From sequence record MG655269.1: 64,000 bases of DNA; one strand, 5' to 3'. The notes beneath the pieces are model-generated. The model saw only the letters and a program-made list of their open reading frames with translations. It made no database searches and was not told the origin of the DNA. A program made the translations under genes and the position numbers. This document shows, piece after piece, positions 1 through 64,000 of the stretch (positions are counted from its first letter, which is position 1; the number at the start of each line of letters is the position of its first letter).

Positions 1-996
1 ATGGCACATGATCATCAATTCAACGAAGCCTCAGACAGAGGGCTATTCGATTATGATGCTGACTGTAAAGTAAGTTACTTTATTAAGTCCGCACTCAAGA
101 CTCCGTTATTCATTCGACAGCGTACCGGATTGGATAATATCATCCCACCGAAGTTTTATGGTGGCGGGGTCATGGATCAGGTGGAAATCATGCTAGAGTT
201 TCAGATCAAGGAGCATGTATTTCTCGACATTAACAGTAAATCAATTGAGGAGCTACCACCCGAGTACGCCGTGATTGCCAAGGCAATTAATGTAATAAAA
301 GAAAAGCGTGTACGTGAACATGGCAACTATTATGTTGGTCGTGTTGTGTATACCTTTACCAGCGAATATTTCGAGCGCTGTAATGGTCAGTTCTATTTCT
401 CTGTGTTGGATATGGTCTTCTCCGTAAATAGCCCAGATGAGACAGACGAACACCCGTATTGCATTAATGTGCTGCAGCAAACCATGGCCGCGAAATTAAA
501 GGACGATTATGCCGGCTTAGTGACCTATGCAGTTAAGCTGGTAGATTCGCAGACGCGACTAGGCCCAAAGTACATCAACATCGCTGGCGATGTCTTTGAA
601 GTCACACCCACCGAAGGGCAAGGGACCGAATCAGCTGACGGCCTCTATCTCATTGGTGATGCACCGATCCGCAGAGGGAAGAAAGAATCTACTGGGCGTA
701 CACGATTTACGCCACTCGACTCGATACTACAAAGCCCTGAGAAGTATGGATTATTTTCTACTATTGGGGAAGCAAAGCATCGGGGAGATAAACAGTTGGA
801 TGCGGCATTTAATGCATTAGACGCAGCTAACGCGAAGGAACGGAAAGCGCAGCAGAAGATCGCTCAGCTGGAGACTCAGCTGGAAGGGTTTAAAGCAAAA
901 GAGAAACAGGACAATGGACTGGTTCTCAACAAAGGGATAACGGAGCTCATCAAACTTATTACTGCCACTATAGGCATTGTTAAACTCTTGAGGTAA
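1..996 (+). CDS. Conserved hypothetical protein upstream of the nvRNAP beta gene; C-terminal coiled coil
   Basis: 331-aa ORF ending 4 nt before the RNAP gene; heptad-like K/E/A-rich C-terminus. The start may lie at or before the window edge. Confidence 0.7.
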   Translation: MAHDHQFNEASDRGLFDYDADCKVSYFIKSALKTPLFIRQRTGLDNIIPPKFYGGGVMDQVEIMLEFQIKEHVFLDINSKSIEELPPEYAVIAKAINVIKEKRVREHGNYYVGRVVYTFTSEYFERCNGQFYFSVLDMVFSVNSPDETDEHPYCINVLQQTMAAKLKDDYAGLVTYAVKLVDSQTRLGPKYINIAGDVFEVTPTEGQGTESADGLYLIGDAPIRRGKKESTGRTRFTPLDSILQSPEKYGLFSTIGEAKHRGDKQLDAAFNALDAANAKERKAQQKIAQLETQLEGFKAKEKQDNGLVLNKGITELIKLITATIGIVKLLR

Positions 997-1000
997 CTCA

Positions 1001-2689
1001 ATGGACCCGTTGCTCGAAACAGCTATAAAAAATACCATACCAAAAATGAATCCAGATATCTCTAATGGATTTGTAAAGCGAGAGCTAGACAAAGCACTTG
1101 AATATCTCAACAACGTCTTTGCCAGCGCCTTTGGTAGTTTGGGTTCCAACATTAAGTACATCGGGTATCAGCGTTGCCGTCCCGATGAAGAGTACCGTTT
1201 CAGTTTAAAGCGTAATGGCGGAGCAACAGCTTCGAAGGCACGTTATGAGCTGGCCCGGTCGGATGTGTTTCTCACCAAGTTCAACTTCACGGTCGATGGA
1301 AAAGCAACCAAACCATTGCTGCTCTATGTACCGTACTGTGATGACACTGGACTGATGCACCTGCGTGGGACAGCACACACCATCTCACCTGTCTTGGAAG
1401 ATCCAGGGATCTCTGTGACACGGGATGGTTGTTTCTTTCGCGTGACCTGTGACAAGATCGTGGTGAAACGTACTGGCCATACGGTCTGTCGTGATACCAT
1501 GGACATCACACAAAAGCGTAAGCGTGTGCAGAAGCACATCAACGTACCGTGGGCGAAGATCTACCGTGCTAAGCAACAGAAAGCGAACTCAGCGAAGACC
1601 GCACCGGTTACCTCGCTGCCGCACTATCTATTTGCGAAGTATGGTGTCACGCACACCTTCAAGAAGTATGCCGGTATGGATGTGGTGTTCGGGACTGAGT
1701 TGGATATCACACCTCAGAACTATCCTGACAATGAGTGGACGCGGTTCTATTCCGCTAAACAAACCCACCCTAACAACAAGCGTCCGTCCCAAGAGTGGGT
1801 GCCAACGGCTGCAGCGTTAGCTGTCAGAACCACCGCGCCGTCTCAGTTGGTGGATATCTTGGTGGCGGGCTACTTCTATGTCGCTGACTGTTATACCCAT
1901 GAATTTAATCCGATTCACTCTGATGAGCCAGATCATTGGCGTCTGATGATGGGTAAGATGGTCTTTAACAAGACGGTCAAGTATGTGCAGATGACAGAAT
2001 ACCTGGCACCGCACTTTGCCTCACTTGATACGTACCTGGACGACATCGCCAAAGAGAACCTGGCCGAAGAAGGGGTGTTGTGTGAAGACGTATATGAGCT
2101 GATGACTTACATCATCGCGAACCTGGATCACATGATCAACACCGTGAACCTGGCTAGCATGTACAACAAGAAACTCGTTGTATTGCCGTATGTGCTATCA
2201 CCGATCATTCACGGGATCTTCTATACCAAGTTTAACCTGATGCAACAATGCAAGAAGCGTGCTGTTGATACCACCACTGGTGAAGAGATCATGGTGTTCA
2301 CGGAAGACACGTTATTTGATGTTCTTGGACGTAACCTGAAGCCGGAAGCGATTAACAAAGTGAAAGGGCCAGACCATGGCATGATTAGCTCTGTTGCAGC
2401 CCCAGGCGACAATAAGATGTTTAAGATAAATAACAAGATTACACTACAGCAAAATGCAACGCAATCAGGTGGGCGTCGTAATGAATCACCGATGACCGAT
2501 GATTCGAAAGGGCTGGATGTCAGTATTGCAGACTGTGCATCGTATCTCCACATTACGAAACCCGATCCGACCGGCCGCTCTTTATTTAACCCCTTTAAGT
2601 TATTGGTACGTGATAAACTCCTTCCGTCCGTTAAATATGAAAAACTGTTTAGCGTAACGCAGGCGATTATCTATCGTCGCAATATTTAG
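1001..2689 (+). CDS. Non-virion RNA polymerase beta subunit, N-terminal half (phiKZ gp123-like)
   Basis: 562 aa; blocks PKMNPDISNG, LPHYLFAKYGVTHTFKKYAG, AGYFYVAD, SMYNKKLVVLPY, DHG, KPDPTGRS are collinear with the remembered phiKZ gp123 sequence; GAGGT RBS. Confidence 0.9.
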   Translation: MDPLLETAIKNTIPKMNPDISNGFVKRELDKALEYLNNVFASAFGSLGSNIKYIGYQRCRPDEEYRFSLKRNGGATASKARYELARSDVFLTKFNFTVDGKATKPLLLYVPYCDDTGLMHLRGTAHTISPVLEDPGISVTRDGCFFRVTCDKIVVKRTGHTVCRDTMDITQKRKRVQKHINVPWAKIYRAKQQKANSAKTAPVTSLPHYLFAKYGVTHTFKKYAGMDVVFGTELDITPQNYPDNEWTRFYSAKQTHPNNKRPSQEWVPTAAALAVRTTAPSQLVDILVAGYFYVADCYTHEFNPIHSDEPDHWRLMMGKMVFNKTVKYVQMTEYLAPHFASLDTYLDDIAKENLAEEGVLCEDVYELMTYIIANLDHMINTVNLASMYNKKLVVLPYVLSPIIHGIFYTKFNLMQQCKKRAVDTTTGEEIMVFTEDTLFDVLGRNLKPEAINKVKGPDHGMISSVAAPGDNKMFKINNKITLQQNATQSGGRRNESPMTDDSKGLDVSIADCASYLHITKPDPTGRSLFNPFKLLVRDKLLPSVKYEKLFSVTQAIIYRRNI

Positions 2690-2701
2690 TGAGCCTACAT
2701 C

Positions 2702-2878
2702 ATGAAACAGAACGCTGAGATCGATTCGTCTATTATTTCTACCGGTAATATCTTCCAGGCACACAAGCCAGCCCCAGTTGGTCGTTGTGATCTGTCGGGT
2801 GAATCACAGAAACGCTCACAGAGCATGACAGAAGAAGATAAGGCGGCAGTAGCCAAACGTTTTGGTTTGACTAAATAA
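2702..2878 (+). CDS. Small hypothetical protein (58 aa) missed by the ORF track
   Basis: ATG 2702 to TAA 2878 fills the gap between two core genes; MKQNAEIDSS...KRFGLTK; weak GTGAG RBS. Confidence 0.55.
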   Translation: MKQNAEIDSSIISTGNIFQAHKPAPVGRCDLSGESQKRSQSMTEEDKAAVAKRFGLTK

Positions 2879-2925
2879 TTAACTTTTTGTAAGCAGATTG
2901 TTTTAGTCTGCAAAAGGAAACCGTT

Positions 2926-5409
2926 ATGAGCAATATGTACCCACCGCAGATGATGATGGCCCAAGGAGGGTTGTATCCTCAGCAAGGGATGTATCCGCAG
3001 CAGCAGATGATGCAACCCCCGATGATGATGCAACAACAAGCTCCACAAATCGATAAGCAAGCTTTAGCACAGGCTTTTGCAAAGTTTATCGATCAGGCGG
3101 CCACGCAGAACCAGAACCAGCTGACTGCCTATATCCACATGCGTTACACACAGAACCAGTATCAGAACCAGCAGTTCCAAACTGCGGTGAACACGGTGCT
3201 GGCGATGTACATGTTGGCGCTGCAGACAGCCCCTGGTATGCCACCGCATCAACTGCAGGGTCAAGCGGTGGTTGATGCATACGAAATCCACGCCATTCTG
3301 GAGTTGCAGCAGAACCCCCAGATGGTGCAGGCTTTGGCGCCGAATATCATTCAGGCGCTTGTGCAGAACATCCCGCGCTTACAGCAGCAGTTAAATCAAA
3401 GCTTCCCGCAGCTGCAGTTGCAAGTACCACAGCTTAATGTTCCGGGTTATCAGCTGCAGAATACCATGCAGCCGCAGCAGCACATGTTACCTGGTTATAA
3501 TGCCATGATGCCACCGATGCAGGGTTATGCACCGGTCCCGCAGCAGGGGATGTATCAGAACAGCATGATGCCTGGTCAGCCGTACAATGGTTATAACGCG
3601 CAGACCAATGATAACCTTGGCATGAGCGATGCCCGTGCTCAGTTACCTGCACCGCCAGCCGATGGTAAGTATTACGGCCCAGCAAGCATCGGTAACAACA
3701 CCGACAACAAACCAGCCAACACCGTGCAGCCTATTGCGGTCGCCGGCTTTGAAGTCAGTGAAGCGCGTGTACCAATGCATGCGGTGGGTGTGTTGGAAGA
3801 GTACAGCACACCTAACCTGCAACAAGCGATGCAACAACAGCAAGACATGCCAATGCCGAGTAACATCGACTTTGACAGTGTGATGTCGCTGGAAGAGGAA
3901 GAGCACGAAGAACCGATGTTCAACATCCCGATGGCGGATGAAGAGCAACTGGTGCTGAATGCGGGTACAGATGCTAGCACAGATGACGAACCGTATCAGA
4001 GTCCGTTCCCGTCATTCTCTCAGATCTTCGGTCAACCTGCCTCAGGTGCTAACATCAGTGCAGCAGCAGAAGCGGCGATGACGCCACCTCCTGCTGAAGC
4101 GTTACTGTCTCAGCCGGTTGCAAACAAACCGACGGTGGTGGTAACCAAAGCTGCTGAAGTGTCACCAGACGGCCTGCCAGATGGCTGGATGTTCACTGAG
4201 TCGCTGGAAGCCGGTGAGTTCCTGAAGCTGATCCGTGCTGCTAAACGCAATCGTAAGAATCCACTACCGATTCATTACGACCGTACTTTCATGACCCGCT
4301 TGTATCGCTATAACCCAGATGGTGCGATTGAGCAACGTATCGTAGGAGAAACCATGGACAGACTTCGTCACGACCTATCCTCACTGGACGAGGTAGATAA
4401 TCAAGGGGCACGTGAGCAAGCAGCACTGTTCGCACCACTGACCACTGCGACTATTGATGAAGTCAATAAGGTAGTGAAGGAAGCAGAGAAAGACAGCGGG
4501 AAAGTGACTGAGAAGCTGAAAGAGAAAGACATCGTCGTTCTTAGCAAGCCAGTGACTGTATCGTGCCGTCAAGAAGCAGCTATCCTGGTGGCAGCCAAAG
4601 CGGGCGAGATTCAGAAACTCAACAGCAACAAACACGGTTATGAGTACTACTACCGTGAAGCGATGATACTGCAAACCACCAAGAACGTGGTGGCGTTGTT
4701 GGAGAACCCAACTGTCAAAGCGTTGTCTCAGCGTTCACAGGTGAACAACCTGGTTGAGCTGGCAGAAGCAATCCGTGCAGCGCGTGCAGAAGGTGCGTTA
4801 AGTCCACAGGCACTGACCAAGCTGACTGACCACATGATGGAAGTGTTTAACGACATGCTCACTCATGATTACGGTTATGCGGGCGAACTGGTGTTGACCG
4901 GTAGCGATGAAGACGGTAACAAAACCCAGCTGGAAGATGAGCTGATGGACTTCGTGGTCTACATGGACAGTAATGAAGATCATCGTGAAGTGCTCGATCT
5001 GATTCATAAGCGTTGGATTCCGCTGCGTGAGCGTCTGTGCATTATCTTAACGGATGGTGCCTTAACCTCTGCACAACGTATCCTGGCCAAACGTTACGGT
5101 TCAGACGATGACATGGATGCGATGGTTGATGCGACCAGTAACATGCTGATTGCAATGACCTCGGTTAGCGTAACCAACCTCAACAAAACCAGCCGTGAGC
5201 TGAAGCTTGATGACAAGGACCGTATCTTCGCTGTAAACGCGTCTGACAGCCCGTATCTGTACAGTGTGTTGAAAGGTATCACCGAGCGCACTAAACAGCA
5301 CACATCGCGTTACACGAAGCATCGCGTGGTAACGGCAGATGGTCGCTTCCTGAACTTCCGCTTAGGTGGTTTGGGTGACGGCAGTGTCTTCATTGCCAAC
5401 TTTGAGTAA
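2926..5409 (+). CDS. Large hypothetical protein with Q/P/M-rich low-complexity N-terminus and helical C-terminal domain
   Basis: 827 aa; AAGGA RBS; YPQQ/MMQ repeats in the first ~300 aa, then an acidic linker; followed by a terminator-like hairpin. Confidence 0.85.
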   Translation: MSNMYPPQMMMAQGGLYPQQGMYPQQQMMQPPMMMQQQAPQIDKQALAQAFAKFIDQAATQNQNQLTAYIHMRYTQNQYQNQQFQTAVNTVLAMYMLALQTAPGMPPHQLQGQAVVDAYEIHAILELQQNPQMVQALAPNIIQALVQNIPRLQQQLNQSFPQLQLQVPQLNVPGYQLQNTMQPQQHMLPGYNAMMPPMQGYAPVPQQGMYQNSMMPGQPYNGYNAQTNDNLGMSDARAQLPAPPADGKYYGPASIGNNTDNKPANTVQPIAVAGFEVSEARVPMHAVGVLEEYSTPNLQQAMQQQQDMPMPSNIDFDSVMSLEEEEHEEPMFNIPMADEEQLVLNAGTDASTDDEPYQSPFPSFSQIFGQPASGANISAAAEAAMTPPPAEALLSQPVANKPTVVVTKAAEVSPDGLPDGWMFTESLEAGEFLKLIRAAKRNRKNPLPIHYDRTFMTRLYRYNPDGAIEQRIVGETMDRLRHDLSSLDEVDNQGAREQAALFAPLTTATIDEVNKVVKEAEKDSGKVTEKLKEKDIVVLSKPVTVSCRQEAAILVAAKAGEIQKLNSNKHGYEYYYREAMILQTTKNVVALLENPTVKALSQRSQVNNLVELAEAIRAARAEGALSPQALTKLTDHMMEVFNDMLTHDYGYAGELVLTGSDEDGNKTQLEDELMDFVVYMDSNEDHREVLDLIHKRWIPLRERLCIILTDGALTSAQRILAKRYGSDDDMDAMVDATSNMLIAMTSVSVTNLNKTSRELKLDDKDRIFAVNASDSPYLYSVLKGITERTKQHTSRYTKHRVVTADGRFLNFRLGGLGDGSVFIANFE

Positions 5410-5417
5410 CCCATAAC

Positions 5418-5446
5418 AGGAGAGCTTCGGCTCTCCTTTATGCCGG
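5418..5446 (+). terminator. Hairpin (C-UUCG-G loop) + TTATGCCGG element
   Basis: AGGAGAGC-TTCG-GCTCTCCT then TTATGCCGG, 8 nt after the stop at 5409. Confidence 0.8.
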
Positions 5447-5681
5447 CCAGGTTTTCCACCCATCTCCTCTATCGGACAACAGATATAGATAGCGTCTGAT
5501 CAACGTCATTGATTACACTTTATTCTACGACCCCAACGTAACCTGTCGACATTCATAAGGGAATGCCACACCGTTGTTTATGTACGTCCTTATAAAAGAA
5601 GCGACCAAGCAAAAGACCAATAATCCGCAAACCTTCTTTAAACCAAACCTATTCTCTTTTCTTATTAATCTGGAGTGTTGT

Positions 5682-6014
5682 ATGGATTTCTCATTTCTAC
5701 TTGATCAAAACCCGTTGAGCCATTACAAAAACGAGTTACCGGCCTTAGTCCGTGAACTTAATGGCTCGATGGAAGATGATGCCCGTGTTTCCTGTGAAGA
5801 CGCACTGAATGCGCTGGTGCATCTCTTTGCAACACCGGGTGAGCTCATCAGCCTTACTATTCAACGCCACTGTAGCATTGCTGAGCAGAAGCTGCGCTAT
5901 ACGGCAAAGTTCATCAATGACACGGTGGCCACGGTCGAAGGACCTGAACCAATGGATCTGCGCTATGTGCTAGGGACTGCAGTATTTAACGCCATTACCA
6001 TTCCTATCAAATAA
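5682..6014 (+). CDS. Hypothetical protein (110 aa; start refined from 5574)
   Basis: ATG 5682 is in frame and preceded by ATTAATCTGGAGTG (GGAG RBS); the same leader precedes 35777. Confidence 0.7.
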   Translation: MDFSFLLDQNPLSHYKNELPALVRELNGSMEDDARVSCEDALNALVHLFATPGELISLTIQRHCSIAEQKLRYTAKFINDTVATVEGPEPMDLRYVLGTAVFNAITIPIK

Positions 6015-6016
6015 AT

Positions 6017-6056
6017 CGGCATAAGAGGAGAGGCAAATGCCTCTCCTCTGTTATGC
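6017..6056. terminator. Bidirectional hairpin flanked by CGGCATA and GTTATGC
   Basis: Perfect 11-bp stem AGAGGAGAGGC/GCCTCTCCTCT between convergent genes; T10 run follows at 6063-6072. Confidence 0.8.
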
Positions 6057-6075
6057 TACTTCTTTTTTTTTTGGT

Positions 6076-8934
6076 TTAGAACGTGAACTTCGGGTTTTTC
6101 GAATCGTCGTCGTTGAAGTCGTCATCCGTCGGATCTTCAAGACTCGGGTCAGCGGCATCATCATCATCCGGATTAGTGGTATCGTCCGGGTTCTGTATGT
6201 CATCTGGGTTCTGCTCATCTACCGGGGGTTCGTCGCCATCGGTGGGTGGCGTCGGCATGGCAAACGGGTCAGCTTCGCCCTCATCCGGTGGAGCATTCGG
6301 ATTAGCAGCGGTATCACCCAACTGCTCATCTTCCTTCAGCTTATCGTATTTACTCTGCAGCTTCTCTTCGACTTTCTTCTTATCTTTCAGATACGTGAGA
6401 ATGCCTTCCCAGACATTTTCATTGTAGCTGATGATTTCAGAAAGCAGGGCAGCGGTAGCGTTAGTGTCTTCACCCAGATCATTCAGGATTGCGTATTGCT
6501 GCGCATTACCGGAATCATCCATCCACTTACGCATGTACATTGCCACCAGAGACTGACGCCAGGTTTCCAGATCCTCTTCAGAACCATCCAGGAACTTGCC
6601 TACCACAGCATCTGGGAAGCGGTCATTGATGACAGCCTCAGTGTGTTCACGACGTGTCTGGTAGGCACGGGTGATCTCTTCCAGGTCGGTGGTTTCAGGT
6701 TCAGGTAGGGTGACGATGATTGAGTTAATGAAGTTGGTCAGCAAACGGGCTGCAATCGCATCTTCATCCTTAGCAACATCCGGGTTATTGGCTTTGAAGT
6801 CCTCAAACATCTTCCTGCCTTTAGCAGAAGACGGGCTCCAGAGATTCTTGTTGTTATGAATGAGGTCATACAACTCATTCATCAAGTTACCGGATTTGGC
6901 AGTCAGTTTACGCACCAGGTCAGAGGCATGACCACACACCACACGTTGTGACACGGTGATCTCTTGCGAGTACAGCGCATCGTTGTTGATGTGTTCGATG
7001 GCAAACTTGATGTCGTTCTGCGACGAGATGAGTTCAGGACGAATCCCCCACATCTGTGACAGGAACTCCATCAAGCGGTCATTCCACTCCGGATCAGGTG
7101 GGGTGATATCACGCTTGCCGTGAGAGATATCTGCATCAATCGACGGGTAGTGATCGTTACCACTGGTCTTTACAATCACGCTGGCACTGTCAAGGATGTT
7201 ACACACATCACGCGGGTTCTTGGCGCCGATGATCGAGGAGAGACCAAGGGTGGAGTTCAAGTGCGTGGTGATCACATCTTCGATGGTGTTTTCTGGCTCT
7301 GGGTCATCCTCATCCAGCGGGATGTTCAGGGTGGTGATGTTCACCGAGTTCGCAACGTTAGCAAGTGTAGTAGCAATGATGTTGGTCATCGCCATCGACG
7401 CATACAGACGTGAGCGGTCTAACAGAGAACGACCAATACCAAACCGGTTGTAGTCGAAAGCGAAATAGGTCATCGCTTCTTCTGGCAGGTACAGGATACG
7501 GGTCTGCAGGTTACGGCAAGTACGGGCAAACATGATACGCATGACTTCGTTGGTTAACCCCACGGTCATGGTCTGACCATAGGTGCCATTAGCCAGGCGT
7601 TGCACCAGATCTTTCTCCACTTCTTCGACATACTTGTTGTAGAAGGCAGACGTATCAAAGGTACATTTATTACCCGACTTCATCTCCGCCGCCATGGCAA
7701 TGATGCCTTTGGTGCTGTCGATAGCGCTGTTGGTATCCTGACGGTTCTTCATCTGATCTTGATAGAACTGATCATTCTGCGCCGTACGCACCGGGTTACC
7801 GTGTTCATCCAACAGAACGAAGTAACCCACGCGGTGTTTAAAGTCACCTGGGACGTGTACTGGGATCACACACTCTGAGGGCAGGTGCATCAGTAATGGC
7901 TGACCAACGTTTTCTTTAGACAGCTCGTCGTCACGTCCGACCGTGATGTTGTTGGTCGCTACGTAATCACGCTGTTTAAAGAGGTCGTTGTAGACATTGC
8001 TGTACTGCTCATCCGTTAACACCGGCGTCTGGGCAACTTTGCTGTCTTTGTCCTTACCGCCTTTTGCTTTCGCCCCACCTTTGTCTTCCAGTGCTTCCAT
8101 GCCGGCACGACGCAGACCTAACGGGATACGGTTCTTCTTCGACAGGTTGTGGCGCGCTAACGCCAGCTTAAAGCGCGGCAGACTTAACACCGCATCGTTA
8201 TCGGTGATGGTTAGCCCTAGCTCATTTTTATTATCACCATTCAGATGGTGCATGGTCATAATAGGCGTTTCGCCACTCATCAACGATTCGAGTGACGCGG
8301 TCATCAGCATATTAGAACTACCTGGGTTACCCAGATAGCCACGAGAGCGGAACTGTTGGGAGTGTGCGTCGTAGTCATCAGCAATTGCTTCCATGCCAGA
8401 GCCACGGGTATAACCGTTAATCACGTTATCCAGTGACGACTGGGAAAGCACTGCCCAGGCTGAGGAACCGGTCTTAAATAACATGTCCGGAACGATGTCA
8501 GCAAGTTTGTCAGTAATTTTATAGTTCTTTTCTATGTACTCCCGCACTGCGCTGATCAAAAGACTGTTAAGCTCTGTGTTCTTACCTTCATACGCTTCTG
8601 TGGTATAAGTCAGGGAGACCGTGCGTAAGTTACGCGGAGAGAGAATAGACGCCGTAAGGATCTTACACGCCTTTAAGGCTCCGGGTACACTTTCCATCAA
8701 TTCGGTATTCGAGTCGATACTGGTACTGGTCAGTTTGGAGATGTTTTGGAGCATCCCTGCAGAAGGACCACCATCCCGGTTGGAGCGTCCTGTACGTTTG
8801 GACGTATCCCGCGGTTTGTTGTCCTTCGGAACCAGTATGTCAATGATCGCTTTTGTCGCAGGATCTTTATTGAGTAAATTCAGTTTTGGCGTAGCAGCAC
8901 GGCTGTTACCTGCCAAGCGATTCGATTCGGCCAT
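6076..8934 (-). CDS. Portal protein (phiKZ gp129-like) with acidic C-terminal tail
   Basis: Start refined to MAESNRL (CAT 8932-8934, GGAG RBS). HLPSECVIPVHVPGD..VGYFVLLDEHGNP block and a size of ~950 aa fit the remembered phiKZ-family portal. D/P-rich NPDD tail. Confidence 0.75.
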   Translation of the reverse strand: MAESNRLAGNSRAATPKLNLLNKDPATKAIIDILVPKDNKPRDTSKRTGRSNRDGGPSAGMLQNISKLTSTSIDSNTELMESVPGALKACKILTASILSPRNLRTVSLTYTTEAYEGKNTELNSLLISAVREYIEKNYKITDKLADIVPDMLFKTGSSAWAVLSQSSLDNVINGYTRGSGMEAIADDYDAHSQQFRSRGYLGNPGSSNMLMTASLESLMSGETPIMTMHHLNGDNKNELGLTITDNDAVLSLPRFKLALARHNLSKKNRIPLGLRRAGMEALEDKGGAKAKGGKDKDSKVAQTPVLTDEQYSNVYNDLFKQRDYVATNNITVGRDDELSKENVGQPLLMHLPSECVIPVHVPGDFKHRVGYFVLLDEHGNPVRTAQNDQFYQDQMKNRQDTNSAIDSTKGIIAMAAEMKSGNKCTFDTSAFYNKYVEEVEKDLVQRLANGTYGQTMTVGLTNEVMRIMFARTCRNLQTRILYLPEEAMTYFAFDYNRFGIGRSLLDRSRLYASMAMTNIIATTLANVANSVNITTLNIPLDEDDPEPENTIEDVITTHLNSTLGLSSIIGAKNPRDVCNILDSASVIVKTSGNDHYPSIDADISHGKRDITPPDPEWNDRLMEFLSQMWGIRPELISSQNDIKFAIEHINNDALYSQEITVSQRVVCGHASDLVRKLTAKSGNLMNELYDLIHNNKNLWSPSSAKGRKMFEDFKANNPDVAKDEDAIAARLLTNFINSIIVTLPEPETTDLEEITRAYQTRREHTEAVINDRFPDAVVGKFLDGSEEDLETWRQSLVAMYMRKWMDDSGNAQQYAILNDLGEDTNATAALLSEIISYNENVWEGILTYLKDKKKVEEKLQSKYDKLKEDEQLGDTAANPNAPPDEGEADPFAMPTPPTDGDEPPVDEQNPDDIQNPDDTTNPDDDDAADPSLEDPTDDDFNDDDSKNPKFTF

Positions 8935-8966
8935 TTTAAAGAGGCTCCTTGCAGTGGGAGAATAGC

Positions 8967-11342
8967 ATGAATTTAAATGTGGACTATACAATTTACGTGG
9001 ATAACACCAAGAAGCTTATCCGCACAATGGTCATTAATTCGGCTCAATCAGCTAATATAATTAACGGCCGTATGGATGGCTTGGGGTACGGTCGTGACAT
9101 CTACGACAAGAGTACCTGGAAGTACTACATGAACATGGCCGGGATCTACCATCCGTCCAATGACCCGATGCAGGTGAAGTCACTCGATAACGGTCAGCTC
9201 ATCGACTTTACCCGTGAGAACATGGAGATCCATGTCAGCACCAAACGCAGCTACCAGTACGGCACCGACTATTATAAAGCCCTGGTTGCCCAATACCCGT
9301 ATCAGATCGCGCTGATCAAGGGGATCTTAAACCCAATTGATCTCAGTGTCTCAACCACCGCCGATGACTGGCAGATCCTCTATTACGATAAGACGCTGGT
9401 AGAAGACGGTGAAGAGAACCTGATCCCCCGTTTCCAGGAGTGGGTCAACACCCTGATCACCCAGACCTATCTGCCGGACTATGTCTACATCACCGAAGAT
9501 CTGATGCACCACTTCTATCTTTCCTTAATTGGTGGTTTTGGCCCTGGTGTGATCCTGGGGATTCGCTTAGAGAACATCAAAACCAACCGGGCACACAGCT
9601 TCCATATCTGGTCGCACATTCTGTCGCATGCTGATATTGAGCAGTATCGTCCGTACCTGAACCGCAAACAGATCCTCTATCTGTATCGCAACATTGTGTG
9701 GCATACCCGCAACCCAGGTGCGCAATACTCCTTCCAGAAGATGATCGACGCCTTCTTAACGGAACGCCGCATCCCATTACAGTCATACAACGCTCAGCAC
9801 AACACCTCGAGCATCCTGACCAAGATTAAACCCGAGGTGGAGTTCAAGCGTGAACTGTTGAACATGCAAGATGCGATTGCCAATGTGAACTATGTGCGCA
9901 GTACCCGTGAGATCCTGGAAGATGAAGTGCCGCTGGCGAAGAACAACGCCGATGTGTACGAAGACCGAATCGGGGAAGTCATTCAGGATGTTGGGACTAA
10001 CCGCAACAGTAACCTGCCGACCAAAGTGTTGGAATCCAACATGCGGGATCTCTCTGACTCGCTGCCGTTCTCACACTCCCTGACATTACTGAACGAATGG
10101 GTGCGGTTGTCCTCTACCGGAATGTACACCGCAGTGATCACCACCACCAACCCCAACACCGGATTGACCATGACCATGACAGTAAAGGAAGCGTTCATCC
10201 TTTACCTGTACGGTGTCTGGCAAAGTCACGGGGTTAACTTGGAGACGATCCCGACCTTCCGTGCCAATATGGTAATGAAGATCCCTCGGCCACAGTTTGC
10301 GTTCTTAAAAGCACAATACGGCTCGCAGCACGTCACTGACGAGTTCATCAAGTACGCCCTGAATCTCTGTCCGGATATCCCGGCGATCATCTCAACAGAA
10401 ACCTTCTATGCGAAGACACTTGAGATTAATGCCGCGACCCAGTTGCACCGGGATCTGTACAGCTACCGTAACCACTATCATGCACGGGCAGAATTCGAAG
10501 CCCTGGCCTTTGGTTTCTACCAAGATCAGGATTGCGACATCAACTCCGGCATGACGTATAAGGAGTTCTTCAAACAGAAGGGGTGGAACTTCACTGACTT
10601 ACCGCCAGAAGAGTGGGTGGTGTTCGCCAACAAGGTCTCCTCCATTGCCACCGGGTTGGACACGGCTAACCAGCAGAAGCTCGCGGATATTCAGCAAGCC
10701 ATGTTGGGTCTGACCATGCAGCTGTCCAGTTACACCATTCAAGTGATCAGGAAGATCAATGAAGAAGCGGTGGTGATGCTCGACTGGCCAACCTTGCGTG
10801 GGGGCGACATGCACATGAAGGTCTATCAACAGTGGCACTTGGTAGATAACCCTGTGCGACCGATTGATACCCACATGCGTGAGAAGAAGACCTACAAGCT
10901 GATCCACGACTTCCCGAAAGGCCATAACTCGGTAGAGCGCAGCTGGCGCTTCTATATCGACACCGCACGGCAGTTAAGTAGTCAGGGAATCAACTCCCGT
11001 TACAACTATTTAAACGGCGCACGTATGCGGCTGTGGACGGCTGACGATGCGGCGGGTACCGAGAACGAGTTTGACCAGCAGATGACCGTGAAAGATCTGC
11101 AAGGTCTCTGGATTGACCCGTACGGCGATGCCCGTCCGCCGGCTGACTTCAGTGCAGAAGTGTTGAACGGATTGTGGACTGATCCGTTACCCGGGATTGC
11201 ACCAATCGTTAGTAGCTTGGGTGGGTTGTGGATCGATGGTCCAAAGAGCAGTGGTTTTGATGAGGATCTCAACGGACTGCATGCCGAAGTCCCTGCGGCA
11301 TTACAAGCCTTACGCAATACCCCGGGTGATAGCGCCACGTAA
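8967..11342 (+). CDS. Virion structural protein, probable baseplate component (phiKZ gp128-like)
   Basis: Start refined to MNLNVDY (GGGAG RBS). WKYYMNMAGIYHPS and HSFHIWSHI motifs; divergent from the portal gene as in phiKZ-like genomes. Confidence 0.7.
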   Translation: MNLNVDYTIYVDNTKKLIRTMVINSAQSANIINGRMDGLGYGRDIYDKSTWKYYMNMAGIYHPSNDPMQVKSLDNGQLIDFTRENMEIHVSTKRSYQYGTDYYKALVAQYPYQIALIKGILNPIDLSVSTTADDWQILYYDKTLVEDGEENLIPRFQEWVNTLITQTYLPDYVYITEDLMHHFYLSLIGGFGPGVILGIRLENIKTNRAHSFHIWSHILSHADIEQYRPYLNRKQILYLYRNIVWHTRNPGAQYSFQKMIDAFLTERRIPLQSYNAQHNTSSILTKIKPEVEFKRELLNMQDAIANVNYVRSTREILEDEVPLAKNNADVYEDRIGEVIQDVGTNRNSNLPTKVLESNMRDLSDSLPFSHSLTLLNEWVRLSSTGMYTAVITTTNPNTGLTMTMTVKEAFILYLYGVWQSHGVNLETIPTFRANMVMKIPRPQFAFLKAQYGSQHVTDEFIKYALNLCPDIPAIISTETFYAKTLEINAATQLHRDLYSYRNHYHARAEFEALAFGFYQDQDCDINSGMTYKEFFKQKGWNFTDLPPEEWVVFANKVSSIATGLDTANQQKLADIQQAMLGLTMQLSSYTIQVIRKINEEAVVMLDWPTLRGGDMHMKVYQQWHLVDNPVRPIDTHMREKKTYKLIHDFPKGHNSVERSWRFYIDTARQLSSQGINSRYNYLNGARMRLWTADDAAGTENEFDQQMTVKDLQGLWIDPYGDARPPADFSAEVLNGLWTDPLPGIAPIVSSLGGLWIDGPKSSGFDEDLNGLHAEVPAALQALRNTPGDSAT

Positions 11343-11374
11343 CCGGCATAATGAGGGGTCGTCACTGACCCCTC
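11343..11374 (-). terminator. Hairpin + TTATGCCGG element in minus orientation
   Basis: CCGGCATAA lies left of the GAGGGGTC/GACCCCTC stem; both flanking genes are on +. Confidence 0.6.
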
Positions 11375-11421
11375 AAAAGTAATCCTATGTTTACACCACC
11401 TCTACGCCTAAGGAGAACCAC

Positions 11422-12297
11422 GTGCCTGCTAATCAGCCGATTCACGGTGAGGGTGACTATGTTGTAGACGTCGCATTGAGCTCTGCTGAGTTAGTGTATG
11501 GTTTGATTAACCATGACAACAACACAGACTACACCTCATTGACGTTACGGTTAGGAACCCCGACTGTAAATACCAATGCACAGCACGATCGTAATACCCG
11601 TATCTTTGCCCAAACTCGTCCAGGCGCGCCGAAGCAGGGGTCAACGTATTTCTATTATGATCGTATTTCGCTGGCCTACTACCTGCAAAACTACCCCGAC
11701 CTGGAAGTCGACATCACCGATGACATGCTCACCATGCGTGATCTGATTCCGTGGATGAACCAGACCTTTGGATTAGGGTTGGTTGCTGAAGATGTCCGGG
11801 CCGATTTAATTGACCGCACCCCGAACGCTGAAAACCGCTTTGCGATGTCAGCTGCCTCCATGGCCTGGCAGGATTCGATCGTCTTAAAGATCAACATCCC
11901 ACCGGTGGATATTGCCACCTTGACCGGCGACTCGGTCTTTGATGCCATTGAAGTGGTGTCAGAACACCCCCGCACTTACGGTCAGCTGTATGGCTACCAG
12001 GTTGACACCGCTGGTATGGCGGCATTACTGACCGGTCTGCCAATTGGTAAGCTGAGTAATCTCAATGGTGAGAACCTCACGCAAGCATTGTCCACTGCTA
12101 CTTCTGACTATTGGGCTTTCGATGCAACTCCAGTTGTCCGTAACCTCTATGGCGCTACTGTGCGCTTTAATGGTCGCAGTACTGACCAGGCCGTGTACCC
12201 CACTAAACCAGACAACGCGTACATGGTAATCGTGGATATTGTTGAGAGCGAATGCCTGGAGTTCGAAGGCCCGTTGGTTCTCTACTACACCCGTTAA
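11422..12297 (+). CDS. Baseplate/tail structural protein, paralogue family 1 (phiKZ gp130-135-like)
   Basis: GTG start with AAGGAG RBS; YYDRISL N-terminal motif; NLYGATVRFNG...C...GPLVLYY C-terminus shared with 12313 and 14043. Confidence 0.7.
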   Translation: MPANQPIHGEGDYVVDVALSSAELVYGLINHDNNTDYTSLTLRLGTPTVNTNAQHDRNTRIFAQTRPGAPKQGSTYFYYDRISLAYYLQNYPDLEVDITDDMLTMRDLIPWMNQTFGLGLVAEDVRADLIDRTPNAENRFAMSAASMAWQDSIVLKINIPPVDIATLTGDSVFDAIEVVSEHPRTYGQLYGYQVDTAGMAALLTGLPIGKLSNLNGENLTQALSTATSDYWAFDATPVVRNLYGATVRFNGRSTDQAVYPTKPDNAYMVIVDIVESECLEFEGPLVLYYTR

Positions 12298-12312
12298 CCG
12301 AGGAATCGCATT

Positions 12313-13131
12313 ATGTTACAACGCATTCTGCAAAAGACGGCTAACGAGATTATCGTTGAACCGTTTAACCTGGCTTTTAACACCAACTTAAAAGCTGCCA
12401 ATTTTGAGCTGAAGGATGTCGGCCCTGCAACCGGTGGAAAAGATACCCAAGCCACCTTGTCGGTGATCGACACCACTTCCGGGTATAAAGGTGAGCGTCC
12501 GTTCACGTATAACCGTCTGGATGCCACAGAACTCTTTTACGGTGTGCCGAAGTTCTTCCCAATGGGTTCGGCTGACATTGATGAATACTCTGTCGTTGGG
12601 ATGCTGGCCTTACGTTATGGTCTGAAGCTTGACATCAACCATATCGCTAACGTCGCCATCACTGCCGGTAAAGCCGTGGTAACGTTTGCAGATTCATCCC
12701 CGATCATCAAAGGCAGTGTGCAGTTTGACTTCTACGATGAAGCCATCGATTTGGAAGAACTGATTGCTGACCCAGAAATCGGCGTGCTGGAGATGCCAGA
12801 GCGTACTGAGAAGCCGAACGTGACGTATTACAGTTACGCGTATGACATGACGTACTGTAAAGCGTTTGTTCCGGGTATGCCGGTGGGTTCACTGGCAACA
12901 CAGGAACTGGCCGACGCGGTAGCGAACATCACCGGTGATCCGTGGGTGTTGGCAGACGGCTCGACCACTGAATACAACCTGGCCGGTGCCGAGCTTGTCT
13001 ACAACGGCAACACCACCACTGCGAATGCCCAGGGCTATCCCGTCAATGACGAATACGCCATGGTGGCTTTGTTTAAATTAACAGATTCATGTAATAATTT
13101 TAGTGGTCTGCTAATGGTTAACATGAACTAA
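12313..13131 (+). CDS. Baseplate/tail structural protein, paralogue family 1
   Basis: YNRLD motif; NLAGAELVYNG...C..FSGLL C-terminus; GAGGA RBS. Confidence 0.7.
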   Translation: MLQRILQKTANEIIVEPFNLAFNTNLKAANFELKDVGPATGGKDTQATLSVIDTTSGYKGERPFTYNRLDATELFYGVPKFFPMGSADIDEYSVVGMLALRYGLKLDINHIANVAITAGKAVVTFADSSPIIKGSVQFDFYDEAIDLEELIADPEIGVLEMPERTEKPNVTYYSYAYDMTYCKAFVPGMPVGSLATQELADAVANITGDPWVLADGSTTEYNLAGAELVYNGNTTTANAQGYPVNDEYAMVALFKLTDSCNNFSGLLMVNMN

Positions 13132-13151
13132 TCTGTTGAAAAGGAACAATA

Positions 13152-14027
13152 ATGAAACGTAATGTCAGATCGCATGCAGGGAACATGTTGCAGGTCGCCC
13201 AGATGTTGGGGATTGCACATGTGGTTCAGGAGCACACCACGCTGAATGAAAAGTTCAATGTGCTGCCTGATCAGATCCCGCAGACCGGTCGCCCTAACAT
13301 GCAGTACTTCTGCATTGGCTTTGGCGGACACAAAGGTATTCTCGGTAAGAACAATACCTTCCTGTCCACATCGATCGACCACTACCCGGATCATGCAGCG
13401 CTTTATAAACACATCCCGTTTGTGTTGCGTGAGATCGGTAATGACCTCACTGCAGATCAGCGCGCGAAGTATCGTCTGCGCAGCATCATCACGCTGGATG
13501 ATGGCAGTCGCTATATCGCCTATTACCTGAAGAAGATCGAACTCAGTAATGTGGTGGTGCGTTCTCAAAAGAACACACGCGATGAAGCCGGTTTAATCAC
13601 CACCTCTGACTATGTGCCGGATGCCTCGGTACTGAACCCACAACAACCTGAACTCAACACCAACAACATCGACCAGGTAGTCACCTCCACGACCTTCTTG
13701 TCAGCCAACGCTGAACTGGATCTGTCGCTGAATGAGCTTGACTGTTCAGAGCTGCTCGATGTCGCCCGCATCCTTTATAAAGATGAAGCGTATGCCCTGG
13801 TGTCGGAGTACGGTCTGGTGGCAGGTATCGATGTCCCTGCTCAGGGTTCAACCGGTGCTGGCGGAACCATTCAGTATACTGAAGTGGTGGCGGCACAGAT
13901 CGTGGACTTCATGACCAACCGTGGCTCAGGTGCGGATGATGACGATAAAGGCATCACCTGTCTGGTCAACTACGGTGCTACTGAGCCGCTGTTAGCTGAC
14001 AGTGGTGCAAACGCAACAACCGTCTAA
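13152..14027 (+). CDS. Conserved virion structural protein (tail/baseplate cluster)
   Basis: YFCIGFGGH...HYPDHAALYKHIPFVLR...NDLT...KYRLR is recognisable as a phiKZ-family structural protein; AAGGA RBS. Confidence 0.65.
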   Translation: MKRNVRSHAGNMLQVAQMLGIAHVVQEHTTLNEKFNVLPDQIPQTGRPNMQYFCIGFGGHKGILGKNNTFLSTSIDHYPDHAALYKHIPFVLREIGNDLTADQRAKYRLRSIITLDDGSRYIAYYLKKIELSNVVVRSQKNTRDEAGLITTSDYVPDASVLNPQQPELNTNNIDQVVTSTTFLSANAELDLSLNELDCSELLDVARILYKDEAYALVSEYGLVAGIDVPAQGSTGAGGTIQYTEVVAAQIVDFMTNRGSGADDDDKGITCLVNYGATEPLLADSGANATTV

Positions 14028-14042
14028 TGACACGGGGGTGAC

Positions 14043-14912
14043 ATGAACATTCTGGGTAAAGATCCACAACAGTTGATCAAAGAACTCGCTGCCGGTCACA
14101 ACAATGTCACGTTGGTGCCAGGGGCGACGAAAGTGGTCAACTTTCAAAACCTGGCTGGTACGGTTGGTATTGACGCACAGGCGGATATTGTCCCGGCTGA
14201 CCCGACCGTCTATTACCGTAAGAAGACCATCCAGTTTGGCAAGATCGATCTGTCCAAACATTGGCTGAATCAGCGTCTGACGATCCCACTGCAGGCAAAC
14301 TCAACCAGCCACAGCATCTTACCACAGCTGATCAAACGTTATGGTCTGAAACTGTCCACGGATGATCTGGTGTTGACCACGGTAAATACCAGTAAAGATA
14401 TCTGGGAATTGCCGATTCGGGTGAAAGCCACCTCGTGGGTCTTTAAGAACACGCTGGACAACATCATCGTCTACGCCACCGATGTCAGCACTGATCTGCA
14501 GTATGTGATCAAACGCCCATCGTTGACTGGGCTGGCGTATCCTTCTGCCGATACCACCAAGATGCAAGGCCCGCTGTTAAGCTACGGCATGCATTACAGT
14601 GTGTATACCGGACAGAACGAAGCGCTTAGAAATGCGAAGGTCGGTTACAAGATGATTGTGGCCTCTGACGATGACTGGGCGATTGCGGATCTGCTGTCGG
14701 ACTATACGGGCCTGGCGTGGTCGTTTAAACAGACTGGGCCAAGCCTGTACAATGCCGAAGTGGTTTACAATGGTGTTGCAACGAATGTACCGAGCACCTA
14801 TTCCCATCTTGATCGCAATAGCGCCACGAACTTCTTAATTTTGAAGCTCAGTGGTGTTGGTGATGTGGGCGGGTATGTGGCTATTGGTTACACGATCGAA
14901 GTTGATCCGTAG
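14043..14912 (+). CDS. Baseplate/tail structural protein, paralogue family 1
   Basis: FGKIDL (YNRLD equivalent); SLYNAEVVYNG...GYVAIGY C-terminus. Confidence 0.7.
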   Translation: MNILGKDPQQLIKELAAGHNNVTLVPGATKVVNFQNLAGTVGIDAQADIVPADPTVYYRKKTIQFGKIDLSKHWLNQRLTIPLQANSTSHSILPQLIKRYGLKLSTDDLVLTTVNTSKDIWELPIRVKATSWVFKNTLDNIIVYATDVSTDLQYVIKRPSLTGLAYPSADTTKMQGPLLSYGMHYSVYTGQNEALRNAKVGYKMIVASDDDWAIADLLSDYTGLAWSFKQTGPSLYNAEVVYNGVATNVPSTYSHLDRNSATNFLILKLSGVGDVGGYVAIGYTIEVDP

Positions 14913-14925
14913 CAGTGTATAAATA

Positions 14926-14951
14926 AAGGGTGGGGCTTCGGCTCTGCCCTT
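14926..14951 (+). promoter_or_regulatory. UUCG-capped hairpin directly upstream of the resolvase RBS
   Basis: AAGGGTGGGGC-TTCG-GCTCTGCCCTT, 11 bp with three G-U pairs; no U-tract; followed immediately by AGGGAG. Confidence 0.5.
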
Positions 14952-14961
14952 AGGGAGTCTT

Positions 14962-15567
14962 ATGATGGTGTTGCAAGATGGACGCCCGGTGGAAGAGTTA
15001 CTGCAGGTCTCCATTGACCCCGGAACCGATACCGTCGGTGTTACGTTATTGGGATTGCATCCGATCACCCTTGAGATGACCTGGAAGGAATCCTTTACGT
15101 TGTATGGATCATTGCTTAATTACCGCTCAGAGCTCGTGTTCCAGGAAGACCGGAATCGCGATGCACGTTTAAAGGGCCTCACTGATGCCCTGCTGCGTTA
15201 TCTCTGTACGGTGCGGCCTCACGTAGTGGTGTTTGAAGATAACTTCTTACGTCACTCCCCACAGGCCTTTAAAGCACTGATCGAATCGGTGGAAGCCATT
15301 AAGCGCGCAGTCTGGGGATATAACCCATACTTACCGTTCTATGAGATCTCTCCGATGCAGGCGAAAGGTGCCGTGAATGCGATTGCTCCTCGCGGACAAA
15401 AACATGATAAGGAGCTAGTGCGTAAGGGACTGATGAACTATCCACGTTTACAAATCCCTCATGCTGTTTTGCAGACACTCTCTGAGCACGCAGTTGACTC
15501 CGTCGCCATCGGCATCTACGGCCTGGAACAATTGTCGCTCGCATTGAGTGCTGCTCATTGGAGATAA
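14962..15567 (+). CDS. ruvC: RuvC-like Holliday junction resolvase
   Basis: SIDPGT (Asp1), VVVFED (Glu), HAVDSVAIG (C-terminal Asp): RNase H-fold RuvC signature; 201 aa. Confidence 0.85.
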   Translation: MMVLQDGRPVEELLQVSIDPGTDTVGVTLLGLHPITLEMTWKESFTLYGSLLNYRSELVFQEDRNRDARLKGLTDALLRYLCTVRPHVVVFEDNFLRHSPQAFKALIESVEAIKRAVWGYNPYLPFYEISPMQAKGAVNAIAPRGQKHDKELVRKGLMNYPRLQIPHAVLQTLSEHAVDSVAIGIYGLEQLSLALSAAHWR

Positions 15568-15568
15568 A

Positions 15569-16078
15569 ATGACTACGCAGGCTACTGAAGAAGAGAAGGT
15601 GGAAGTACCGGCCTCGAGTCTGGTTGAGCCAGTGATCGAGTCGGTGCATCCGCCGGTTGTCCGGGCAATGAACTTTGCCGGGGTATTGGCTGTCCTCACC
15701 ACCTGTTTGTGTGCCATTGCCTTCTTTGCCAACATGTCAATCCATGTCTGGCGAAACGGGTCATGGCCACCGAACGTGGGGGCAGTGATCGTGGCGGTGG
15801 TATTGATCGGCCCTGTCTTAACCGCCTGGCAGTTCATGGGTGTGCGCAAAATCCTAACCTCATTACTTTCAAACGAGAATGGCCTGGGGTTAGGCGGAAT
15901 TGCGAAAGAGGTCGTGGCCCGTCGTATGGGGTTTCAATACCAACCGACCCAGCCAATGACCAGCCAGCAGGTGCAGCAGAACTATCCGCCGCATCAACCG
16001 CCGGTGGAATACCCCACGCCACCCGAGGGTTATGCACAGAACGTCCCGCCCGTACCACCAGGTGAGAATGCACGATGA
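15569..16078 (+). CDS. Putative holin (2 TM helices, Q/P-rich cytoplasmic tail)
   Basis: Start refined (GGAG RBS, ATG 15569); hydrophobic segments FAGVLAVLTTCLCAIAFFA and VGAVIVAVVLIGPVLTAW; adjacent to the spanins. Confidence 0.5.
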   Translation: MTTQATEEEKVEVPASSLVEPVIESVHPPVVRAMNFAGVLAVLTTCLCAIAFFANMSIHVWRNGSWPPNVGAVIVAVVLIGPVLTAWQFMGVRKILTSLLSNENGLGLGGIAKEVVARRMGFQYQPTQPMTSQQVQQNYPPHQPPVEYPTPPEGYAQNVPPVPPGENAR

Positions 16079-16099
16079 ATAGCACCGAACTGATTTAAT

Positions 16100-16153
16100 C
16101 AGCATAAAGACAGAGGGCCTCCGCAAGGAAGCTCTCTGTCTTGTTTATGCCGG
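16100..16153. terminator. Bidirectional long hairpin flanked by CAGCATAAA and TTTATGCCGG
   Basis: AAGACAGAGGGC...GCTCTCTGTCTT stem with a GCAA inner loop between convergent genes. Confidence 0.8.
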
Positions 16154-16159
16154 TTAAGG

Positions 16160-16663
16160 TTATTTTGTCGATCCCGTAGGGGGATTAACTTTCAGGTTGT
16201 TCAACTGTTTTATTGCAGTGAGCAGACCGGTGGTGTATTCCTGGAGTTTGGTCAGACGACGAGCAGTGTCATCCGCTTCTGCCCCAATGTTGATTAAGAA
16301 CTGACTGTCTTCAGGTGGAAAGTACAGGTACTCATCATCTTCGAGCACACTGGTGACTTTATAGTTTACATCAGGCAAAGGTGCAATCGCTGCCGTTGAG
16401 GTAGCTGGAGCACCCGCTGGAACACCTACAGTTGCAGGCACGACAGCATCACTCGTACTACCAAAGCGGTCAATGATTCGCTTTTGCACCGTCGGAGCCG
16501 CGGGTCGCATCAGGGGAGCTGGCGGCTCCTGGACTTGCAATACCGTTTGCTCCAGCAACGTTCCGGTAAGGGATGGTGACGGGGGCACTTGGTTTCTTGA
16601 TCCGCAACCGGAAAGAACCATCACTAACAGCCCCAAGCAAGTTCCCAGTAGTAGCTTGCGCAT
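16160..16663 (-). CDS. Outer-membrane spanin (lipoprotein)
   Basis: MRKLLLGTCLGLLVMVLSG|C lipobox; Pro-rich region; start lies within the i-spanin gene; GGAG RBS. Confidence 0.75.
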   Translation of the reverse strand: MRKLLLGTCLGLLVMVLSGCGSRNQVPPSPSLTGTLLEQTVLQVQEPPAPLMRPAAPTVQKRIIDRFGSTSDAVVPATVGVPAGAPATSTAAIAPLPDVNYKVTSVLEDDEYLYFPPEDSQFLINIGAEADDTARRLTKLQEYTTGLLTAIKQLNNLKVNPPTGSTK

Positions 16664-16934
16664 CCTGTGACTCCTTATCATATTCAGAACTGATTCGTTG
16701 AGTCAGCGCCATCTGTTGTTGCTGGATGTCTCTCGTCTGCTCCCCGAGGACCTTTAGTTGATTAACAGATTCGCCTATCGATTCAATCTGTTTCGACATT
16801 TGTTTCTGTTGTTCACCAAGCGTGGCAACCGACGTCGCTGTTGACCACAGAAAATAGACAACGAAGCCTACCACTGCGATGACAAGTACGACTTTGAAGT
16901 TTTTAAGAAATAGTTCTTTCAGCAGAATCCACAT
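16470..16934 (-). CDS. Inner-membrane spanin (Rz-like)
   Basis: Single N-terminal TM, coiled coil, VSDGSFRLRI motif resembling lambda Rz VAAGRRRLHI; overlaps the o-spanin gene. Confidence 0.75.
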   Translation of the reverse strand: MWILLKELFLKNFKVVLVIAVVGFVVYFLWSTATSVATLGEQQKQMSKQIESIGESVNQLKVLGEQTRDIQQQQMALTQRISSEYDKESQDAQATTGNLLGAVSDGSFRLRIKKPSAPVTIPYRNVAGANGIASPGAASSPDATRGSDGAKANH

Positions 16935-16943
16935 AAGTCGACC

Positions 16944-18173
16944 TTAATAGGTAGAGATCTTCAACCACCAGGCTTTGGCAAAGACCCAGGGTTTGGGCAT
17001 CAGCCCATAGTCTGTGACAATGTCCTCGTTACGGTACTGGATGGTTGTGTTAAGGGCGAATCGCCGACGATGGTGTAAGGTAAGTAACCGAGAGCGTCCC
17101 TCGCCCGGGCGTAGCAAAGGCTCCGCCATCACCCCGTTGTTCAGCTGAATGGGGATACGAGTGTTATCGGGCACGGTGAACATACCAGGCCATTTATGTG
17201 TCTCCAGGGGAATCTGCTCCACTTCTAAGAGCGGATTGTCAAACACCACCCAAAAACTGGTAGATAAGAGCAGCCAGGCTTTGTAGAAGTCATCCTTCTG
17301 GTAATCACCCTTGCTCATGATCCGAGGCGAGTCAGGATTGATATTGGCCGGAATGCTAGATAGGTCTATGAATTCGCGGTCATAGAAATAGCGATCAACC
17401 CAGTCAATATACACCGTTGACAAACTGACCAGGCCTTCTCCGAGGATAGAGATGACTTCATCCTGCCAATAGAAGATCCCACCGATCACAATCCCGACGG
17501 ATTTACCCTGGGTGCTAAACGGTGGCGACATCAGGATCTTCTGCCGATAGGGGTTCAGTTCATCTGAAGGCTGGAGCTGGTCAGCGGTGATGGAGTAACA
17601 CTTCAGGGTGCTGACATTATGAAAGCTCAATACGCCTGATTTCACATCGTTGCTGACTTTGGCATTTTTACACGCATCTAACAGATAGATGCCGTCATCG
17701 GATAGCGAGCTGCGGTGCAGGTAGCCGTTCACGGTAAACAATGCACAGTTAAATAATGTCGGGTAGTCCACTCCTTCTTTCATTAAGATGACATCATTAG
17801 CGTCCGCATAGCTAAAGTCACGTTTCAGGGATGAGGTGATGTTGGTTGGTTTTTGGGTAAACCACCATTCATTGAGATTGTTAAATAGCGCAGACTTCTT
17901 GGTGAGATTAGGTAGCGTCGTTGAGGTGGCCAACGCCCGGTTACCGAGCGAGGCTAACCACTGCACCAACGTACCGTTGAAAGCACTCACTTCATTATAA
18001 TAATCCTGCAGAACCAGACAGACGTTCTTCTTTAGAAAGGGTGACGATAATATGACCCGGTTTTCAGAATAGGTCTGCAACACCGTTTTGAGCTGCATGG
18101 ATGAAATATCGTCAGCAACTAACTTCGGGCGCTTGCCCACGGTTTTGGAAATACAGGCAACGTAGTTATACAT
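16944..18173 (-). CDS. Conserved virion structural protein (phiKZ gp139-like)
   Basis: 409 aa; LFTVNGYLH and IVIGGIFY motifs typical of this phage family; GGAG RBS. Confidence 0.6.
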   Translation of the reverse strand: MYNYVACISKTVGKRPKLVADDISSMQLKTVLQTYSENRVILSSPFLKKNVCLVLQDYYNEVSAFNGTLVQWLASLGNRALATSTTLPNLTKKSALFNNLNEWWFTQKPTNITSSLKRDFSYADANDVILMKEGVDYPTLFNCALFTVNGYLHRSSLSDDGIYLLDACKNAKVSNDVKSGVLSFHNVSTLKCYSITADQLQPSDELNPYRQKILMSPPFSTQGKSVGIVIGGIFYWQDEVISILGEGLVSLSTVYIDWVDRYFYDREFIDLSSIPANINPDSPRIMSKGDYQKDDFYKAWLLLSTSFWVVFDNPLLEVEQIPLETHKWPGMFTVPDNTRIPIQLNNGVMAEPLLRPGEGRSRLLTLHHRRRFALNTTIQYRNEDIVTDYGLMPKPWVFAKAWWLKISTY

Positions 18174-18202
18174 GCGCTCCGCCCTTAGTTTGAAAAATCA
18201 AT

Positions 18203-18208
18203 CATATG
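18203..18208. promoter_or_regulatory. Candidate bidirectional late promoter core (CATATG = TATG on both strands)
   Basis: Lies in the 85-bp AT-rich gap between divergent structural genes; phiKZ-type late promoters use TATG at the start site. Confidence 0.35.
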
Positions 18209-18258
18209 TGCTCGTTACTTAAACATACCTAAGCTATAAAATTACTTTGGAGACCGAC

Positions 18259-19233
18259 ATGGCTCAGCAGATCAGCGTGAACGACGTAGTTTATCCGTTC
18301 AACCCCCTTAATACCGTGGCCGGTGCCAAAGGCATTGTGGAGTCCCATACACTTACGCCAGCCAACGGTGTGAACTATGTGACTTTCGTTCCACGCGCAG
18401 CCCCTTTCTTTCGCCGCACCTTAGTACTCAAGAACAAAGCCAACAACCAGGTGTTAGTCGAAGGCCAGCATTATACCCTGGCGTATTTCTTTGCCCCATT
18501 CACCCAGCTGGTCTATAAAGGTGTCTACGGCGGTATTACAGTCAATGAACTGGATGCGCCAATTGAAGTCGAAGTGACCTATGATACCATCGGCGGGGAT
18601 TTTGTCCTGGACAGCACTGGTTATGCACAGCTGGCTGCTAACCTGGTAAACAACCCGCGTGAGTTGGATTGGACACAGATCGCTGATACCCCAGATACGT
18701 ACCCGCCGATCGACCACACCCACCCGGCTGACCAAACCCTGAACTACATGGATTACGTTGAGCAACTGCAGGCCATGCAGGCACTGGTCGCCAGCGCCAT
18801 CGGTGGGTATGTGGCCTCCCTCAATACCCACATCGACACCCAAGGTAATGCCCATGGCATGAAGCCGATCGATATCGGACTGGGTAATGTGATGAACTGG
18901 GCACCGGCTACGACCGAAGATATCCCGGGTGGCGGTACAACGCTGTATGCTTCACTGGCGATTGTGAAACAAGCTTTCCAGTACATGTACGGTGGCTTAA
19001 CCACCCCGGCGTTGAAGAGTGCGATTCTCAATGACTACCTGTCAGCAGAATCTGTGGTCCGTACCTTAACGGTATTGAATGAAGGCGCGTTACTGAACAC
19101 CGATGAAGTGGCGAACTTTGGTTTGTGGAAAACCTATCGGGCACAGATGTTGATCAAAGCATCAACCGGCAATACCACCGTGCTCACTCCGCCAGCGGTA
19201 AACGGAGCGTTCTCACGACTGTTAGGAGTCTAA
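18259..19233 (+). CDS. Tail-fibre/baseplate attachment protein, paralogue family 2
   Basis: Start refined (GGAG RBS); YPFNP...PRAAPFF N-domain and HIDTQGNAHG...IGLGNVMN fibre repeat. Confidence 0.7.
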   Translation: MAQQISVNDVVYPFNPLNTVAGAKGIVESHTLTPANGVNYVTFVPRAAPFFRRTLVLKNKANNQVLVEGQHYTLAYFFAPFTQLVYKGVYGGITVNELDAPIEVEVTYDTIGGDFVLDSTGYAQLAANLVNNPRELDWTQIADTPDTYPPIDHTHPADQTLNYMDYVEQLQAMQALVASAIGGYVASLNTHIDTQGNAHGMKPIDIGLGNVMNWAPATTEDIPGGGTTLYASLAIVKQAFQYMYGGLTTPALKSAILNDYLSAESVVRTLTVLNEGALLNTDEVANFGLWKTYRAQMLIKASTGNTTVLTPPAVNGAFSRLLGV

Positions 19234-19234
19234 C

Positions 19235-20497
19235 ATGAGCAGTACTTTATTTCCTGATGTACGTCGGTTGGAGTTTGACCGCTCAGGCGTTAGCGCTGAC
19301 AATCACATCACGGACGATTACATTGATCTGCCTGTGGCAGGATCAAACCGCGCGATCGTGTTAAAGCATGGGGCGTTCTATACCGACTCATTGATATTGA
19401 AAGATGACAGCGGCAATATCTTGGAGAAATGGGTGGATTACCAACCTGTCTATCCTTATAACCGCCCTGAGCTCAATATCACTGAGATGACCGGCAAGGA
19501 CAACGCCGCGTTTATCATGATCCTCAATCCCAGTCTGACTGGACGGGTGATCGCTGATTATCAGGCAGTAGGAATTCCAAGTGGGATCGCTAACCGGGAC
19601 TTGATCGACATCCTGGATGCCATTGCCAAAGATGCCCGTAAGTATTACTGGGATGATATCTTTGATAAGCCCGATAAGTTCCCGCCATCACCGCACCCAC
19701 TGGATATCAAAGACACCTACAACTGGGCGCCGATGACAGAAGCCATGGCACGGTTCGTGGATTGTTTGAAACACCTTGATCGTCTGCCAGCCATTCAGGA
19801 TTACATCGATCAGATCGACACGGTGTATAAGGACACGTTACCAAAACTCAATGCAGTTTATAGCGCGTTCCTTACCCACCGACGTAACTACAGTAACCCG
19901 CATCTTGATGTGAAGACCACAGTAGTTAATCTGAACAATGTGGATGATTTTGATATGGCGACCTTGGCAGAGGTCATTGCCGGCACCTCCAGTGTTAAGT
20001 TCATGTCACCGTACACCGGTTCGCAAGCGGCTTACAATACCCTGCTGAAGAATGACACCTCGTTAGTGCACGTTAACCGTGTGCCAATGGTGCAGTTCGG
20101 GGATCTGAGTACCACCGCGATTCCGTATACGATCGCCGGTTTCGTACTGACCATCACCGCTGACGTGCCGGCGATGTTGGCATCACGGGAGTTCACCCTG
20201 AAGAAAGGGGCGATCGACCTGACCAAGTTTGTCAGTGCCCCGGCGAACAAGACCCTCTTCCTCTATGTGCGTATCCGTAATGGACAAGCGAGCTATGAGG
20301 TCGCGAGTGCAGCATCACCTGAGACCACCACGTATATCAACGTAGGACGCATTGTAACCGGTGCATCTGCTATCACGTCTGTTACGATCAATAAGATCTC
20401 CGGACTCGGTACCGTGCGTGTCAGTGAGGTTCAGATTGGTTCTGCGATTGCAGTAACATCTGGTCTGCCATCCCAATCGGCGAATTTGAACTGGTAA
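19235..20497 (+). CDS. Tail-fibre-type protein, paralogue family 2 (short form)
   Basis: FDRSG..ADN N-domain, HRRNYSNPH repeat, and IDL...PANKT...IAVTSGLP C-domain shared with the next two genes. Confidence 0.75.
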   Translation: MSSTLFPDVRRLEFDRSGVSADNHITDDYIDLPVAGSNRAIVLKHGAFYTDSLILKDDSGNILEKWVDYQPVYPYNRPELNITEMTGKDNAAFIMILNPSLTGRVIADYQAVGIPSGIANRDLIDILDAIAKDARKYYWDDIFDKPDKFPPSPHPLDIKDTYNWAPMTEAMARFVDCLKHLDRLPAIQDYIDQIDTVYKDTLPKLNAVYSAFLTHRRNYSNPHLDVKTTVVNLNNVDDFDMATLAEVIAGTSSVKFMSPYTGSQAAYNTLLKNDTSLVHVNRVPMVQFGDLSTTAIPYTIAGFVLTITADVPAMLASREFTLKKGAIDLTKFVSAPANKTLFLYVRIRNGQASYEVASAASPETTTYINVGRIVTGASAITSVTINKISGLGTVRVSEVQIGSAIAVTSGLPSQSANLNW

Positions 20498-20530
20498 GGG
20501 TGAGTGGGTGATCCCCTCACCCACTTCCCT
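20497..20530 (+). promoter_or_regulatory. Hairpin with two mutually exclusive pairings, followed by CTATGACC
   Basis: AGTGGGTGA/TCACCCACT or GGGTGAG/CTCACCC. Confidence 0.45.
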
Positions 20531-20550
20531 ATGACCCAGGAGAGGTTTCG

Positions 20551-23500
20551 ATGAACACCCCGATTTTAACGAAGTATAAATTTGACCCCACGGGGAAAGA
20601 TCCCGAGAACCTGATTGGTGGCGAACGCCACACTGTTGCGGCGGGTCCAAAGAACAAAATCATCGCCGTGTTTGAAGGTCCCTTTTTCTCAGCCAGTGCC
20701 AAAGTGCGCTTGCTTGACGGCAGTTACCTGGAACCCTGGGTAGACTTCCAACCCGTGCACCATTTCCCTGAAGCCTCCAAACGCACCGGGAAGTCCTGTA
20801 CGTGCTTTATCAAGATCCTCAATGAATCGGTCAATGGAGATGTCTTTATTGAGTACCAGGTAGTGGGGGGTGAGTTCACCTTCAACAGCATCACGCTTGA
20901 GAACCTGTTGTGGGCAATCATTAATGATGAGCGTTCGGTCCTGTGGGATAACATCAACAACCGTCCCGCTACTTACCCGCCGTCGTATCATACCCATGAC
21001 ATCTTCAATGACACGTATGGCTGGGATGATCGTATCGCTTTCAGTAACTGGATCTCGGATTACCTGATCCTCGGTGGCGAGCGCTTGAACTACGAAGGCT
21101 TTACCAACAAGGTCAATGTGGTACTGGATGAGATCACCACCATTCAGGCGAACATCTTAGCCCAAGTTGCTGAGCATGAAGCCGATCACACCAATCCGCA
21201 TGCCGATACGGCAAAGACCTTGGGTTACAACAAACTGCAGAACCTGGCCACCGCGAACGAAGTGCAGGCGCTGGAAGGGCAACGTACCGATCTGCGTCTT
21301 ACCGTGAAGACGGCTGAAAGCATTCTGGCGGATGCAGTAAAAGGCTATTCGGTCAACCTGATTCACCAGGGGATTATTCCGGTCAGTCGCTTTGGTAACC
21401 TGAACTTCTTACAACCAGGGATCATCGGGTCGTTTGAAGGGGCGTCGATGGTTGAAGCAGAAGATCACTACGCCCAGAACGTTGAGAATGACGGCACATA
21501 CATTCGTTTACGTCCAGGGACCAACGGTGAATCTATTGCGTTGTATTACGACTATGTCACCAACATCCACAACAACATTAATACATTCACCGTCACCAAC
21601 ACCAATAACAAATACACACCTGCCAGTTTGGATCAGGCGTATATTCCGGCGCGCTTATTTGACTGTCAAGGTGATGTAATTGCCGGGATCATGTACAACA
21701 AGGCCGCATTGCCGAGCACTGCTGATTATAAGTACTGGGTGGCGCTGACCAACGGCACACTGGACAGCACCAAGCATAACTGCGCGGTTATCAACAATGC
21801 CTATTTTACCATGGATGACGGCACAACCCAAGACTTTCGTACCGCCTGGACCCAGTTTTGTTTGATAGGTTCTCGGATTTACATCATCCATCAGAATCCA
21901 AACATCGCTACTACGATGGAGGCCGGTGGTTCAATCTCTGTCAACGCAATTCCCCAATTCTATCTCGGGTATATTAACGTTGCCGATGTAGTGGCCGGCG
22001 GTCCGGTGAATGTGACTCAACTTACGGGTTGGGCAACAACGCTGTTAGGTCAGACCCGTACAGCAGCTCGCAGTATGCAAATCTGTGATCAGGTGATTGG
22101 TCGCTCTAATCAGCACGTTCTGGTGCGTTATGACGGAAATCAATACGTCAAAGCACAATACCGCTCATGGCCAGGTGGTTATGGTAAATTGGTTGCCAAC
22201 ACCGACGGTACGTTAACCATGTTGGTTGACTTCACCCTCAACGTTGATGGTCGCAACAATTCCAACATCTCAATGTTCCCAATCCGTTTCATTGTGGACT
22301 TAAATGCCAAGACTGTGCGGTCACCCGAAACGATGAACCCGTTTGTGATTATCGACGCCCCTAACAGTAACCTGACCATGACGGTGAATACCAACGGGTC
22401 TAACCTGAACATGTTCAAACTACGCGGGGTAAATGATGGCGGGACGGCACTGACCGGTGATTACCACGGCAGTCGGATGATCACGAAGAAAGGGTATTCA
22501 ATCTGCACCCATCGCCAACAATCCACCAACCTCGGTTTGCGGGTTGATGTCCAACAGATCCCGAACTTTACGAACATCGATGCCTACTGGCGCAATCCAG
22601 CCGGGTACAGTAATGTACTGTATCGTTCAGTAGGGGATGACACCTCCTACGGTTCTGAGGCCAAAGGTAACTTACGCTGCCCAATCCTCTTCCCGAACAA
22701 CCGTTTAGGTTTCTACACTCTGGACTCTAGCGGTACGCATTTTGTGTCACAGCCGCTCATTGGTAATGGTGATTTCGTTTATAAACTGATCGGACTTGGA
22801 ACAGTGCAGGGTTTCCAGCCCTCGAACGACCGTGTGAAGGCTGTGATTAAGTACCCTGCCCGTGAGATCATCACTGAGATCAACGGCGGGTCTGTGGTCA
22901 CGCATTGCCGTTCAATCTCTGATGATGCGCCCGCGGGACCGGCTAATATTGATTACTTGCTCAATGAATCGGGCAGTATCAGTACCGATGTGAACTATCT
23001 ACGGTCGCAGGGCCAACGTGTGTTAACTCAACTCGGTATCACGGCAGCTAAGTTCAGATGTATTTTGTTTGTACCGACCGATGGCGGGATGTCATTGATG
23101 TTGAAGGTTGTGGGGTATACTCCCCCGCAAGCTAACGGCATTACTAACACCATCACTGCAATCGCAACTGTGACGTATGGCGGTGCACGTGATGGTGTGT
23201 TAGCTGGCTGGACTGCCAATGTGGATGATATCATTAGCAAACCGGAAGTGGTCGGTACGTCAGATATCTCCCGCATCCAAACGACTTTTGGTTTATTGAC
23301 ATATAAGGTAGGGAATGAATACATCGTTGCGATGGGTGGGTTCTATTGCCCTTACACAGTAGGTCCGGCTAACAATTTACCATTAGTGTACTTAAAAATG
23401 ACTAATGGTCGGATTGCCGGCAATCCATCTAACCAGTACTTTGTTTCGCCGTACGTCGACTTGCTGTCTAACACACCGTTTGCACTGCCGGGCAAGGGTT

Positions 23501-24042
23501 TGTTTGTAACTTACTCAGACGGGAACTACACCACTCCTGTAACGCCTGATGCGGCGGCTGCGGTAGGTCCGTGCGCGATTGTGGTTGCGGGTCAGGGCGA
23601 GGATTTCGAGAAAGTACGGCAATGGACTATTCCAGGCAACTCTACGATGGTGCTGTTGTCACAAACAGTAGAACAAGGCTGGATCTTGTACTTTGCTGAA
23701 GAGATCCCGGTGATTCTGAATGGGCGGGAGTACGCCTTACCGATCACCAGTATCGACCTGCGTAATGTGAAAGCTAACCCGGCGAGCACCACCTTCTTTG
23801 TCTACATTGAAGCTGTGGATGCAACTACTGCGAAGTACACCATCTCAGCCACGGAGTTGGCGGCTGCGACCACACGGATGTTCATTGGCACGGTAGCAAC
23901 CAATACGTCACAGATCAACACGATCAACGTGACCAAGCGATCGGGTCTGAATAAGTACCAGATCTCTGCGGTGAAAGCCGGATCGTCTATTCCGGTGTCA
24001 ACCGGCTTGCCGTTCCAACGCGGTAACTGGAGTCAGGAATAA
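20551..24042 (+). CDS. Long tail fibre / receptor-binding protein
   Basis: 1163 aa; YKFDPTGKDPEN N-domain, HTNPH repeat, FGNLNFLQPGIIGSFEG, beta-rich N/T/G body, family C-domain. Confidence 0.8.
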   Translation: MNTPILTKYKFDPTGKDPENLIGGERHTVAAGPKNKIIAVFEGPFFSASAKVRLLDGSYLEPWVDFQPVHHFPEASKRTGKSCTCFIKILNESVNGDVFIEYQVVGGEFTFNSITLENLLWAIINDERSVLWDNINNRPATYPPSYHTHDIFNDTYGWDDRIAFSNWISDYLILGGERLNYEGFTNKVNVVLDEITTIQANILAQVAEHEADHTNPHADTAKTLGYNKLQNLATANEVQALEGQRTDLRLTVKTAESILADAVKGYSVNLIHQGIIPVSRFGNLNFLQPGIIGSFEGASMVEAEDHYAQNVENDGTYIRLRPGTNGESIALYYDYVTNIHNNINTFTVTNTNNKYTPASLDQAYIPARLFDCQGDVIAGIMYNKAALPSTADYKYWVALTNGTLDSTKHNCAVINNAYFTMDDGTTQDFRTAWTQFCLIGSRIYIIHQNPNIATTMEAGGSISVNAIPQFYLGYINVADVVAGGPVNVTQLTGWATTLLGQTRTAARSMQICDQVIGRSNQHVLVRYDGNQYVKAQYRSWPGGYGKLVANTDGTLTMLVDFTLNVDGRNNSNISMFPIRFIVDLNAKTVRSPETMNPFVIIDAPNSNLTMTVNTNGSNLNMFKLRGVNDGGTALTGDYHGSRMITKKGYSICTHRQQSTNLGLRVDVQQIPNFTNIDAYWRNPAGYSNVLYRSVGDDTSYGSEAKGNLRCPILFPNNRLGFYTLDSSGTHFVSQPLIGNGDFVYKLIGLGTVQGFQPSNDRVKAVIKYPAREIITEINGGSVVTHCRSISDDAPAGPANIDYLLNESGSISTDVNYLRSQGQRVLTQLGITAAKFRCILFVPTDGGMSLMLKVVGYTPPQANGITNTITAIATVTYGGARDGVLAGWTANVDDIISKPEVVGTSDISRIQTTFGLLTYKVGNEYIVAMGGFYCPYTVGPANNLPLVYLKMTNGRIAGNPSNQYFVSPYVDLLSNTPFALPGKGLFVTYSDGNYTTPVTPDAAAAVGPCAIVVAGQGEDFEKVRQWTIPGNSTMVLLSQTVEQGWILYFAEEIPVILNGREYALPITSIDLRNVKANPASTTFFVYIEAVDATTAKYTISATELAAATTRMFIGTVATNTSQINTINVTKRSGLNKYQISAVKAGSSIPVSTGLPFQRGNWSQE

Positions 24043-24049
24043 CCAGCAC

Positions 24050-24074
24050 GGGGGAGGTGACTCCCCCTTTCTTT
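24050..24074 (+). terminator. Intrinsic terminator between the two long fibre genes
   Basis: GGGGGAG-GTGA-CTCCCCC then TTTCTTT. Confidence 0.7.
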
Positions 24075-24090
24075 ATTGAAAGGAGTTGCC

Positions 24091-27000
24091 ATGAGCAGCA
24101 ACCTTGTGGTCGAGCCAGGTAGTTGGGGTGAGTTCTATGCCTCGATTGAAGCTTTGACCTGGAAGTTACAAAACTCACGTTATTCTCAGTATGATCTGGC
24201 TTCCACGGTAATGGTCAACTTTGAAAACGATGTTGATGATCTGGTAACCAGTGCACAGACCCTTTTGGCCAGCCACCAGGCACGTCGGGATAATGTCCAT
24301 CAGGTGAACGCCGAGCAGTTGGGGTTTGGCTTAGTCGATAACTTTAAAACTGCAACCGTAGCACAAGCCGGCGAAGGCGGATACCCCAATCTCTTTGTTA
24401 CCCCACAGGGGTTTAATGCCCTGGCGAGTAAAGTGTTTGCAGATTTCGGTTCATCACTTCATCATCAAGGGATCAACCCAATCTCGTCGTTTGGTTCGCT
24501 GTCTTTCCTCCCCCCTGACGTCTCCGGTTCTTTTGAAGGTTCAGGTCAGGTATCGGGAAACTCAGCCAGTCCAATGATCATTGAAGACGATGGAACATTA
24601 GTGGGGTTGCGCTACGGTACCACAGGTACCACCGAAGGATTGTACTACTTCTACTTACCAACCGCTGAAGACCGTATTGATAACGCGTCTGTTATTCGCA
24701 CCAACTTTAAGTATGCACCTGCAAACTTACCGGCGGGGGCTTATTGCACCGATGTTTACAATACCGAGTCGGATGTGCTGCTGGGGAATATCAAAGGGTC
24801 ATCAAGCTACAATTGGTTTATCTCCATTACCAACGGAACGTTTGACGCCACCAAACACAACACCGCTTACTTCACTATCAACGGTGATCCGGACCTTGCT
24901 TACCTGGGCAAGTATTCCACGGCGCTGGTAGTCAATGGCTATGTTTATATTTTCGGCATGCTGGATGACGGCTTTACCACCAACCGACCTATTGGTGGTG
25001 AGTTGAAAAACACCAACCCCATTGACATGGTGGTTTGGCGGGTAGCGGTAAGCAGCATTATTAATAACAATGCGGTGACCCTTGAAAAGATCAGTGCCTG
25101 GTCTACCAAAGATATCTGGGGTGACACAACCAGCAATCCCCGTATTCAACTCAGTAAAATCGCGATCAGTGAGAATGCGGCTGACAAACCGTATGTGCAG
25201 GTGAATGGTGCGCTGGTGCGCTCAGTAATCGTTCGTAATGCCCAGCGTCGTCTGTTTGCCGTGGTTGACCCAAGCAACCCTAACCGTATTCGGTTGGCGG
25301 TTAACCACACCTTTTATGCGCAGCTCTCAACCGGCAGCAGTTATAACGGCAGTTGTGCGTTGAGCCTGTTGCTGGATCTGACTGCAAAGACCGCGGTGGT
25401 GGAAGATAACGCCAACCGTATCCTGGTCGGTGTAAATGGTCAGACGGTTACGGTGTCCGGCAATACTCTGCTGACCGATAACCTGTTAACGGGCTCGGCA
25501 TTAGGGGGTAACTGGCATCCGAACGTTACGTTGACCTCACGCGGCTATCTGTTCTGTCGCACCTCGGGTAACCAGCCTGATGAGAACCCACGGTTCAGTA
25601 AAGGACTGATCACCAACTTTACTACCCGGTTTGAAGCGATGCGGATTCGGTCACGTCAAGTGCGCCAGATAACCCTGGTTACCGACCCATTGGTTACCGG
25701 TACGGCACTGACCAACAACTTCATGAAGCCACAGTACTTGGCCGGTAATGCGTTGTTGCTCACCAGTAACCCGTACAAGACGCCCGGGTATTACGCTTAC
25801 GGTACAACTAAACGGGTATTGCTTACCGGATCACCTACCTTTAACTACACGCTGAACTCTGGTGTGACGTTACAGGGCTGGGCGCCTAACAGCAACCGTT
25901 ATGAAATCACCGATGCCAACAACCCACCCCGCAATCGCTTTTACCACATCATCACCCAGGTTGACAGTGCCGGTAATGTGACCTCCAGTCCGTCAGTGTT
26001 GTCAGATGGCAGTTCTGCACAAGTGGGTACTTCCATTGACGCTAACCTGAACATCACCGGCTCGATCACCTTTAACCAGGCTGAACTTAACACCGTGGCG
26101 AAAGCGGCGTGTCAGACCGCCCTGGGGGCTGCGCCGTCGTTGTGGCGTGGTTTGATCTATGTCCCGCAGGATACCGCGGTGCCGTTGATCATGGTGTGTA
26201 CCGGTGAAGTACTGCGCAGTGACGGTAACGGTTATCGGGTGAATCACTCGTTGGTTGAGTTAACGTACACCGGTGCGCGTTCAGGGAACATCACTGGCTA
26301 TACCGTGAAGCGGGTACTCAACTCACAGCTCAATGACCAGCAACCAACCGGCGTGCCGTTAGAGCTGGCGTGTAACGGTGGGTTGAACATCTACAAAACA
26401 GCGGCGGGGGATTATCTGCTGGGGATTGGGGAACCTACCTTCCATCAGACCTACGGTGGGATCTACGGTTATGTCTGGTATGCGGCGATCAAAGCAGGCA
26501 CAGGCACCATTGAAGACAGTTCGTTAAAAGCCTTTAACCATGGCTATTATCCGACGTCCGTTAACCCAACCCCGGTTGTGGTGCCGGGTTATGGTTTGTG
26601 TGTAATGGATTATCAGACGCAGCAGGCTAACGCCAACGCCCTGATGATTGTGGATGTGATGGCGGCAACCTACGCCGAGTTTGTTGCCTGGACATCCAAG
26701 CGTAAGCTGGTCTTAACCGCTCAACAGGTAGAACAAGGGTATCTCGTTTACTTCACGGCACCCACTCAGGTGTTCATGGCTGGTAACGAATACACCCTGC
26801 CTGCGGGTAACATTGACCTGCGTACCATCACTGCCAATCCTGCCAGTAAGACGTTCTATGTTTACGTGCAGTTAGTCGACGAGCAGGTGCAATACCTGAT
26901 CACCCTCGATCAGCTTGCCCCAACCATAACGTTGATGTATATCGGCAAGATTACCACCAACACCACGCAAATCAGTAGCATTGCTGTTGATAAACGTATC

Positions 27001-27546
27001 CGCATCGAAACCTTCGAATTGTCAGCTACCCACATTGGGTCGGGTATTCCGATCACGACAGGCGTGCCGTCAACCGCGGGTAACTTTGCATGGCGTAATG
27101 GTTACTTGAAACTGATGAGCTTTGCAATGCAGCTGGACTATAATGGTATTGTGACAGTGAATCTGAGAACGGGTGCGGTAACCATTGAAATGAGTGTCTC
27201 TGGTACACCACCAGATTCTGTGAGCAGAACAAGAACACAGACTGTCTGGTCTACTGGTGAGACCTGGGTGCCTGGTCTGGTGACGGTGGGGACCGAAGCA
27301 TCAGGGGCAAGCGATGCATTCAATACGTACGCGAGTACATCGAAAACCTTCCCAGCTCTGGCGAGGTCAGATATCGCAAACAGTACTGGGCTTGCAGTTA
27401 TGATGGGTAACGAAAGTAACCCAACTAACAAAGGCGTCTTTACTCAGCAGCCAAGTGCAGCCAATGACTATACCCTTAAGTGGAAAGTCACTGATACACC
27501 GGGTGGTGCTGGCGAATACACCTTTGATCTGTATGTGAAATACTAA
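24091..27546 (+). CDS. Long tail fibre / receptor-binding protein with an extra C-terminal module
   Basis: Start refined (AAGGAG RBS); HQARRDNVH repeat, FGSLSFLPPDVSGSFEG, family C-domain, then 150 additional aa. Confidence 0.8.
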   Translation: MSSNLVVEPGSWGEFYASIEALTWKLQNSRYSQYDLASTVMVNFENDVDDLVTSAQTLLASHQARRDNVHQVNAEQLGFGLVDNFKTATVAQAGEGGYPNLFVTPQGFNALASKVFADFGSSLHHQGINPISSFGSLSFLPPDVSGSFEGSGQVSGNSASPMIIEDDGTLVGLRYGTTGTTEGLYYFYLPTAEDRIDNASVIRTNFKYAPANLPAGAYCTDVYNTESDVLLGNIKGSSSYNWFISITNGTFDATKHNTAYFTINGDPDLAYLGKYSTALVVNGYVYIFGMLDDGFTTNRPIGGELKNTNPIDMVVWRVAVSSIINNNAVTLEKISAWSTKDIWGDTTSNPRIQLSKIAISENAADKPYVQVNGALVRSVIVRNAQRRLFAVVDPSNPNRIRLAVNHTFYAQLSTGSSYNGSCALSLLLDLTAKTAVVEDNANRILVGVNGQTVTVSGNTLLTDNLLTGSALGGNWHPNVTLTSRGYLFCRTSGNQPDENPRFSKGLITNFTTRFEAMRIRSRQVRQITLVTDPLVTGTALTNNFMKPQYLAGNALLLTSNPYKTPGYYAYGTTKRVLLTGSPTFNYTLNSGVTLQGWAPNSNRYEITDANNPPRNRFYHIITQVDSAGNVTSSPSVLSDGSSAQVGTSIDANLNITGSITFNQAELNTVAKAACQTALGAAPSLWRGLIYVPQDTAVPLIMVCTGEVLRSDGNGYRVNHSLVELTYTGARSGNITGYTVKRVLNSQLNDQQPTGVPLELACNGGLNIYKTAAGDYLLGIGEPTFHQTYGGIYGYVWYAAIKAGTGTIEDSSLKAFNHGYYPTSVNPTPVVVPGYGLCVMDYQTQQANANALMIVDVMAATYAEFVAWTSKRKLVLTAQQVEQGYLVYFTAPTQVFMAGNEYTLPAGNIDLRTITANPASKTFYVYVQLVDEQVQYLITLDQLAPTITLMYIGKITTNTTQISSIAVDKRIRIETFELSATHIGSGIPITTGVPSTAGNFAWRNGYLKLMSFAMQLDYNGIVTVNLRTGAVTIEMSVSGTPPDSVSRTRTQTVWSTGETWVPGLVTVGTEASGASDAFNTYASTSKTFPALARSDIANSTGLAVMMGNESNPTNKGVFTQQPSAANDYTLKWKVTDTPGGAGEYTFDLYVKY

Positions 27547-27597
27547 ATCGGCATAGAGGGAGAGGTGTTAACCTCTCCCTCGTGCTTTATGCCGATT
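27546..27597. terminator. Bidirectional hairpin with perfect AATCGGCATA/TATGCCGATT flanks
   Basis: 11-bp stem GAGGGAGAGGT/ACCTCTCCCTC between the convergent fibre and spike genes. Confidence 0.85.
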
Positions 27598-28534
27598 AAA
27601 CAGGACCACCAGTTTCTGAACCGCCTTTCTGTACCCCACCGTGCAGGTGACCGGTTAGTGAGATACCGGCTGCGACAACATCCGCTGGGGTGTTTAAACC
27701 GCCAGAGGTCTCAATGTGACCATTGTGGTCGATGTCACCAATCATACTGATCCCACCTGGGGAGTTAATCGTGGTTTTATTAGTAATAAGCTCGAAGGAT
27801 TCATTAGCCGTGATCTTCATGGTTTTGCACAACATGGAAATCAGTTCTTGGGCAGTGAGATTGAAGTTCTCTTGCGCAATGATTTCAATGTTCTTTTTGC
27901 TCATGGTGATCAGGCACTTGTCAGTATTGGTGATCTGCCATAACGCCTCAAGCGAGTTCAGGACCAAGTTGTTGTCCAGGTCATCCGCCAATGAGAAGAT
28001 CGCTTCACCGTAATCCGCCTTGATGACATACTGGACTTGTTCGCCATTCATCTTCGAGTTGGACATCATGAAGTGTTTTTTATGAGAGGACCATTCAATG
28101 AAGTACCAGTCTCCTTCACCGATGTTCTTATCTTCAGTGGTGGCCGGCGAGCCACTCAAGGCAATGATGATGGTCTCTAAACGTCGCAGGTCATCATCCA
28201 GACCCGTTTCCGTCCAGTAGTACTTGTCCTCGTCACCAATCTGCCAGATCACGACACGTTCACCTTTGACCACATCGGGGGCGGTGACGCGGTTAGAACG
28301 GAATGGGAACCAGATTGCTGCGATGGTGGAGTCCGTTACCACTTTGTCTTGGGTGCTGTCACCCGACGAGGTCTTGCCATTATGGGTGATGACCTGTGGG
28401 TTCACTTCAGCTTCACCCGACATCATCGGTGCAGTTTCACGGGGAATAACTTGAATCTCTTTGCTGTTGGTGCTCTTGACTGCAGCCACCACACCCATAG
28501 AGTAAAATTTAAGAACCGATACGTTACTGGCCAT
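27596..28534 (-). CDS. Baseplate central spike (gpV/gp138-like, phiKZ gp164-like)
   Basis: OB-fold-like N-terminus (RVTAPDVVKGERV), beta-helix repeats, and GISLTGHLHGGV tip with the HxH metal-binding motif. Confidence 0.85.
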   Translation of the reverse strand: MASNVSVLKFYSMGVVAAVKSTNSKEIQVIPRETAPMMSGEAEVNPQVITHNGKTSSGDSTQDKVVTDSTIAAIWFPFRSNRVTAPDVVKGERVVIWQIGDEDKYYWTETGLDDDLRRLETIIIALSGSPATTEDKNIGEGDWYFIEWSSHKKHFMMSNSKMNGEQVQYVIKADYGEAIFSLADDLDNNLVLNSLEALWQITNTDKCLITMSKKNIEIIAQENFNLTAQELISMLCKTMKITANESFELITNKTTINSPGGISMIGDIDHNGHIETSGGLNTPADVVAAGISLTGHLHGGVQKGGSETGGPV

Positions 28535-28607
28535 AGCTAACCCTAATGTTATTTTTTACGTAACCCGACCATTCTATAAACCAGATCGAATTAATAGGAA
28601 TCGATAA

Positions 28608-28799
28608 ATGAACCAAGTCTTCTTTATTGAGGCAGCGCCTCAGCGTTTACCGCAGTGGCTCAACCAAGCGATTCTTGACGGCCGTGTTCTTGTGCGCGGT
28701 GACTCCGTAGTAGACTACCCGTTTTACGTGGTCGACGGACAGGTCGCAACAGTCGGCCAAAGCCTGGTCTTTGACGGGCAAACTATCACCATTAACTAG
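28608..28799 (+). CDS. Small hypothetical protein
   Basis: 63 aa, AGGA RBS, directly upstream of the SbcC-like gene. Confidence 0.6.
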   Translation: MNQVFFIEAAPQRLPQWLNQAILDGRVLVRGDSVVDYPFYVVDGQVATVGQSLVFDGQTITIN

Positions 28800-28810
28800 C
28801 GGCGCACATC

Positions 28811-31303
28811 ATGCTGATTAAATTTATTGAGCTATACAATTATCAGCGATTGAAGAACAAAGGCATCAATCGCATCACCATGACCTTCAGTGAAGTGGTG
28901 CAAGTTATTCTGGGTAAGAACGGCAGTGGTAAGTCATCGCTGATTCGCGAGCTCTCACCACTGCCACCTGCGAATGACGAGTATGATAAAGACGGGTACA
29001 AACATATCGTCATCGAACACAAAGGCGCGGAGTATGAGTTGTACTCCCAGCCTGGCTCACCATCACGTCACACCTTTAAGCGTAATGGCGAAGACCTGAA
29101 CGAAAGCATGACCATGAATGCGCAGAAGATCTTGGTGAAAGAACACTTTGGGTACACTGCCGAAATCCATGAAGTCTTGCTGGGGATGGTGAATGGGGTT
29201 TCCTTTACCTCCATGACCCCACAGAAACGCCGTGAGTGGTTCACCTTACTCCACCCAACTGACCTGTCGTATGTCATTGAATTGCATCAGGTGTTAAAGG
29301 TGATGTTGCGTGATGCCAAAGGCGGGATCAAAACCAGCAACCAGCACTTGACGGACCTGTATGGCCAGCGTCAGGAAGGGGTCACGGTTGAAGCACAGCA
29401 AAGTCAACTGGACGATATCCAACACCGACGTGATCGCATTGCACGGTTTATCTCGGATGAGTTAGCCGGGAAGAACTTCAAGCAAGAGCTCGATAACGAC
29501 ATGTACCGGTTGAAAGATATCGGTGAGCGTTTCCAAGCCAACCCGCCATTACTGTCACGCAACTACCGGTCACGGGAAGATATCTTAACCGAGCTGGAGA
29601 ACTGCCGGGCTGAACTGGGTAAGCTGGAGTATGCCCACAAGACCCACAGCAACGAACTGGCTGAGCTTTCAAAGAACGAGATCTTTACCAGCGGTAACGC
29701 TGAGAAAGACAAAGCAGAACTGGAAGCCTCTAAGCTTGCTATTGCTGAGCATCTTGAACAAAGCCGTGCGGCCCATGCGGATGCGATGAACCGTTTAGGG
29801 GATAACCCTTTATGGCAAAAAATGTACAGTATGCCGTTTGAGCAGGTACGGGTGGTGTTATCGCAGGTGGAGAACCTGATCGATCACCTGTTGCGTATGG
29901 TGCCGATGGATGAGCGCAAGAACACCTTGATGTTCTATGACCGTGCCCGTCGCAGTCAGTATGATCTGCAGGTGATGATTGAAGGGTTAGAGCAAGAAGA
30001 CAAGAAGTACAGTCATCAGCTCTCCCATTTTAATTCCGCCGATAAGACCGAGTGCCCGTCGTGTCACCATCGCTGGGTACCGGGGGTATCTGAGCGGCAG
30101 ATGGAAGAAGTCAAGCAGAAGCACAATGCGGTGAACGTGGAACTCACCACAGCCCGGGAGCGACTGGGTCGGTGTAATGCCTACCTTGAAGCCAATGAGA
30201 CCTGGTATCAGGCCGCCAGTGCGTATATCCGCTATACCGAAACCATACCAGAGTGTCGGGATGTGTTTGAGTGGATGCTGGCGAATGATGTCCTCTATAT
30301 GGCTAACCGGGAATTCGCGGCGATTCTACCGACCATCAAGCACGGGATCTTAAGTCGTGAAGCGTTGGCGAACGACGAGCAGCGTCTGGTGCAGATTGAC
30401 AATAAGCTGAAGCTCTTTACCAACGATGCCATTGAGTGGCATACCCGCCGTTACAACGAGCATGAGACGGCTTTAAGTCAGGTGATCAGTCAGACCCAAG
30501 CAATCAATCACACCATGGCGGTGCTAAAGAAAGATCTGCGTCTGGTTGATGACAGTCTGATGATGGCAGAAGTCGCACGGGTCTCAATGGAAGGGGTGCG
30601 GGTCAATACCGGTAACCTGGCTAAGCAGGCGATTGCCAATACGGCCAATGACGAATACCGGATGTTGGGAGATCAGCACAAATCCATCACTGCAGGGCTC
30701 TATAACGCACGCTCACTGGAGTCAACCATTCTCAGCACTGAATCCCATGTGCAGTCAATGAAAGCCTCTAAGGACGCGCTGGAGCTCTTGGTGAAGGCCA
30801 CCTCACCAACCGAAGGCATTCCGGCTGAACAGTTGTCTGAGTTCATTGAAACCTTTGTCGGTAACATGAACGCGATCATCTCCGATATTTGGGGTGACAA
30901 TCTGCAGATCAAACCGTGTAACATGGAAAACGGCGATCTCTCCTTTAAGTTCCCGTTAATCTCAGGTGACTTTGAAGGCGGAGCGAAAGATGTCTCTGAC
31001 TCCTCAACCGGGGAAGCACAGATCATCAACTACGTCTTCCGGTTAGTGGTGATGCAGTACCTCGGCTTTGAGCAATATCCGTTGGTCATGGATGAAGCGG
31101 GCGCGAACTTCGATGAAGCACACCGTCCGGCATTAATGAACTACATCAAACGCGCCTCAGAGTCTGGGGTCTATTCGCAGATCTTTTTGATCTCTCACTA
31201 TATCGCACAGCACGGTGTATTAACCCATGCAGAAGTCTGCGCTTTGTCGAACGACGGTGTTGCGCTGCCTGAGACATACAACGACCATGTTGTTATCGAG
31301 TAA
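28811..31303 (+). CDS. sbcC: SbcC/Rad50-like SMC ATPase
   Basis: Walker A GKNGSGKSS, coiled coils, CPSC zinc hook, SSTGE signature, LVMDE Walker B, LISH H-loop. Confidence 0.9.
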   Translation: MLIKFIELYNYQRLKNKGINRITMTFSEVVQVILGKNGSGKSSLIRELSPLPPANDEYDKDGYKHIVIEHKGAEYELYSQPGSPSRHTFKRNGEDLNESMTMNAQKILVKEHFGYTAEIHEVLLGMVNGVSFTSMTPQKRREWFTLLHPTDLSYVIELHQVLKVMLRDAKGGIKTSNQHLTDLYGQRQEGVTVEAQQSQLDDIQHRRDRIARFISDELAGKNFKQELDNDMYRLKDIGERFQANPPLLSRNYRSREDILTELENCRAELGKLEYAHKTHSNELAELSKNEIFTSGNAEKDKAELEASKLAIAEHLEQSRAAHADAMNRLGDNPLWQKMYSMPFEQVRVVLSQVENLIDHLLRMVPMDERKNTLMFYDRARRSQYDLQVMIEGLEQEDKKYSHQLSHFNSADKTECPSCHHRWVPGVSERQMEEVKQKHNAVNVELTTARERLGRCNAYLEANETWYQAASAYIRYTETIPECRDVFEWMLANDVLYMANREFAAILPTIKHGILSREALANDEQRLVQIDNKLKLFTNDAIEWHTRRYNEHETALSQVISQTQAINHTMAVLKKDLRLVDDSLMMAEVARVSMEGVRVNTGNLAKQAIANTANDEYRMLGDQHKSITAGLYNARSLESTILSTESHVQSMKASKDALELLVKATSPTEGIPAEQLSEFIETFVGNMNAIISDIWGDNLQIKPCNMENGDLSFKFPLISGDFEGGAKDVSDSSTGEAQIINYVFRLVVMQYLGFEQYPLVMDEAGANFDEAHRPALMNYIKRASESGVYSQIFLISHYIAQHGVLTHAEVCALSNDGVALPETYNDHVVIE

Positions 31304-31323
31304 CTAGGCTTAAGGAGTCTATT

Positions 31324-32724
31324 GTGTCGGCTATTCCTGCTAATCTGTATTACGGTCCTGAGGTTCCGGTCGACGCATTGCCTGGTGCAGTGTTTAACGA
31401 CGGTACATGTTTGTATCGCGGAGGTGAACACGGCTGGTTGTATATGTGTCATCTCCACACTGTTTTAAACACTCTCGATTCACCTTTGGCGATGTATGCT
31501 GCTGAACCGAACAACGGCACGATCGCTGAGCTTAATGAACCGTTTGCGGTTTACCATCAAGGTAACTGGCTGGAGTTGGACAAAGACGCCGTGCCGGACT
31601 TGAATGCGACCGTGGTCTTCAAAGATGAACATGTGGGTGCAATCGCCGCCGACAGCAATAGAACCTGTTTGGTGTTTATGGTCGGCGACATCGTAGCGCA
31701 GGTGGCTTTCAAGGTAACACTGTACCTTTGCCATAAAGGCGAAGTGGTGGGGCTTGGTGACTACGACTACGTTAGCGCCGATAATCTACCGCTGCTGCAG
31801 AGAATGATGTTCGGTAACCGGGGAGGGGGTATGGTTGAATACATGGAGCTAGACATCACATCACGGTTTATCGTGAACAAAGGACATTTACCGGAAGTGG
31901 GTGATACCTGGATCGATAACGAGTTCAACGAATACGTGTACAGCGCGACACGGCTGTGGGATCGTATTGGTAAGCTTGCCTTTGTGTATAAAGGTAGCCT
32001 GGCTTCCGGTATCGATGCCTTGCGTCACCCCGGCCCGCATAACACCGGCGACACGTACTTGGTTGACAATTTTGCGTATGTCTATAACAAAATCGTGAAC
32101 CGCTTTGTGGTGTTGCAAGTTGATCCGGGTAACGATAACACACCGTTTGATCTCTATCCTGATGGTGCACTCGAACCCATTCCAATGCAGGGGATCTACC
32201 GGCGCAGTACTGATGCCTTGCCTAGTGAACCCAATGGCTGTGGGTATGTCGTGATTGAGCAAGATGGCAGTCATGTCATCTACAATCAGTACGGATTGCG
32301 TATTGACTGCGATGTGGTGGAAACCACCGAGCGCACCGAGTCCCGCACACCGATGGTGGTGATCGGCGATAACGCGTTGCTGAGGCTTTATTACGAAGCC
32401 AACGACATGGACCCTTGTGAAGGGGACGTCTGGGTGAATGATAAACAGCTCATGACCTTCTTTGCTGGCGAGTGGACGTTATTGCCCGTGGGCCGCCTCT
32501 ACACTGAACGACACCAACCGCTGCGTGATAAAGTTCAGGCATTGCGTGAACTAATTGACAGTGGTCGGTTCAAAAGTGTGATCGATAAAGCCCGAGAGCA
32601 GGAGTTTGAACGCGAGCTGGCCGAATACGACGCTGTCCTCAAACAACCCCAGCTAGAACAAGAACCCAAAGACACTTCTTTCTTTGCACCGATCAAAGCC
32701 TTCTTTAAGCGCTTGATACAGTAA
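31324..32724 (+). CDS. Hypothetical protein with GD(T/V)(W/Y) repeats
   Basis: 466 aa, GTG start with AAGGAG RBS. Confidence 0.75.
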   Translation: MSAIPANLYYGPEVPVDALPGAVFNDGTCLYRGGEHGWLYMCHLHTVLNTLDSPLAMYAAEPNNGTIAELNEPFAVYHQGNWLELDKDAVPDLNATVVFKDEHVGAIAADSNRTCLVFMVGDIVAQVAFKVTLYLCHKGEVVGLGDYDYVSADNLPLLQRMMFGNRGGGMVEYMELDITSRFIVNKGHLPEVGDTWIDNEFNEYVYSATRLWDRIGKLAFVYKGSLASGIDALRHPGPHNTGDTYLVDNFAYVYNKIVNRFVVLQVDPGNDNTPFDLYPDGALEPIPMQGIYRRSTDALPSEPNGCGYVVIEQDGSHVIYNQYGLRIDCDVVETTERTESRTPMVVIGDNALLRLYYEANDMDPCEGDVWVNDKQLMTFFAGEWTLLPVGRLYTERHQPLRDKVQALRELIDSGRFKSVIDKAREQEFERELAEYDAVLKQPQLEQEPKDTSFFAPIKAFFKRLIQ

Positions 32725-32744
32725 AGATCGTAGATCATTTTATT

Positions 32745-32754
32745 CCTACATTAC
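32745..32754 (+). promoter_or_regulatory. Candidate early promoter core CCTACATTAC
   Basis: Identical 10-mer at 40045 and variant at 58583, all after AT-rich tracts upstream of accessory gene blocks; resembles the phiKZ early TATTAC core. Confidence 0.45.
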
Positions 32755-32781
32755 CAGATTGGTATAGTCATCGAGGTCATC

Positions 32782-33126
32782 ATGTTAGTGATACTACCCC
32801 TCGGTAATTTGGCCGCACGGATTGATCGTGCGCTCCAGGTTACTGATTACGTGTTCTCTGCTGAAGAGATTGCCGAAGCTGCGGTTCATTACATCAACGG
32901 AGATGTGGACTGTGCGCTGGATCAGCTCTTTCGCAAGATCAACGCTTTAGATGAGACCTTTGTTGACTTGCCGTATAACACCCCTTCTGACCAAGTACTG
33001 AAAAAAGTGATTGGTCAGGTAGGGCGTGAAATCAATACCAATCTATTTAACCTCTATCACGACGTCTGTATCCCGCACTTTGTAAGCGCAGGAGAACATC
33101 AAGTCGTGCTAACTGTCGATATGTAG
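32782..33126 (+). CDS. Hypothetical protein
   Basis: 114 aa, GAGGT RBS. Confidence 0.75.
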   Translation: MLVILPLGNLAARIDRALQVTDYVFSAEEIAEAAVHYINGDVDCALDQLFRKINALDETFVDLPYNTPSDQVLKKVIGQVGREINTNLFNLYHDVCIPHFVSAGEHQVVLTVDM

Positions 33127-33135
33127 GAGTTACCC

Positions 33136-33624
33136 ATGAGCAGTATTCATCGCGTCTTTTCCACGGACTTACAAACTATCAAAGACACTCCGACGCCGGA
33201 GCTCGAAGATAGTGTTACGGTCGCCCGGAGAATTGCCATGCAGCAACAGCATCAAACGAGTTTCCTGATACTTTTCAAAGAGCGTGCGCGTCAATGCACC
33301 GATGGCTTTGACAAGTGGCGGATGGATAAAACCAACAACCCTCTGTTTGAACAGACGGCACGCCAGCGTTTAGCGGGCATTGCCATCAACATCTACCAGG
33401 AAGTCACCGGTGAGGTGGTCAGCAGCGACACCAGGCACCAGTTGATTAAATGGGCCGAAGACAACAAAGTGATCATCATCAACCATGTGGTCGGCATGCA
33501 GCTGTGGCACCGTATGGTGAACAACACCCCGGCTGAAACCCAGCTGCAGGTGTTCAGTGGTGGTCGGCAAGCCCTGATGTTCTCTTTCAAAATCCCCGGG
33601 GCGAAGCATCCTTATCTTATATAA
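33136..33624 (+). CDS. Hypothetical protein
   Basis: 162 aa, AGGAG RBS. Confidence 0.75.
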   Translation: MSSIHRVFSTDLQTIKDTPTPELEDSVTVARRIAMQQQHQTSFLILFKERARQCTDGFDKWRMDKTNNPLFEQTARQRLAGIAINIYQEVTGEVVSSDTRHQLIKWAEDNKVIIINHVVGMQLWHRMVNNTPAETQLQVFSGGRQALMFSFKIPGAKHPYLI

Positions 33625-33630
33625 GGTGTC

Positions 33631-33963
33631 GTGATGAAGCTGCAATATCATGCTATCATCCCTATCCCCTCTATGCCGGCTATTTGTCAACAGTACGGTA
33701 TTTCGCGTGAAGGGCTCGTGCGAATGGTATTGGAATACCTGGAGGGGAATGAGTATCAGATGATGAGACGCATCCAAGAACTGCCTGCTGTGACTGACCC
33801 TGACATGACTGAAGCGGTTGTAGCCGCCGTTTCACGTGCCATGTTGGAGTTCCTGGATTCGTTACCTGAGGTTAGTACAGGCCAACATATTCGGGATATC
33901 TATTTGATAGCAGCCCATTCATTAACCGCCCATGTCGGATTCGCTGTGTGCGATGACGAGTAG
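33631..33963 (+). CDS. Hypothetical protein
   Basis: 110 aa, AAGGT RBS. Confidence 0.75.
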   Translation: MMKLQYHAIIPIPSMPAICQQYGISREGLVRMVLEYLEGNEYQMMRRIQELPAVTDPDMTEAVVAAVSRAMLEFLDSLPEVSTGQHIRDIYLIAAHSLTAHVGFAVCDDE

Positions 33964-33969
33964 ATTCCC

Positions 33970-34380
33970 ATGACCCTTTATAAAGAACATGTGGTGTTGT
34001 GTATTGTCCAATCTGATGCAGCCACCGAAGCCTGGGCCGAGCTATCGCAGCTAGTTTTCGATAACCCGACTTTGATGTTTGATCAGGAAGACTTTACCCG
34101 CCTCCTTAATTTAGCGTTGGCCGATGACCGGGATGAGATGATCAAATACATCCGCACCGCACTCACGATCGACCTAAATATTGAGCTCATTAATTGGCTC
34201 ACAGACAGCATGCTTGACATCGCCTATGCTCTTCGCAAATCGTTACCGGTGTTAACACCCACACAACCCGGAGTTGTGGCCAAGTGTGAGTACCTGTCCC
34301 ATTGCAGGCGCAACGTCGTACTAAAAGCTACCATCCTCGAACCTTTACCTAAGGAGCATTTGACAGTTATTCACTTCTGA
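33970..34380 (+). CDS. Hypothetical protein
   Basis: 136 aa, tightly packed in the operon. Confidence 0.7.
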   Translation: MTLYKEHVVLCIVQSDAATEAWAELSQLVFDNPTLMFDQEDFTRLLNLALADDRDEMIKYIRTALTIDLNIELINWLTDSMLDIAYALRKSLPVLTPTQPGVVAKCEYLSHCRRNVVLKATILEPLPKEHLTVIHF

Positions 34381-34454
34381 CTTTGGGAGAAGTGACCAAG
34401 GCCGTGGGGGTATAAGCCTCCACTTAAAGAACCACGACTTCGGTAAAAACCAAA

Positions 34455-35222
34455 ATGAAAACGATCAACGCGATCCTTCACACCCTCGTGCTGTTTGCAC
34501 TTGTCTTCGTTGCACAATCCTCACTGGTCCACGCCTCGACATCAACTGGAAAAGCTGCCGTCCAGTTTAATCAAGCAGGGTGGGATAAATACAAATCCAC
34601 ATTAACCCGAGCCTCGTTAGCATCCGGTGTACCGGTCACTGAGCTCGTGATCTTTACCTCTATTGAGTCTGACTTCGAAGCCAAGGCCCGCAACACAGCC
34701 GGGAGCAATGCAGGCGGACTGACCCAATTCATTCCAAGTACTTGGCGATCGATGGTGCGAACCCACCACAAAAAGTACGGGTTAAGTAAAAACGTGTCTC
34801 GTTTTAATGCCTATGCCAACGCGGCTATGACCGCAGAGTATATTAAGCAGAACAGGAGCCTTCTACAACAGGCACTAAAACGGGAGATCACCACTACCGA
34901 TGTCTATATGGCTCACTTCCTTGGTCCGGGTACTGCAATTCAAGTCCTGAAGGCCAAAGGCAACCGCTCGATCACATCTGTTGTAAAGGCGACAAAAGGA
35001 AATGCCCGCTTGTTTTACAACAAAGGTCGACCATTAACGGTTGCACAGTTTAAAGCCAATATGGCCCGCAAAGTGGCTAACCACCGCCAGGTCTATAAAC
35101 CCGTTGCCGTAAAGTACGCTGTACGCTACGAGGAAAACCAACGCCTCGATGCACTTATCGCCAAAGTCAATGATAAGCCAGTACGCGTCGGGTTTAGTAC
35201 CGCATACGTCAGGGAAATGTAA
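34455..35222 (+). CDS. Lytic transglycosylase (phiKZ gp144 catalytic-domain-like) with N-terminal signal peptide
   Basis: FTSIESDF (catalytic Glu), GGLTQFIPSTW, YMAHFLGPG; N-terminus MKT + hydrophobic core + VHA cleavage-like site. Confidence 0.85.
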   Translation: MKTINAILHTLVLFALVFVAQSSLVHASTSTGKAAVQFNQAGWDKYKSTLTRASLASGVPVTELVIFTSIESDFEAKARNTAGSNAGGLTQFIPSTWRSMVRTHHKKYGLSKNVSRFNAYANAAMTAEYIKQNRSLLQQALKREITTTDVYMAHFLGPGTAIQVLKAKGNRSITSVVKATKGNARLFYNKGRPLTVAQFKANMARKVANHRQVYKPVAVKYAVRYEENQRLDALIAKVNDKPVRVGFSTAYVREM

Positions 35223-35253
35223 AAGTTAACATACCTGCACGATAATATACATT

Positions 35254-35285
35254 GGGAGGGGCGCAGGTCTCTCCCTTTTATGCCG
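35254..35285 (+). terminator. Hairpin + TTTTATGCCG element
   Basis: GGGAGGGGC-GCAG-GTCTCTCCC then TTTTATGCCG. Confidence 0.75.
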
Positions 35286-35317
35286 TTTGAATTTATTAAC
35301 CCCCAAGGAGGTTGTGT

Positions 35318-35731
35318 ATGCCTGCGTTATTGCGTGCCGCCAATACCAGTTGTAACACCATTGGCCATGAGTATCACTCCCCGTTAAACGAACAGGTCAT
35401 CATGATCAGCGATAACCAAATGAAAATGTTAATAGCCATGCCTGCGAGCAAACTGAATCTATTAACACGTAATCCGGTCTACGCTGACAATGGCATCGAA
35501 TCTGTGTTCGTGCATCCCCGGTTCATTGAGCTGGCTGGCCTGATCCAGTTAAGTGCCTATGCCAAAGACCCCGCCTGGCAGCAGCATGACCTCAGTAACA
35601 TGTTGGTCTACGTTGGGATGGTTGGGCGTAGCAATGTTCGTCTGGTTGAAGTAAATGCCCACCTGGCCAGTTGTGGCATGCTCACGTTACGCCGCAGTGC
35701 CCTTGAGTTTGCCAAGCCCGTTATGTCTTAA
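35318..35731 (+). CDS. Hypothetical protein
   Basis: AAGGAGG RBS, ATG 35318. Confidence 0.7.
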   Translation: MPALLRAANTSCNTIGHEYHSPLNEQVIMISDNQMKMLIAMPASKLNLLTRNPVYADNGIESVFVHPRFIELAGLIQLSAYAKDPAWQQHDLSNMLVYVGMVGRSNVRLVEVNAHLASCGMLTLRRSALEFAKPVMS

Positions 35732-35776
35732 TGGACAAACACTTACTATTATCTGTTAATTAATCTGGAGTGCCTT

Positions 35777-36223
35777 ATGATTCAACCTATTAACGTTCCC
35801 GGGATGGTGATCAACCCCGAAATCTCCCGTGAAGTGATCTTAATGACCAGTGAACAACTGGACCGTTTCTCGATTGCTGCCTTCGACATGCTGGCGCTGG
35901 GCAATACCGTATTCAGTGGTGAGTTCGGTAGTTATGTTACGCCGTCACGTGACGAGTTCATGCAGGCTTACCTGCGTCCATTACAAGCCCCTGACTCGGT
36001 ACGGCGCTACAATGAGATCGATCAAACCCAAGTCGCCTGTCTGGTCGATTCAATTACCCGTAACGAAAAAGGCGATCTGATTGGGCGGGTGATCCCACAT
36101 GGTCCGAATGGCCCGAAACTTGAAAAGCTGTTTAAAGAAAAGAAACAGAAGTTCAAAGTCTTTCCACGACTCAAGTGGGAAAATGGCTGGAAGTTCGTGG
36201 CGTTTGATGTGGGGTATAAGTAA
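35777..36223 (+). CDS. Hypothetical protein
   Basis: 148 aa, GGAG RBS. Confidence 0.75.
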   Translation: MIQPINVPGMVINPEISREVILMTSEQLDRFSIAAFDMLALGNTVFSGEFGSYVTPSRDEFMQAYLRPLQAPDSVRRYNEIDQTQVACLVDSITRNEKGDLIGRVIPHGPNGPKLEKLFKEKKQKFKVFPRLKWENGWKFVAFDVGYK

Positions 36224-36544
36224 ATGGTACGCGCCGATACAACCATCGCAACAAAAGGAAAGGTTGTACGCTTGAGTGTCACCGGCTACGGGGTGATGAG
36301 TATGGATGGGGTTATGGTGGATGACCCTAAGCAGCGCGTGAACATGCGCACTGCGCACCCCAGCCAAAGTTGTTACCCACTACCGGGTGAAAAGAAATGG
36401 TACGAAGTTAAACGGGTAGAACAGACAGCCAATGGTTGGTGTTATCCGGTGGTCGGGTTATTTAAGTATCCCGGTGATGCCACAAACTTTATTCAATCCC
36501 TTATTCAGAAATACAAACTCGATCAGGAAAAACCTCATGAGTGA
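36224..36544 (+). CDS. Hypothetical protein
   Basis: 106 aa, abuts both neighbours (translational coupling). Confidence 0.65.
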   Translation: MVRADTTIATKGKVVRLSVTGYGVMSMDGVMVDDPKQRVNMRTAHPSQSCYPLPGEKKWYEVKRVEQTANGWCYPVVGLFKYPGDATNFIQSLIQKYKLDQEKPHE

Positions 36545-37016
36545 AATTACCGTAAAAGTTGTTGGTCCAATTCAAGCGGGTAAAACCGCAATCGCCTCTT
36601 TATTGGACAATGCCCTGCGTGCGAATGGCATCACAGCAAAGATCCAGTCTGACTCGGCGTTGTCTTATCTGCGTGAGGCTAAGAACCACGTTCCAACCAA
36701 TGTCAGCGTCACGATCATTGACGGCACCACTGACGGTGTACGTGAATTTGGCAACAGTGATGATGTCATTCCAATCCGCGGTCGCATCATGGGTATCGAA
36801 GTCCAACCGGTCAAATACACTCCCGCTGAAGCGACAGTGGTTGCACTGGCCGATGCTAATGCCTTTGCAGTGTATCGCCGTGAATGGCTGAACAATGCTT
36901 CGATGGCCGTCTGGGTGGGTGACTTCCACGTTGAGAGCGATGCCATTGACTGCGCCAACACCTTGGCTGAGAAATACGGCACCATCGCTGACTTCCTTTA
37001 TAAGGCAGGTTTGTAA
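36537..37016 (+). CDS. Hypothetical protein with an N-terminal P-loop-like motif (GPIQAGKT)
   Basis: Start refined (AGGA RBS, ATGA overlap); N-terminus resembles 46231. Confidence 0.7.
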   Translation: MSEITVKVVGPIQAGKTAIASLLDNALRANGITAKIQSDSALSYLREAKNHVPTNVSVTIIDGTTDGVREFGNSDDVIPIRGRIMGIEVQPVKYTPAEATVVALADANAFAVYRREWLNNASMAVWVGDFHVESDAIDCANTLAEKYGTIADFLYKAGL

Positions 37017-37018
37017 CC

Positions 37019-37288
37019 ATGCATCAGTTTACTCCTGAGATGAAAGAAACGTTAAACGAACTCGAGCGTGAGTTAGCCCACATTCGTTTAACGCAACCGA
37101 ACCGGATTAACACACTGATCAAAACCAAGTGTTTTAGCCTGGCCCGGAAAACAAAGTCACCGCACGTCAAACGGGTTCTGCAGTCAATTACCGCTACCTC
37201 GTTGTCGGTTGTAAAGTTAGAAGAAGTTCTGAAGCTTTACCATGAAGTGGATAGTGGTGAAGTGGAACTCTCTATCCAGCAGGTTTGA
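37019..37288 (+). CDS. Hypothetical protein
   Basis: 89 aa, coupled to neighbours. Confidence 0.7.
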   Translation: MHQFTPEMKETLNELERELAHIRLTQPNRINTLIKTKCFSLARKTKSPHVKRVLQSITATSLSVVKLEEVLKLYHEVDSGEVELSIQQV

Positions 37289-37761
37289 GGGGGGTAGAGT
37301 GGCGTTGGCTTTCGATTCTTAACGAGTCGGACTTCAACGCAATGACCTTCCTCGCGGTGAAACAATACCACGCTCAGTCTATCTATTGGAAACGACTGGG
37401 TGTGGATTGGAACACCCCTAAGCCTGAGACTGTCCACAAGTTTATGGCGACCTATGTAAAGAATGCCCCGATCAAACTGATGATCCGTAACGCGGATGCG
37501 GTAATGATTGGGTTTGCACTACTCAGTACCGAACGCACGGATAAAGGACTTGTCTGTCACATCGACGAGGTGTTTATCGACGAACCCTATCGTAATAAGG
37601 GCATTGGTAAGAAAACGCTTATTAGGATTAAACGGCACGCCGAAAAACAGAAGATCGCTGCATTGACCTTGAACGTCAGTGCTGCCAATCCCGTTCGCGC
37701 ACTTTATGAACGTATGGGGTTTGAACCAGTGCAGGTGAAATACCAGATGCGGCTGGGCTGA
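37285..37761 (+). CDS. GNAT-family acetyltransferase
   Basis: IDEVFIDEPYRNKGIGK (motif A) and LNVSAANPVRALYERMGF (motif B). Start codon uncertain. Confidence 0.85.
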   Translation: MRGVEWRWLSILNESDFNAMTFLAVKQYHAQSIYWKRLGVDWNTPKPETVHKFMATYVKNAPIKLMIRNADAVMIGFALLSTERTDKGLVCHIDEVFIDEPYRNKGIGKKTLIRIKRHAEKQKIAALTLNVSAANPVRALYERMGFEPVQVKYQMRLG

Positions 37762-37779
37762 CCTAGTGAGGAGTTTGTC

Positions 37780-38334
37780 GTGTCTATCTATCGCATTGAA
37801 ATCCACCCGAACGCCACCAGTGGTCTTACGGTACTTGTCAGCACGGCTGAAGGTATACGGCGGCTGGCATTAGTGGAAGGGTGTTCGGAACAGGGAGCGT
37901 TTGTAGTTATACGGGATAAGGTTATACGGTTCTATCATTGGGATGTACGACGGGAAGAAGACCGGGCGTTGTTCAATGCAGACGGTTTGGCACGGAACAC
38001 ACTGGTTGGGATCGAAGCCTTGTTGTGTAAGAACAAAGATTGGGGGTTTGGTGGGACGCGCTTCCTGGCGTTTATGACAGGGTGCTTAAAACACCGCTGG
38101 AACGAGTACAGCAACACGCGGGGGTTTATCCGAGCAGAACATCATCATTTGGTGCACACTCGCGTAGATCGCCGTGAGGAGCGTGTATTCGTGACATTAG
38201 GGGACTGGGCGCAACACGCACCGTGGAACTTGCGCCTGGACCGTAAAACCCCCTATTCAACGAAATTCAGAGAGGTGGTTGAACGCCTCGTCCGTCAGGA
38301 GTTCGACTTACCGGCGGTCTTTGACATTAATTAA
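37780..38334 (+). CDS. Hypothetical protein
   Basis: 184 aa, GTG start with GAGGAG RBS. Confidence 0.75.
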   Translation: MSIYRIEIHPNATSGLTVLVSTAEGIRRLALVEGCSEQGAFVVIRDKVIRFYHWDVRREEDRALFNADGLARNTLVGIEALLCKNKDWGFGGTRFLAFMTGCLKHRWNEYSNTRGFIRAEHHHLVHTRVDRREERVFVTLGDWAQHAPWNLRLDRKTPYSTKFREVVERLVRQEFDLPAVFDIN

Positions 38335-38348
38335 CCTAAGGTGCTTTC

Positions 38349-38846
38349 ATGGACATTCAACAGTACCAACCCTCTGCCCAGATCCTGCATCTCGCTAATC
38401 TGTTCTGCGACTACTTCAACCAATCGCCGAATTATTATAACTTGGATTTGGGTAACCGGATCTTTGTCGAGACCAGCATCTATCCCATTACTGGGGTCGT
38501 TGATATAACACCACAGCGGATCGAACGTCTGCAAGCGTCACACATGACAGGTCAGCTGGCCACCGTGGTCGATGAGCTGTTAAAACTATTTCCTAACATG
38601 CGCTATGTATCAGATGAGTGTGATGGGTTGTTGTCGTTACTGTGTAACGGACGGGCAATTGAGATGACAACGGCTAAGGGCCTCTGTCGGGGCATTGTCA
38701 CCTTACGGGGCGTGGTCTGGTTAGATCGCTTTGATCACGACTACCTCAATCCTGATGCTGCGCATTATGAAGAGATGGCCAGGTTGATCAATATCCATCT
38801 GGGGATGATTAAATTCCAAGGCACCATCCTAAAAAGATTTCTTTAA
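38349..38846 (+). CDS. Hypothetical protein
   Basis: 165 aa, AAGGT RBS after TAATTAACCTA. Confidence 0.75.
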   Translation: MDIQQYQPSAQILHLANLFCDYFNQSPNYYNLDLGNRIFVETSIYPITGVVDITPQRIERLQASHMTGQLATVVDELLKLFPNMRYVSDECDGLLSLLCNGRAIEMTTAKGLCRGIVTLRGVVWLDRFDHDYLNPDAAHYEEMARLINIHLGMIKFQGTILKRFL

Positions 38847-38872
38847 CACAAGTATACGTAGCGAGGTCATGA

Positions 38873-39457
38873 ATGAACTACATCTACCGGGCAAACGGCC
38901 ATTTATTTGTGTTGCTCTACCACATTCCAGTTCTTGATGTCGATCCAAATAAAATGACCCATTGGGAACGGGTATTGCATTACCGTCCCTTAACGATTGC
39001 CCTCGGGGCTGAAGAAACAGCGGCGGTCGCATTCATGCCCGTTCATCTCGAACTGAGTGGCTGGTCAATGACAACCGATGAAGGTGAGTTCTACGACGGC
39101 ATCTATGTGATCTGGGAGGGTAAACTCTATCTAACACAGAACGATGAAATGTGTTTGATAGAAGAAATCCCTGCCCTGTTTCACAACCTGATGCCAAGTG
39201 CTTATCATCAGCAAATGGTGCGTTACACTCAACCGTTTGAGTTCATCAACGGGCTCGACCATCGTAAGTTACGCTCGCTAAAAGCGACAGCCGAAACCGC
39301 CAACAGTTTCCTGCGTATGATGGATCGGTTTGAACAAGCGGTTGAGTGCCATTACATCAATGAACGCACCAACCTCATGGCGTCCACCGAAATGCCCTTG
39401 AGCTTTATTCCGCGCCAACGTGGTGCTGCTATTAACGAACCTATCGTCTTACATTAA
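38873..39457 (+). CDS. Hypothetical protein
   Basis: 194 aa, GAGGT RBS. Confidence 0.75.
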   Translation: MNYIYRANGHLFVLLYHIPVLDVDPNKMTHWERVLHYRPLTIALGAEETAAVAFMPVHLELSGWSMTTDEGEFYDGIYVIWEGKLYLTQNDEMCLIEEIPALFHNLMPSAYHQQMVRYTQPFEFINGLDHRKLRSLKATAETANSFLRMMDRFEQAVECHYINERTNLMASTEMPLSFIPRQRGAAINEPIVLH

Positions 39458-39468
39458 CGGAGCCAGTC

Positions 39469-39921
39469 ATGTCAGAACAAAAACCCCTTATCCCGTTTCT
39501 CCACTTCCAGATCGATGCATTCCGTAATTACCTGGTCGCTAATGATCTGACCCCGTACGCCGTCTTTACCTTACCTAAAGGTCTGGACCCGGTACTGGAT
39601 CGCTACACCGATCCTGCCAGTGGTCAGCTGATCCTTAACCTCAGCCCTAACTCTTGTGGTCACTACGAGATCACTGATGATGGTTATATGGTTCTGCATC
39701 AGCGTTTCTCGGGTAAAGCCCACGAAGCGTTCCTGCCGGTCCAACACCTGCTGGCCATGTATGCGCGTGAACGTCAAGACCAGGCCATGGTCTTTGCCGA
39801 CATCGAGCACACCTGCGATGATGATGTGAAATTTGTTGAAGATGAGACTGTGCCGGAAGTGGATGACACTAACGTAACAGCCCTGCCCTTCAAGAAACCC
39901 ACATTAACGGTAGTCAAGTAA
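39469..39921 (+). CDS. sspB: ClpXP protease specificity-enhancing factor (SspB adaptor)
   Basis: LVANDLTP, LILNLSPNS, RFSGK, LAMYARE core; acidic linker; C-terminal KPTLTVVK like the E. coli ClpX-binding PALRVVK. Confidence 0.9.
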   Translation: MSEQKPLIPFLHFQIDAFRNYLVANDLTPYAVFTLPKGLDPVLDRYTDPASGQLILNLSPNSCGHYEITDDGYMVLHQRFSGKAHEAFLPVQHLLAMYARERQDQAMVFADIEHTCDDDVKFVEDETVPEVDDTNVTALPFKKPTLTVVK

Positions 39922-39927
39922 ATTCTA

Positions 39928-39984
39928 TGACTGCGGTTGCGTTCGGTGAGCTTGCCTTTGTACGGTATTGAAGTTCAGCAGTCG
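39928..39984 (+). ncRNA. Possible degenerate, T-arm-less tRNA-like element (UGU anticodon loop)
   Basis: GACTGC/GCAGTC closing stem, D-arm-like TTGCGTTCGGTGAGC, TGCC-TTTGTAC-GGTA arm; no CCA and no full T-arm. Confidence 0.2.
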
Positions 39985-40001
39985 GGTGGCATTTGCCACC
40001 C
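39984..40001 (+). terminator. Hairpin downstream of sspB
   Basis: GGGTGGC-ATTT-GCCACCC then TTCT; T-rich tract further on. Confidence 0.5.
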
Positions 40002-40044
40002 TTCTATACACAGCTTCTTTATTTTTTGTCGAAAAATAATCAGA

Positions 40045-40054
40045 CCTACATTAC
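40045..40054 (+). promoter_or_regulatory. Candidate early promoter core CCTACATTAC
   Basis: TCAGACCTACATTACGT matches TCAGACCTATATCACGT at 58578-58594 (15/17). Confidence 0.45.
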
Positions 40055-40107
40055 GTATAGGCTACAGCTAGTCTGTTGTAATTCGCATCACTAAGGCTAG
40101 GTTTACT

Positions 40108-40404
40108 ATGTCACTCATTTGCGTTGATCATCTTGTGGCGGCTTGCGCTACATTTGTTCTGCTGTTGGTGCTGGAGCGCATCATTCACAGAGACGAACCC
40201 GACCACACCCTGATTGAACTGCTTATTACCGCCTTCGGCATTTCAATCAGCATTCCCATCACTGTCGGTATGATTATGCTGACTTACGTGATTCTATTGA
40301 TCCGTAAGCAACCCAACGCCTTAACCAGGGCGAGCTATTTCCCGGTGGAGATCCTGCGTCTTATTACCCGCAATCGCTTCAGGCGAAAACCCTCTATTCT
40401 CTAA
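40108..40404 (+). CDS. Small membrane protein (2 TM)
   Basis: Two hydrophobic segments and a basic C-terminus. Confidence 0.65.
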   Translation: MSLICVDHLVAACATFVLLLVLERIIHRDEPDHTLIELLITAFGISISIPITVGMIMLTYVILLIRKQPNALTRASYFPVEILRLITRNRFRRKPSIL

Positions 40405-40414
40405 CTTACTTCTG

Positions 40415-40444
40415 GGGTGAGTGAAAACTCACCCTTTATGCCGG
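40415..40444 (+). terminator. Hairpin (GAAA loop) + TTTATGCCGG element
   Basis: GGGTGAGT-GAAA-ACTCACCC then TTTATGCCGG. Confidence 0.8.
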
Positions 40445-40505
40445 CGTGTTTAAAACAACTAAACTGCGCCATTATTTAGACACCGTTAATTAAAGGAATA
40501 CTGTT

Positions 40506-41057
40506 ATGTCTGTTGTCGACAAATTCAAGAACTGGAAAGCGAACAAGCGCATCGCGTTGCTCGAAGAACTGCTCGAGGTTCACTACTCAATCGGCGATGT
40601 GGTGAGTTACCCAGATCCACCGGCGTTCGAAGTCTGCTGGCATGACACACCGGACTCGATTCACCGGGCACGCTGGACAGGTGTGGCTGAAGCCACCGGC
40701 ATGACGTATGACGATTTCTTCAAAGCCACGCGCGTAGGTCAGCTGCACGATACCTCAAACGTTGAAATCACCGGTGAACAAGAAGTCGCGGATATGCAAA
40801 CCCAGGGTTGCTATGCCTTCTGTAACTGGCTGACGAATGAGATCCACATCTGGCTGGGTGATCTGCCGTATGATGACCCGCGCACGGAAGAGATCCTGCA
40901 CACCATGATCGCCAGTGAGATCGCGCACCTCACCCCCAACCGTCATCGTAATGAACAGCTGGAAATGTACCGGGCAATGCAGTATGCCGTGGTAGCGCGT
41001 TCTGCCAAAGCAGTACTGGTTGATGCACTGGGCCTGCTGAAAGGAAAACAGGTATGA
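40506..41057 (+). CDS. Hypothetical protein, zincin-like with a degenerate SEIAH motif
   Basis: 183 aa; EIHIW...IASEIAHL; AAGGA RBS. Confidence 0.7.
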   Translation: MSVVDKFKNWKANKRIALLEELLEVHYSIGDVVSYPDPPAFEVCWHDTPDSIHRARWTGVAEATGMTYDDFFKATRVGQLHDTSNVEITGEQEVADMQTQGCYAFCNWLTNEIHIWLGDLPYDDPRTEEILHTMIASEIAHLTPNRHRNEQLEMYRAMQYAVVARSAKAVLVDALGLLKGKQV

Positions 41058-41371
41058 AGAAGGAGCTCTTCACGGTTGTTACCATTGCGGGTGAAGTTAA
41101 AACCCCGATCACGGTGTTTGTTCCGGAGCACGACTACGATATCAATCAACGGGTAGATCTGGTGGCTGCGTGTTATGACCGTCGCCACAAACAAACACCC
41201 ATCAGCAAAGAACACAAAGCATTGGTTACTGACTTACTGGCGCAGATGCGCGAGAAGCTTAACACCGCGATTACACTCGGGGAAGATGTTGTGCTGGTCT
41301 CAGGCGATGTCTCATTGAAGTACCGGGTTTACCTCAGTACTTTTAAAGGAACGACCTATGTTGAGACATGA
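41054..41371 (+). CDS. Hypothetical protein (tandem paralogue A)
   Basis: ELFTVVTIAGEVKTPI resembles ELITSVAVNGKEYSPI of the next gene. Confidence 0.75.
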   Translation: MKKELFTVVTIAGEVKTPITVFVPEHDYDINQRVDLVAACYDRRHKQTPISKEHKALVTDLLAQMREKLNTAITLGEDVVLVSGDVSLKYRVYLSTFKGTTYVET

Positions 41372-41672
41372 GTTGATTACTTCAGTAGCAGTCAACGGCA
41401 AGGAGTATTCGCCGATTGTCTGTCCACTGGCTAAAGGACCGGATTACAGCCGGGCGTTTGGTGCGTTGCATAAAGCGTATCGGGATGCTGCGACTTACGG
41501 CAGTCAGATCATCACGGAGCCGTATGTCAAAACCATTTGCGGGTTGATCGACCAAATCCAAACTGATCTGGCATCTGGTGTCGATTTCACCGAGACCCGT
41601 AAAGTCAGTGACGGTGAAGTGGCAATCAGTTATCACATCACCGTTCGCACACTTCCGCGCCACGGCAGTTAA
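41358..41672 (+). CDS. Hypothetical protein (tandem paralogue B)
   Basis: 104 aa, AAGGA RBS, overlaps the previous gene. Confidence 0.75.
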   Translation: MLRHELITSVAVNGKEYSPIVCPLAKGPDYSRAFGALHKAYRDAATYGSQIITEPYVKTICGLIDQIQTDLASGVDFTETRKVSDGEVAISYHITVRTLPRHGS

Positions 41673-41680
41673 TTACCTAG

Positions 41681-41713
41681 CCCAATCAGTGCAGCCGCTG
41701 GTTGGGTTTTCTT
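41681..41713 (+). terminator. Intrinsic terminator
   Basis: CCCAATCAGTG-CAGC-CGCTGGTTGGG (with G-U pairs) then TTTTCTT. Confidence 0.65.
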
Positions 41714-41738
41714 ACGCTTCATTATAAAGGAAGACATC

Positions 41739-42368
41739 ATGGGTTGGTTTAATAAACAGAAAGCTACACCGGTAGCTGAAGACACTCCCACGACAGACAA
41801 GCAAGACAGTGCCGACTACCCGTGGGGTGCAACGTATCGCCAACGGCTAATGACACATGCTCGTTCATTATTGACTGTTGATGAACAACAACCCCTGCGT
41901 TCTGGCGAAGCCGGTAAGTTGATCGTTTTTAACGGCGTGGGTTTCTTGATCCGGGGTGAATCGGCCAACATTCCTGATTTGGCTTACATGCACTATCTGG
42001 AAGAAATGTGGAACTGGTTGTTGCGCTGTAATGGAATCGAGCAAAAGCACGGTGGTGTCGTGCCTCGGGCTGAGGTGATTCGCCGTTACGATATCGGCGG
42101 GGTAGCTGAAGGGTGTGGCTATACCGTTGGGTCGCTGGAACCAATCGTACCGGCCTATACTGCCAGTAGCCTGCGTCACCGTAATGCTGCAGACGGTCTG
42201 CATTTACTCAAAACCCTGCAGGACGTGATTCCGGTCACGGACATGCTGATGATTAGTGAACATGAGAAAGAGCTGATCCGCAATATAGAGAACTTGGGGA
42301 TGAAATTGGTTTCAACTCCACTCAGTCACGCCGGTCAGATATTTAGCCGAATCCGCTTTAAGGACTGA
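41739..42368 (+). CDS. Hypothetical protein
   Basis: 209 aa, AAGGA RBS. Confidence 0.75.
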   Translation: MGWFNKQKATPVAEDTPTTDKQDSADYPWGATYRQRLMTHARSLLTVDEQQPLRSGEAGKLIVFNGVGFLIRGESANIPDLAYMHYLEEMWNWLLRCNGIEQKHGGVVPRAEVIRRYDIGGVAEGCGYTVGSLEPIVPAYTASSLRHRNAADGLHLLKTLQDVIPVTDMLMISEHEKELIRNIENLGMKLVSTPLSHAGQIFSRIRFKD

Positions 42369-42373
42369 CACCG

Positions 42374-43483
42374 ATGATCTATCTGGTCTGGATTCTGATT
42401 CCATCCTTGCTACTGGTGCTGTTGTCCAAAGCCGTGTTCCCGCATCACATCACCTTTAAAGAGTGGTCGCTGCAGGGCGTGGCAGTTGTAGTGGGGACGG
42501 CGTTGTCTGTCTTGATACTCTATATCACTACAACGGGGATGAGTATCGATCATGAAGTCTGGAATGGCTCTGTGATCTCCAAAGCGCCGGTGCACGTCTC
42601 CTGTACACACGAACACCAATGTGGCGAGACGTGTTCTACCGACAGTAAAGGTAAGAAACACTGTACGCCGATCTATTGTCCGGACCATGCCTTTGATGTT
42701 GATTGGGATGTCAAGACAACAGTCGGAACGTTTACCATTGATCGCGTGGCGTTTGACCGTCAGGGATTACGGGAACCTAAGCGCTTTACGGCGGTACAGA
42801 TTGGCGAACCGGCAGCAGCAGAGAAGTACACCCGCAATTACCTGTTGCTCGACAGTGACCGCTTTAAAGCCTCAGAAGGGGTGATGGAGAAGTATAAAGG
42901 ACGGATACCGGATTATCCCTCCACTTATGACTATTACCGTTTTAACCGGGTAGTCAACACCACCAAGGATGATTTCAATTACATCAACGATTACCTGAAT
43001 AAGGAACTGATTACACTCGGCGCACAAAAACAACTCAACATTGTCGTGGTAATAACCGACAAGAGTAAAGACTTCTATGAAGCCCTCCGTGAATCCTGGG
43101 ACGGTGCCCGTAAGAACGATGTGATACTCGTCTACGGCATTGACAAGGAACATCATGTGAACTGGTTTAAAGCCGATGCGTTTGCAGACGGGCAGTCAAA
43201 TATGTCGATGATCAAAACACTGAACTCGACGGCTCTTGACCGCACTCTTGATGCTGACCTCGTGCATGAACAACTTCACGTGATCCAGGAGCGTTTTAAT
43301 AGACTGCCTAATAAAACCTTCGAATACCTTAATGAAGATTTCACCCCACCGATGTGGGCGATCATCATGACGGTACTCATTAACCTGCTACTCAATATTG
43401 GCGTGACCTGGTTCATGGTAAAAAATGAAATGGGCGAATACGCATTCATGAATGATAAAGGAAGAAGAAATGCAAGATGGTAA
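42374..43483 (+). CDS. Membrane protein with a periplasmic Cys-rich and TPM-like domain (LemA partner)
   Basis: 2 N-terminal TMs, C-x-H-x-H-x-C...C...C..C segment, LNIVVV...W.GARKNDVILV (TPM/DUF477-like), C-terminal TM. Confidence 0.6.
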   Translation: MIYLVWILIPSLLLVLLSKAVFPHHITFKEWSLQGVAVVVGTALSVLILYITTTGMSIDHEVWNGSVISKAPVHVSCTHEHQCGETCSTDSKGKKHCTPIYCPDHAFDVDWDVKTTVGTFTIDRVAFDRQGLREPKRFTAVQIGEPAAAEKYTRNYLLLDSDRFKASEGVMEKYKGRIPDYPSTYDYYRFNRVVNTTKDDFNYINDYLNKELITLGAQKQLNIVVVITDKSKDFYEALRESWDGARKNDVILVYGIDKEHHVNWFKADAFADGQSNMSMIKTLNSTALDRTLDADLVHEQLHVIQERFNRLPNKTFEYLNEDFTPPMWAIIMTVLINLLLNIGVTWFMVKNEMGEYAFMNDKGRRNARW

Positions 43484-44060
43484 GAAAGGCCTATCTACTG
43501 GTGCTCTTGTGGGCGTCGTCGCTGTTGGTTTCCTGGTACTGGTCCTGGCCATAGCCGGTTCGATCTTTATGGGTTATGTCTCGGCATCGAACGAAGGGGT
43601 GCGATCTGAAAGCCGCATTGAACAGCTGAACAAAGACTCCGAGAACGTGCTGTCGACCTCAACGATCAAGATCAAGAACATGGCTCAGATTCCGGGCATG
43701 TATGTGAAAGATCTTAAAGAGGTGATCAGGGCGACCTTTGAAGGGCGTTATGGTAAAGATGGGTCGAAAGCCGTAGTGCAGTTTATTCAGGAACAAAACC
43801 AGCAGGTCGATTCCAAACTGTACCTGAACATTCAAAATGAGATGGCAGCTGGTCAGGATGAGTTTCGTATTGCGCAGAGCAACAAGCTTGCAGCATGTCG
43901 TAATTATGAAAACAGCCTGGGTTATTTCTGGAAAGGTATGTTCTTGAAGTGGGCGGGCTATCCGAAGAAAGACCTGAGCAAACTCTGCCAGGTGGTATCG
44001 GATGATCAAACGCAAGAAGCGTTTAAGACCGGCAAGCAAAAGACCATCGAGCTGAACTAA
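43470..44060 (+). CDS. LemA-family protein
   Basis: N-terminal TM, helical bundle, YLNIQNEMAAGQDEF...YEN; start refined to ATG 43470. Confidence 0.6.
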   Translation: MQDGKKGLSTGALVGVVAVGFLVLVLAIAGSIFMGYVSASNEGVRSESRIEQLNKDSENVLSTSTIKIKNMAQIPGMYVKDLKEVIRATFEGRYGKDGSKAVVQFIQEQNQQVDSKLYLNIQNEMAAGQDEFRIAQSNKLAACRNYENSLGYFWKGMFLKWAGYPKKDLSKLCQVVSDDQTQEAFKTGKQKTIELN

Positions 44061-44100
44061 CTCACCATCGGACAGGGATGTCCTTTTAATGGAGGTCGTC

Positions 44101-44445
44101 ATGCCTTTTATTCGATTCAAAGCAAAAGAGATTAAACATACTGCGGAAGCCGTAACAAGCCTTAAGCGGTTCTTTGGTCTGATTGATAAAAACATTGATG
44201 CCGTTAAGATTGTCCAGGCATTTCAAACGGTCGATACCCGCAACGAACCATTGCTGGAAAACTCGTTGTTGATTATCACACGGATGCCAGACGGGACAAA
44301 ACGTCACACTCATATCTGGAACTCGAAGTTCAAAGAAGAACTCGCTGCATTTAAACCTGAACTGGTTGGTGAAGTCCGATCGTTCAGACTCGATTATCAG
44401 TTGTATATGGACGGCGACGAGGATAACCCCCTTAAGCGGTTCTAA
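44101..44445 (+). CDS. Hypothetical protein
   Basis: GGAGG RBS, ATG 44101. Confidence 0.75.
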   Translation: MPFIRFKAKEIKHTAEAVTSLKRFFGLIDKNIDAVKIVQAFQTVDTRNEPLLENSLLIITRMPDGTKRHTHIWNSKFKEELAAFKPELVGEVRSFRLDYQLYMDGDEDNPLKRF

Positions 44446-44455
44446 GGAATCTAAA

Positions 44456-44978
44456 ATGAAAGGTACGTTGGTTGAGCATCTTGCCAGTCGTGGCTATGAT
44501 GTTGCACGGTATAAAACGCAGTGGCTGACAGACACCCAGTTGACTGTTCCATTGTTCGACTTCGATCACAAACTCAAAGGGTATCAGGTTTATACACCTG
44601 ATGCACCTAAGCATGCCGCTAACCCAAAAGAAGCACGTTACTTTACACGTGGTCTAGGTAAGCAGTTGGTGTGGGGTCTGGAGTTGGAAATTAGTATTAA
44701 CAACCAACAGATTACCAACCGTATTCTTAACTGAATCGGTTTTCAAGGCCTGTGCACTACATCGCTTAGGATTGAACGCCTGGTCTGTTTTAGGTTCTAC
44801 GGTATCTGACCCACTCTATCACCAGCTTCGCTTATTACCTGTTGACTTAGTTTGTTGCGGGGATGATGACAAAGCAGGGAAAGTATTCTCAGAAACCTTT
44901 GGTCGAGGTTTTGTGTCGCACGATCTGGATGAATTATCCCCGAAAGAATTACTCTACTTAACTGCACCGTTTTTATAA
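44456..44978 (+). pseudogene. Small Toprim/primase-like gene split by a +1 frameshift (or sequencing error)
   Basis: ORF from ATG 44456 (AAGGA RBS) reads ...LVWGLELE. The +1 frame, open 44658-44978, continues LVLTTNRLPTVFLTESVFKA...CCGDDDKAG (Toprim E and DxD motifs). Confidence 0.75.
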
Positions 44979-44989
44979 AGGTAGTTATC

Positions 44990-46228
44990 ATGTCAAACAT
45001 TATTGAATTAGAAGGCAAGCAGGTTCCCATCAAGATGTGGACGAAGTTTGTTCCGGTAGAAGAACGTGCTCAACAGCAATTACTAAACTTGAGTGAGTTA
45101 CCTTTCATCTTCAAACACCTCGCCGTGATGCCTGATGTGCACTGGGGAATGGGTGCGACCATTGGTTCGGTTATTGCGACTAAAGGTGCGATTATTCCTG
45201 CTGCTGTGGGTGTTGATATTGGTTGTGGGATGATTGCCCAACAAACCTCGCTGGTTGCTGCTGACCTACCCGATAACCTCAGTGCTTTGCGCAGTCGTAT
45301 TGAAGCAGGCATCCCGCATGGCCGTACCGATAACGGCGGTGCAAACGATCGCGGTGCTTGGGGTGATGAGTTCGCCATGGGCTTAGACGATGTGCACCGT
45401 GAAGCATTGCTGGTTCTTCAGCAACGTTTAGTGGCTATTGTGGCTAAGCACCCGAAGCTCACCAAAGCAGCCAGTAAGTTCACCAAACATACTGGCACAC
45501 TGGGTAGCGGTAACCACTTCGTTGAAATCTGTTTAGACGAAGAGCAACGCGTTTGGGTAATGTTGCATTCAGGTTCACGTGGCATCGGTAACACCATCGG
45601 TAAATACTTCATCGAGAAAGCCAAAGAAGAGATGAACCGTTTCTTCGTCCATTTAGTTGACCAAGATCTGGCGTATCTCCCAGAAGGCTCTCAGTATTAC
45701 GATGACTACCTGCAAGCGGTGCAATGGGCACAAGACTTTGCAGCGCTCAATCGTGCGGTGATGCTGAGTGCGACACTGAAGGCATTGCACAGTGCCGTGG
45801 CTAAGCCATTCACTGAAAGCACCATTGCGGTTAACTGTCACCACAACTATGTCGCAATGGAAAACCATTTTGATACCAATGTCCTGGTCACCCGTAAAGG
45901 TGCAGTGCGGGCGCGTGTAGGTGATTTGGCGATTATCCCGGGTAGTATGGGTGCAAAGTCGTTTATTGTCGAAGGGCTGGGTAACCAGGAAAGCTTCTGT
46001 TCGTGCTCGCATGGTGCTGGTCGTTTACTGTCGCGCTCAGCAGCGGTGAAACAATTTAGTCTGGAAGACCATATCCGTGATACCGAGGGTGTGGAATGTC
46101 GTAAAGATAAAGACGTCCTTGATGAAACACCGAAGGCGTATAAGTCGATTGAAGACGTGATGCGTTCACAAGACGATTTGGTGAAAATCAAATATACCCT
46201 GAAACAGATCCTTTGTGTAAAAGGTTAA
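44990..46228 (+). CDS. rtcB: RtcB RNA ligase (3'-phosphate/cyclic phosphate to 5'-OH)
   Basis: MPDVH, VGVDIGCG, GTLGSGNHFVE, HSGSRG, HHNY, TRKGA, IPGSMG, SHGAGR, DETPKAYK. Confidence 0.95.
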   Translation: MSNIIELEGKQVPIKMWTKFVPVEERAQQQLLNLSELPFIFKHLAVMPDVHWGMGATIGSVIATKGAIIPAAVGVDIGCGMIAQQTSLVAADLPDNLSALRSRIEAGIPHGRTDNGGANDRGAWGDEFAMGLDDVHREALLVLQQRLVAIVAKHPKLTKAASKFTKHTGTLGSGNHFVEICLDEEQRVWVMLHSGSRGIGNTIGKYFIEKAKEEMNRFFVHLVDQDLAYLPEGSQYYDDYLQAVQWAQDFAALNRAVMLSATLKALHSAVAKPFTESTIAVNCHHNYVAMENHFDTNVLVTRKGAVRARVGDLAIIPGSMGAKSFIVEGLGNQESFCSCSHGAGRLLSRSAAVKQFSLEDHIRDTEGVECRKDKDVLDETPKAYKSIEDVMRSQDDLVKIKYTLKQILCVKG

Positions 46229-46230
46229 TT

Positions 46231-46551
46231 ATGAACAAGAAAAAGCAAGTTACGATCTTCGTGGCGGGTGATGTCAATTCAGCTAAGACCACGGTCATTG
46301 CCATTATTGAAAAGGCGCTGAAAGAAGCGGGTCTGGATGCCAAACTGCTTGCGCATGCAGCGGCGGATGCGGAATATTTCGTTGGCGTAAAAAGCGCGTT
46401 AGAATATATTCCAGAGATCAGCGATAAGGTCGAGGTCTCCATTGAAGAACTCACCCGCCCAGCACCGACCAACGATGATGGCTCGCGCCCTGAGAGTTAT
46501 GTGGCGATCACACATAGCGCCGGCATCAAGATCCTTCCCCGTAACAGCTAG
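46231..46551 (+). CDS. Hypothetical protein with a P-loop-like motif (GDVNSAKT)
   Basis: N-terminus resembles 36537; start refined to ATG 46231. Confidence 0.7.
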   Translation: MNKKKQVTIFVAGDVNSAKTTVIAIIEKALKEAGLDAKLLAHAAADAEYFVGVKSALEYIPEISDKVEVSIEELTRPAPTNDDGSRPESYVAITHSAGIKILPRNS

Positions 46552-46556
46552 CTTCT

Positions 46557-46586
46557 AAGAGGACTTCGGTCCTCTTTTATGCCCGG
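46557..46586 (+). terminator. Hairpin (UUCG) + TTATGCCCGG element
   Basis: AAGAGGAC-TTCG-GTCCTCTT then TTATGCCCGG. Confidence 0.8.
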
Positions 46587-46629
46587 TTTAATTGTATATA
46601 GACACAGTACACATCAACCGAGGGCCATC

Positions 46630-47568
46630 ATGTTAGAGTTACTGATGTTAGGACACACCACCCAAAGCGCGGGGGGTAAGCAGGAAGACATCAAGACTGA
46701 CGTCTCGGGACTCATTGCAAAATATAGCAATGCAGGATCTATCAGCGCCTTAAATATCACCGTTGGCGCCAGCGCCGGCCTTGCAGTATATGACAACCAA
46801 TTAATCCTCATTAATCCGGGTTCGATGAGCTATTATGACATCAACACCTTTGCATTAAAGAAGAGCACAACCAACAACGTCAATATCAGCGTTAGTTTTA
46901 ACAGTGTTGCGCATCAGTCAGGCAAACATTGGTGGTTTGGTCAGGATCGTACTACCGCAGTAATTTACCATGCGGATTTAGAAACTGGGGTCATTACCAA
47001 ATACCCTACGCCACCGGTTAAGAAAGGTATGTTCTTTGCTTATAACGGCAGGCTCTGGTTAGTAGGTGGCTGGGTGGGTAGTGTTAGTAATACCACGACC
47101 ATCTACAGCATCGACTACAGCAACCCCGTGAGTTGGAGTAGCCAGCCTTTAAACACTCCATTACCTCGTCAGTTAGCGGGTGCCTCAGCCTATTTCACTA
47201 CAAATGGTTTAGTGGCGTTTGTCGGTGGCGGAGCGGTAGGTAGTTCCGGAGATACTGATGGTACAGGCTATACCAGTGTCATGCTCTTCAATCCCGATAC
47301 GTTAACCTTCACAGGCAAGACGATCTCCACACCAATGGGTGGCGGATACCACAACCCGAACTTTGTCTTCAATGATACCGCGTACCAATTTAAATACACC
47401 AACACCGGGCAGCGTTGGGCGTTAGGCGATGCCAGTCGGGAATCTAGCCTCAGTCCTGCGCCGATCATTGGCGGTTACCATAACGCATTCACCATTGCAG
47501 GTCGCGTTGCTTTCTACGGGAACAGTTACTCTACCAGTCCTGTTTATCTCTACGTTTTACCAGATTAA
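46630..47568 (+). CDS. Kelch-repeat beta-propeller protein
   Basis: GRLWLVGGW, LVAFVGGG and GG/Y/W repeats; start refined to MLELLMLG (AGGG RBS). Confidence 0.75.
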   Translation: MLELLMLGHTTQSAGGKQEDIKTDVSGLIAKYSNAGSISALNITVGASAGLAVYDNQLILINPGSMSYYDINTFALKKSTTNNVNISVSFNSVAHQSGKHWWFGQDRTTAVIYHADLETGVITKYPTPPVKKGMFFAYNGRLWLVGGWVGSVSNTTTIYSIDYSNPVSWSSQPLNTPLPRQLAGASAYFTTNGLVAFVGGGAVGSSGDTDGTGYTSVMLFNPDTLTFTGKTISTPMGGGYHNPNFVFNDTAYQFKYTNTGQRWALGDASRESSLSPAPIIGGYHNAFTIAGRVAFYGNSYSTSPVYLYVLPD

Positions 47569-47574
47569 GAACCG

Positions 47575-47603
47575 GAGAGGCGCATAGCCTCTCTCTTATG
47601 CCG
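47575..47603 (+). terminator. Hairpin + TTATGCCG element
   Basis: GAGAGGC-GCATA-GCCTCTC then TCTTATGCCG. Confidence 0.75.
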
Positions 47604-47620
47604 TCAAAAGGAAATTAACC

Positions 47621-48031
47621 ATGCGTACACTTGTTGTTGTTTTAACTGAACCGGCTGAGAACCAATCGATTGCTCTGACTATCCGTGACCCGTATCACGA
47701 GCTTACCTTTGACAAGATCGCAGGCTGGACCGAGTCAGCCACCGGTGACAGTGTATTTCGTGACAAATTCGATTTATTGTGTAACGAACACACCCTGGAA
47801 GTTTTGGTCGATGTAGTTGATGACGGCGACACGCCAACGGTGCATTTCGTCTACAGCAACACCCAGTGGAAAGATTGGGTAAAGTCAGTGGCAAAAGCTT
47901 TTGTTTACAATGACCCGCATTCTCGTAACTTCTGCACGGTGAAGGCAGCAGCCGCTTTACTGACCCGTGCGAAACCAACCCTTAGTGACCAACACAGCGA
48001 TCTGCGTGGCATTGCCTACGTCGAGGAGTAA
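47621..48031 (+). CDS. Hypothetical protein
   Basis: 136 aa, AAGGA RBS. Confidence 0.75.
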   Translation: MRTLVVVLTEPAENQSIALTIRDPYHELTFDKIAGWTESATGDSVFRDKFDLLCNEHTLEVLVDVVDDGDTPTVHFVYSNTQWKDWVKSVAKAFVYNDPHSRNFCTVKAAAALLTRAKPTLSDQHSDLRGIAYVEE

Positions 48032-48033
48032 TC

Positions 48034-48465
48034 ATGGACAACAAGATTCAAGTCGTTATCTTATCGGATGATTCGTATCAGCAACGCTTCCTATTCCTGG
48101 AAGTCCCTGCGCTTGTGAACAACACCGATACCGACATCACCGTCCGCAAGCTTATTAATGAAGCGACCGCAAAAGGCCGCCCTGATTTTAACGTCTCTCT
48201 GATCAGTGCAGGGATCGGTATGATTGCTGGTTCCAATAATGTTACCATGGAATACCAGATCAAAGCGAACTGCTCAGGTGCCGCTGGTGAGATCGCTGAG
48301 TATATCCGCACCGTAGGTAACTACGAGCGGGTACAGGTAGCAACTAAACCCCACATCGCTCTGGCAATGCTACACAACGAAGACTGGGTAGGTAAGCAAA
48401 CCATCGATCTGATGGATGCAACGCCATTCCTGACCATCACTCCAGTTACTGAAGAGACCTGCTAA
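48034..48465 (+). CDS. Hypothetical protein
   Basis: 143 aa, GAGGAG RBS. Confidence 0.75.
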   Translation: MDNKIQVVILSDDSYQQRFLFLEVPALVNNTDTDITVRKLINEATAKGRPDFNVSLISAGIGMIAGSNNVTMEYQIKANCSGAAGEIAEYIRTVGNYERVQVATKPHIALAMLHNEDWVGKQTIDLMDATPFLTITPVTEETC

Positions 48466-48466
48466 C

Positions 48467-49420
48467 ATGGCTGAAGTCATTAAACGCTCGCCGGGGATGA
48501 ATCACCATCCGGCACACCCTGGTATCTGGGTGCCCTTCGAAAGCTATCGTCTGAAAGACTACTACGACATCAAACTGAAAACCGGTGAGGTGTATAAGTG
48601 CTGGTACCCGAACGCCACCGCCTGGTCACCCCGGGGTGAATTGGTCGAAGGTCAGCCGGGTCGGGTAGAAGATGATGACGTGGTGGAGATCCGCCTGTTA
48701 CCCGATGAAGAGATCACTGACCGTTATTGGTTTAAAGGCGATGATCGTCTGAAGCGCAATATCGATTTCTTTGGGGATGTATTGCCGGAAGTGATCACCG
48801 CCGAAGATGGCACGGTAACCTTTAAACCGATCACGCGACGCGTGTTTGATGAGCTGGTGACCAGTAGTTGGGATGGCGAGAAAGCGATCTGGCTACGGGA
48901 GGATGAGTTATCCGTCGAGGAGCTCAAGACCAGGCTCTGGAGTGAGAAGGGTGACATCGATCCTGATTCGATACTGGGTCGGTCATTCACCACTTATCTG
49001 ACGCTACTCTGCACCCAGGCCAAGTACGAGCTTGAGTTGCTGGAAGTACCGTGGAAGGGCAGTACGTTCTACATGAACCTGATGAGCCCCACTGACTATC
49101 AGCGTGAAGCGTGTCTGAATGCAGTGGTCAAACTTGAAGAGTTGGCCGCACAGAAGCAGGCTGAGGAGCGTTTACCTTCTACGCCTTGTCGTGGTGTTGT
49201 TCCCCATCTGCGTAAACAGCGTGCGGCGGTCACGGCAGCGGCGCATACATTGGTATCTGCCTTGGATCGTAAAGCGATAGCTGGCGCCAAGCACATGAAA
49301 GGTGATCGCTTTGTTACCAAAGGCGAAGCACGGGTAGTCGCTGGTCAGAAACTGACCGGGAAGCAATTACGTAAACTGCAGAAGAAACAACGGAGGGCTG
49401 AACGTGGAACAGTCGAATGA
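48467..49420 (+). CDS. Hypothetical protein with a basic C-terminus
   Basis: 317 aa, coupled to neighbours. Confidence 0.75.
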   Translation: MAEVIKRSPGMNHHPAHPGIWVPFESYRLKDYYDIKLKTGEVYKCWYPNATAWSPRGELVEGQPGRVEDDDVVEIRLLPDEEITDRYWFKGDDRLKRNIDFFGDVLPEVITAEDGTVTFKPITRRVFDELVTSSWDGEKAIWLREDELSVEELKTRLWSEKGDIDPDSILGRSFTTYLTLLCTQAKYELELLEVPWKGSTFYMNLMSPTDYQREACLNAVVKLEELAAQKQAEERLPSTPCRGVVPHLRKQRAAVTAAAHTLVSALDRKAIAGAKHMKGDRFVTKGEARVVAGQKLTGKQLRKLQKKQRRAERGTVE

Positions 49421-49712
49421 AGAAATCAAACTGATCAGTGGTGATGAAGAACGTGGCGAAGCTTCGTATTTAGTCGAAAGTGAATACGAAGCCCGTGACG
49501 CGTATCAGCATTTCATTGAGCACTATACTGGCGATTCAATCACCGATGGCGAAGATCAGTGGCATACGGTTGCCAGTGAAGGATTCCTCAGTGACCTTGA
49601 CTATCCGGTGATTGTGATCTTCTACATCAACTGGGATCATGCTGATCGTCATGAAGTGAAGTCAGTTCCCGTCAATGGTTTGAGTGCGCTTGCGCCTCAT
49701 CTGTTTAAATAA
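49404..49712 (+). CDS. Acidic hypothetical protein
   Basis: 102 aa, GTG start with GGAGG RBS. Confidence 0.65.
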   Translation: MEQSNEEIKLISGDEERGEASYLVESEYEARDAYQHFIEHYTGDSITDGEDQWHTVASEGFLSDLDYPVIVIFYINWDHADRHEVKSVPVNGLSALAPHLFK

Positions 49713-49737
49713 GTTCCATTAACCCAAAGAGGTAATT

Positions 49738-50031
49738 ATGTCGTTCACACTGTCAAAGAAACTCGTTCCTGTTCTGCTCACCGCAAAAGACGGCCGTAAG
49801 TACGCCGTTGTTAATGGTGGTAACCGCGCCAAGCTGACCCTCGGCTTTGATGACGGGATCAGTCAGGAGGTTGCTGTGCCTTCTGAGCAGATTCCTGAAG
49901 AAGCGCGCACCAACGGCACCAAACTGTATTTCGATGCAGAAGGTGCGGTGACGGGCTGGGATGCAGCACCGGGTGGAAAGACGAAGTCAAGCACGACTGC
50001 CGGATCAATGACCATGCGTCGTCCTGGCTAA
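49738..50031 (+). CDS. Hypothetical protein
   Basis: 97 aa, GAGGT RBS, strongly biased codons. Confidence 0.75.
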   Translation: MSFTLSKKLVPVLLTAKDGRKYAVVNGGNRAKLTLGFDDGISQEVAVPSEQIPEEARTNGTKLYFDAEGAVTGWDAAPGGKTKSSTTAGSMTMRRPG

Positions 50032-50039
50032 ACCATCAG

Positions 50040-50065
50040 GGGGAGGGAAACCTCCCCTTATGCCG
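50040..50065 (+). terminator. Hairpin (GAAA) + TTATGCCG element
   Basis: GGGGAGG-GAAA-CCTCCCC then TTATGCCG. Confidence 0.8.
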
Positions 50066-50077
50066 TATGGAGGGGTT

Positions 50078-50608
50078 ATGAGTTTATTGATCTACACTGA
50101 CGGGCTGTTAATCGGTGATCGTCGGGGAACACGTAATGCAGAGCATGAGCGATTCATCCGTGACATGAAGAAGACCCATGTTTCGAAATGCAAACGCTTA
50201 GCGTTAGGGGTGGTAGGGGAAGAGATTCATCCAACAGATCTGCCAAAGGTGATGACCTTCTTTATTAACTCGCTGACCGATCACTATCACCGTGAGCATG
50301 ATGTGGGCTATGCCCACAGTTATAGCGAAGAAGAGTCATTGGTAGCTGGCCTTGAGAATCGTCGTTTTATCCTGATGACAGCTGACCGGGCTTTTATCAT
50401 TAACTTCGGCTCTTTGACTGAGATCACTCACGAGCCCTGGTATTGCTCAGGCAACGGAATGGCGATGGCCGATGTCTTTCTGACTGCAGGGATGTCGCCG
50501 GGGAAAGTAATTGAAGCGGTAGCCAAACTCAATCTGGAAGTGGGGCATTCATTTACCCGTGTCGAACAGTCTCGTTTAAAACCCTTGATTAAGAAGGTGG
50601 AAGAATGA
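50078..50608 (+). CDS. Possible Ntn-hydrolase/HslV-like peptidase-fold protein
   Basis: MSLLIYTDGLLIGDRR and YCSGNGMAMA...AGMSPGKVIEAVAKL resemble phage HslV-like proteins; start refined (GGAGG RBS). Confidence 0.45.
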   Translation: MSLLIYTDGLLIGDRRGTRNAEHERFIRDMKKTHVSKCKRLALGVVGEEIHPTDLPKVMTFFINSLTDHYHREHDVGYAHSYSEEESLVAGLENRRFILMTADRAFIINFGSLTEITHEPWYCSGNGMAMADVFLTAGMSPGKVIEAVAKLNLEVGHSFTRVEQSRLKPLIKKVEE

Positions 50609-51117
50609 GCGGCATATTCGCAGCCCAAGGACGTAACCTGGTGTTTCCTACTCAACTAGAAAAAGGGAGTGGGCTTTATTACACCCCGCCTCCTGAAGCG
50701 TTCTGGATGCCTTGGGGGCGATACTTCCCTCTTTCGGCCTCGGGCTTTAACATCCTCGAACATTTCATGACCGGTGGTGACATACCCAGGGAGAGTTCTC
50801 ACCATACTCACGTGTTAGGCATTCTGGTCACACCAAACGGACTGATCTACGAATACATCAATACCGTTGAAGGGATTAGACGGCGGGTTGTTCCTTTGGG
50901 TAAAGGTGCGGTGTATTGTCGCTCTGCCGACCCCCTGCTGGAAGAAGCTATGACGGCAGCGATGGTGGTGCATGATCAGCTGGTTGATGCCATTACGCTG
51001 GTGAGTAAGTCCCGCAAACTGATGGGCCATCAGTACAAATATACAACACTGGACAAAGTATATGCGGAAATAAAGGAACGTAAAATTGTCCTGCAACCGC
51101 CCACGAGGAATCACTAA
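50605..51117 (+). CDS. Hypothetical protein, probable diverged paralogue of 50078
   Basis: 170 aa; similar strand/helix pattern; ATGA overlap. Confidence 0.6.
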   Translation: MSGIFAAQGRNLVFPTQLEKGSGLYYTPPPEAFWMPWGRYFPLSASGFNILEHFMTGGDIPRESSHHTHVLGILVTPNGLIYEYINTVEGIRRRVVPLGKGAVYCRSADPLLEEAMTAAMVVHDQLVDAITLVSKSRKLMGHQYKYTTLDKVYAEIKERKIVLQPPTRNH

Positions 51118-51147
51118 TTTAACCCCTGTTTATATAGAAAGGAAAAT

Positions 51148-51594
51148 ATGAACAACTTTATCAACGATGCTTTAGATATCATTGAACTTAACGAAAGTAG
51201 TGCACGTACTGAACTCTGCCGCAAGCAGGAAGCTTCGTTACCGGCCTATATTCTCAAACTGGCGACCCGACTGGCCAAGAAGATTGCCTATGCAGTTAGC
51301 TTAATGGAGAGACGCGATGAAGGGTATGTTCGTCTTGGTACTTATAGCGATCGCTGGTTACTCTGTTTTGGTGACCGCATCAGCCGTTATGGCATGCATA
51401 CGTCGGGTAAACATGCGCTCTATCTTACCTTGGATTGGGCTACTTTTATCCGTGACCATAAGTTATTTGACGTGGCAAATCACCTACTTCAATTGGCTCT
51501 GGGTAAGTTGCTTCCTGGGCATTGTGTGTTACTGGGCGGTGAAACACCCAAACACGAATTCGAGTTCGTGATCTGCAAACAAACAACAAAATAA
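51148..51594 (+). CDS. Hypothetical protein
   Basis: 148 aa, AAGGA RBS. Confidence 0.75.
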   Translation: MNNFINDALDIIELNESSARTELCRKQEASLPAYILKLATRLAKKIAYAVSLMERRDEGYVRLGTYSDRWLLCFGDRISRYGMHTSGKHALYLTLDWATFIRDHKLFDVANHLLQLALGKLLPGHCVLLGGETPKHEFEFVICKQTTK

Positions 51595-51605
51595 GAGAGG
51601 GCGTC

Positions 51606-52025
51606 ATGCCACAGCGTGGTACAACACCAAGCTTTGCAGAATTCACACAGCAAGAACTGGCAGAGAAGGTAATCCCGATACTGCCAGATTACTGTAACCG
51701 TCTTTGTGGGGTCATGATCAGCACATGCTTTGCACATCGCGTTGGACTTACTGACAAATCTGTACTGCGTTTTGCTGAGTATCACTTCAACCCCACGCCC
51801 GACCTAGCGCGACAAACAGACTGGTCGGTGGAAGTGCGAAGTGAGCAGTGTGTGGTTTATGAACTCAACATCCCCAAGTTTGTCCACGAGGCTGGATTGG
51901 TAAAGCAGTTTTTAGATATCCTCTCCAGCCATCTTGAACTTTATTTCACTGACAGTAAGGTGCTCCTCGGTCATGTACTCCCGCCGTGCTTCCTTACTAT
52001 CCGCATTGAGAAAACAACACCATGA
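51606..52025 (+). CDS. Hypothetical protein
   Basis: 139 aa, GAGG RBS; C-terminus resembles 51148. Confidence 0.75.
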   Translation: MPQRGTTPSFAEFTQQELAEKVIPILPDYCNRLCGVMISTCFAHRVGLTDKSVLRFAEYHFNPTPDLARQTDWSVEVRSEQCVVYELNIPKFVHEAGLVKQFLDILSSHLELYFTDSKVLLGHVLPPCFLTIRIEKTTP

Positions 52026-52789
52026 ATCTTTATCTCGTCTCTGACAGTCGTTATACCCCGCCAGGTGATTTCTACAATAACTGGTTAGTCCACGCTAATA
52101 GTCGTGACAATGCCGCGATGTTGTGTAATTCACGTTGTCTGGTTGATACCTTTGAGATCGGTAGCCTGAACTACAACAACGGCGAACTGATCATGATGCA
52201 CAAGACCGTCCAGCACACGGATGAACCGCGTCTGAAGCAGAAGGTTGGTGATGCACTGTATTATCCTTTAACGGTATCACCTGACAGCAGTGCCTTTGAC
52301 CGTATCATTGGTGAGATCGTGAACAAAGCCGCCTCTCCGTTACCGGAAGGTGTCTCTGTCGATCGCCTTCTCATCAATGCTGACAGTCCTGAAGCGCTGT
52401 TCTTTATCTCGCGCCATGACTTTGGTAGTTCGCGTTGTTACTACAAAATCCCCAGTGAACTCGACAGCCAGATCTCTAAACTGCTGGACTTCAATAAAGG
52501 CGAGCGTATTCCCCGTACGTCCCACGAACCGGTCGTGCTCTCCTGGCGTAGTCGACTGTCCCTCATGATCGCGCGTCAGCATGATGATGCGTACAACCAT
52601 GAGAAGCTGGAGATCTACCGTAAAATGGCATTTGATCTGGTAGCTGCTGCGACTGACCACGAGAACGCTGCACTCGCGATACTGGACCCGGACCAACCCG
52701 AATTCAAAGTCTGGATGCCCGGGATTGATGAAGAGAAGATCCATCAAGCGCTGGATGCGTTTGGCGCACCACGTCAGTTAGGGGAATAG
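52022..52789 (+). CDS. Hypothetical protein
   Basis: 255 aa, ATGA overlap. Confidence 0.75.
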   Translation: MNLYLVSDSRYTPPGDFYNNWLVHANSRDNAAMLCNSRCLVDTFEIGSLNYNNGELIMMHKTVQHTDEPRLKQKVGDALYYPLTVSPDSSAFDRIIGEIVNKAASPLPEGVSVDRLLINADSPEALFFISRHDFGSSRCYYKIPSELDSQISKLLDFNKGERIPRTSHEPVVLSWRSRLSLMIARQHDDAYNHEKLEIYRKMAFDLVAAATDHENAALAILDPDQPEFKVWMPGIDEEKIHQALDAFGAPRQLGE

Positions 52790-52806
52790 CCTATTAGGAG
52801 CTGTTT

Positions 52807-53397
52807 ATGGAGAGGATAACATTAGCTTGGCTAAGAGCTAATCAAGGAAGGAAATCTCTGGAAGATCGTTTGTTTCAATTCGGTCACGTTTATAGTGAGA
52901 GAGATTCCTGTTTCACCTGGCGTGGGATGGTGGATAATTACGGCTACGGAAAGATAAAGGTTAAAAGTAGATTGGTGGGTGCACACAAACTGTCTTATCT
53001 GCTATTCAAAGGGGATATTCCAGAAGGTATGGTAGTTAGACACACGTGCGATAACCCAGTCTGTATTAACCCCTCTCATTTAATCGCGGGTACGGTAAAG
53101 CAAAACGTTCATGATGCAATAGCAAAAGGCCGTGCTTCTTTTCAGAATGTTATCAATTCATCGGTATGTAAGTTTCTGCCGGCCAACGCTATTATTATGG
53201 TAGATAGAAAGATAGGCCCACTACTATGTTATGCAACAACCCGGCGATTAGCCCTTGCTGATAATTCTAAAGTTTACTGGGGTCGTCCGTGTAGGTCACA
53301 CGGCATGCCTTGGAGAAGAACCAGTAATGGCGAATGTGTCTATTGCAGACACGAATACCGAGCAGGTGTGAAGTATACACCTAATGGAAAGAGGTGA
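52807..53397 (+). mobile_element. Free-standing HNH homing endonuclease with a C-terminal Cys/His zinc-finger
   Basis: VVRHTCDNPVCINPSHL...QNVHD (HNH); CRSHG...CVYC; AGA/AGG/ATA-rich codons unlike its neighbours. Confidence 0.85.
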
Positions 53398-53410
53398 TCC
53401 CTTTATCTTC

Positions 53411-53491
53411 CGCGGGTGAGGGTTAGAACCCGGCTGTGGCCGCATAGCCAAAGTCGGTTAATCAAAGTCGACGGATTTGGATTACCCGGCG
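53411..53491 (+). ncRNA. Unassigned structured RNA (closing stem + three hairpins)
   Basis: CGGGTGA/TTACCCG; GGGT-TAGA-ACCC; GGCTGTG-GCCG-CATAGCC; GTCGGTT/AGTCGAC. The G-U pairs work only on +. Confidence 0.5.
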
Positions 53492-53550
53492 TGACTTGTC
53501 ATTGTTTCACTTTGTTCTACTACACAAACAGCTCAACTCTCTCATAATTC

Positions 53551-53581
53551 AAGGGGTGGGGTAACTCACCCCTTTATGCCG
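53551..53581 (+). terminator. Hairpin (GTAA) + TATGCCG element
   Basis: AAGGGGTGGG-GTAA-CTCACCCCTT then TATGCCG. Confidence 0.8.
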
Positions 53582-53596
53582 CAAGGATCTATTATC

Positions 53597-53929
53597 ATGC
53601 AGGAATTCTTCAAAAGCTACGGCACGTACTTCTTTGATGTACTCATGTTTATCATGGTGTTCGCCTGGTGTTTCTGTGGCAGTGGCGGTACACGTCATGA
53701 CAAAAACAAATGGTTGCGTTACGGCGCACCTGTTGCACTTGGTCTTTTTGTTGTGCTGGTCGTCCACGGGTTTGGTGCATTTGATCGTTATCTGGAAAGG
53801 AATAAGTGCGCTGACTTACCAATAGGTATCGGCGTAATGATTGAAGACCGCTGCTACAAGCGCGTTGATGGACCCGTGTACATATCCGCCGACAGTACCG
53901 TGTACAAGGAGAGCAATGTACATGACTGA
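53597..53929 (+). CDS. Small membrane protein (2 TM + Cys pair)
   Basis: Start refined (AAGGA RBS). Confidence 0.7.
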   Translation: MQEFFKSYGTYFFDVLMFIMVFAWCFCGSGGTRHDKNKWLRYGAPVALGLFVVLVVHGFGAFDRYLERNKCADLPIGIGVMIEDRCYKRVDGPVYISADSTVYKESNVHD

Positions 53930-54125
53930 TTTGTGGTTGTACATTGCAATCTTTCTGCTCTGTTATATCTGGGCATTCTTCGGTCTTCCACCTACCGGTA
54001 ATAAAAGAAAGCTTTATCTGTATCCGGGAATCGTTGCAGTAGCGTTCTGTTTAGGTGTAATGGCGATTAAGAACTGCAGTGATTCAACCACACGATATCA
54101 ACCGCTGTACAACGTGCATCAATAA
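53922..54125 (+). CDS. Small membrane protein (2 TM)
   Basis: AAGGAG RBS, ATG 53922. Confidence 0.65.
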   Translation: MTDLWLYIAIFLLCYIWAFFGLPPTGNKRKLYLYPGIVAVAFCLGVMAIKNCSDSTTRYQPLYNVHQ

Positions 54126-54128
54126 CGG

Positions 54129-54156
54129 GAGGAGGCTTTGGCCTCCTCTTATGCCG
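54129..54156 (+). terminator. Hairpin + TTATGCCG element
   Basis: GAGGAGGC-TTTG-GCCTCCTC then TTATGCCG. Confidence 0.8.
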
Positions 54157-54226
54157 ACTATTCTTTTTTGGTTATTTCCTACATCTACCCGCAAATCATT
54201 TAGCCCATTATACACTGGAGTTATTC

Positions 54227-54778
54227 ATGGAAAAGATTACGAGTGATACGATCCTTGCTAAGTTACGTGAGGTGGCAGAAACAAACAAAGAAAACCAACA
54301 TCGGAAACTCCGCTCAATAAGCCAAACCATGGCGTACAACATTGAAGCGATCGTCGAGTTGATTGCCTTATCCGGTGAGATGCACCTTGATCTGCTTGAT
54401 CGATACAAAGTTGACACGCTCATAGAGCCGCATTACAAAGGCAATCAACGGGCTTATAGTCGACTGAGTCATACCGCCTCTATTCACACGGGTATGGAGT
54501 ACCTTGCCGGCAACGCGCACATCTACACCAACAACGAGGGTAAAGAAGCAGTACGAATCGTCTGTACCTTTAAGTTTAAACGCGACTTCCTGCAACCTAG
54601 CTTATTACCTAAGGTGCTTCACTACTGTCTGCAGGAACTTAAGCCGCAACTTGATGACAGTGGTGTTGTCCACTTCCACACACGGGGCGAGCTGGAACAC
54701 CCTCATCTTAAAGCCATTCCGGGCTGGCACGTCGACGCTAACGTCCGTGATAACTCCATTGTCATTAGTTTACGTTAA
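54227..54778 (+). CDS. Hypothetical protein
   Basis: 183 aa, GGAG RBS. Confidence 0.75.
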   Translation: MEKITSDTILAKLREVAETNKENQHRKLRSISQTMAYNIEAIVELIALSGEMHLDLLDRYKVDTLIEPHYKGNQRAYSRLSHTASIHTGMEYLAGNAHIYTNNEGKEAVRIVCTFKFKRDFLQPSLLPKVLHYCLQELKPQLDDSGVVHFHTRGELEHPHLKAIPGWHVDANVRDNSIVISLR

Positions 54779-54788
54779 GGAACCAAAC

Positions 54789-55499
54789 ATGATCGTTGTT
54801 GTTGTTGATACTGAATCGACTGCTTTGGATGAACTCGCGGGTATTCTGAGTTTGTCCGCTATTCGCACTAACGTGGCTGACATGAGTTGCATCAAGCACC
54901 TGATCGGTGTGCACCAAGCCGGCAAGACGCATGACGACATCTTCCATGCCGTATTGAACCTCAATGAACAATACGTGATGGGTCGTACCTTCTTGCAAAG
55001 CACGCAGGATTGGTGGATGAAGAAAACCACCCCGGCGGCAAAGGCATCAGTAACCGGACCAACGCAGTCTGCAAAAGATGCTTTGACAGCATTTGTGGTT
55101 TTCATCGAAAAGGCCATTGAGGCGACGATTAACGAACGCGGGGAGAAAGCGAAGGTCCAGCTGTACTACCGTGGCGACTTCGATGCTAAAGCCATTGCGT
55201 CCCTGGCAAAAGCGGTGGGTGTTGAACTCCCGTATATTTTCAATCAGAACAAAGAGATCCGCACATATATCGATGCCAAGCTGGACACGGATATCGGTTA
55301 TATCCCGTGGCTCGGTTACCCAGAAGGACTGGGGCGTCATAGCTCACTCGATGATGTTCTAATCGATGGCTTCGAGATGGCGGTGGCCTATCGCATCAAT
55401 CACCTCGAAAAGTTCGATAAAAAGTCGGTGCCGGGCGAGATCGCCAAACTGAAAGAAACGTACCCTGTTCCGGAGAAAACCCATGCAAAATCTAAATGA
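54789..55499 (+). CDS. DEDDh 3'-5' exonuclease (DnaQ/DexA-like)
   Basis: VVDTEST (ExoI), RGDFD (ExoII), HSSLDD (ExoIII); start refined (AAGGA RBS). Confidence 0.8.
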   Translation: MIVVVVDTESTALDELAGILSLSAIRTNVADMSCIKHLIGVHQAGKTHDDIFHAVLNLNEQYVMGRTFLQSTQDWWMKKTTPAAKASVTGPTQSAKDALTAFVVFIEKAIEATINERGEKAKVQLYYRGDFDAKAIASLAKAVGVELPYIFNQNKEIRTYIDAKLDTDIGYIPWLGYPEGLGRHSSLDDVLIDGFEMAVAYRINHLEKFDKKSVPGEIAKLKETYPVPEKTHAKSK

Positions 55500-56205
55500 C
55501 CGTATCTTTGCCAATTATGATGGTTACATTGAAGCTATTGATGCGCATTTTAAACCTACCTATCAACTGCAGCTGGCTGAGCAAGTCATCCCGGGTGAGC
55601 AGATGGATAAGCTTGTAACCTGGATGGACCACAACGCCCATGTCAAGGGTGCAACCGTCTACCTGATGGAGTTGGTGCCTGATCTCGATAAACCGCATCC
55701 TGCACAATCAGAGATGCGTGTGTTTATTGCACTCGGTATGTTTAATCGTGAAGTCAACCCTGATTTGCCTTACTGGTGTCATGTACATCGCCATTACCCG
55801 GTTAACCTCGCTGTCGACTTGATTGTTACTGACCTGCAAGGCGTTCCTGTAACCCATGCCGTTCTGACTGCGTTTAAGTCATTTGATCGAGCACGCACCT
55901 ACAGGGATAATCTCGGCGGCAAAGGTGGGCATCAACCGCATCACGAAATCCATACTGGCATTATTGACCAAAGTGGTAAGGTGATCTTCGAAGCCTACGG
56001 GAATATCAACTGGCATACCAAGAATGCCATTCGCCTGCTGGCTGAACGACAGATTTTGCAGGAAGATACCGAGTTGTCAGCGGTGTGGTTACTGGCGGGT
56101 TTAAAAGCAGGTGTTAACTGGAAAGTCGAAGACCATGTTGACATCATGAAAGCAATCGATACTTTCCGTCCGAGGAATACCCATGATTTTAACGGCTATG
56201 TTTAA
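55483..56205 (+). CDS. Hypothetical protein
   Basis: 240 aa, GGAG RBS. Confidence 0.75.
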   Translation: MQNLNDRIFANYDGYIEAIDAHFKPTYQLQLAEQVIPGEQMDKLVTWMDHNAHVKGATVYLMELVPDLDKPHPAQSEMRVFIALGMFNREVNPDLPYWCHVHRHYPVNLAVDLIVTDLQGVPVTHAVLTAFKSFDRARTYRDNLGGKGGHQPHHEIHTGIIDQSGKVIFEAYGNINWHTKNAIRLLAERQILQEDTELSAVWLLAGLKAGVNWKVEDHVDIMKAIDTFRPRNTHDFNGYV

Positions 56206-56947
56206 GAAGTGCTTTGGTGCGTCGTCTGTCTATAAAGAAGATGACGGCAGTACACGCATTACCGCTGACCAGTATGAACTTACGCTGGGTCGATCCTACC
56301 ATCCTAAGCTCAAGCGTAAGGTGGGTCGGGGATTTGGCTTCTATGTCGAAAATGGCGAGAAGCTCGAGTTCGTCTTGCGGGGTTACTGGTTTGTGTTGAT
56401 CGCCTGGAGCAAGAAGCGCAAATCACTCAATTGGGACGAAGCGGAAAATGCACCGACCTACGGCTTCAATGTTGTCGACTCTGACTTAGCGATCTATCTC
56501 GGCAACGAATCCGCTAAGTCAGACAAACACATCAGCATGCGTAGTCGCAGCAAATACATCCCCCTGCCCTGGGCCTGGGTCTTCCATAAGCGTGAAGTGT
56601 TAACCACCCGTGACACCTGGGCTGATGTCAAAGAAGGTGCGCTGTCTCAGGGGTGGTCGTTCCCCGCCACATACGTCACCAAGCACAATGAAGTGCAAGA
56701 GATGATGATCGAAGCAACGATGGAGCGCATGACCTGGCGCCTGGCATGGCTCCCTTGGTTCGCACCGGTTACCAAGAAAGACCGCTCGGCAAGTTACAAA
56801 TACCACGGGAACGGTGGTAACGGGGTTGGTCACGATGCCAGTGGGTGGAAAGGCGGGGTCATCGGTGGTGGGGTCATCATGCGGGATAATGAGCACAACC
56901 CGAAAGAAACATTCGACCGTTTAATTAAAGAGCAGCATTACGGCTAA
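56183..56947 (+). CDS. Hypothetical phage protein (SGWKGG motif)
   Basis: 254 aa; the start could also be 56198. Confidence 0.7.
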   Translation: MILTAMFKKCFGASSVYKEDDGSTRITADQYELTLGRSYHPKLKRKVGRGFGFYVENGEKLEFVLRGYWFVLIAWSKKRKSLNWDEAENAPTYGFNVVDSDLAIYLGNESAKSDKHISMRSRSKYIPLPWAWVFHKREVLTTRDTWADVKEGALSQGWSFPATYVTKHNEVQEMMIEATMERMTWRLAWLPWFAPVTKKDRSASYKYHGNGGNGVGHDASGWKGGVIGGGVIMRDNEHNPKETFDRLIKEQHYG

Positions 56948-56959
56948 GAAGGAAAGCAC

Positions 56960-58111
56960 ATGCGTCAGTATTTGGATGGGATTCGTTACATCTTTGAGAA
57001 CGGGTCACAACGAGGGGATCGCACCGGGGTAGGTACGTTGTCGGTGTTCTCGATGAAGCAGACTTACGATCTGCGTCTGGGATTCCCACTGGTCACCAGT
57101 AAGAAAGTGCGTATCGATTTTATTATCGAAGAGCTCATCTCCTTCCTGTCGGGTAACCCTGATATGCCGGGGGTGGGTATCTGGGATGATTGGCGTGTCA
57201 AAGACGAAGTCTCTCGTGAAGTCCCGTTAGAGAACCACGAGCGTTTAAAACTCTGGGTTGAGAAGTCGGACCTGAAGTATAACGTTGCTTACCTTCAACT
57301 CAATGCGATGGGTTCTGTCGAAGAGGGCCATCGTTTCCTGGATGAGCAAGGGATTCCACGTAACAGAAAAGAAGTACTGGTAGCAGAAGGTGCACTCAAT
57401 GCACCCTATGGACCAGCGTGGCGTGCGTGGAAAGGTCGTCTGGGCGAAGTGCATGATCAGATCGGTTATCTGCTCAAGTTGCTTAAAAACAATCCTACGA
57501 GTCGTCGTATGCTATTGTCTGCCTGGGACCCAGCGAACATGCCGGATGAGTCTATCAGTCCGCAGGATAACATCATTGATGGCAAACCATGTCTGACTCC
57601 GTGTCACTGGGCGTTTGAGCTGTACACTGACGAAATCCTGGCAGAGGAACGCCTTGATTGGGTCGAAGCTAATGCACCTAGCCTCTGGGAAGACTACAAT
57701 GATCGTTCAGGACGTGGTCAGTGGTTAGGCGACACAGACAGTAAGCGCCTTCATGAATTCCTGGACGAAGCCGGCGTACCGAAGTATTACCTGGATCTGA
57801 AGTATCACCAACGTTCCTGTGACTATATGGTTGGCGTGCCGTATAACATCGCCAGCTATGCGGTGTTGCAGCACATGTTCGCCGCCACCTGTAACATGAT
57901 CCCGCGGATACTGGAAGCGGATATGACTAACATCCATATCTACAACTTCCACAAAACCAATGCGGTCATGCAGGCCAGTCGCAGCCCACGCGCACTACCC
58001 ACTCTGAAGGTACTCGCCGCTCACGATAAGTTGGAAGACTATACGTTGGAAGACTTTGAACTCGAAGGTTATGATCCGCATCCTTTTATTAAATATGAAA
58101 GAGCGGTCTGA
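56960..58111 (+). CDS. thyA: Thymidylate synthase with two insertions
   Basis: DRTGVGT, SRRMLLSAWDP, LTPCH (catalytic Cys), QRSCD...GVPYNIASY, HIY. Confidence 0.95.
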   Translation: MRQYLDGIRYIFENGSQRGDRTGVGTLSVFSMKQTYDLRLGFPLVTSKKVRIDFIIEELISFLSGNPDMPGVGIWDDWRVKDEVSREVPLENHERLKLWVEKSDLKYNVAYLQLNAMGSVEEGHRFLDEQGIPRNRKEVLVAEGALNAPYGPAWRAWKGRLGEVHDQIGYLLKLLKNNPTSRRMLLSAWDPANMPDESISPQDNIIDGKPCLTPCHWAFELYTDEILAEERLDWVEANAPSLWEDYNDRSGRGQWLGDTDSKRLHEFLDEAGVPKYYLDLKYHQRSCDYMVGVPYNIASYAVLQHMFAATCNMIPRILEADMTNIHIYNFHKTNAVMQASRSPRALPTLKVLAAHDKLEDYTLEDFELEGYDPHPFIKYERAV

Positions 58112-58143
58112 TCCACTGGTGCGTTGAAGGGAGCACAACGGTA

Positions 58144-58509
58144 ATGAAGAGAGAGTCCAGTTACACCCTGGTCTTTGGGGAAGGTAGTACTGAAGAAGAT
58201 GTCAACACCCTGCGTGAGATGGTGTCACACATGCGGGGGTTGACTGGGTTGTCGCAGCTGGGGGCGTTTGAGGTGTTCGTTACCCATTATGAATTGCAAC
58301 GTAAAGACGCAGGGCTAATCACCAGTAATCTTCCGGTGAATGCACAGTCGTTGTTTGATGTCAGTGATCGACAGAACTGGCTGACACCGCTGTTCACTTC
58401 CCGGGGGTTAGTGGCGTGTGATTTGTTGTTGTTACTGAAGCAAGGCAAATGGACCGGAGAACACCTCAAGGTGACCTTTCGGGTAAAAGGCATCAGGGCG
58501 AAAGCATAA
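58144..58509 (+). CDS. Hypothetical protein
   Basis: 121 aa, GGGAG RBS. Confidence 0.7.
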   Translation: MKRESSYTLVFGEGSTEEDVNTLREMVSHMRGLTGLSQLGAFEVFVTHYELQRKDAGLITSNLPVNAQSLFDVSDRQNWLTPLFTSRGLVACDLLLLLKQGKWTGEHLKVTFRVKGIRAKA

Positions 58510-58515
58510 CGCATA

Positions 58516-58543
58516 CGGAGGGGTCATTCCCTCCGCTATGCCG
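58516..58543 (+). terminator. Hairpin + TATGCCG element (GCATA on the left flank)
   Basis: CGGAGGG-GTCATT-CCCTCCG then CTATGCCG. Confidence 0.75.
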
Positions 58544-58582
58544 ATTAAGTTTTTAACAAAGTTTACTGCAGATCTTTTCAGA

Positions 58583-58592
58583 CCTATATCAC
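58583..58592 (+). promoter_or_regulatory. Candidate early promoter core CCTATATCAC
   Basis: Variant of CCTACATTAC with the same TCAGA 5' flank as the 40045 copy. Confidence 0.4.
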
Positions 58593-58641
58593 GTCGGTGA
58601 ATAACCTTTCACTAATTAACCAATCCGTAAGGAGTTTTATC

Positions 58642-60018
58642 ATGGCTGCATTAAAATCTAAAGTTGAACTGTTTCACTGGTATCAGGAACTGAAAACTGA
58701 ATTTAAAACCGGCAAGATTACCGTGTTCGAATTTGAGCGGCAGGTGCTCAGCGAAATCCTTTCCCTGACCGATACTGGTAAAACACCATCTACTGCCAAA
58801 ATCAGTCTGGTAGTGGACATCCTTAATTCTGTGGTTTTTGATCATGTGTTTACCGCAGACGGTATCATTGACCTGGACAACATGCTCGCTCGTGAACCCG
58901 TACGCAACATTTCGGAATTGACGGCGGCACGCAATAACTTTATTACCATACAAGCCCAGGCCCGTCTGAACAAAGAAAAGGAACAGACTGCGAAACCAGC
59001 AGAGCAGAAGGCATTTGCCAAGTTTCCAACGAAAGAAGAGCTCGAATATTGGGTTAATGCCAGAAAGCTATTCCGTTATGGTAACCCCAATACGCTCGGC
59101 ACTGAAGCATACCAGGAGGTTGTCAAATACTGGCATCTGGTCGATAAATATCTGGGTACATTAAAACTGGAACTGGATCACACCGACCCTAACTACGTCG
59201 ATAACATCCTGTTGATTGACTACTTTGTATCGTTGGTCGCCAAGCAAGAGGTTCCTGAGGAAGAACGCAGGCATCTGAAAGACACACTTAGCAGTCTATA
59301 TGCGTGCTCCATTAAAACCCCACACATCGATGCATTTGTCGAACGTGGCCAACACCCCCTTCCAGTTAAGCCAAAACAACCACCCATCGCGCAACAAGCC
59401 ATCGACCGCGCTATTGCCTGGCGTGAAGAGGAAACCAAAACAAACCATCAGCAAAAAGACATATTACGAGAATTCGCCGATCAATACTGTCCGGTAATGG
59501 TGGCCAAGCAACATGCCACTCAGCAGTTGTTTGATTTCGTTGCTCGTGCGGTGAAACGTGTCTTGACCGCCATTGCTCAGCCAAACAACCCGGAAGACGC
59601 CGAGATGCTGGCAAAAGGTCATGCCATCAACATTCTCAATGTTAAGCATGGTGTAATTGGTGTCAGTACCACGATTACCAGAAACGGTCTGGTCAAGTTA
59701 CGCATCTTCGCTGAACGTGAACTATGTAACGAGGACTACGGTATTCCGACTCTGTCGTATAATCAAGTCCGTCAATCACCTCATGCAACGTTCAGCATAC
59801 CAATGCCGGCGCTGATAGATGGGTTCATTAACATGTGGGATATCCCTAATCAGGCCCCTCGCCATATGCATAATAGCGTAGGCGGTATGTTGGGTAATCC
59901 CTATCCGTTACAGCAGCTTGATGGTTTGATGTCAGCTATTGCAAGAGAAGCAGCCGAGTACGGCGTTACGCCTACTTATGGCATGATCGAAGACAGCCTT
60001 ATCGTTGTGCTGCATTAA
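58642..60018 (+). CDS. Hypothetical protein; N-terminal helical module shared with 60082
   Basis: Start refined (AAGGAG RBS); WYQELKTEFKTGKI and YFVSLVAKQEV...IDAFVER blocks. Confidence 0.8.
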   Translation: MAALKSKVELFHWYQELKTEFKTGKITVFEFERQVLSEILSLTDTGKTPSTAKISLVVDILNSVVFDHVFTADGIIDLDNMLAREPVRNISELTAARNNFITIQAQARLNKEKEQTAKPAEQKAFAKFPTKEELEYWVNARKLFRYGNPNTLGTEAYQEVVKYWHLVDKYLGTLKLELDHTDPNYVDNILLIDYFVSLVAKQEVPEEERRHLKDTLSSLYACSIKTPHIDAFVERGQHPLPVKPKQPPIAQQAIDRAIAWREEETKTNHQQKDILREFADQYCPVMVAKQHATQQLFDFVARAVKRVLTAIAQPNNPEDAEMLAKGHAINILNVKHGVIGVSTTITRNGLVKLRIFAERELCNEDYGIPTLSYNQVRQSPHATFSIPMPALIDGFINMWDIPNQAPRHMHNSVGGMLGNPYPLQQLDGLMSAIAREAAEYGVTPTYGMIEDSLIVVLH

Positions 60019-60025
60019 TTCACAC

Positions 60026-60055
60026 GGGGAGGTTTCCCTCCCCCTTTTATTTTTT
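60026..60055 (+). terminator. Canonical intrinsic terminator
   Basis: GGGGAGG-TTTC-CCTCCCC then CTTTTATTTTTT. Confidence 0.8.
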
Positions 60056-60081
60056 AATTAACCTACTGTGAGAATTTAACC

Positions 60082-60783
60082 ATGAACAAAGAAACTTATA
60101 CTACCTGGTACAATGGATTAAAAGAAAGATTGGCGACTGGGCACATTAATCAGGAACACTACGAGACACTTATTGTTGACAATCTAAGTTCATTGATTAC
60201 TCATTTCTTCAATAGTCGATACGACGATGGTCATATGTCTCTGGAGGAGCATTTTGCGTTAGTTAATCATTATTTCGAACTGGTTGCTGATGCAGAAATA
60301 TCAGAACGCAGTGCCATGCTCATGGTACGTTCTGTAGCTAGCAGTATTCAAAAGCTACCAGCGGCTAAAGCCTTCGCAGAGAAACATAACACTCCGGCGC
60401 CGTCAATTAAAGAAATTCTTGGTAGTCGACCTGGTTTACTGCGTAAGCATGCTGCCAGCACGACCGAGAAGATGATAGGGTGTCCGGTGATCACCCAGGT
60501 CAACGAACCTGAGAACGAAGTAACCATTGAACTACCCTGGAAAACCGCATTGCACGTTTACAAAGGGTTCCTGGTAAAGGCGTTGATGTCAAAGCATGGA
60601 TACAAATACAGTGACGCGTATAACTACATTACTGATCATCAGAACAAATACGACGAACTCTTGGCAGAAGTCCTCAACAGCATTATTGCTAATGAGGAAT
60701 CGCATCTGGTGTCGGTAGGTGGCGGCATCACTGCAGCGGGTACTGGTCTGGCGGTAAGCGGGATTATTAAGCCGGAGGAGTGA
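60082..60783 (+). CDS. Fusion protein: helical module + non-catalytic RNA polymerase beta-prime fragment
   Basis: 60412-60693 encodes ..RPGLLRKH...PVIT...ELPW...K..L...L..K...A..Y...Y...LA......IIA, ungapped against the remembered phiKZ gp55 beta-prime segment KPGLARRH...AVIT...HIPW...ELIAE. No RNPTL or NADFDGD. Confidence 0.65.
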   Translation: MNKETYTTWYNGLKERLATGHINQEHYETLIVDNLSSLITHFFNSRYDDGHMSLEEHFALVNHYFELVADAEISERSAMLMVRSVASSIQKLPAAKAFAEKHNTPAPSIKEILGSRPGLLRKHAASTTEKMIGCPVITQVNEPENEVTIELPWKTALHVYKGFLVKALMSKHGYKYSDAYNYITDHQNKYDELLAEVLNSIIANEESHLVSVGGGITAAGTGLAVSGIIKPEE

Positions 60784-61343
60784 TGAAAGGAGAGATAGAG
60801 ACACGCTTCAGAAGACACTACGGCAACCACATTAAACGGGGTAGTGATATCGCAGTGCCTTTATACCACATTAGTCTACAGAATGACTTGGAGGGGCTAT
60901 GGCGACCTAAAGCCCCTGACTCGCCATTTGATATTCCGAAGAAACCCAGCATCATTACTGAAATGCCGCTCCCGCGTATCTGTGTAGCACCATCTATCGA
61001 ACAGTGCTTCTGGGCAATCTATCCCAATATCTCTAAGCTCTTTGAAGAGGAAGAATACGCAGCGGTTTGTTTTGCGGTTTATCAACCGATCTTGCATGCC
61101 GGTATTGCTGTCGTGGATACCAGTACGTTAACGCAATGCCGACTGGTGCACGATGCACATATTACCGGCGAGCATTGGTTACTTAGTGATACCACCATGT
61201 GTGTGATCGACTTTATTCAGGTTAATAACACCTCACACGGCGAGTTCGTAAAGTTCCATCCGTTTAATACCCCGGTTGGTAACGAATGGGAGCTCGCCCC
61301 TAAAAATGTTGTTTATCATTCACTTAAATTAACGGAGTTGTAA
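60780..61343 (+). CDS. Possible ADP-ribosyltransferase-fold protein
   Basis: LYHIS...PRICVAPSI..C...AI...DAHITGEHW pattern (His strand, late Glu); GGAGG RBS. Confidence 0.4.
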   Translation: MMKGEIETRFRRHYGNHIKRGSDIAVPLYHISLQNDLEGLWRPKAPDSPFDIPKKPSIITEMPLPRICVAPSIEQCFWAIYPNISKLFEEEEYAAVCFAVYQPILHAGIAVVDTSTLTQCRLVHDAHITGEHWLLSDTTMCVIDFIQVNNTSHGEFVKFHPFNTPVGNEWELAPKNVVYHSLKLTEL

Positions 61344-61347
61344 ATCC

Positions 61348-61992
61348 ATGGTAACTGCTAGAAAAGCTAATAAGACCTTAGGTGAGCACGCAGTAGCTCA
61401 TGAGGCAGTAACACGCTTAGGTAGCAACAAGAAAGTCAAACCAGTTAAACCGCTTTGGACACTGGAGAACATCGAGGACAATCTGGTTGGTCAAGGCATC
61501 CTTGCCTACTTGAAACGCCACACGTCGTTATCGATCCGTGATATCAACACCGCGGCTAACCGCCTGACGAAGATTGCTGATTCAGATATAAAGGAAGGGA
61601 AAGCGCGTGATTACGTGGCACGAGTTATTGGGTACAACAATTACGACGCTCTCAACGTCACCGTTCGTGCAGCGGTACCTGTGCGCAATCATGTACAACG
61701 TCGTAAAGCAAATCAGCCGGTCACAGAGTTGTTGATAGAAGACGAAGAACTGCCGCCGGTAACACATACTGAAATCAACCCCTTGGTGATGTTAGCCCTA
61801 CAGCGTGAGATCTCTAAACGCGGCTTTCGTCTCCTTGGTAAGAACTACCGGGCTTTCGTTAACAAGGATAACCCCGAGCACACCTTTACGTTGATGCAGG
61901 CGTACAACTACCTTGCCAAACAACTGGGTTATCCAGACTATCACTCTATGCCCCGTCAATACCCAATCATTAACTTGCGCTACGTCGATTAA
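61348..61992 (+). CDS. Hypothetical protein with a duplicated helical motif
   Basis: ARDYVARVIGYNNYDAL and AYNYLAKQLGYPDYHSM. Confidence 0.75.
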   Translation: MVTARKANKTLGEHAVAHEAVTRLGSNKKVKPVKPLWTLENIEDNLVGQGILAYLKRHTSLSIRDINTAANRLTKIADSDIKEGKARDYVARVIGYNNYDALNVTVRAAVPVRNHVQRRKANQPVTELLIEDEELPPVTHTEINPLVMLALQREISKRGFRLLGKNYRAFVNKDNPEHTFTLMQAYNYLAKQLGYPDYHSMPRQYPIINLRYVD

Positions 61993-62014
61993 CCTATTGT
62001 GAGGAATAAAGAAC

Positions 62015-62764
62015 ATGACGACGACTTTCCCGAAAGAGATGAATGCCGCTTTCCATCCTGATAACGAGCAAACCACTCAGCTGTGCAAAACGATCCAGCA
62101 GATCAGCGGGGTAGAAATCAAACGTGTACATGTGGTGATGGCGATCCACCATTACAAACAAAACGATGCGGCACATCAGCCTGACCACATGCTGGCGGTC
62201 TTAGCAGAAGCAGCCCACATCATCCAGTCGTTTCCTGACCTGGAGAAATGGCGCACCCAGATCATGTTAGGGTGTCTGTTCCATGACACCCACTGTCACA
62301 TCGATCGGGATATGCACCACCTGCTAGGTGCCGAACATGCCCAAGAGGCATTACTGGAGTATGCGTGTGGTTATGGGATGTCACGTGCGGATGTCTACCT
62401 GATCAGTCAGGCCGTACTGGAGCATCGGGCTTCCTGGAAGTACCCGCGTATTAACCCTGTATCCAACGCTGTGGCGTCTGCAGATCGTGGCTACCCTGAT
62501 CTAAAGAAATACATCCGTCGTGCTGTACAGTACCGTTACAAGCGCATGGCAGTCATCAACATGAACACCATCATCGATGAGTCGATCGAACACATGGTAG
62601 AGAAGTTCGGTGATGGCGGTTATGCCTGGGAAAGCTACCCGACGTATGCAGCGGTGATGCACGGTGATGCGATCCAACAAGTGAAGCAACAACTGCGCAG
62701 TAAAGAAGGAAAGGCGCAGCTCAAAGAGTACGCTGAACTCCACTTTGATGAGTGGGTAGAATAA
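62015..62764 (+). CDS. HD-domain metal-dependent phosphohydrolase
   Basis: HQPDH...LFHDT...HHLLGA...EHR...ADR spacing of the HD superfamily. Confidence 0.8.
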   Translation: MTTTFPKEMNAAFHPDNEQTTQLCKTIQQISGVEIKRVHVVMAIHHYKQNDAAHQPDHMLAVLAEAAHIIQSFPDLEKWRTQIMLGCLFHDTHCHIDRDMHHLLGAEHAQEALLEYACGYGMSRADVYLISQAVLEHRASWKYPRINPVSNAVASADRGYPDLKKYIRRAVQYRYKRMAVINMNTIIDESIEHMVEKFGDGGYAWESYPTYAAVMHGDAIQQVKQQLRSKEGKAQLKEYAELHFDEWVE

Positions 62765-62772
62765 GCTACGTG

Positions 62773-62801
62773 GCCGGAGGTAATCCTCCGGCTGTTATGC
62801 C
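62773..62801 (+). terminator. Hairpin + TTATGCC element
   Basis: GCCGGAGG-TAAT-CCTCCGGC then TGTTATGCC. Confidence 0.75.
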
Positions 62802-62924
62802 TGTTCTTTCTTCTTTGTAATTCTCAACACATTCGGTCTTTGTTATACAAAGGCTATAATCTTTGTCCCGAGCTAAGGGTAACGTGAACAGTTATGCTGG
62901 CTTACTTTTTAAAGGTATCTTTTC

Positions 62925-63455
62925 ATGGATGGTTTATTTAATCTCTCCTCATGGCAATCGCTTTTACTTGTGGTAGTTGTACTCCTGCTGTGGGCGTATT
63001 ACCAACGACTTCAACACCTGCGTCGTAAGTATCATCGCCGTAATGAACGCATGATGGCGCAGAGCGTGGTCATGACATCCCGGCTGTTACTGAGTACCTT
63101 CTCGGAGATTGTGGAACGCGCTAAAGAGGAGGACATCTACCAGCGTGATCCTAACTCCCCGATTGCGGCAGACCGGGCCAGTGCGATGGCCTGCTCCTCC
63201 ATCTTCAGTGGGTTGTATAACCTGGTTGTGGTGCCCGTCACCACCCTTGATCCGGTGTTCAACGATTTATTGATTACCGGTACTGAGCGGGAAGATGTTG
63301 AGGAAGGGGTCTTTGTGTCGTTTTATTTGGGTGAACAGCGTAATGATGTGGTTAGGCATTTTATACCCGACCGGTCGTTACAGGCCTTTATCACCCAAAC
63401 GCGTGCCTTCAGTGCTTACCTGCGACAGGCTGCGAATACAAAACCACCACAATGA
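62925..63455 (+). CDS. Membrane-anchored hypothetical protein
   Basis: N-terminal TM (LLLVVVVLLLWAYY), then a basic helix. Confidence 0.75.
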   Translation: MDGLFNLSSWQSLLLVVVVLLLWAYYQRLQHLRRKYHRRNERMMAQSVVMTSRLLLSTFSEIVERAKEEDIYQRDPNSPIAADRASAMACSSIFSGLYNLVVVPVTTLDPVFNDLLITGTEREDVEEGVFVSFYLGEQRNDVVRHFIPDRSLQAFITQTRAFSAYLRQAANTKPPQ

Positions 63456-63463
63456 GGTGACAC

Positions 63464-63994
63464 ATGACCAATTATGGTTTTCTGCTGAACACAGTACTTC
63501 TGGCTTTTCTTATTTGGTTTGGTTACCGACTGCACACGTTGGTAAACAACAGCGAGAAAGCCACCCTCGCCGCTGATCATAACGCCAAGCTGCGCTTCCT
63601 GACCTATGCAGCCCGGCAGATAATGAGTGACTTGTATACGTCGCTCAATCTTCCGACGCTCACCGGGTGTGCGAAGATGTATCTACGCGATGACGGCAAG
63701 CTTGATAATATTGAAGTCATTATGCGACTCTTCATGAAAACCCATAATGAGATTATTACCAAGCTCTCCGAGGGATTGGTGTCGGATCATTTGAAGATCA
63801 CCGATGTTAAAGTTACCCATGATCTGGTGACCAACGAAGTGCTCATCACACTCTTGTATCCGAATAAAGTCACTGACATCCTGGTCTTCCATCATAACCA
63901 CCTGGCGCAGGCGATCTACCAACTGGATCGATTGCAGCATCGGCTCTCAACGTTCCACAAAGCGGTGCCGAACCGCGACCTGTACCAACTCTAA
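63464..63994 (+). CDS. Membrane-anchored hypothetical protein
   Basis: N-terminal TM (FLLNTVLLAFLIWFGY); same length (176 aa) as the upstream gene; GAGGTG RBS. Confidence 0.75.
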   Translation: MTNYGFLLNTVLLAFLIWFGYRLHTLVNNSEKATLAADHNAKLRFLTYAARQIMSDLYTSLNLPTLTGCAKMYLRDDGKLDNIEVIMRLFMKTHNEIITKLSEGLVSDHLKITDVKVTHDLVTNEVLITLLYPNKVTDILVFHHNHLAQAIYQLDRLQHRLSTFHKAVPNRDLYQL

Positions 63995-64000
63995 ACCAAG

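Follow-up and report, generated by a model that had tools for sequence, protein, structure and literature searches.

Gene-end hairpins followed by TATGCC in Erwinia phage vB_EamM_MadMel, probable counterparts of the terminators of phiKZ and 201phi2-1

The closest described systems are those of two other jumbo phages. In phiKZ, the motif BCCYCCCCHWWDGGGRRGGBYTTATKYYGT was found at 61 termination regions mapped by RNA-seq (Putzeys et al. 2024, PMC10914365), and six termination coordinates have been printed for 201phi2-1, the "motif A" of which ends in a similar tail (PMC11512511); the first-pass annotation of our DNA was right to suspect that the motif might already be on record for relatives. 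The six 201phi2-1 elements also terminated transcription in reporter assays with uninfected P. chlororaphis, i.e., with the host RNA polymerase, at strengths equal to or better than that of lambda T0 except for the weaker element at 189,851 (PMC11512511). The bases TATG have another role in phiKZ, where they define the late promoters of the non-virion RNA polymerase (nvRNAP), with G as +1 and the non-template TATG bound under the beta-lobe of gp123. Literature searches with the exact tail words (TTATGCC, TATGCCG, and their RNA forms) returned one unrelated paper, on siRNA off-targets, and nothing on phages, and the Agricanvirus genome paper, for which MEME was run, reported no significant motif.

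Hairpin-coupled TATGCC elements in MadMel

The window analysed here is bases 1-64000 of Erwinia phage vB_EamM_MadMel (Agricanvirus, MG655269.1), the genome of which is 275 kb. All 14 sites of the first-pass annotation were present, each with a stable hairpin followed at 0-6 nt by TATGCC(G) or TATGCT; with three convergent junctions being two-sided, these amount to 17 oriented elements, and an 18th begins at 63999 and runs past the end of the window (Table 1). The repeats of a hairpin plus TTATGCCG in MadMel are genuine. TATGCC alone was weakly enriched in the window (38 copies vs. 27.75 expected), whereas in the 12 nt 3' of strong hairpins across the whole MadMel genome it was the top-ranked 6-mer (49 vs. 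2.1 expected), so the signal lies in the coupling to a hairpin and not in the raw count; a hairpin precedes 45 of the 70 TATGCCG copies in the genome. A covariance model trained on 11 MadMel sites of equal geometry, chosen because MAFFT misregistered stems of unequal length, recovered 54-64 elements in the MadMel genome. An Rfam search of the 64-kb window matched no family.

Over 59 MadMel sites the hairpins had a mean stability of -17.9 kcal/mol, and z-scores of the sites that were folded ranged from -3.4 to -9.7. Covariation was seen at all ten stem pairs, with 97.3% of cells paired, and double-sided stem changes numbered 262 vs. 66.5 in shuffles, none of 500 shuffles reaching 262; the stems also tolerated G-U pairs, which is a property of RNA. 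As first described, the 5' arm is purine-rich (mean purine fraction 0.81, and ≥0.7 in 46 of 59 sites), UUCG or GNRA loops are common (a tetraloop in 47 of 59 sites, with GAAA in eight and TTCG in six), and the inverted repeat AATCGGCATA / TATGCCGATT at 27546-27597 matches over all 10 bp. The description of the stems as differing in sequence, on the other hand, needs amending: they are not arbitrary but have the consensus AGGAGAGGC / GCCTCTCCT in common and identical copies recur. In Deimos-Minion the sites were near-identical to those of MadMel and hence added little covariation. Between these two phages, loops or inner stems are flipped to the reverse complement at 6017, 16100, and 62773.

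In the tails of the same 59 sites, TATGC is preceded by T in 53 and followed by C (45) or T (14), with G next in 44, and the gap between stem and TATG is 0-1 nt in 39. As RNA the MadMel tail reads (U)UUAUGCC, which has just 2-4 U and so falls short of the ~7 U of a classical U-tract. It had been proposed that TATGCC elements and canonical U-tract terminators (24050, 41681, and 60026) form two classes; a continuum looks likelier, with tails that grade from TTATGCCG to TTATTTTTT. Of the three U-tract sites, that at 41681 is the least typical, its tail being T-rich without TTAT, while the tails at 24050 and 60026 have the TTAT core with T in place of G. Across the MadMel genome, only seven gene-end hairpins had a tail that was T-rich yet lacked TAT[G/T] within its first 9 nt. 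Where a gene converges on the site, the reverse complement of the motif lay 5' of the hairpin in 25 of 29 cases, vs. 6 of 29 for tandem sites, and at that low tandem frequency pairing of the tail with upstream CAUA was rejected as a general feature.

The T of TATG lies 27-68 nt past the stop codon of a same-strand gene (59 sites), and ~60 elements in the MadMel genome sit just 3' of stop codons in the orientation of the upstream gene. The element at 11343 is, as the first-pass annotation recognized, a true antisense-oriented exception to this; a second, at 120666, is outside the window. Genome-wide, the motif was found at 19 of 28 convergent junctions, at 11 of them on both sides (in the window, at 6017, 16100, and 27546, in agreement with the earlier reading), while 28 of 214 tandem junctions had a sense-oriented motif vs. 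five with an antisense one. Just 2 of 22 divergent junctions had it, and at least one of these (216673) is an artefact of the ORF caller. Placement at gene ends, two-sidedness at convergent junctions, and near-absence at divergent ones fit terminators and not promoters. Promoters are separate from the terminator motif; a promoter-like motif, cCTAYATTAy, lies 20-30 nt 3' of several terminators. A search for sequencing runs yielded none of RNA and two of unknown kind; these were low-depth contigs of relatives with 85-97% identity, and their breaks near 46540, 47571-47588, and 50037 allow no interpretation.

Table 1. Predicted terminators in and at the end of the MadMel window (MG655269.1, bases 1-64000)
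Feature	Position	Strand	Details
Terminator after gp4	5418..5445	+	AGGAGAGC-ttcg-GCTCTCCT + t + TATGCCG; -17.3 kcal/mol, z -4.6; predicted RNA 3' end ~5444
Bidirectional, gp5/gp6 convergent junction, ends gp6	6017..6049	-	11-bp stem + TATGCCG
Same gp5/gp6 hairpin, ends gp5	6024..6058	+	tail gt + TATGCTAC, then T-run
Antisense-oriented, between co-directional gp7 and gp8	11344..11375	-	motif on minus strand only; plus-strand tail AAAAGTAATCC
Bidirectional, gp13/gp14 junction, ends gp14	16100..16140	-	tail tt + TATGCTG
gp13/gp14 plus face, ends gp13	16109..16152	+	14-bp stem; tail ttgtt + TATGCCG
Variant terminator after gp19	24050..24077	+	hairpin + TTTCTTTATT; TTAT core then T
Bidirectional, gp20/gp21 junction, ends gp21	27549..27581	-	11-bp stem + TATGCCG; -32.7 kcal/mol, z -9.7 with paired tails
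gp20/gp21 plus face, ends gp20	27556..27594	+	tail gtgctt + TATGCCG; with 27546-27555 forms 10-bp outer inverted repeat
Terminator after gp29 (lytic transglycosylase)	35254..35285	+	
Terminator after gp40	40414..40443	+	with promoter-like CTACATTA at 40046 bounds a one-gene transcription unit
Hairpin after gp43	41679..41716	+	tail TTCTTACG, T-rich, without TTAT; least typical of the three U-tract sites
Terminator after gp50	46557..46584	+	UUCG loop; tail TATGCCCG
Terminator after gp51	47574..47603	+	
Terminator after gp56	50039..50065	+	GAAA loop
Terminator ~150 nt 3' of gp62 (HNH endonuclease)	53551..53581	+	annotated gp63 start (53576) is the ATG within TATGCC
Terminator after gp64	54128..54156	+	
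Terminator after gp70	58516..58543	+	tail c + TATGCCG
Variant terminator after gp71	60026..60055	+	hairpin + CTTTTATTTTTT; TTAT core then T
Terminator after gp75	62770..62802	+	tail TATGCCTG
18th element, after gp77	63999..64000, past window end	+	hairpin from 63999, TATGCC at 64021

Relatives and the probable site of termination

The covariance model matched 49 sites in SA002, 14 in PCH45, 10 in phiKZ, six in RSF1, and four in Goslar, with 0-2 marginal matches in the controls T4, E. coli K-12 (4.6 Mb), and Erwinia phage Y2. The motif is thus also present in Salmonella, Ralstonia, Serratia, and E. coli chimalliviruses and its conservation spans six phage genera; at orthologous junctions in Salmonella phage SA002, TTATGCCG / CGGCATAA was kept around unrelated stems. 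All six printed 201phi2-1 ends fall at the eighth nucleotide after the hairpin, a pyrimidine, with G next in five of six (e.g., GGC-TTTATGC[C]G), these being nanopore ends that have a resolution of ~1-2 nt and may include trimmed ends. Because of this position, TATGCC most likely belongs to the transcript, as its 3' tail, and is not a downstream site, and MadMel RNAs probably end at the equivalent base. The first-pass proposal of a sequence-conserved 3'-end signal tied to a hairpin accordingly finds agreement in the MadMel gene context, in the hairpin + TTATKYYG of mapped phiKZ termination sites, and in the 201phi2-1 coordinates. Its suggestion that the terminator is specific to phage RNA polymerase is not supported, as the six 201phi2-1 elements stopped the host enzyme in the reporter (PMC11512511).

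We consider it probable that the MadMel elements are factor-independent (intrinsic-type) terminators of a kind conserved in chimalliviruses (phiKZ-like jumbo phages). The observation holds up, though most of it is already known, the element being the MadMel version of the terminator mapped in phiKZ and 201phi2-1. Phage RNA polymerase would transcribe beyond the stop codon, a strong hairpin, mostly with a tetraloop, would fold 3-10 nt past that codon, and the next 7-8 transcribed bases, (U)UUAUGCC, would substitute for a U-tract, with the RNA ending at the pyrimidine pair directly 5' of the conserved G. UAU plus R-Y/G may serve as a weak-hybrid plus pause-like signal. The side of the hairpin that has the tail would set the direction, and two-sided copies would halt both converging transcripts.

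Alternative readings of the motif

MadMel gp2, encoded in the window, matches chimallivirus nvRNAP beta subunits and aligns with phiKZ gp123 as its ortholog, and the MadMel annotation includes several RNA polymerase subunit genes, as expected of phiKZ-like multisubunit polymerases. Across six phages including MadMel (gp2), 6 of the 14 residues of the TATG-binding pocket are invariant (P ~2.5e-4). Since TATG is the late-promoter core and pocket residues are conserved in gp2, a second role of the tail is possible. One such role would be a relay, in which the upstream transcript ends at the hairpin and transcription starts anew for the next gene from an nvRNAP promoter in the form of the adjoining TATG (G as +1); the TATG and G start of phiKZ late promoters and the gp2 pocket are in keeping with this, as is the distance of 20-140 nt from the tail to the following start codon at tandem junctions. 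We nevertheless regard a relay as unlikely: the motif points antisense into the converging gene at the convergent junctions that have it and is nearly missing from divergent junctions, where promoters must be; the P119L late promoter and its 201phi2-1 counterpart have TATGTAGA(C/A) where the motif has TATGYYG, and the bases 3' of TATG are decisive for promoter activity according to published work; and the published 201phi2-1 ends at the motif are 3' ends. A simple nvRNAP late promoter was rejected on the same distribution, there being no same-strand gene downstream at convergent junctions, and the MadMel tail TATGCCG is not the context of P119L (TATGTAGAC). What the motif shares with a phiKZ late promoter is the four bases TATG and a gp123 ortholog with conserved pocket residues; it differs in lying at gene ends, not starts, and in having YYG after TATG, not TAGA. 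It is also conceivable, if rather doubtful, that TATG is read by one polymerase pocket for both start and stop and is a core-enzyme "stop word" across Chimalliviridae. The elongating polymerase would then re-bind TATG after the hairpin, stall 2-3 nt on at YY before G, and release, for which the non-template-strand (CRE-pocket) effects on hairpin-dependent pausing in E. coli are an analogue (PMC4499132); if true, hand-on or restart of the polymerase could also be allowed. The data do not require a stop word, because the relatives' elements also stop the host polymerase.

Hairpin plus UAUGCC could instead be a processing, stability, or recognition tag on the RNA, cut or protein-bound (as exonuclease protection or to mark mRNAs for export out of the phage nucleus) and without action on the polymerase. 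A strict, short single-stranded tail across phages of hosts with very different GC would be unusual for a plain intrinsic terminator, and a near-blunt stem can form from the tail and upstream CAUA(A) at two-sided sites and a minority of tandem ones. However, the relatives' elements terminate in uninfected cells without phage protein, and no protein partner was indicated in this analysis; we judge a tag to be quite improbable. The mRNA-export form of it, which the first-pass annotation had raised, found no support, the ChmC eCLIP peaks lying near start codons without a sequence motif. The flips between MadMel and Deimos-Minion indicate that the palindromes are recombinationally active and would suit a DNA-level element, i.e., a recombination, replication, or packaging palindrome sitting between genes by chance. 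The one-sided tail follows the direction of the upstream gene, though, the stems tolerate G-U pairs, and RNA ends of relatives fall on the homologous motif, making a DNA element extremely unlikely.

Significance and comparison with known terminators

Reading the MadMel elements as intrinsic-type terminators gives predicted transcription-unit ends for this phage and other Agricanviruses (~60 per genome, with a precision of one or two bases), and the motif allows several mis-called start codons to be put right. The phiKZ terminator word reaches beyond Pseudomonas phages to those of Erwinia, Salmonella, Ralstonia, Serratia, and E. coli, a breadth that we did not find stated in the literature searched; a 2020 review has no section on termination by non-canonical jumbo-phage RNA polymerases. 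The short conserved tail and the naturally polarity-swapped stem together make a compact in vitro system for termination by jumbo-phage RNA polymerases, and the elements may have practical use as small, strong, direction-defined candidate terminators.

Class II terminators of T7 RNA polymerase, a single-subunit enzyme, have a conserved sequence word and no long U-tract and need no hairpin. The MadMel signal likewise appears to depend on a conserved word rather than a long U-tract, but the word differs and the hairpin is always present and covarying. Compared to the canonical intrinsic terminator and its HUB model, GC(U)7RU (Battaglia et al. 2026 preprint, 10.64898/2026.05.29.728758), the similarities are a stable hairpin with U/A-rich bases adjoining the stem, an RNA end ~8 nt past the stem (as in the relatives), factor-free action in a reporter (the relatives' elements), and, as in the elemental pause consensus, a G-C purine-pyrimidine step near the 3' end and then G, the register of the tail on GS(N)7RY being ambiguous at the 1-2 nt resolution of published ends. 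Unlike in the HUB model, UUAU alone stands in place of ~seven U, the hybrid has a G/C-rich distal half, and positions -11/-10 are pyrimidines in MadMel, not GC; unlike in canonical intrinsic terminators, distant phages share the tail as a conserved word.

The closest likeness is to phiKZ and 201phi2-1, in which RNA 3' ends have been mapped; those of MadMel are predictions from the sequence. As in those phages, a GC-rich stem-loop is followed directly by TTAT-K-Y-Y-G, there are ~60 copies per genome, the elements come after genes, two-sided at convergent pairs and in a minority antisense-oriented, and promoter-like early motifs lie ~20-30 nt downstream; like phiKZ, MadMel has virion and non-virion multisubunit RNA polymerases. 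The MadMel tail TATGCCG is stricter than the TTATKYYG of phiKZ. In place of the phiKZ/201phi2-1 stem CCYCCCC ... GGGRRGG, MadMel has the reverse polarity, with purines dominating the 5' arm (AGGAGAGGC) and pyrimidines the 3' arm (5'-arm purine fraction about 0.72-0.81 vs. 0.35 in phiKZ and 0.40 in 201phi2-1), and because of this reversal the MadMel elements are not simple copies of the characterized ones.

Enrichment and anatomy of the hairpin-linked TATGCC element

Genome-wide counts were made on the full record of Erwinia phage vB_EamM_MadMel (MG655269.1, genus Agricanvirus, 275,000 bp), whose first 64,000 bases are the window (100% identity). At all 14 coordinates claimed by the first-pass annotation we found a hairpin with (T)TATGCC(G) or TATGCT behind it. 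Raw TATGCC was mildly high in the window (38 copies vs 27.75 expected); the signal is the coupling of TATGCC to hairpins. When every strong hairpin of the genome (stem at least 6 bp long, with 4 or more G-C pairs) was collected and the 6-mers in its next 12 nt were scored without a preset motif, TATGCC ranked first (49 vs 2.1 expected), with the overlapping 6-mers TTATGC and ATGCCG next. TATGCCG occurs 70 times on both strands of the genome, 45 copies being behind a hairpin and 41 of those 45 intergenic. A covariance model trained on 11 MadMel sites retrieved all 14 reported sites plus both faces at the three convergent junctions, and added one element across the window end. It gave 54-64 matches in the MadMel genome at E < 0.05, as against one marginal match in T4 and two in the E. 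coli K-12 chromosome (4.6 Mb); a search of Erwinia phage Y2 with this model returned no matches.

Among 59 clean sites, stems were 8-14 bp long with a mean stability of -17.9 kcal/mol, and hairpins mostly began 3-10 nt past a stop codon. The purine-rich 5' arm described earlier was borne out (81% purine), as were frequent UUCG/GNRA loops (tetraloops at 47 sites, including eight GAAA and six TTCG). That the stems differ in sequence held in part: several pair types occur per stem position, but the stems approximate a consensus, AGGAGAGGC / GCCTCTCCT, some of them in repeated identical copies. In a model-fitted alignment, which leans towards structure, 97.3% of cells were paired and there were 262 double-sided changes vs 66.5 in shuffles (0/500). 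The tail reads T (53/59), TATGC, C or T (45/14), G (44/59), N, Y, Y, with TATG 0-1 nt from the stem at 39 sites. The supposedly separate class of U-tract terminators was not sharply distinct, the tails at 24050 and 60026 being TTTCTTTATT and CTTTTATTTTTT; further gene-end tails include TTATT, TTATA and TTATGA.

At all window sites (5418-62802) the 5' arms (AGGAGAGG, GGAGG) resemble ribosome-binding sites, and a sequence like the anti-Shine-Dalgarno makes up the 3' arms (CCUCUCCU). So little room between stop codon and hairpin would suit coupled transcription-translation poorly and is compatible with transcription in a ribosome-free phage nucleus. Relative to phage Deimos-Minion, three palindromes are flipped (Table) with flanks identical and structure preserved, the loop (AAAT/ATTT, TAAT/ATTA) or, at 16100, the whole inner stem being swapped for its reverse complement.

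Gene context and a separate promoter-like motif

Gene coordinates for genome-wide context came from a simple ORF caller, whose agreement with the record was good, if imperfect. TATG begins 27-68 nt past the stop of the same-strand gene. The motif was present at 19 of 28 convergent junctions (on both sides in 11), at 28 of 214 tandem junctions in sense and 5 of 214 in antisense, and at 2 of 22 divergent junctions, at least one of which (216673) is an artefact of a spurious ORF from the caller. At 25 of 29 converging-gene sites, vs 6 of 29 tandem sites, the reverse-complement word (G)CATA stood on the 5' side of the hairpin. We considered a promoter reading and rejected it, since a motif that aims antisense into converging genes and is nearly missing from divergent regions shows the pattern of a terminator, for which a promoter would offer no reason.

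A second predicted terminator lies within the co-directional minus-strand pair gp163/gp162, with TATGCTGTTTTT on its antisense face and a TTATTCT variant on its sense face. The annotated start of gp63 (53576) is the ATG of TATGCC in a terminator tail; translation more likely begins at 53597, where an in-frame ATG has a Shine-Dalgarno-like AAGGA. Two longest-ORF calls, starting at 46579 and 50060, likewise begin in terminator tails, and both are annotated in Deimos-Minion. The gp62 HNH endonuclease gene is missing at the syntenic Deimos-Minion position, where the intergene distance is 211 nt vs 787 nt in MadMel; from this comparison we read gp62 as a mobile insertion directly 5' of terminator 53551.

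A second motif, cCTAYATTAy, has 23 genomic copies, all on the plus strand, 15 of them intergenic, 36-213 nt before start codons with A/T-rich DNA upstream. It stands in divergent regions and also in many regions 20-30 nt past a TATGCC terminator, and it resembles sequences adjoining the terminators of phiKZ, SA002 and 201phi2-1. It is probably an early promoter, used by the virion polymerase.

Coordinates of features in the window and, where marked, elsewhere in the MadMel genome
Feature	Position	Strand
gp2	1001-2689	
Palindrome flip	6017-6058	
Palindrome flip	16100-16152	
cCTAYATTAy	32746-32753	+
cCTAYATTAy	40046-40053	+
gp62	52807-53397	
Palindrome flip	62770-62802	
Second terminator, gp163/gp162 (genome, outside window)	120635-120676	
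Hairpin-free TTATGCC (genome, outside window)	~270983	

Mapped RNA ends in relatives, proposed mechanism and polymerase

The suspicion that relatives carry an already noted motif proved right. Of 133 phiKZ termination regions mapped by ONT-cappable-seq (Putzeys et al. 2024, PMC10914365), 61 carry BCCYCCCCHWWDGGGRRGGBYTTATKYYGT, which describes a stem-loop and, after it, TTAT; six overlapping bidirectional terminators were reported, and 9% of terminators over the six phages studied were antisense-oriented. The same motif is 'motif A' of 201phi2-1 (59 of 132 terminators; PMC11512511), and the MadMel TTATGCCG is one instance of the shared TTATKYYG. We compared six of the eight printed 201phi2-1 termination coordinates (PMC11512511) with the genome sequence. 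All six ends fell on the 8th nt past the hairpin, a pyrimidine (bracketed): GGC-TTTATGC[T]G, -TTTATGT[T]G, -TTTATGA[C]G, GG-TTATATG[C]CG, -TTTATGC[C]G and -TTTATAC[C]G. The next base was G in five, with CG at 189,851. The conserved word is thus most likely the last 7-8 transcribed bases, in the position of a U-tract. Enrichment behind hairpins, gene-end context and these ends inside the motif together favour the proposed 3'-end signal tied to the hairpin, the part of the first-pass interpretation that is supported.

Mechanistically, UUAU behind the hairpin would leave a weak hybrid beside the stem, and the pyrimidine-rich 3' arm of the MadMel stem would give an rY:dR hybrid. Such a hybrid is weaker than the reverse pairing. 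The G-C step and following G resemble the elemental pause signal over its downstream half. The register of this match is approximate, the published ends being resolved to 1-2 nt. A 2026 preprint argues that bacterial intrinsic terminators, GC(U)7RU, need this signal as a 'bubble-edge' feature and tolerate GC at -2/-1 (10.64898/2026.05.29.728758).

The first-pass annotation had also offered a terminator specific to the phage RNA polymerase. This did not survive comparison: the six 201phi2-1 elements stopped transcription of a two-colour reporter when P. chlororaphis was uninfected, several more strongly than lambda T0 (PMC11512511), so the signal is not phage-polymerase-specific. Its remark that TATG is the phiKZ late-promoter core agrees with the published late promoters, in which G is the start site, and a pocket of phiKZ gp123 binds non-template-strand TATG (structure paper). 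At ~26% identity to phiKZ-like phages, MadMel gp2 matches the beta subunit of the chimallivirus non-virion RNA polymerase and is the ortholog of gp123, whose beta-lobe pocket binds TATG. Six of the 14 named pocket residues (S144, F151, K158, H331, S334, Q466) are invariant in six chimalliviruses, vs 39 of 543 positions overall (P ~2.5e-4). Yet at the known promoter P119L and at its counterpart in 201phi2-1 the sequence is TATGTAGA, unlike TATGYYG, and the structure paper describes an incomplete pocket for the transcribing complex; given both sides, TATG as a shared start/stop word is conceivable, unproven and, in our estimate, improbable. A hairpin-free TTATGCC ~27 nt 5' of gp319, syntenic with phiKZ P119L before the gene preceding the major capsid gene, could mark a genuine late promoter or be there by chance.

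Comparison with related phages

We found no description of the motif in Agricanvirus in the literature; the genome paper for the genus ran MEME and pursued nothing from the output. In the post-hairpin k-mer test TTATG and TATGC/TATGT came first in Deimos-Minion, phiKZ and 201phi2-1. For Salmonella phage SA002, ATGCC and TATGC topped one such test, and the 6-mer version did not detect the motif; at its orthologous junctions TTATGCCG / CGGCATAA is kept and the stems are unrelated. Clear elements, some two-sided, also occur in Ralstonia phage RSF1, Serratia phage PCH45 and E. coli phage Goslar beside ordinary U-tracts. Searching whole records with the MadMel-trained model gave 49 matches in SA002, 14 in PCH45, 10 in phiKZ, 6 in RSF1 and 4 in Goslar, counts that are too low because the model favours MadMel stem polarity (compare the 61 published phiKZ sites). 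Stems in phiKZ and 201phi2-1 have the opposite polarity (purine fraction of the 5' arm 0.35-0.40, vs 0.72-0.81 in MadMel), so MadMel departs from the published motif in one descriptive feature, stem composition. The element has a phylogenetic reach beyond the reported range, and in MadMel a stem of reversed polarity.

Follow-up and report, generated by a model that had tools for sequence, protein, structure and literature searches.

A genuine structured RNA lies on the plus strand of Erwinia phage vB_EamM_MadMel at positions 53411-53491, and its core consists of three tandem hairpins. The HNH gene next to it (gp62) is a later mobile insertion and not the partner of the RNA, because many relatives that lack the gene have the RNA. 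As a whole, the element is probably best explained as a conserved noncoding RNA of the plus strand that is independent of the HNH gene, exists either free or as a derivative of a 3' UTR, and binds a protein.

The stretch of DNA analysed here, called the window below, comprises 64,000 nucleotides; it is the MadMel sequence (100% identity), and window coordinates equal record coordinates. MadMel is an Agricanvirus, a nucleus-forming jumbo phage with RAY as a close relative. Agricanvirus phages are used in fire-blight biocontrol, and RAY is a model for the phage nucleus. To our knowledge, very few structured noncoding RNAs are known from jumbo phages, and none from Agricanvirus. RAY itself is described as a characterised nucleus-forming (chimalliviral) jumbo phage (10.1101/2023.02.24.529968).

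The RNA core is a conserved three-hairpin fold

The initial annotation of this DNA had proposed a structured RNA on the plus strand, 13 nt past the HNH stop codon, and both its folding energy and its covariation bear this out. On the plus strand the 81 nt of positions 53411-53491 reach -33.2 kcal/mol (z = -2.94) and are predicted from the single sequence to form three tandem hairpins; the minus strand is unremarkable (z = -0.95). The hairpins of the core are listed here together with a tentative one on its 5' side.

53391-53409, plus strand: tentative hairpin P0, read by eye, GAGGU (53391-53395) with AUCUU (53405-53409)
53413-53432, plus strand: hairpin H1, 5-bp stem (53413-53417 with 53428-53432) and 10-nt loop RAGGGUUAGA, in which AGGGUUAGA is invariant
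53437-53450, plus strand: hairpin H2, 5-bp stem (53437-53441 with 53446-53450) and 4-nt loop GCAY
53453-53490, plus strand: hairpin H3, a long interrupted hairpin of 15-16 pairs (53453-53463 with 53480-53490 and 53466-53469 with 53474-53477)

Compensatory changes between lineages support this fold. In an alignment of six sequences 97.3% of the cells pair and 13 of 25 pairs have changed on both sides; with all ten sequences, which represent about four or five clades, 94.8% of the cells pair and again 13 of 25 pairs are compensatory. Neither result was reached by any of 500 shuffles, and only 23-46% of cells paired when the partners were slid by 1-3 columns, both controls being unaware of phylogeny. 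RNAalifold, applied to four and later to ten MAFFT-aligned homologues, returned the same three hairpins with no model fitting. The homologue search with a covariation check that had been proposed for this RNA was positive, as judged by pair counts and shuffles. With ten sequences, a fold supported by covariation and invariant loops, the element constitutes an RNA family that is ready for testing.

Each hairpin contributes to this result. The H1 stem is paired in 100% of cells, with pair 53417/53428 being U-A in six homologues and G-C in four, and its loop AGGGUUAGA is invariant in all ten. Compensatory changes are found at four of the five pairs of H2 and at 8 of 15 pairs of H3, in which 94% of cells are paired across the ten homologues. 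Position 53454 forms a U·G pair with 53489 in ten of ten homologues, and several other pairs of the fold go through G·U between lineages. This invariant pair and the passages through G·U fix the plus strand as the RNA, in keeping with an earlier remark that some of the G·U pairs work only on that strand.

The architecture first proposed for this RNA differed in part. It was a four-way junction of a closing stem and three hairpins, of which only the portion overlapping H3 covaries; in six homologues the closing stem was 78% paired and the registers of hairpins 1 and 2 were 83% paired, with no compensatory change. A long hairpin that had been described as an alternative, opening the closing stem, is essentially H3, the best-supported helix, and so belongs to the conserved fold instead of competing with it. 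The minus strand had also been likened to a tRNA. ARAGORN found no tRNA or tmRNA genes in the whole window, and minus-strand matches of the covariance model reached only 10-14 bits. We therefore rejected a tRNA, a tmRNA and a tRNA-like decoy, the weak folding of the minus strand (z as above) and the covarying H1 stem, which takes up C residues that a T-arm would need, being further points against them.

On the 5' side of the core, P0 was seen by eye, falls outside the pair-count scoring and is tentative. One of its pairs is G-C, G-U or A-U depending on the lineage, and RNAalifold predicts the helix in the distant group. Its GAGGU strand is Shine-Dalgarno-like and overlaps the HNH stop codon.

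The RNA family is limited to a few jumbo phage lineages

Ten distinct homologues were found, in Agricanvirus species, four assembled run contigs, pEa_SNUABM_37, SA002 and two metagenome or viral contigs, and six of the ten had no part in building the covariance model that found them. Erwinia phage pEa_SNUABM_37/48 and Salmonella phage SA002, whose exonuclease is only ~30% identical to that of MadMel, carry a recognisable homologous element in the syntenic gap. A degenerate pattern search led to two giant-phage contigs, L030 (JGI, 282 kb) and L031 (IMG/VR, 273 kb), and gp67 homologues led to the Agricanvirus-like contigs L032-L035, each of which has a gap of ~227 nt that contains the element and lacks the HNH gene. 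The element is present as a single copy per genome (275 kb).

Between MadMel and AH06 the intergenic block is 91% identical, with the flanking proteins at 31% and 37%, and the block with the RNA is the best-conserved segment of the window except for a 36-nt inverted match. Conservation alone is nevertheless weaker evidence for an RNA here, because short intergenic regions are generally better conserved than genes between these two phages. Many of them are 92-96% identical, the surrounding genes being at 65-84% (e.g., 18174-18258, 20498-20550 and 28535-28607), and in this phage group proteins appear to change faster than regulatory DNA. Among the homologues, indels break every reading frame and none is conserved; a 43-aa ORF with a GTG start (53416-53547) and a 12-codon ORF of SA002 were rejected on these grounds.

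The family is limited to Agricanvirus and a few sister lineages of nucleus-forming enterobacterial jumbo phages. The covariance model had no match in Proteus phage 10, 2050HW, pEa_SNUABM_54, phiKZ or 201phi2-1, and in the latter two model R2 gave no match at E up to 1. A 16-bit match of model R1 in Serratia phage KpHz_2 lies in a stretch without a stop-bounded ORF of its own, apparently within a longer frame, and was taken as chance. A first pattern scan of JGI metagenomes and two scans of GTDB genome contigs gave no match, and scans of IMG/VR added only RAY and one uncultivated contig. Capture of a host RNA was rejected, with no blastn match in 5,426 E. coli genomes or 72,556 plasmids.

The initial annotation could name no known family for this RNA, and scans against Rfam agree. 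Rfam 15 had no match in the window at the gathering threshold, and at E up to 10 the only match over the element was a 16-bit chance match to CC2171. The homologues in pEa_SNUABM_37, SA002, L030 and L031 had no Rfam 15 match.

The HNH gene inserted at the edge of the RNA region

The HNH gene and the left junction of its insertion are located as follows.

52792-52796, plus strand: TATTA, the remnant of a 20-nt 5' motif (TATTATATAGGTTGTAACTC), at the left junction of the HNH insertion as seen in the alignment with HNH-less relatives
52807-53397, plus strand: gp62, a free-standing HNH homing endonuclease gene of 196 aa (Pfam HNH_3, PHROG), with its stop codon TGA at 53395-53397

The product of gp62 matches PF13392 HNH_3 at E = 1.5e-10, above the curated cut-off, and PHROG families of HNH endonucleases down to E = 1e-36. 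HNH_3 and, weakly, zf-His_Me_endon are its only domains; the domain search found no RuvC, bridge-helix or guide-binding domains.

The presence of the gene varies among near-identical phages. Among Agricanvirus records that are ~99% identical (98-99% in the flanks), ten have the HNH gene and six do not, the latter being Rebecca, Bosolaphorus, RAY and Deimos-Minion, two of which have duplicate records. The more distant AH06 also lacks it. In all of these HNH-less relatives the whole intergenic block with the structure is retained, and the empty allele occurs in plant and dairy metagenome contigs as well. In total, the RNA is found without the HNH gene at the same site in Rebecca, RAY, Bosolaphorus, Deimos-Minion, AH06, four Logan contigs, pEa_SNUABM_37/48, SA002 and two further contigs, which makes at least nine HNH-less lineages. 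Nor is there a gp62 homologue anywhere in the whole genomes of Rebecca, AH06, pEa_SNUABM_37 or SA002.

The junctions of the insertion can be read from the alignments. The sequence of HNH-less genomes is GCCTATTATATAGGTTGTAACTC-AATGGGATGGTGATC; in MadMel, TATTA (52796) is followed by the HNH cassette, after which native sequence starts again at AAAGAGGTGATCC. The final codons of the HNH gene, stop included, are therefore part of the native RNA region. In metagenome contigs, position 52796 is joined to 53401 or 53415 with TATAGGTTGTAACTC... in between. Through the insertion, 15-16 nt were lost from the otherwise invariant 20-nt motif. The right flank in MadMel is the allele of L033/L035-type phages and not that of RAY, and resembles what co-conversion from an L033/L035-type donor would leave. 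Judged from these alignments, gp62 is a free-standing homing endonuclease gene that, in some phages of E. amylovora, landed at the 5' margin of the RNA region. Because viable phages carry an insertion that destroys the invariant motif, either the motif or the RNA is dispensable on laboratory hosts, and the isolates with the HNH gene are natural variants with a disrupted 5' motif.

These observations bear on the suggestion, made when the RNA was first noticed, that it serves the adjacent HNH nuclease as a cofactor, guide or inhibitor. The gene and the RNA lie side by side in the window, and a 9-bp complementarity between the start region of gp62 and the tail of the RNA could repress HNH translation in cis. 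Against this, the co-occurrence check places the RNA in the HNH-less lineages listed above, including four whole genomes with no HNH homologue at all, and the enzyme is of the homing type, lacks RuvC or guide-binding domains and comes and goes among nearly identical phages. We regard such a partnership as extremely improbable. An HNH-domain gene adjoining a structured RNA is the only likeness to IscB or Cas9 with their omega-RNA or tracrRNA. Unlike IscB, TnpB and Cas9 modules, the protein is a 196-aa HNH_3-only enzyme without RuvC, and the RNA mostly occurs without the protein. The MadMel RNA and HNH gene are not an RNA-guided nuclease module. The attractive reading of an RNA-guided or RNA-regulated HNH enzyme is thereby corrected to that of a homing endonuclease targeting the edge of an RNA gene.

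The complementarity itself is perfect and involves the ribosome-binding region of the HNH gene at 52798-52806 (GAGCUGUUU, just before the ATG at 52807) and positions 53526-53534 of the RNA tail (AAACAGCUC); a rough estimate puts its chance occurrence at ~0.006. The same tail site is open to pairing with the native 5' end (GGUUGU) that the insertion deleted. Pairing between the tail and the ribosome-binding region might mask the HNH start in long transcripts. Start masking in long transcripts is known from other homing endonuclease genes.

Free-standing homing endonuclease genes are familiar from large phages, for example the seg and mob genes of T4 and HNH_3 enzymes. Like T4 seg- and mob-type genes, gp62 is intergenic, is present or absent among near-identical genomes, has a flank that resembles co-conversion, and lies beside or within highly conserved sequence. 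It differs from them in that its predicted target is the edge of a noncoding RNA region and not a protein-coding gene.

Boundaries of the RNA unit

Downstream of the core, the following features lead to the next gene.

53491-53552, plus strand: tail with little predicted structure, containing ACAGCU (53528-53533) and a conserved pyrimidine run, UCUCUCAUA
53553-53581, plus strand: terminator-type hairpin GGGGUGGG-GUAA-CUCACCCC (53553-53572), followed by UUUAUGCCG with the box TATGCCG at 53575-53581

Six HNH-less Agricanvirus-like loci have the 20-mer TATTATATAGGTTGTAACTC without variation directly after the upstream stop codon, and each genome contains it once. In distant phages the equivalent 5' sequence is TATTGTATAG... 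or TATTCTATAG..., and in L030 it is TATTGTATG. Because it is unique in the genome, the 20-mer was rejected as a consensus for promoters in general; it may belong to the RNA or be a site on the DNA. Its TATAG core, the only part of it that is enriched, is 12-fold enriched in intergenic DNA. The late promoter of phiKZ is TATG, with the G as position +1 (PMC4666361). A start at TAT(A)G would yield an RNA of ~200 nt in every lineage. A search of RNA runs gave none that contains this DNA, and the one run guessed to be RNA, X20, covered only part of the HNH gene.

A conserved DNA site could also account for part of this pattern, in the form of a replication origin, a protein operator or a homing site. 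The 5' motif is partly palindromic (CCTAT-TAT-ATAGG) as well as unique, and conserved DNA is what a homing endonuclease would target. The core argues for an RNA instead, since its compensatory changes go through G·U, its invariant U·G would be an A·C on the opposite strand, and the minus strand is not stably folded. An element that acts as DNA and not as RNA is accordingly very unlikely. A replication origin in particular was rejected, with no GC-skew feature at the position of the RNA.

A helix that closes the unit between its 5' and 3' ends is predicted in each subfamily, as GGUUGU/ACAGCU, GUAGGU/ACCUAY or UGAGU/ACUCA, although each of these helices, taken singly, is at chance level in shuffles. 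ACAGCU at 53528-53533 is tentatively the 3' strand of such a helix with the 5' end of the RNA.

The 3' boundary is presumed to be the box at 53575-53581. A TATGCCG element had been noted 60 nt downstream of the structure; the element is there, and its distance from 53491 is 84 nt. Similar signals recur throughout the genome. The motif consists of a GC-rich hairpin followed directly by (U)UUAUGCC(G) and is found at about ten intergenic sites of the window, behind genes of either strand. The count of TATGCCG is 21, with 6.7 expected, and TTATGCC is 97-fold enriched in intergenic DNA. The combination of hairpin and TTATGCC is a genome-wide punctuation mark, probably a terminator of the phiKZ type, and downstream of the RNA it is kept in all homologues. 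From these sequence features we infer the 5' and 3' ends as given, for a total of ~200 nt.

Between convergent genes (6015-6075 and 27547-27595), the terminator hairpin has CGGCATA on its left and TATGC(CG) on its right, so that the box is present on both strands. The annotated start of gp63 (ATG 53576) falls within the TATGCCG box; the ATG at 53597, 9 nt after AAGGA (53583-53587), is the likelier start. For the AH06 homologue of gp63, the annotation places the start at a later ATG, past the box.

Neighbouring genes and possible roles of the RNA

The genes that immediately flank the RNA are unrelated between lineages, and the one directly downstream is gp63 in Agricanvirus and a gp67 homologue in distant phages. 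A wider neighbourhood is common to all lineages checked and comprises a DEDD-type exonuclease (PF16473), a gp67-family protein and thymidylate synthase. In MadMel and the four Logan loci it also contains an inhibitor of CBASS of the Acb3 family (PF25187).

Two of these genes carry other labels in the record. The gene gp68 (56183-56947), annotated as hypothetical, matches Acb3 (PF25187) at E = 3e-62 and adjoins thymidylate synthase in all the Agricanvirus-like loci analysed. The gene gp66 (54747-55499), annotated as exodeoxyribonuclease VIII, matches the Rv2179c-like 3'-5' exoribonuclease domain (PF16473) at E = 3e-13, and its substrate may be RNA. The Protein Atlas had no match for gp67, which had been considered as a partner of the RNA.

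The RNA unit would run for ~200 nt from the start-like TAT(A)G motif just past the upstream stop codon to the phiKZ-type terminator, a hairpin plus UUAUGCC, just before the next gene. Transcription could begin at a start of its own, or the RNA could be the structured 3' portion of the upstream operon's transcript. In phages that carry the HNH gene, it would then form the 3' end of the HNH transcript, and an RNA that can be the 3' end of an upstream transcript would explain why the insertion is tolerated. Free or as a processed tail, the RNA would use its invariant loops to bind a protein of the phage or the host. That the loops do not vary while their stems covary suggests that the RNA has a specific partner, either a protein or another RNA.

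In most intergenic regions the terminator hairpin directly follows the stop codon; here ~215 nt of conserved structure separate the two, so that the RNA is a 3' UTR in any case. It might then be nothing but a cis-acting 3'-end element of the upstream mRNA, one that blocks 3'-to-5' exonucleases or is a processing site for RNase III or RNase E and does nothing in trans. Such an element would be compatible with an HNH insertion upstream of it, and H3, as a long interrupted duplex, would suit the processing variant. However, there is only one such structure per 275-kb genome, it is conserved although the upstream genes are unrelated between lineages, and its invariant loops of 9-10 nt exceed what a stabiliser needs. 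We consider a purely cis-acting element rather unlikely.

The downstream genes raise the prospect of a leader, similar to a riboswitch or attenuator, in which the sensing of a ligand or protein controls read-through of the terminator into the cluster of exonuclease, gp67, Acb3 and thymidylate synthase. The order of the parts is as such a leader would have it, with a conserved multi-hairpin domain with invariant loops, a terminator hairpin, a ribosome-binding site and a gene, and the exonuclease, Acb3 (in the Agricanvirus-like loci) and thyA lie downstream in every lineage examined. Yet the gene directly downstream is not the same in Agricanvirus and the distant phages, the terminator is the generic box found genome-wide, the spacer to it varies from 0 to ~20 nt with no conserved anti-terminator pairing found, and no Rfam riboswitch matches. 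Like the ribozyme that was also suggested when the RNA was first noticed, such a switch is a guess, and control of read-through by this RNA is improbable on this evidence.

A protein-binding RNA that acts in trans, with a role in host takeover or counter-defence, is our leading guess, although we hold it with less than even confidence and it is the least secure element of our account. A decoy or regulatory role comes first because the RNA lies in a variable accessory region beside an anti-CBASS gene of the Acb3 family and a DEDD-type exonuclease. As regards the partner, this guess is speculative and draws only on the invariant loops and the neighbouring genes. A more specific proposal seems somewhat doubtful, namely that the RNA represents an undescribed class of noncoding RNA of nucleus-forming jumbo phages which either acts on a host or phage protein or is a ligand-sensing leader for the exonuclease, Acb3 and thymidylate synthase cluster, with the AGGGUUAGA loop as its recognition site. 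A sponge for CsrA was rejected, as the GGA motifs in the loops are not conserved (by eye).

Comparison with known small RNAs

In 201phi2-1 and phiKZ, ONT-cappable-seq delimited sRNA units that run from a phage start site to a nearby terminator, and one sRNA of 201phi2-1, upstream of a tail gene, has counterparts in other genera that keep its predicted fold (PMC11512511). The MadMel RNA resembles these units in being a short noncoding unit of a nucleus-forming jumbo phage, with the difference that its bounds are read from sequence alone. It has no relation to them in sequence or structure (model R2 had no match). Unlike the conserved sRNA, which lies upstream of the tail gene phiKZ gp182/201phi2-1 gp277, it sits in an accessory region.

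CpxQ, SroC and DapZ are sRNAs derived from 3' UTRs that use the terminator of the upstream mRNA and arise from an internal start or by processing; they are Hfq-dependent base-pairing RNAs with short seeds. A terminator shared with the upstream mRNA, as in these sRNAs, would fit the tolerance of an upstream insertion. The MadMel RNA differs from them: its three covarying hairpins, its invariant loops and the shortness of its U tract suggest that it binds a protein.

Other features of the window

A further conserved gap (44735-44989, 255 nt) lies upstream of a gene for an RtcB-like ligase. It is 89.6% identical to AH06 and has no excess folding (z = +0.5), and a 45-codon ORF is annotated in the matching gap of AH06. 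In AH06, the annotated thymidylate synthase is split in two by an HNH homing endonuclease gene (57027-59021; L016 7027-9021), probably an intron plus its endonuclease. The thymidylate synthase gene of MadMel (56960-58111) is a single piece.

Follow-up and report, generated by a model that had tools for sequence, protein, structure and literature searches.

Nucleus-forming jumbo phages run the whole infection on two self-encoded, split, α-less RNA polymerases. The gene described here may bear on how both enzymes are assembled and on what governs the passage from early to middle and late transcription. Erwinia phage vB_EamM_MadMel (MG655269.1), an Agricanvirus that forms a phage nucleus and belongs to the Ea35-70/RAY group of nucleus-forming jumbo phages, encodes gp72 (MADMEL_72, 60082–60783), a 233-aa ORF annotated as 'hypothetical protein'. 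Positions refer to the window analysed, nucleotides 1–64,000 of this record, and all features located below lie on the plus strand. A sequence-only reading had described part of gp72 as a captured, catalytically dead fragment of RNA polymerase β′ fused into an accessory gene. What, then, is a piece of polymerase doing here, from which enzyme does it derive, and is it a remnant or a working part?

The interval 60412–60693 translates to exactly the 94 residues quoted in that reading (aa 111–204), and the gapless alignment to phiKZ gp55 given there was reproduced. In a phmmer search with gp72 against all PDB sequences, phiKZ gp55 (7ogp_A) was the sole significant match, pairing gp72 111–204 with gp55 292–385 at E = 5e-6; the homologous residues of MadMel gp225 are likewise 292–385. 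The profile of the 11-member gp72 family reached phiKZ gp55 at E = 5.7e-10 and AR9 β′ at E = 7e-5, and profile–profile comparison (hhalign) of the family with 20 sequences of the N-terminal β′ subunit (β′N) of non-virion RNA polymerases (nvRNAP) gave E = 7.2e-17 (probability 98.8%) in an alignment of some 100 columns that pairs gp72 111–217 with gp225 292–391. While gp72 matches its own family, PHROG 11276, over its full length (E = 3.5e-159, 233/233 positions), PHROG 2987 ('RNA polymerase beta subunit') matches it at E = 1.8e-17 through profile positions 226–368 of 478 only. Searching 1.84 billion representative proteins with the gp72 profile yielded 231 matches at E ≤ 1e-3, nearly all of them β′N subunits of 400–550 aa aligned over the same columns. 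Pfam PF00623 (RNA_pol_Rpb1_2), present in most true β′N orthologues, gave no match to gp72 even at E ≤ 1.

Structure comparison, proposed earlier as a check alongside profile searches, agreed with them. The top PDB matches of the gp72 model in Foldseek were phiKZ gp55 structures, 8que_A (probability 1.0) and 7ogr_A (71 columns, rmsd 1.9 Å), and AR9 β′ and a plastid β′ were also matched, with E-values of only 0.02–0.1; as the input alignment of the second AF2 model contained β′N sequences, the fold evidence is supportive, not independent. The proposed equivalence to switch 2 holds by chained alignment, from gp72 111 to gp225 292 and on to bacterial β′, in which gp225 'FAGKLGLLRKNIAGAKHPWTGRCVITS' is aligned to a switch-2 segment of 25 residues and gp225 'GKLGLLRKNIAGAKHPWTGRCVITS' to a switch-2 stretch of 23 residues. 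Judged from its sequence, the gp72 segment is genuinely homologous to the phiKZ gp55 family, the N-terminal β′ subunits of nvRNAP, and its identity as a non-catalytic fragment of such a subunit is close to certain.

The polymerase from which the fragment derives could be narrowed down within MadMel itself, which has 7 annotated RNAP subunits. One of them, gp225, is 495 aa long and matches gp55 as its true orthologue along residues 16–492 (E = 1.6e-67), with the active-site motifs in place, NPTL at 397 and DFDGD at 435. The virion β′N subunit, gp165 (PHROG 2986), is also intact, with DYDGD at 483. Because the gp72 family profile matches gp225 at 2e-7 and gives no significant match to gp165 (HMM E = 0.63; hhalign E = 0.22), the profiles assign the fragment to the non-virion and not to the virion type, which settles the choice that the earlier reading had left between the two. 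This assignment fits the helical insert retained in gp72, as such inserts are specific to each polymerase type (Iyer et al., PMC7824862). The position in core-gene block 1 beside the nuclear shell gene is held by gp225 and not by gp72: gp225 lies directly after gp224, just as RAY gp223 follows the shell gene gp222, and gp72 is found 125 kb from this block, in an accessory region. With gp225 and gp165 both intact, gp72 is an extra copy: a paralogue of the non-virion subunit that is surplus to the complete set and has no catalytic role.

The boundaries of the match explain in which sense it is non-catalytic. According to the phiKZ structure papers (PMC8287921, PMC7618050), residues 1–291 of gp55 make up the clamp, and in the double-psi β-barrel DFDGD (417–421) links strand 5 to strand 6. 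The gp72 homology begins exactly at the end of the gp55 clamp, and the protein stops short of strand 5, so that the ORF ends before the position of the catalytic N-A-D-F-D-G-D loop. As had been noted from the letters alone, the match ends before RNPTL and NADFDGD, and neither RNPTL nor D-x-DGD occurs in gp72; the RNPTL site, at which R396, N397 and P398 are invariant in 20 β′N family members, is occupied by VGGGITAAG. A clamp with Zn-ribbon is absent as well, with no Cys cluster in aa 1–108; the invariant Cys residues of the β′N ribbon are C72, C74, C87 and C90 in gp225 numbering.

Jumbo-phage RNAP genes are often split, which raises the possibility that gp72 belongs to a catalytic subunit encoded in several pieces, or that it serves as the catalytic β′N in a second form of nvRNAP. 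In favour of the latter, an alternative nvRNAP form for middle promoters has been suggested (PMC7598289); in vitro, phiKZ nvRNAP does not use these promoters (PMC7598289). However, both β′N genes are complete, neither D-x-DGD nor NPTL is encoded in any frame of 58000–63500, and gp71, gp73 and gp74 have no β′ similarity, making this explanation extremely improbable. A piece rescued by frameshifting was rejected on the same grounds, and gp71, gp73 and gp74 were rejected as further polymerase pieces (hhalign E of 0.15–0.87, no credible PDB or family matches). Among the searches with these three proteins, one 29-residue match to a designed coiled coil appeared at E = 0.003.

From N- to C-terminus, gp72 consists of a helical module, a variable linker, the β′-derived core and a Gly-rich tail. 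The N-terminal domain (60082–60396, aa 1–105) is a locus-specific module, all helical in AF2 models with pLDDT of 92–97, and has no detectable similarity to β′N by hhalign (E = 0.3); on this result, we rejected the idea that it is a diverged clamp. The PHROG and AR9 alignments reach back to aa 54, an extension to which profile–profile comparison gives no backing. The domain also shows a weak YciE/ferritin-like similarity (profile E = 5e-4) for which Pfam gives no support. The same type of module occurs independently in the locus: in the upstream neighbour gp71 (58597–60018; true start probably the ATG at 58642), with hhalign E = 4e-5 and a second, weaker copy at about aa 145–257; in AH06_76 (191 aa; BLASTP 1e-5); and as stand-alone ORFs of 105 and 107 aa adjoining the gp72 orthologues of two metagenomic relatives (L009 and L008). 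These small ORFs vary in presence and absence between relatives. Since the module exists separately in gp71 and in the small ORFs, the earlier description of gp72 as a fusion holds.

The linker (60397–60486, aa 106–135) contains the degenerate switch-2 equivalent, keeping only G118, R121, (K122) and M131. Its mean identity is 43%, indels among relatives reach up to ~20 aa, and its pLDDT is <50 in both AF2 models. The switch-2 part is the least conserved stretch of gp72 and has lost most of its basic residues; the linker has a net charge of +3 versus +5.2 in true β′N, and across all aligned fragment columns the mean net charge is −1.4 in the gp72 family versus +4 in real β′N, so the basic, nucleic-acid-facing character has been lost. 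The core (60487–60693, aa 136–204) is better preserved. It comprises the segments PVITQV and VTIELPW, corresponding to the first two strands of the double-psi β-barrel, followed by four helices, the nvRNAP-specific insert; its invariant residues include P135, V136, I137, L151, P152, W153 and A156–Y160, and AF2 models it with pLDDT of 84–95. Only three strands are modelled in gp72 (138–140, 147–152 and 223–229), the last of which joins the 138–152 hairpin, and sequence for barrel strands 5–6 is absent. A half barrel of this kind cannot catalyse and is unlikely to fold fully on its own; a partner or a dimer could complete it. In two AF2 runs, residues 114–136 and the Gly loop (210–220) were of low confidence between confident flanking domains, a model pattern consistent with segments that would fold on a partner.

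The tail ESHLVSVGGGITAAGTGLAVSGIIKPEE (60694–60780, aa 205–233) has a mean pairwise identity of 91%, the highest in the protein, and occupies the position at which β′N has RNPTL and barrel strands 3–4, ending just before strand 5 and NADFDGD. Its constancy raises the possibility that gp72 is a neofunctionalised scaffold outside transcription, in which the half barrel and the loop VGGGITAAGTG would bind a small phosphate-bearing ligand, such as a nucleotide or signalling molecule, or another protein, and β′ ancestry would be historical only. The most conserved element replacing the NTP-contacting RNPTL loop at the same place would suit such a function, and aa 176–217 match a Gly-rich segment of an ASKHA/ROK kinase model, at E = 0.029, weakly and far below the cut-off. 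But the kinase match is not significant, no fold or family match indicates ligand binding, and the constancy of the tail is partly a nucleotide-level effect, because its last codons, P-E-E, form the gp73 ribosome-binding site; we regard this explanation as unlikely. In one orthologue (P0007), a 37-residue insertion near the C-terminus, '...PDFDGAAVSDEEM...', is absent from its sister; it may be a leftover of the catalytic loop or a coincidence. A protein that shares the tail alone (P0072) had made the Gly-rich segment a candidate portable module, which we rejected: P0072 is an artefact of gene calling in a decayed piece of phage DNA that lies within a contig of 4.7 Mb.

The junction with gp73 (60783–61343, 186 aa) is compact: at 60774–60785, GGAGGAG in gp72 codons P-E-E is followed by a TGA that overlaps the gp73 ATG. 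An overlap of this type is also found in Ea35-70, RAY, AH06 and three metagenomic contigs (L008, L010 and L014), and gp72 and gp73 are predicted to be translationally coupled. No RNAP similarity was found for gp73 when sought. It has homologues (~40% identity) in other large phages, none of which has a gp72-like neighbour, so its context yields no functional clue. On the 5′ side, the stretch 60026–60063 holds a terminator-like hairpin (GGGGAGG-TTTC-CCTCCCC), a T-run and then the 8-mer AATTAACC, which sits 19 nt 5′ of the gp72 ATG; the hairpin is kept in 5 relatives with different stem sequences. The 8-mer occurs 19 times on the plus and 2 times on the minus strand, mostly 10–30 nt ahead of start codons. 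It and CTA(C/T)ATTAC are among the candidate promoter motifs, which alone give no temporal class for gp72. The order gp71, optional small ORFs, gp72, gp73, gp74 and phosphohydrolase is syntenic in AH06 and four contigs of 225–288 kb.

Could the fragment simply be a decaying, functionless remnant of a duplicated β′N gene? The lost catalytic motifs, the loss of most basic switch-2 residues and a very long stem branch could be taken that way, but the gene behaves otherwise. All 11 orthologues are intact ORFs of conserved length (233–270 aa, 54–100% identity) on contigs of jumbo-phage size, with 67 invariant columns, and the coupling to gp73 is conserved. By the Nei–Gojobori method on seven genomes, with synonymous sites saturated in most pairs, dN/dS was 0.05–0.12 for the β′ core, 0.03–0.12 for the Gly-rich tail, 0.15–0.21 for the N-domain and 0.26–0.63 for the linker with switch 2; the range set against decay is 0.05–0.15. 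Neutral degeneration, which the sequence-only reading had named as the outcome that would speak against it, is contradicted by the core and tail values together with the intact ORFs, and a remnant is very improbable. On these results, gp72 is a dead paralogue maintained by selection, in which the catalytic residues have been lost while the coding sequence is under purifying selection. We exclude both the decaying relic and the true catalytic piece as readings of gp72.

Selection does not act evenly along the gene. Over 5.7 kb, MadMel and Ea35-70 share 98–100% identity. The one exception is a patch with sharp edges, 60100–60519, in which sliding nucleotide identity falls to 55–82%; it covers codons ~7–146 and spans the N-module and the linker. 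At the protein level, gp72 is 74% identical between these two phages and the β′N subunits are 100% identical. With β′N at 100% and the N-terminal half of gp72 at 55–82%, each half of gp72 is subject to a regime of its own. The patch is a recombinational allele exchange; either diversifying pressure acting on the N-terminal half or a neutral import would be consistent with it. The shift in codon style that had been remarked upon is real, if modest (GC3 of 0.37 for codons 1–110 and 0.53 for codons 111–204), and the AT-richer 5′ half coincides with the mosaic patch.

This mosaicism bears on two further explanations. In the first, gp72 would be a host-directed counter-defence adaptor or decoy, whose variable N-terminal half would bind a host factor that itself varies, e.g. 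an immune sensor, and whose β′-like half would mimic the sensed part of the polymerase or tether the target to it. The divergent patch in otherwise nearly identical genomes, the elevated dN/dS of the linker, and the amplification of the N-module in the locus, with its variable presence among relatives, would all be expected of such a protein. The region also belongs to the variable accessory part of the genome (PMC10299810). An Acb3 CBASS-inhibitor homologue (E = 3e-62) lies 3 kb upstream of gp72, but this link is one of proximity only, and the patch itself may be a neutral recombination import. We know of no defence system that senses phage RNAP β′, which also counts against this explanation, and we judge it rather unlikely.

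In the second, gp72 would be an inter-phage weapon, a dominant-negative protein that would enter and poison the nvRNAP of related jumbo phages infecting the same cell, the polymerase of the producer itself being resistant. The fragment is 21% identical to its own β′N and 33% to that of Noxifer, and so no closer to its own, and allelic mosaicism occurs between co-circulating Agricanviruses, both of which such a weapon might show. Yet MadMel and Ea35-70 have identical β′N subunits, and natural competitors thus show no variation that would mark a target or an escape from attack; the entry of gp72 into a polymerase is a supposition; this use of the protein appears distinctly unlikely.

Where the fragment came from was addressed with a tree of ~129 shared columns. 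All gp72 sequences form one clade in it (support 99), borne on a stem that measures 1.86 substitutions per site; owing to this long stem and weak support, its placement within the β′N tree is not reliable. A tree forcing the family to be sister to Agricanvirus β′N was not rejected and scored better (AU p = 0.60). The claim of capture, that is, of foreign origin, is thus not borne out, and an old internal duplication followed by acceleration would fit as well. Only Agricanvirus-like phages carry the gp72 family. When gp225 residues 292–414 were used as a tblastn query, every one of 270 phage records proved to contain the segment exactly once. Candidates for other truncated paralogues in the 1.84-billion-protein library were rejected, as the short matches were contig-edge fragments still carrying RNPSL or NADFDGD.

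The earlier statement that no description of such a protein exists must be divided. The paralogy is already in print: Prichard et al. (2023; PMC10299810) enter RAY 'gp070, gp223' under core gene cg5 as homologous to phiKZ gp055, in Table S3 and in the legend to Fig. 2, and RAY gp070 is the gp72 orthologue, at 97.9% identity; Table S3 of the same paper pairs RAY gp222 (shell) with gp223 (PMC10299810). AH06_78 is automatically annotated as 'RNA polymerase subunit beta''. Neither Prichard et al. (PMC10299810) nor the AH06 annotation says that the protein is truncated, inactive, fused to another module or under selection, and two reviews of jumbo-phage RNAPs (PMC7598289, PMC7824862) do not mention such a protein. 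The paralogue is thus on record, without analysis. RAY gp070 is absent from the tagged proteins and from the ~60 proteins detected by lysate mass spectrometry.

Taken together, we tentatively propose, with less than even confidence, that gp72 acts on nvRNAP as a partner-binding pseudo-subunit. A half barrel that has lost its positive charge most likely works by protein–protein contact. A piece of nvRNAP β′N of ~100 residues has been joined to a helical module amplified in the locus; the piece runs from just past the clamp, via degenerate switch 2 and the first half-barrel, to the nvRNAP-specific insert, and the new, almost invariant Gly-rich tail stands in for the active-site elements RNPTL and NADFDGD. 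The core would then present the β′-core surface to the protein that normally packs there in nvRNAP, for which the β-like barrel subunit, the β′ C-terminal subunit and the sigma-like fifth subunit are candidates, while the fast-evolving N-module and linker would bind something variable and provide a second specificity. The net effect would be to modulate the assembly, activity or localisation of nvRNAP. A more specific version, which we hold with greater doubt, is that gp72 docks on a β-like or sigma-like nvRNAP partner and that the N-module sets specificity, so that assembly would be titrated or re-targeted in order to time the phage's own programme, disable a rival's polymerase or blunt a host sensor. 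Two points weigh against a pseudo-subunit. Nothing in RNAP corresponds to the Gly-rich tail, the best conserved element of gp72, and its conservation may reflect a function unrelated to transcription; and because the family occurs only in Agricanvirus-like phages, any universal role in the nvRNAP cycle would have to be dispensable elsewhere.

A conserved, non-catalytic copy of the core of the catalytic subunit offers a direct means of probing the contacts by which nvRNAP is held together. If gp72 regulates or poisons nvRNAP, it would represent a new type of viral transcription control, and the mosaic N-terminal half would then mark it as a player in phage–host or phage–phage conflict; if it is indeed a pseudo-subunit, it would found a class of regulators derived from RNAP fragments that is undescribed for any virus. 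Should gp72 prove unrelated to transcription, it still documents how one half of the universal double-psi barrel can find new use as a structural unit.

Among known systems, gp72 comes closest to phiKZ gp55 and MadMel gp225 (PHROG 2987, PF00623; PDB 7OGP, 8QUE). With these it has about 95–105 homologous residues in common, which span the switch-2 position, the initial strands of the barrel including (L/I)PW, and the helical insert specific to nvRNAP. It differs from them in having less than half their length, in lacking the clamp, Zn-ribbon, RNPTL and NADFDGD, in falling below the Pfam threshold, in not lying beside chimallin, in its different N-terminal domain and novel Gly-rich tail, in carrying about 5 units less positive charge and in evolving several times faster. 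Like regulators that are pseudoenzymes or dead paralogues, gp72 has lost its catalytic residues, keeps a scaffold under purifying selection and coexists with an active paralogue; unlike typical examples, it retains only a fragment of one domain, the half barrel. In its proposed mode of action it resembles T7 Gp2, T4 AsiA and Xp10 P7, small phage proteins that modulate a multisubunit RNAP by binding, although it has no sequence or fold similarity to them. None of the three is related to an RNAP subunit, and the polymerase they act on is that of the host, whereas gp72 is itself derived from a polymerase, and its proposed target is the enzyme of the phage itself or of a rival phage.

Three short sequence elements recur in the MadMel genome, mostly on the + strand. 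For the first, AATTAACC, the count is 19 on the + strand against two on the − strand, with sites at 38329, 47613, 58614 and 60056 in the window and a further 15 elsewhere in the genome. Most copies are followed by a start codon 10–30 nt downstream, including those of gp72 and of its upstream neighbour gp71. AATTAACC is a candidate promoter or leader element. The element also bears on the start of gp71, which is annotated as a GTG at 58597. This start is probably too far upstream, because the alignments of all gp71 homologues begin at residue 16, the annotation of the close relative Ea35-70 has the shorter form, and the ATG at 58642 is preceded by AATTAACC and AGGAG.

The second element, the 9-mer CTA(C/T)ATTAC, is present in 15 copies on the + strand of the whole genome (in the window, e.g. 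at 32746, 40046 and 60624) and in none on the − strand. The copies are largely intergenic with A/T-rich sequence 5' of them, and one lies upstream of gp224, the shell gene judging by its position. The 9-mer looks like an early promoter element for the virion RNA polymerase. The single copy in the interior of gp72 (60624–60632) may be there by chance, given that about two are expected per strand.

The third element, CTTTATGCCG, lies directly 3' of a GC-rich hairpin at 5436, 27585, 40434 and 53572, and further copies of the same arrangement are found beyond the window at 66083, 81986, 86564, 103923 and 216670. For TTTATGCCG, we counted 17 occurrences on the + strand and three on the − strand. 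The core of the phiKZ late promoter is TATG, and because CTTTATGCCG contains TATG, the hairpin together with the motif may constitute a combined terminator–promoter unit. For MADMEL_63, the start given in the annotation (53576) is the ATG within this motif and is probably incorrect.

Among proteins compared with gp72, the orthologue P0007 (L014, 5001–5813) carries a 37-aa insertion ahead of its last residue, reading AIPDFDGAAVSDEEMLAILNKVNKTG, in which MAFFT aligned DFDG to the NADFDGD loop of genuine beta'N, the N-terminal beta' subunit of the non-virion RNA polymerase. This resemblance may be coincidental, or the insertion may be what is left of the lost catalytic loop. In BFVD, a viral protein of 84 aa, I1VXK4, can be superposed on gp72's beta' core over 71 columns (probability 1.0; TM 0.67, target-normalised), and its accession adjoins the one for I1VXH8, a phage beta'N of 478 aa. 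I1VXK4 may thus represent a second small protein made of a beta' fragment, or else a piece of a split gene, in a different phage.

A decayed, frameshifted Agricanvirus-like stretch is found at about 8985–10036 and 14789–15076 of locus L011 (GCA_054859325.1, contig JBTAPL010000082.1, 4.7 Mb), with pieces of gp71, the gp72 C-terminus, the end of gp73, gp74 and gp75. A reverse-transcriptase/integrase element breaks up the stretch, further RVT genes lie on either side of it, and a gene model there, P0072, splices phage pieces together. The contig could be an assembly chimera, or the genome, probably a eukaryotic one, could have phage DNA integrated into it.

In the downstream neighbour gp73 (60783–61343), many Cys, His and Glu residues are invariant (PRICVAPSIEQCFWAIYPN, DAHxTGEHW), and the protein may be an enzyme not yet characterised. 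Homologues of about 40% identity occur on other phage-like contigs of 140–460 kb (L015, L016), where they have no gp72 neighbour.

Further upstream, MADMEL_68 (56183–56947, + strand), annotated as a hypothetical protein, matches the CBASS inhibitor Acb3 over its full length (Pfam PF25187, E=3e-62), and in every relative examined its gene lies upstream of thymidylate synthase. The latter is intact in MadMel (56960–58111), whereas in Erwinia phage AH06 (L007, 775–2769) an HNH homing endonuclease gene divides it into two ORFs.
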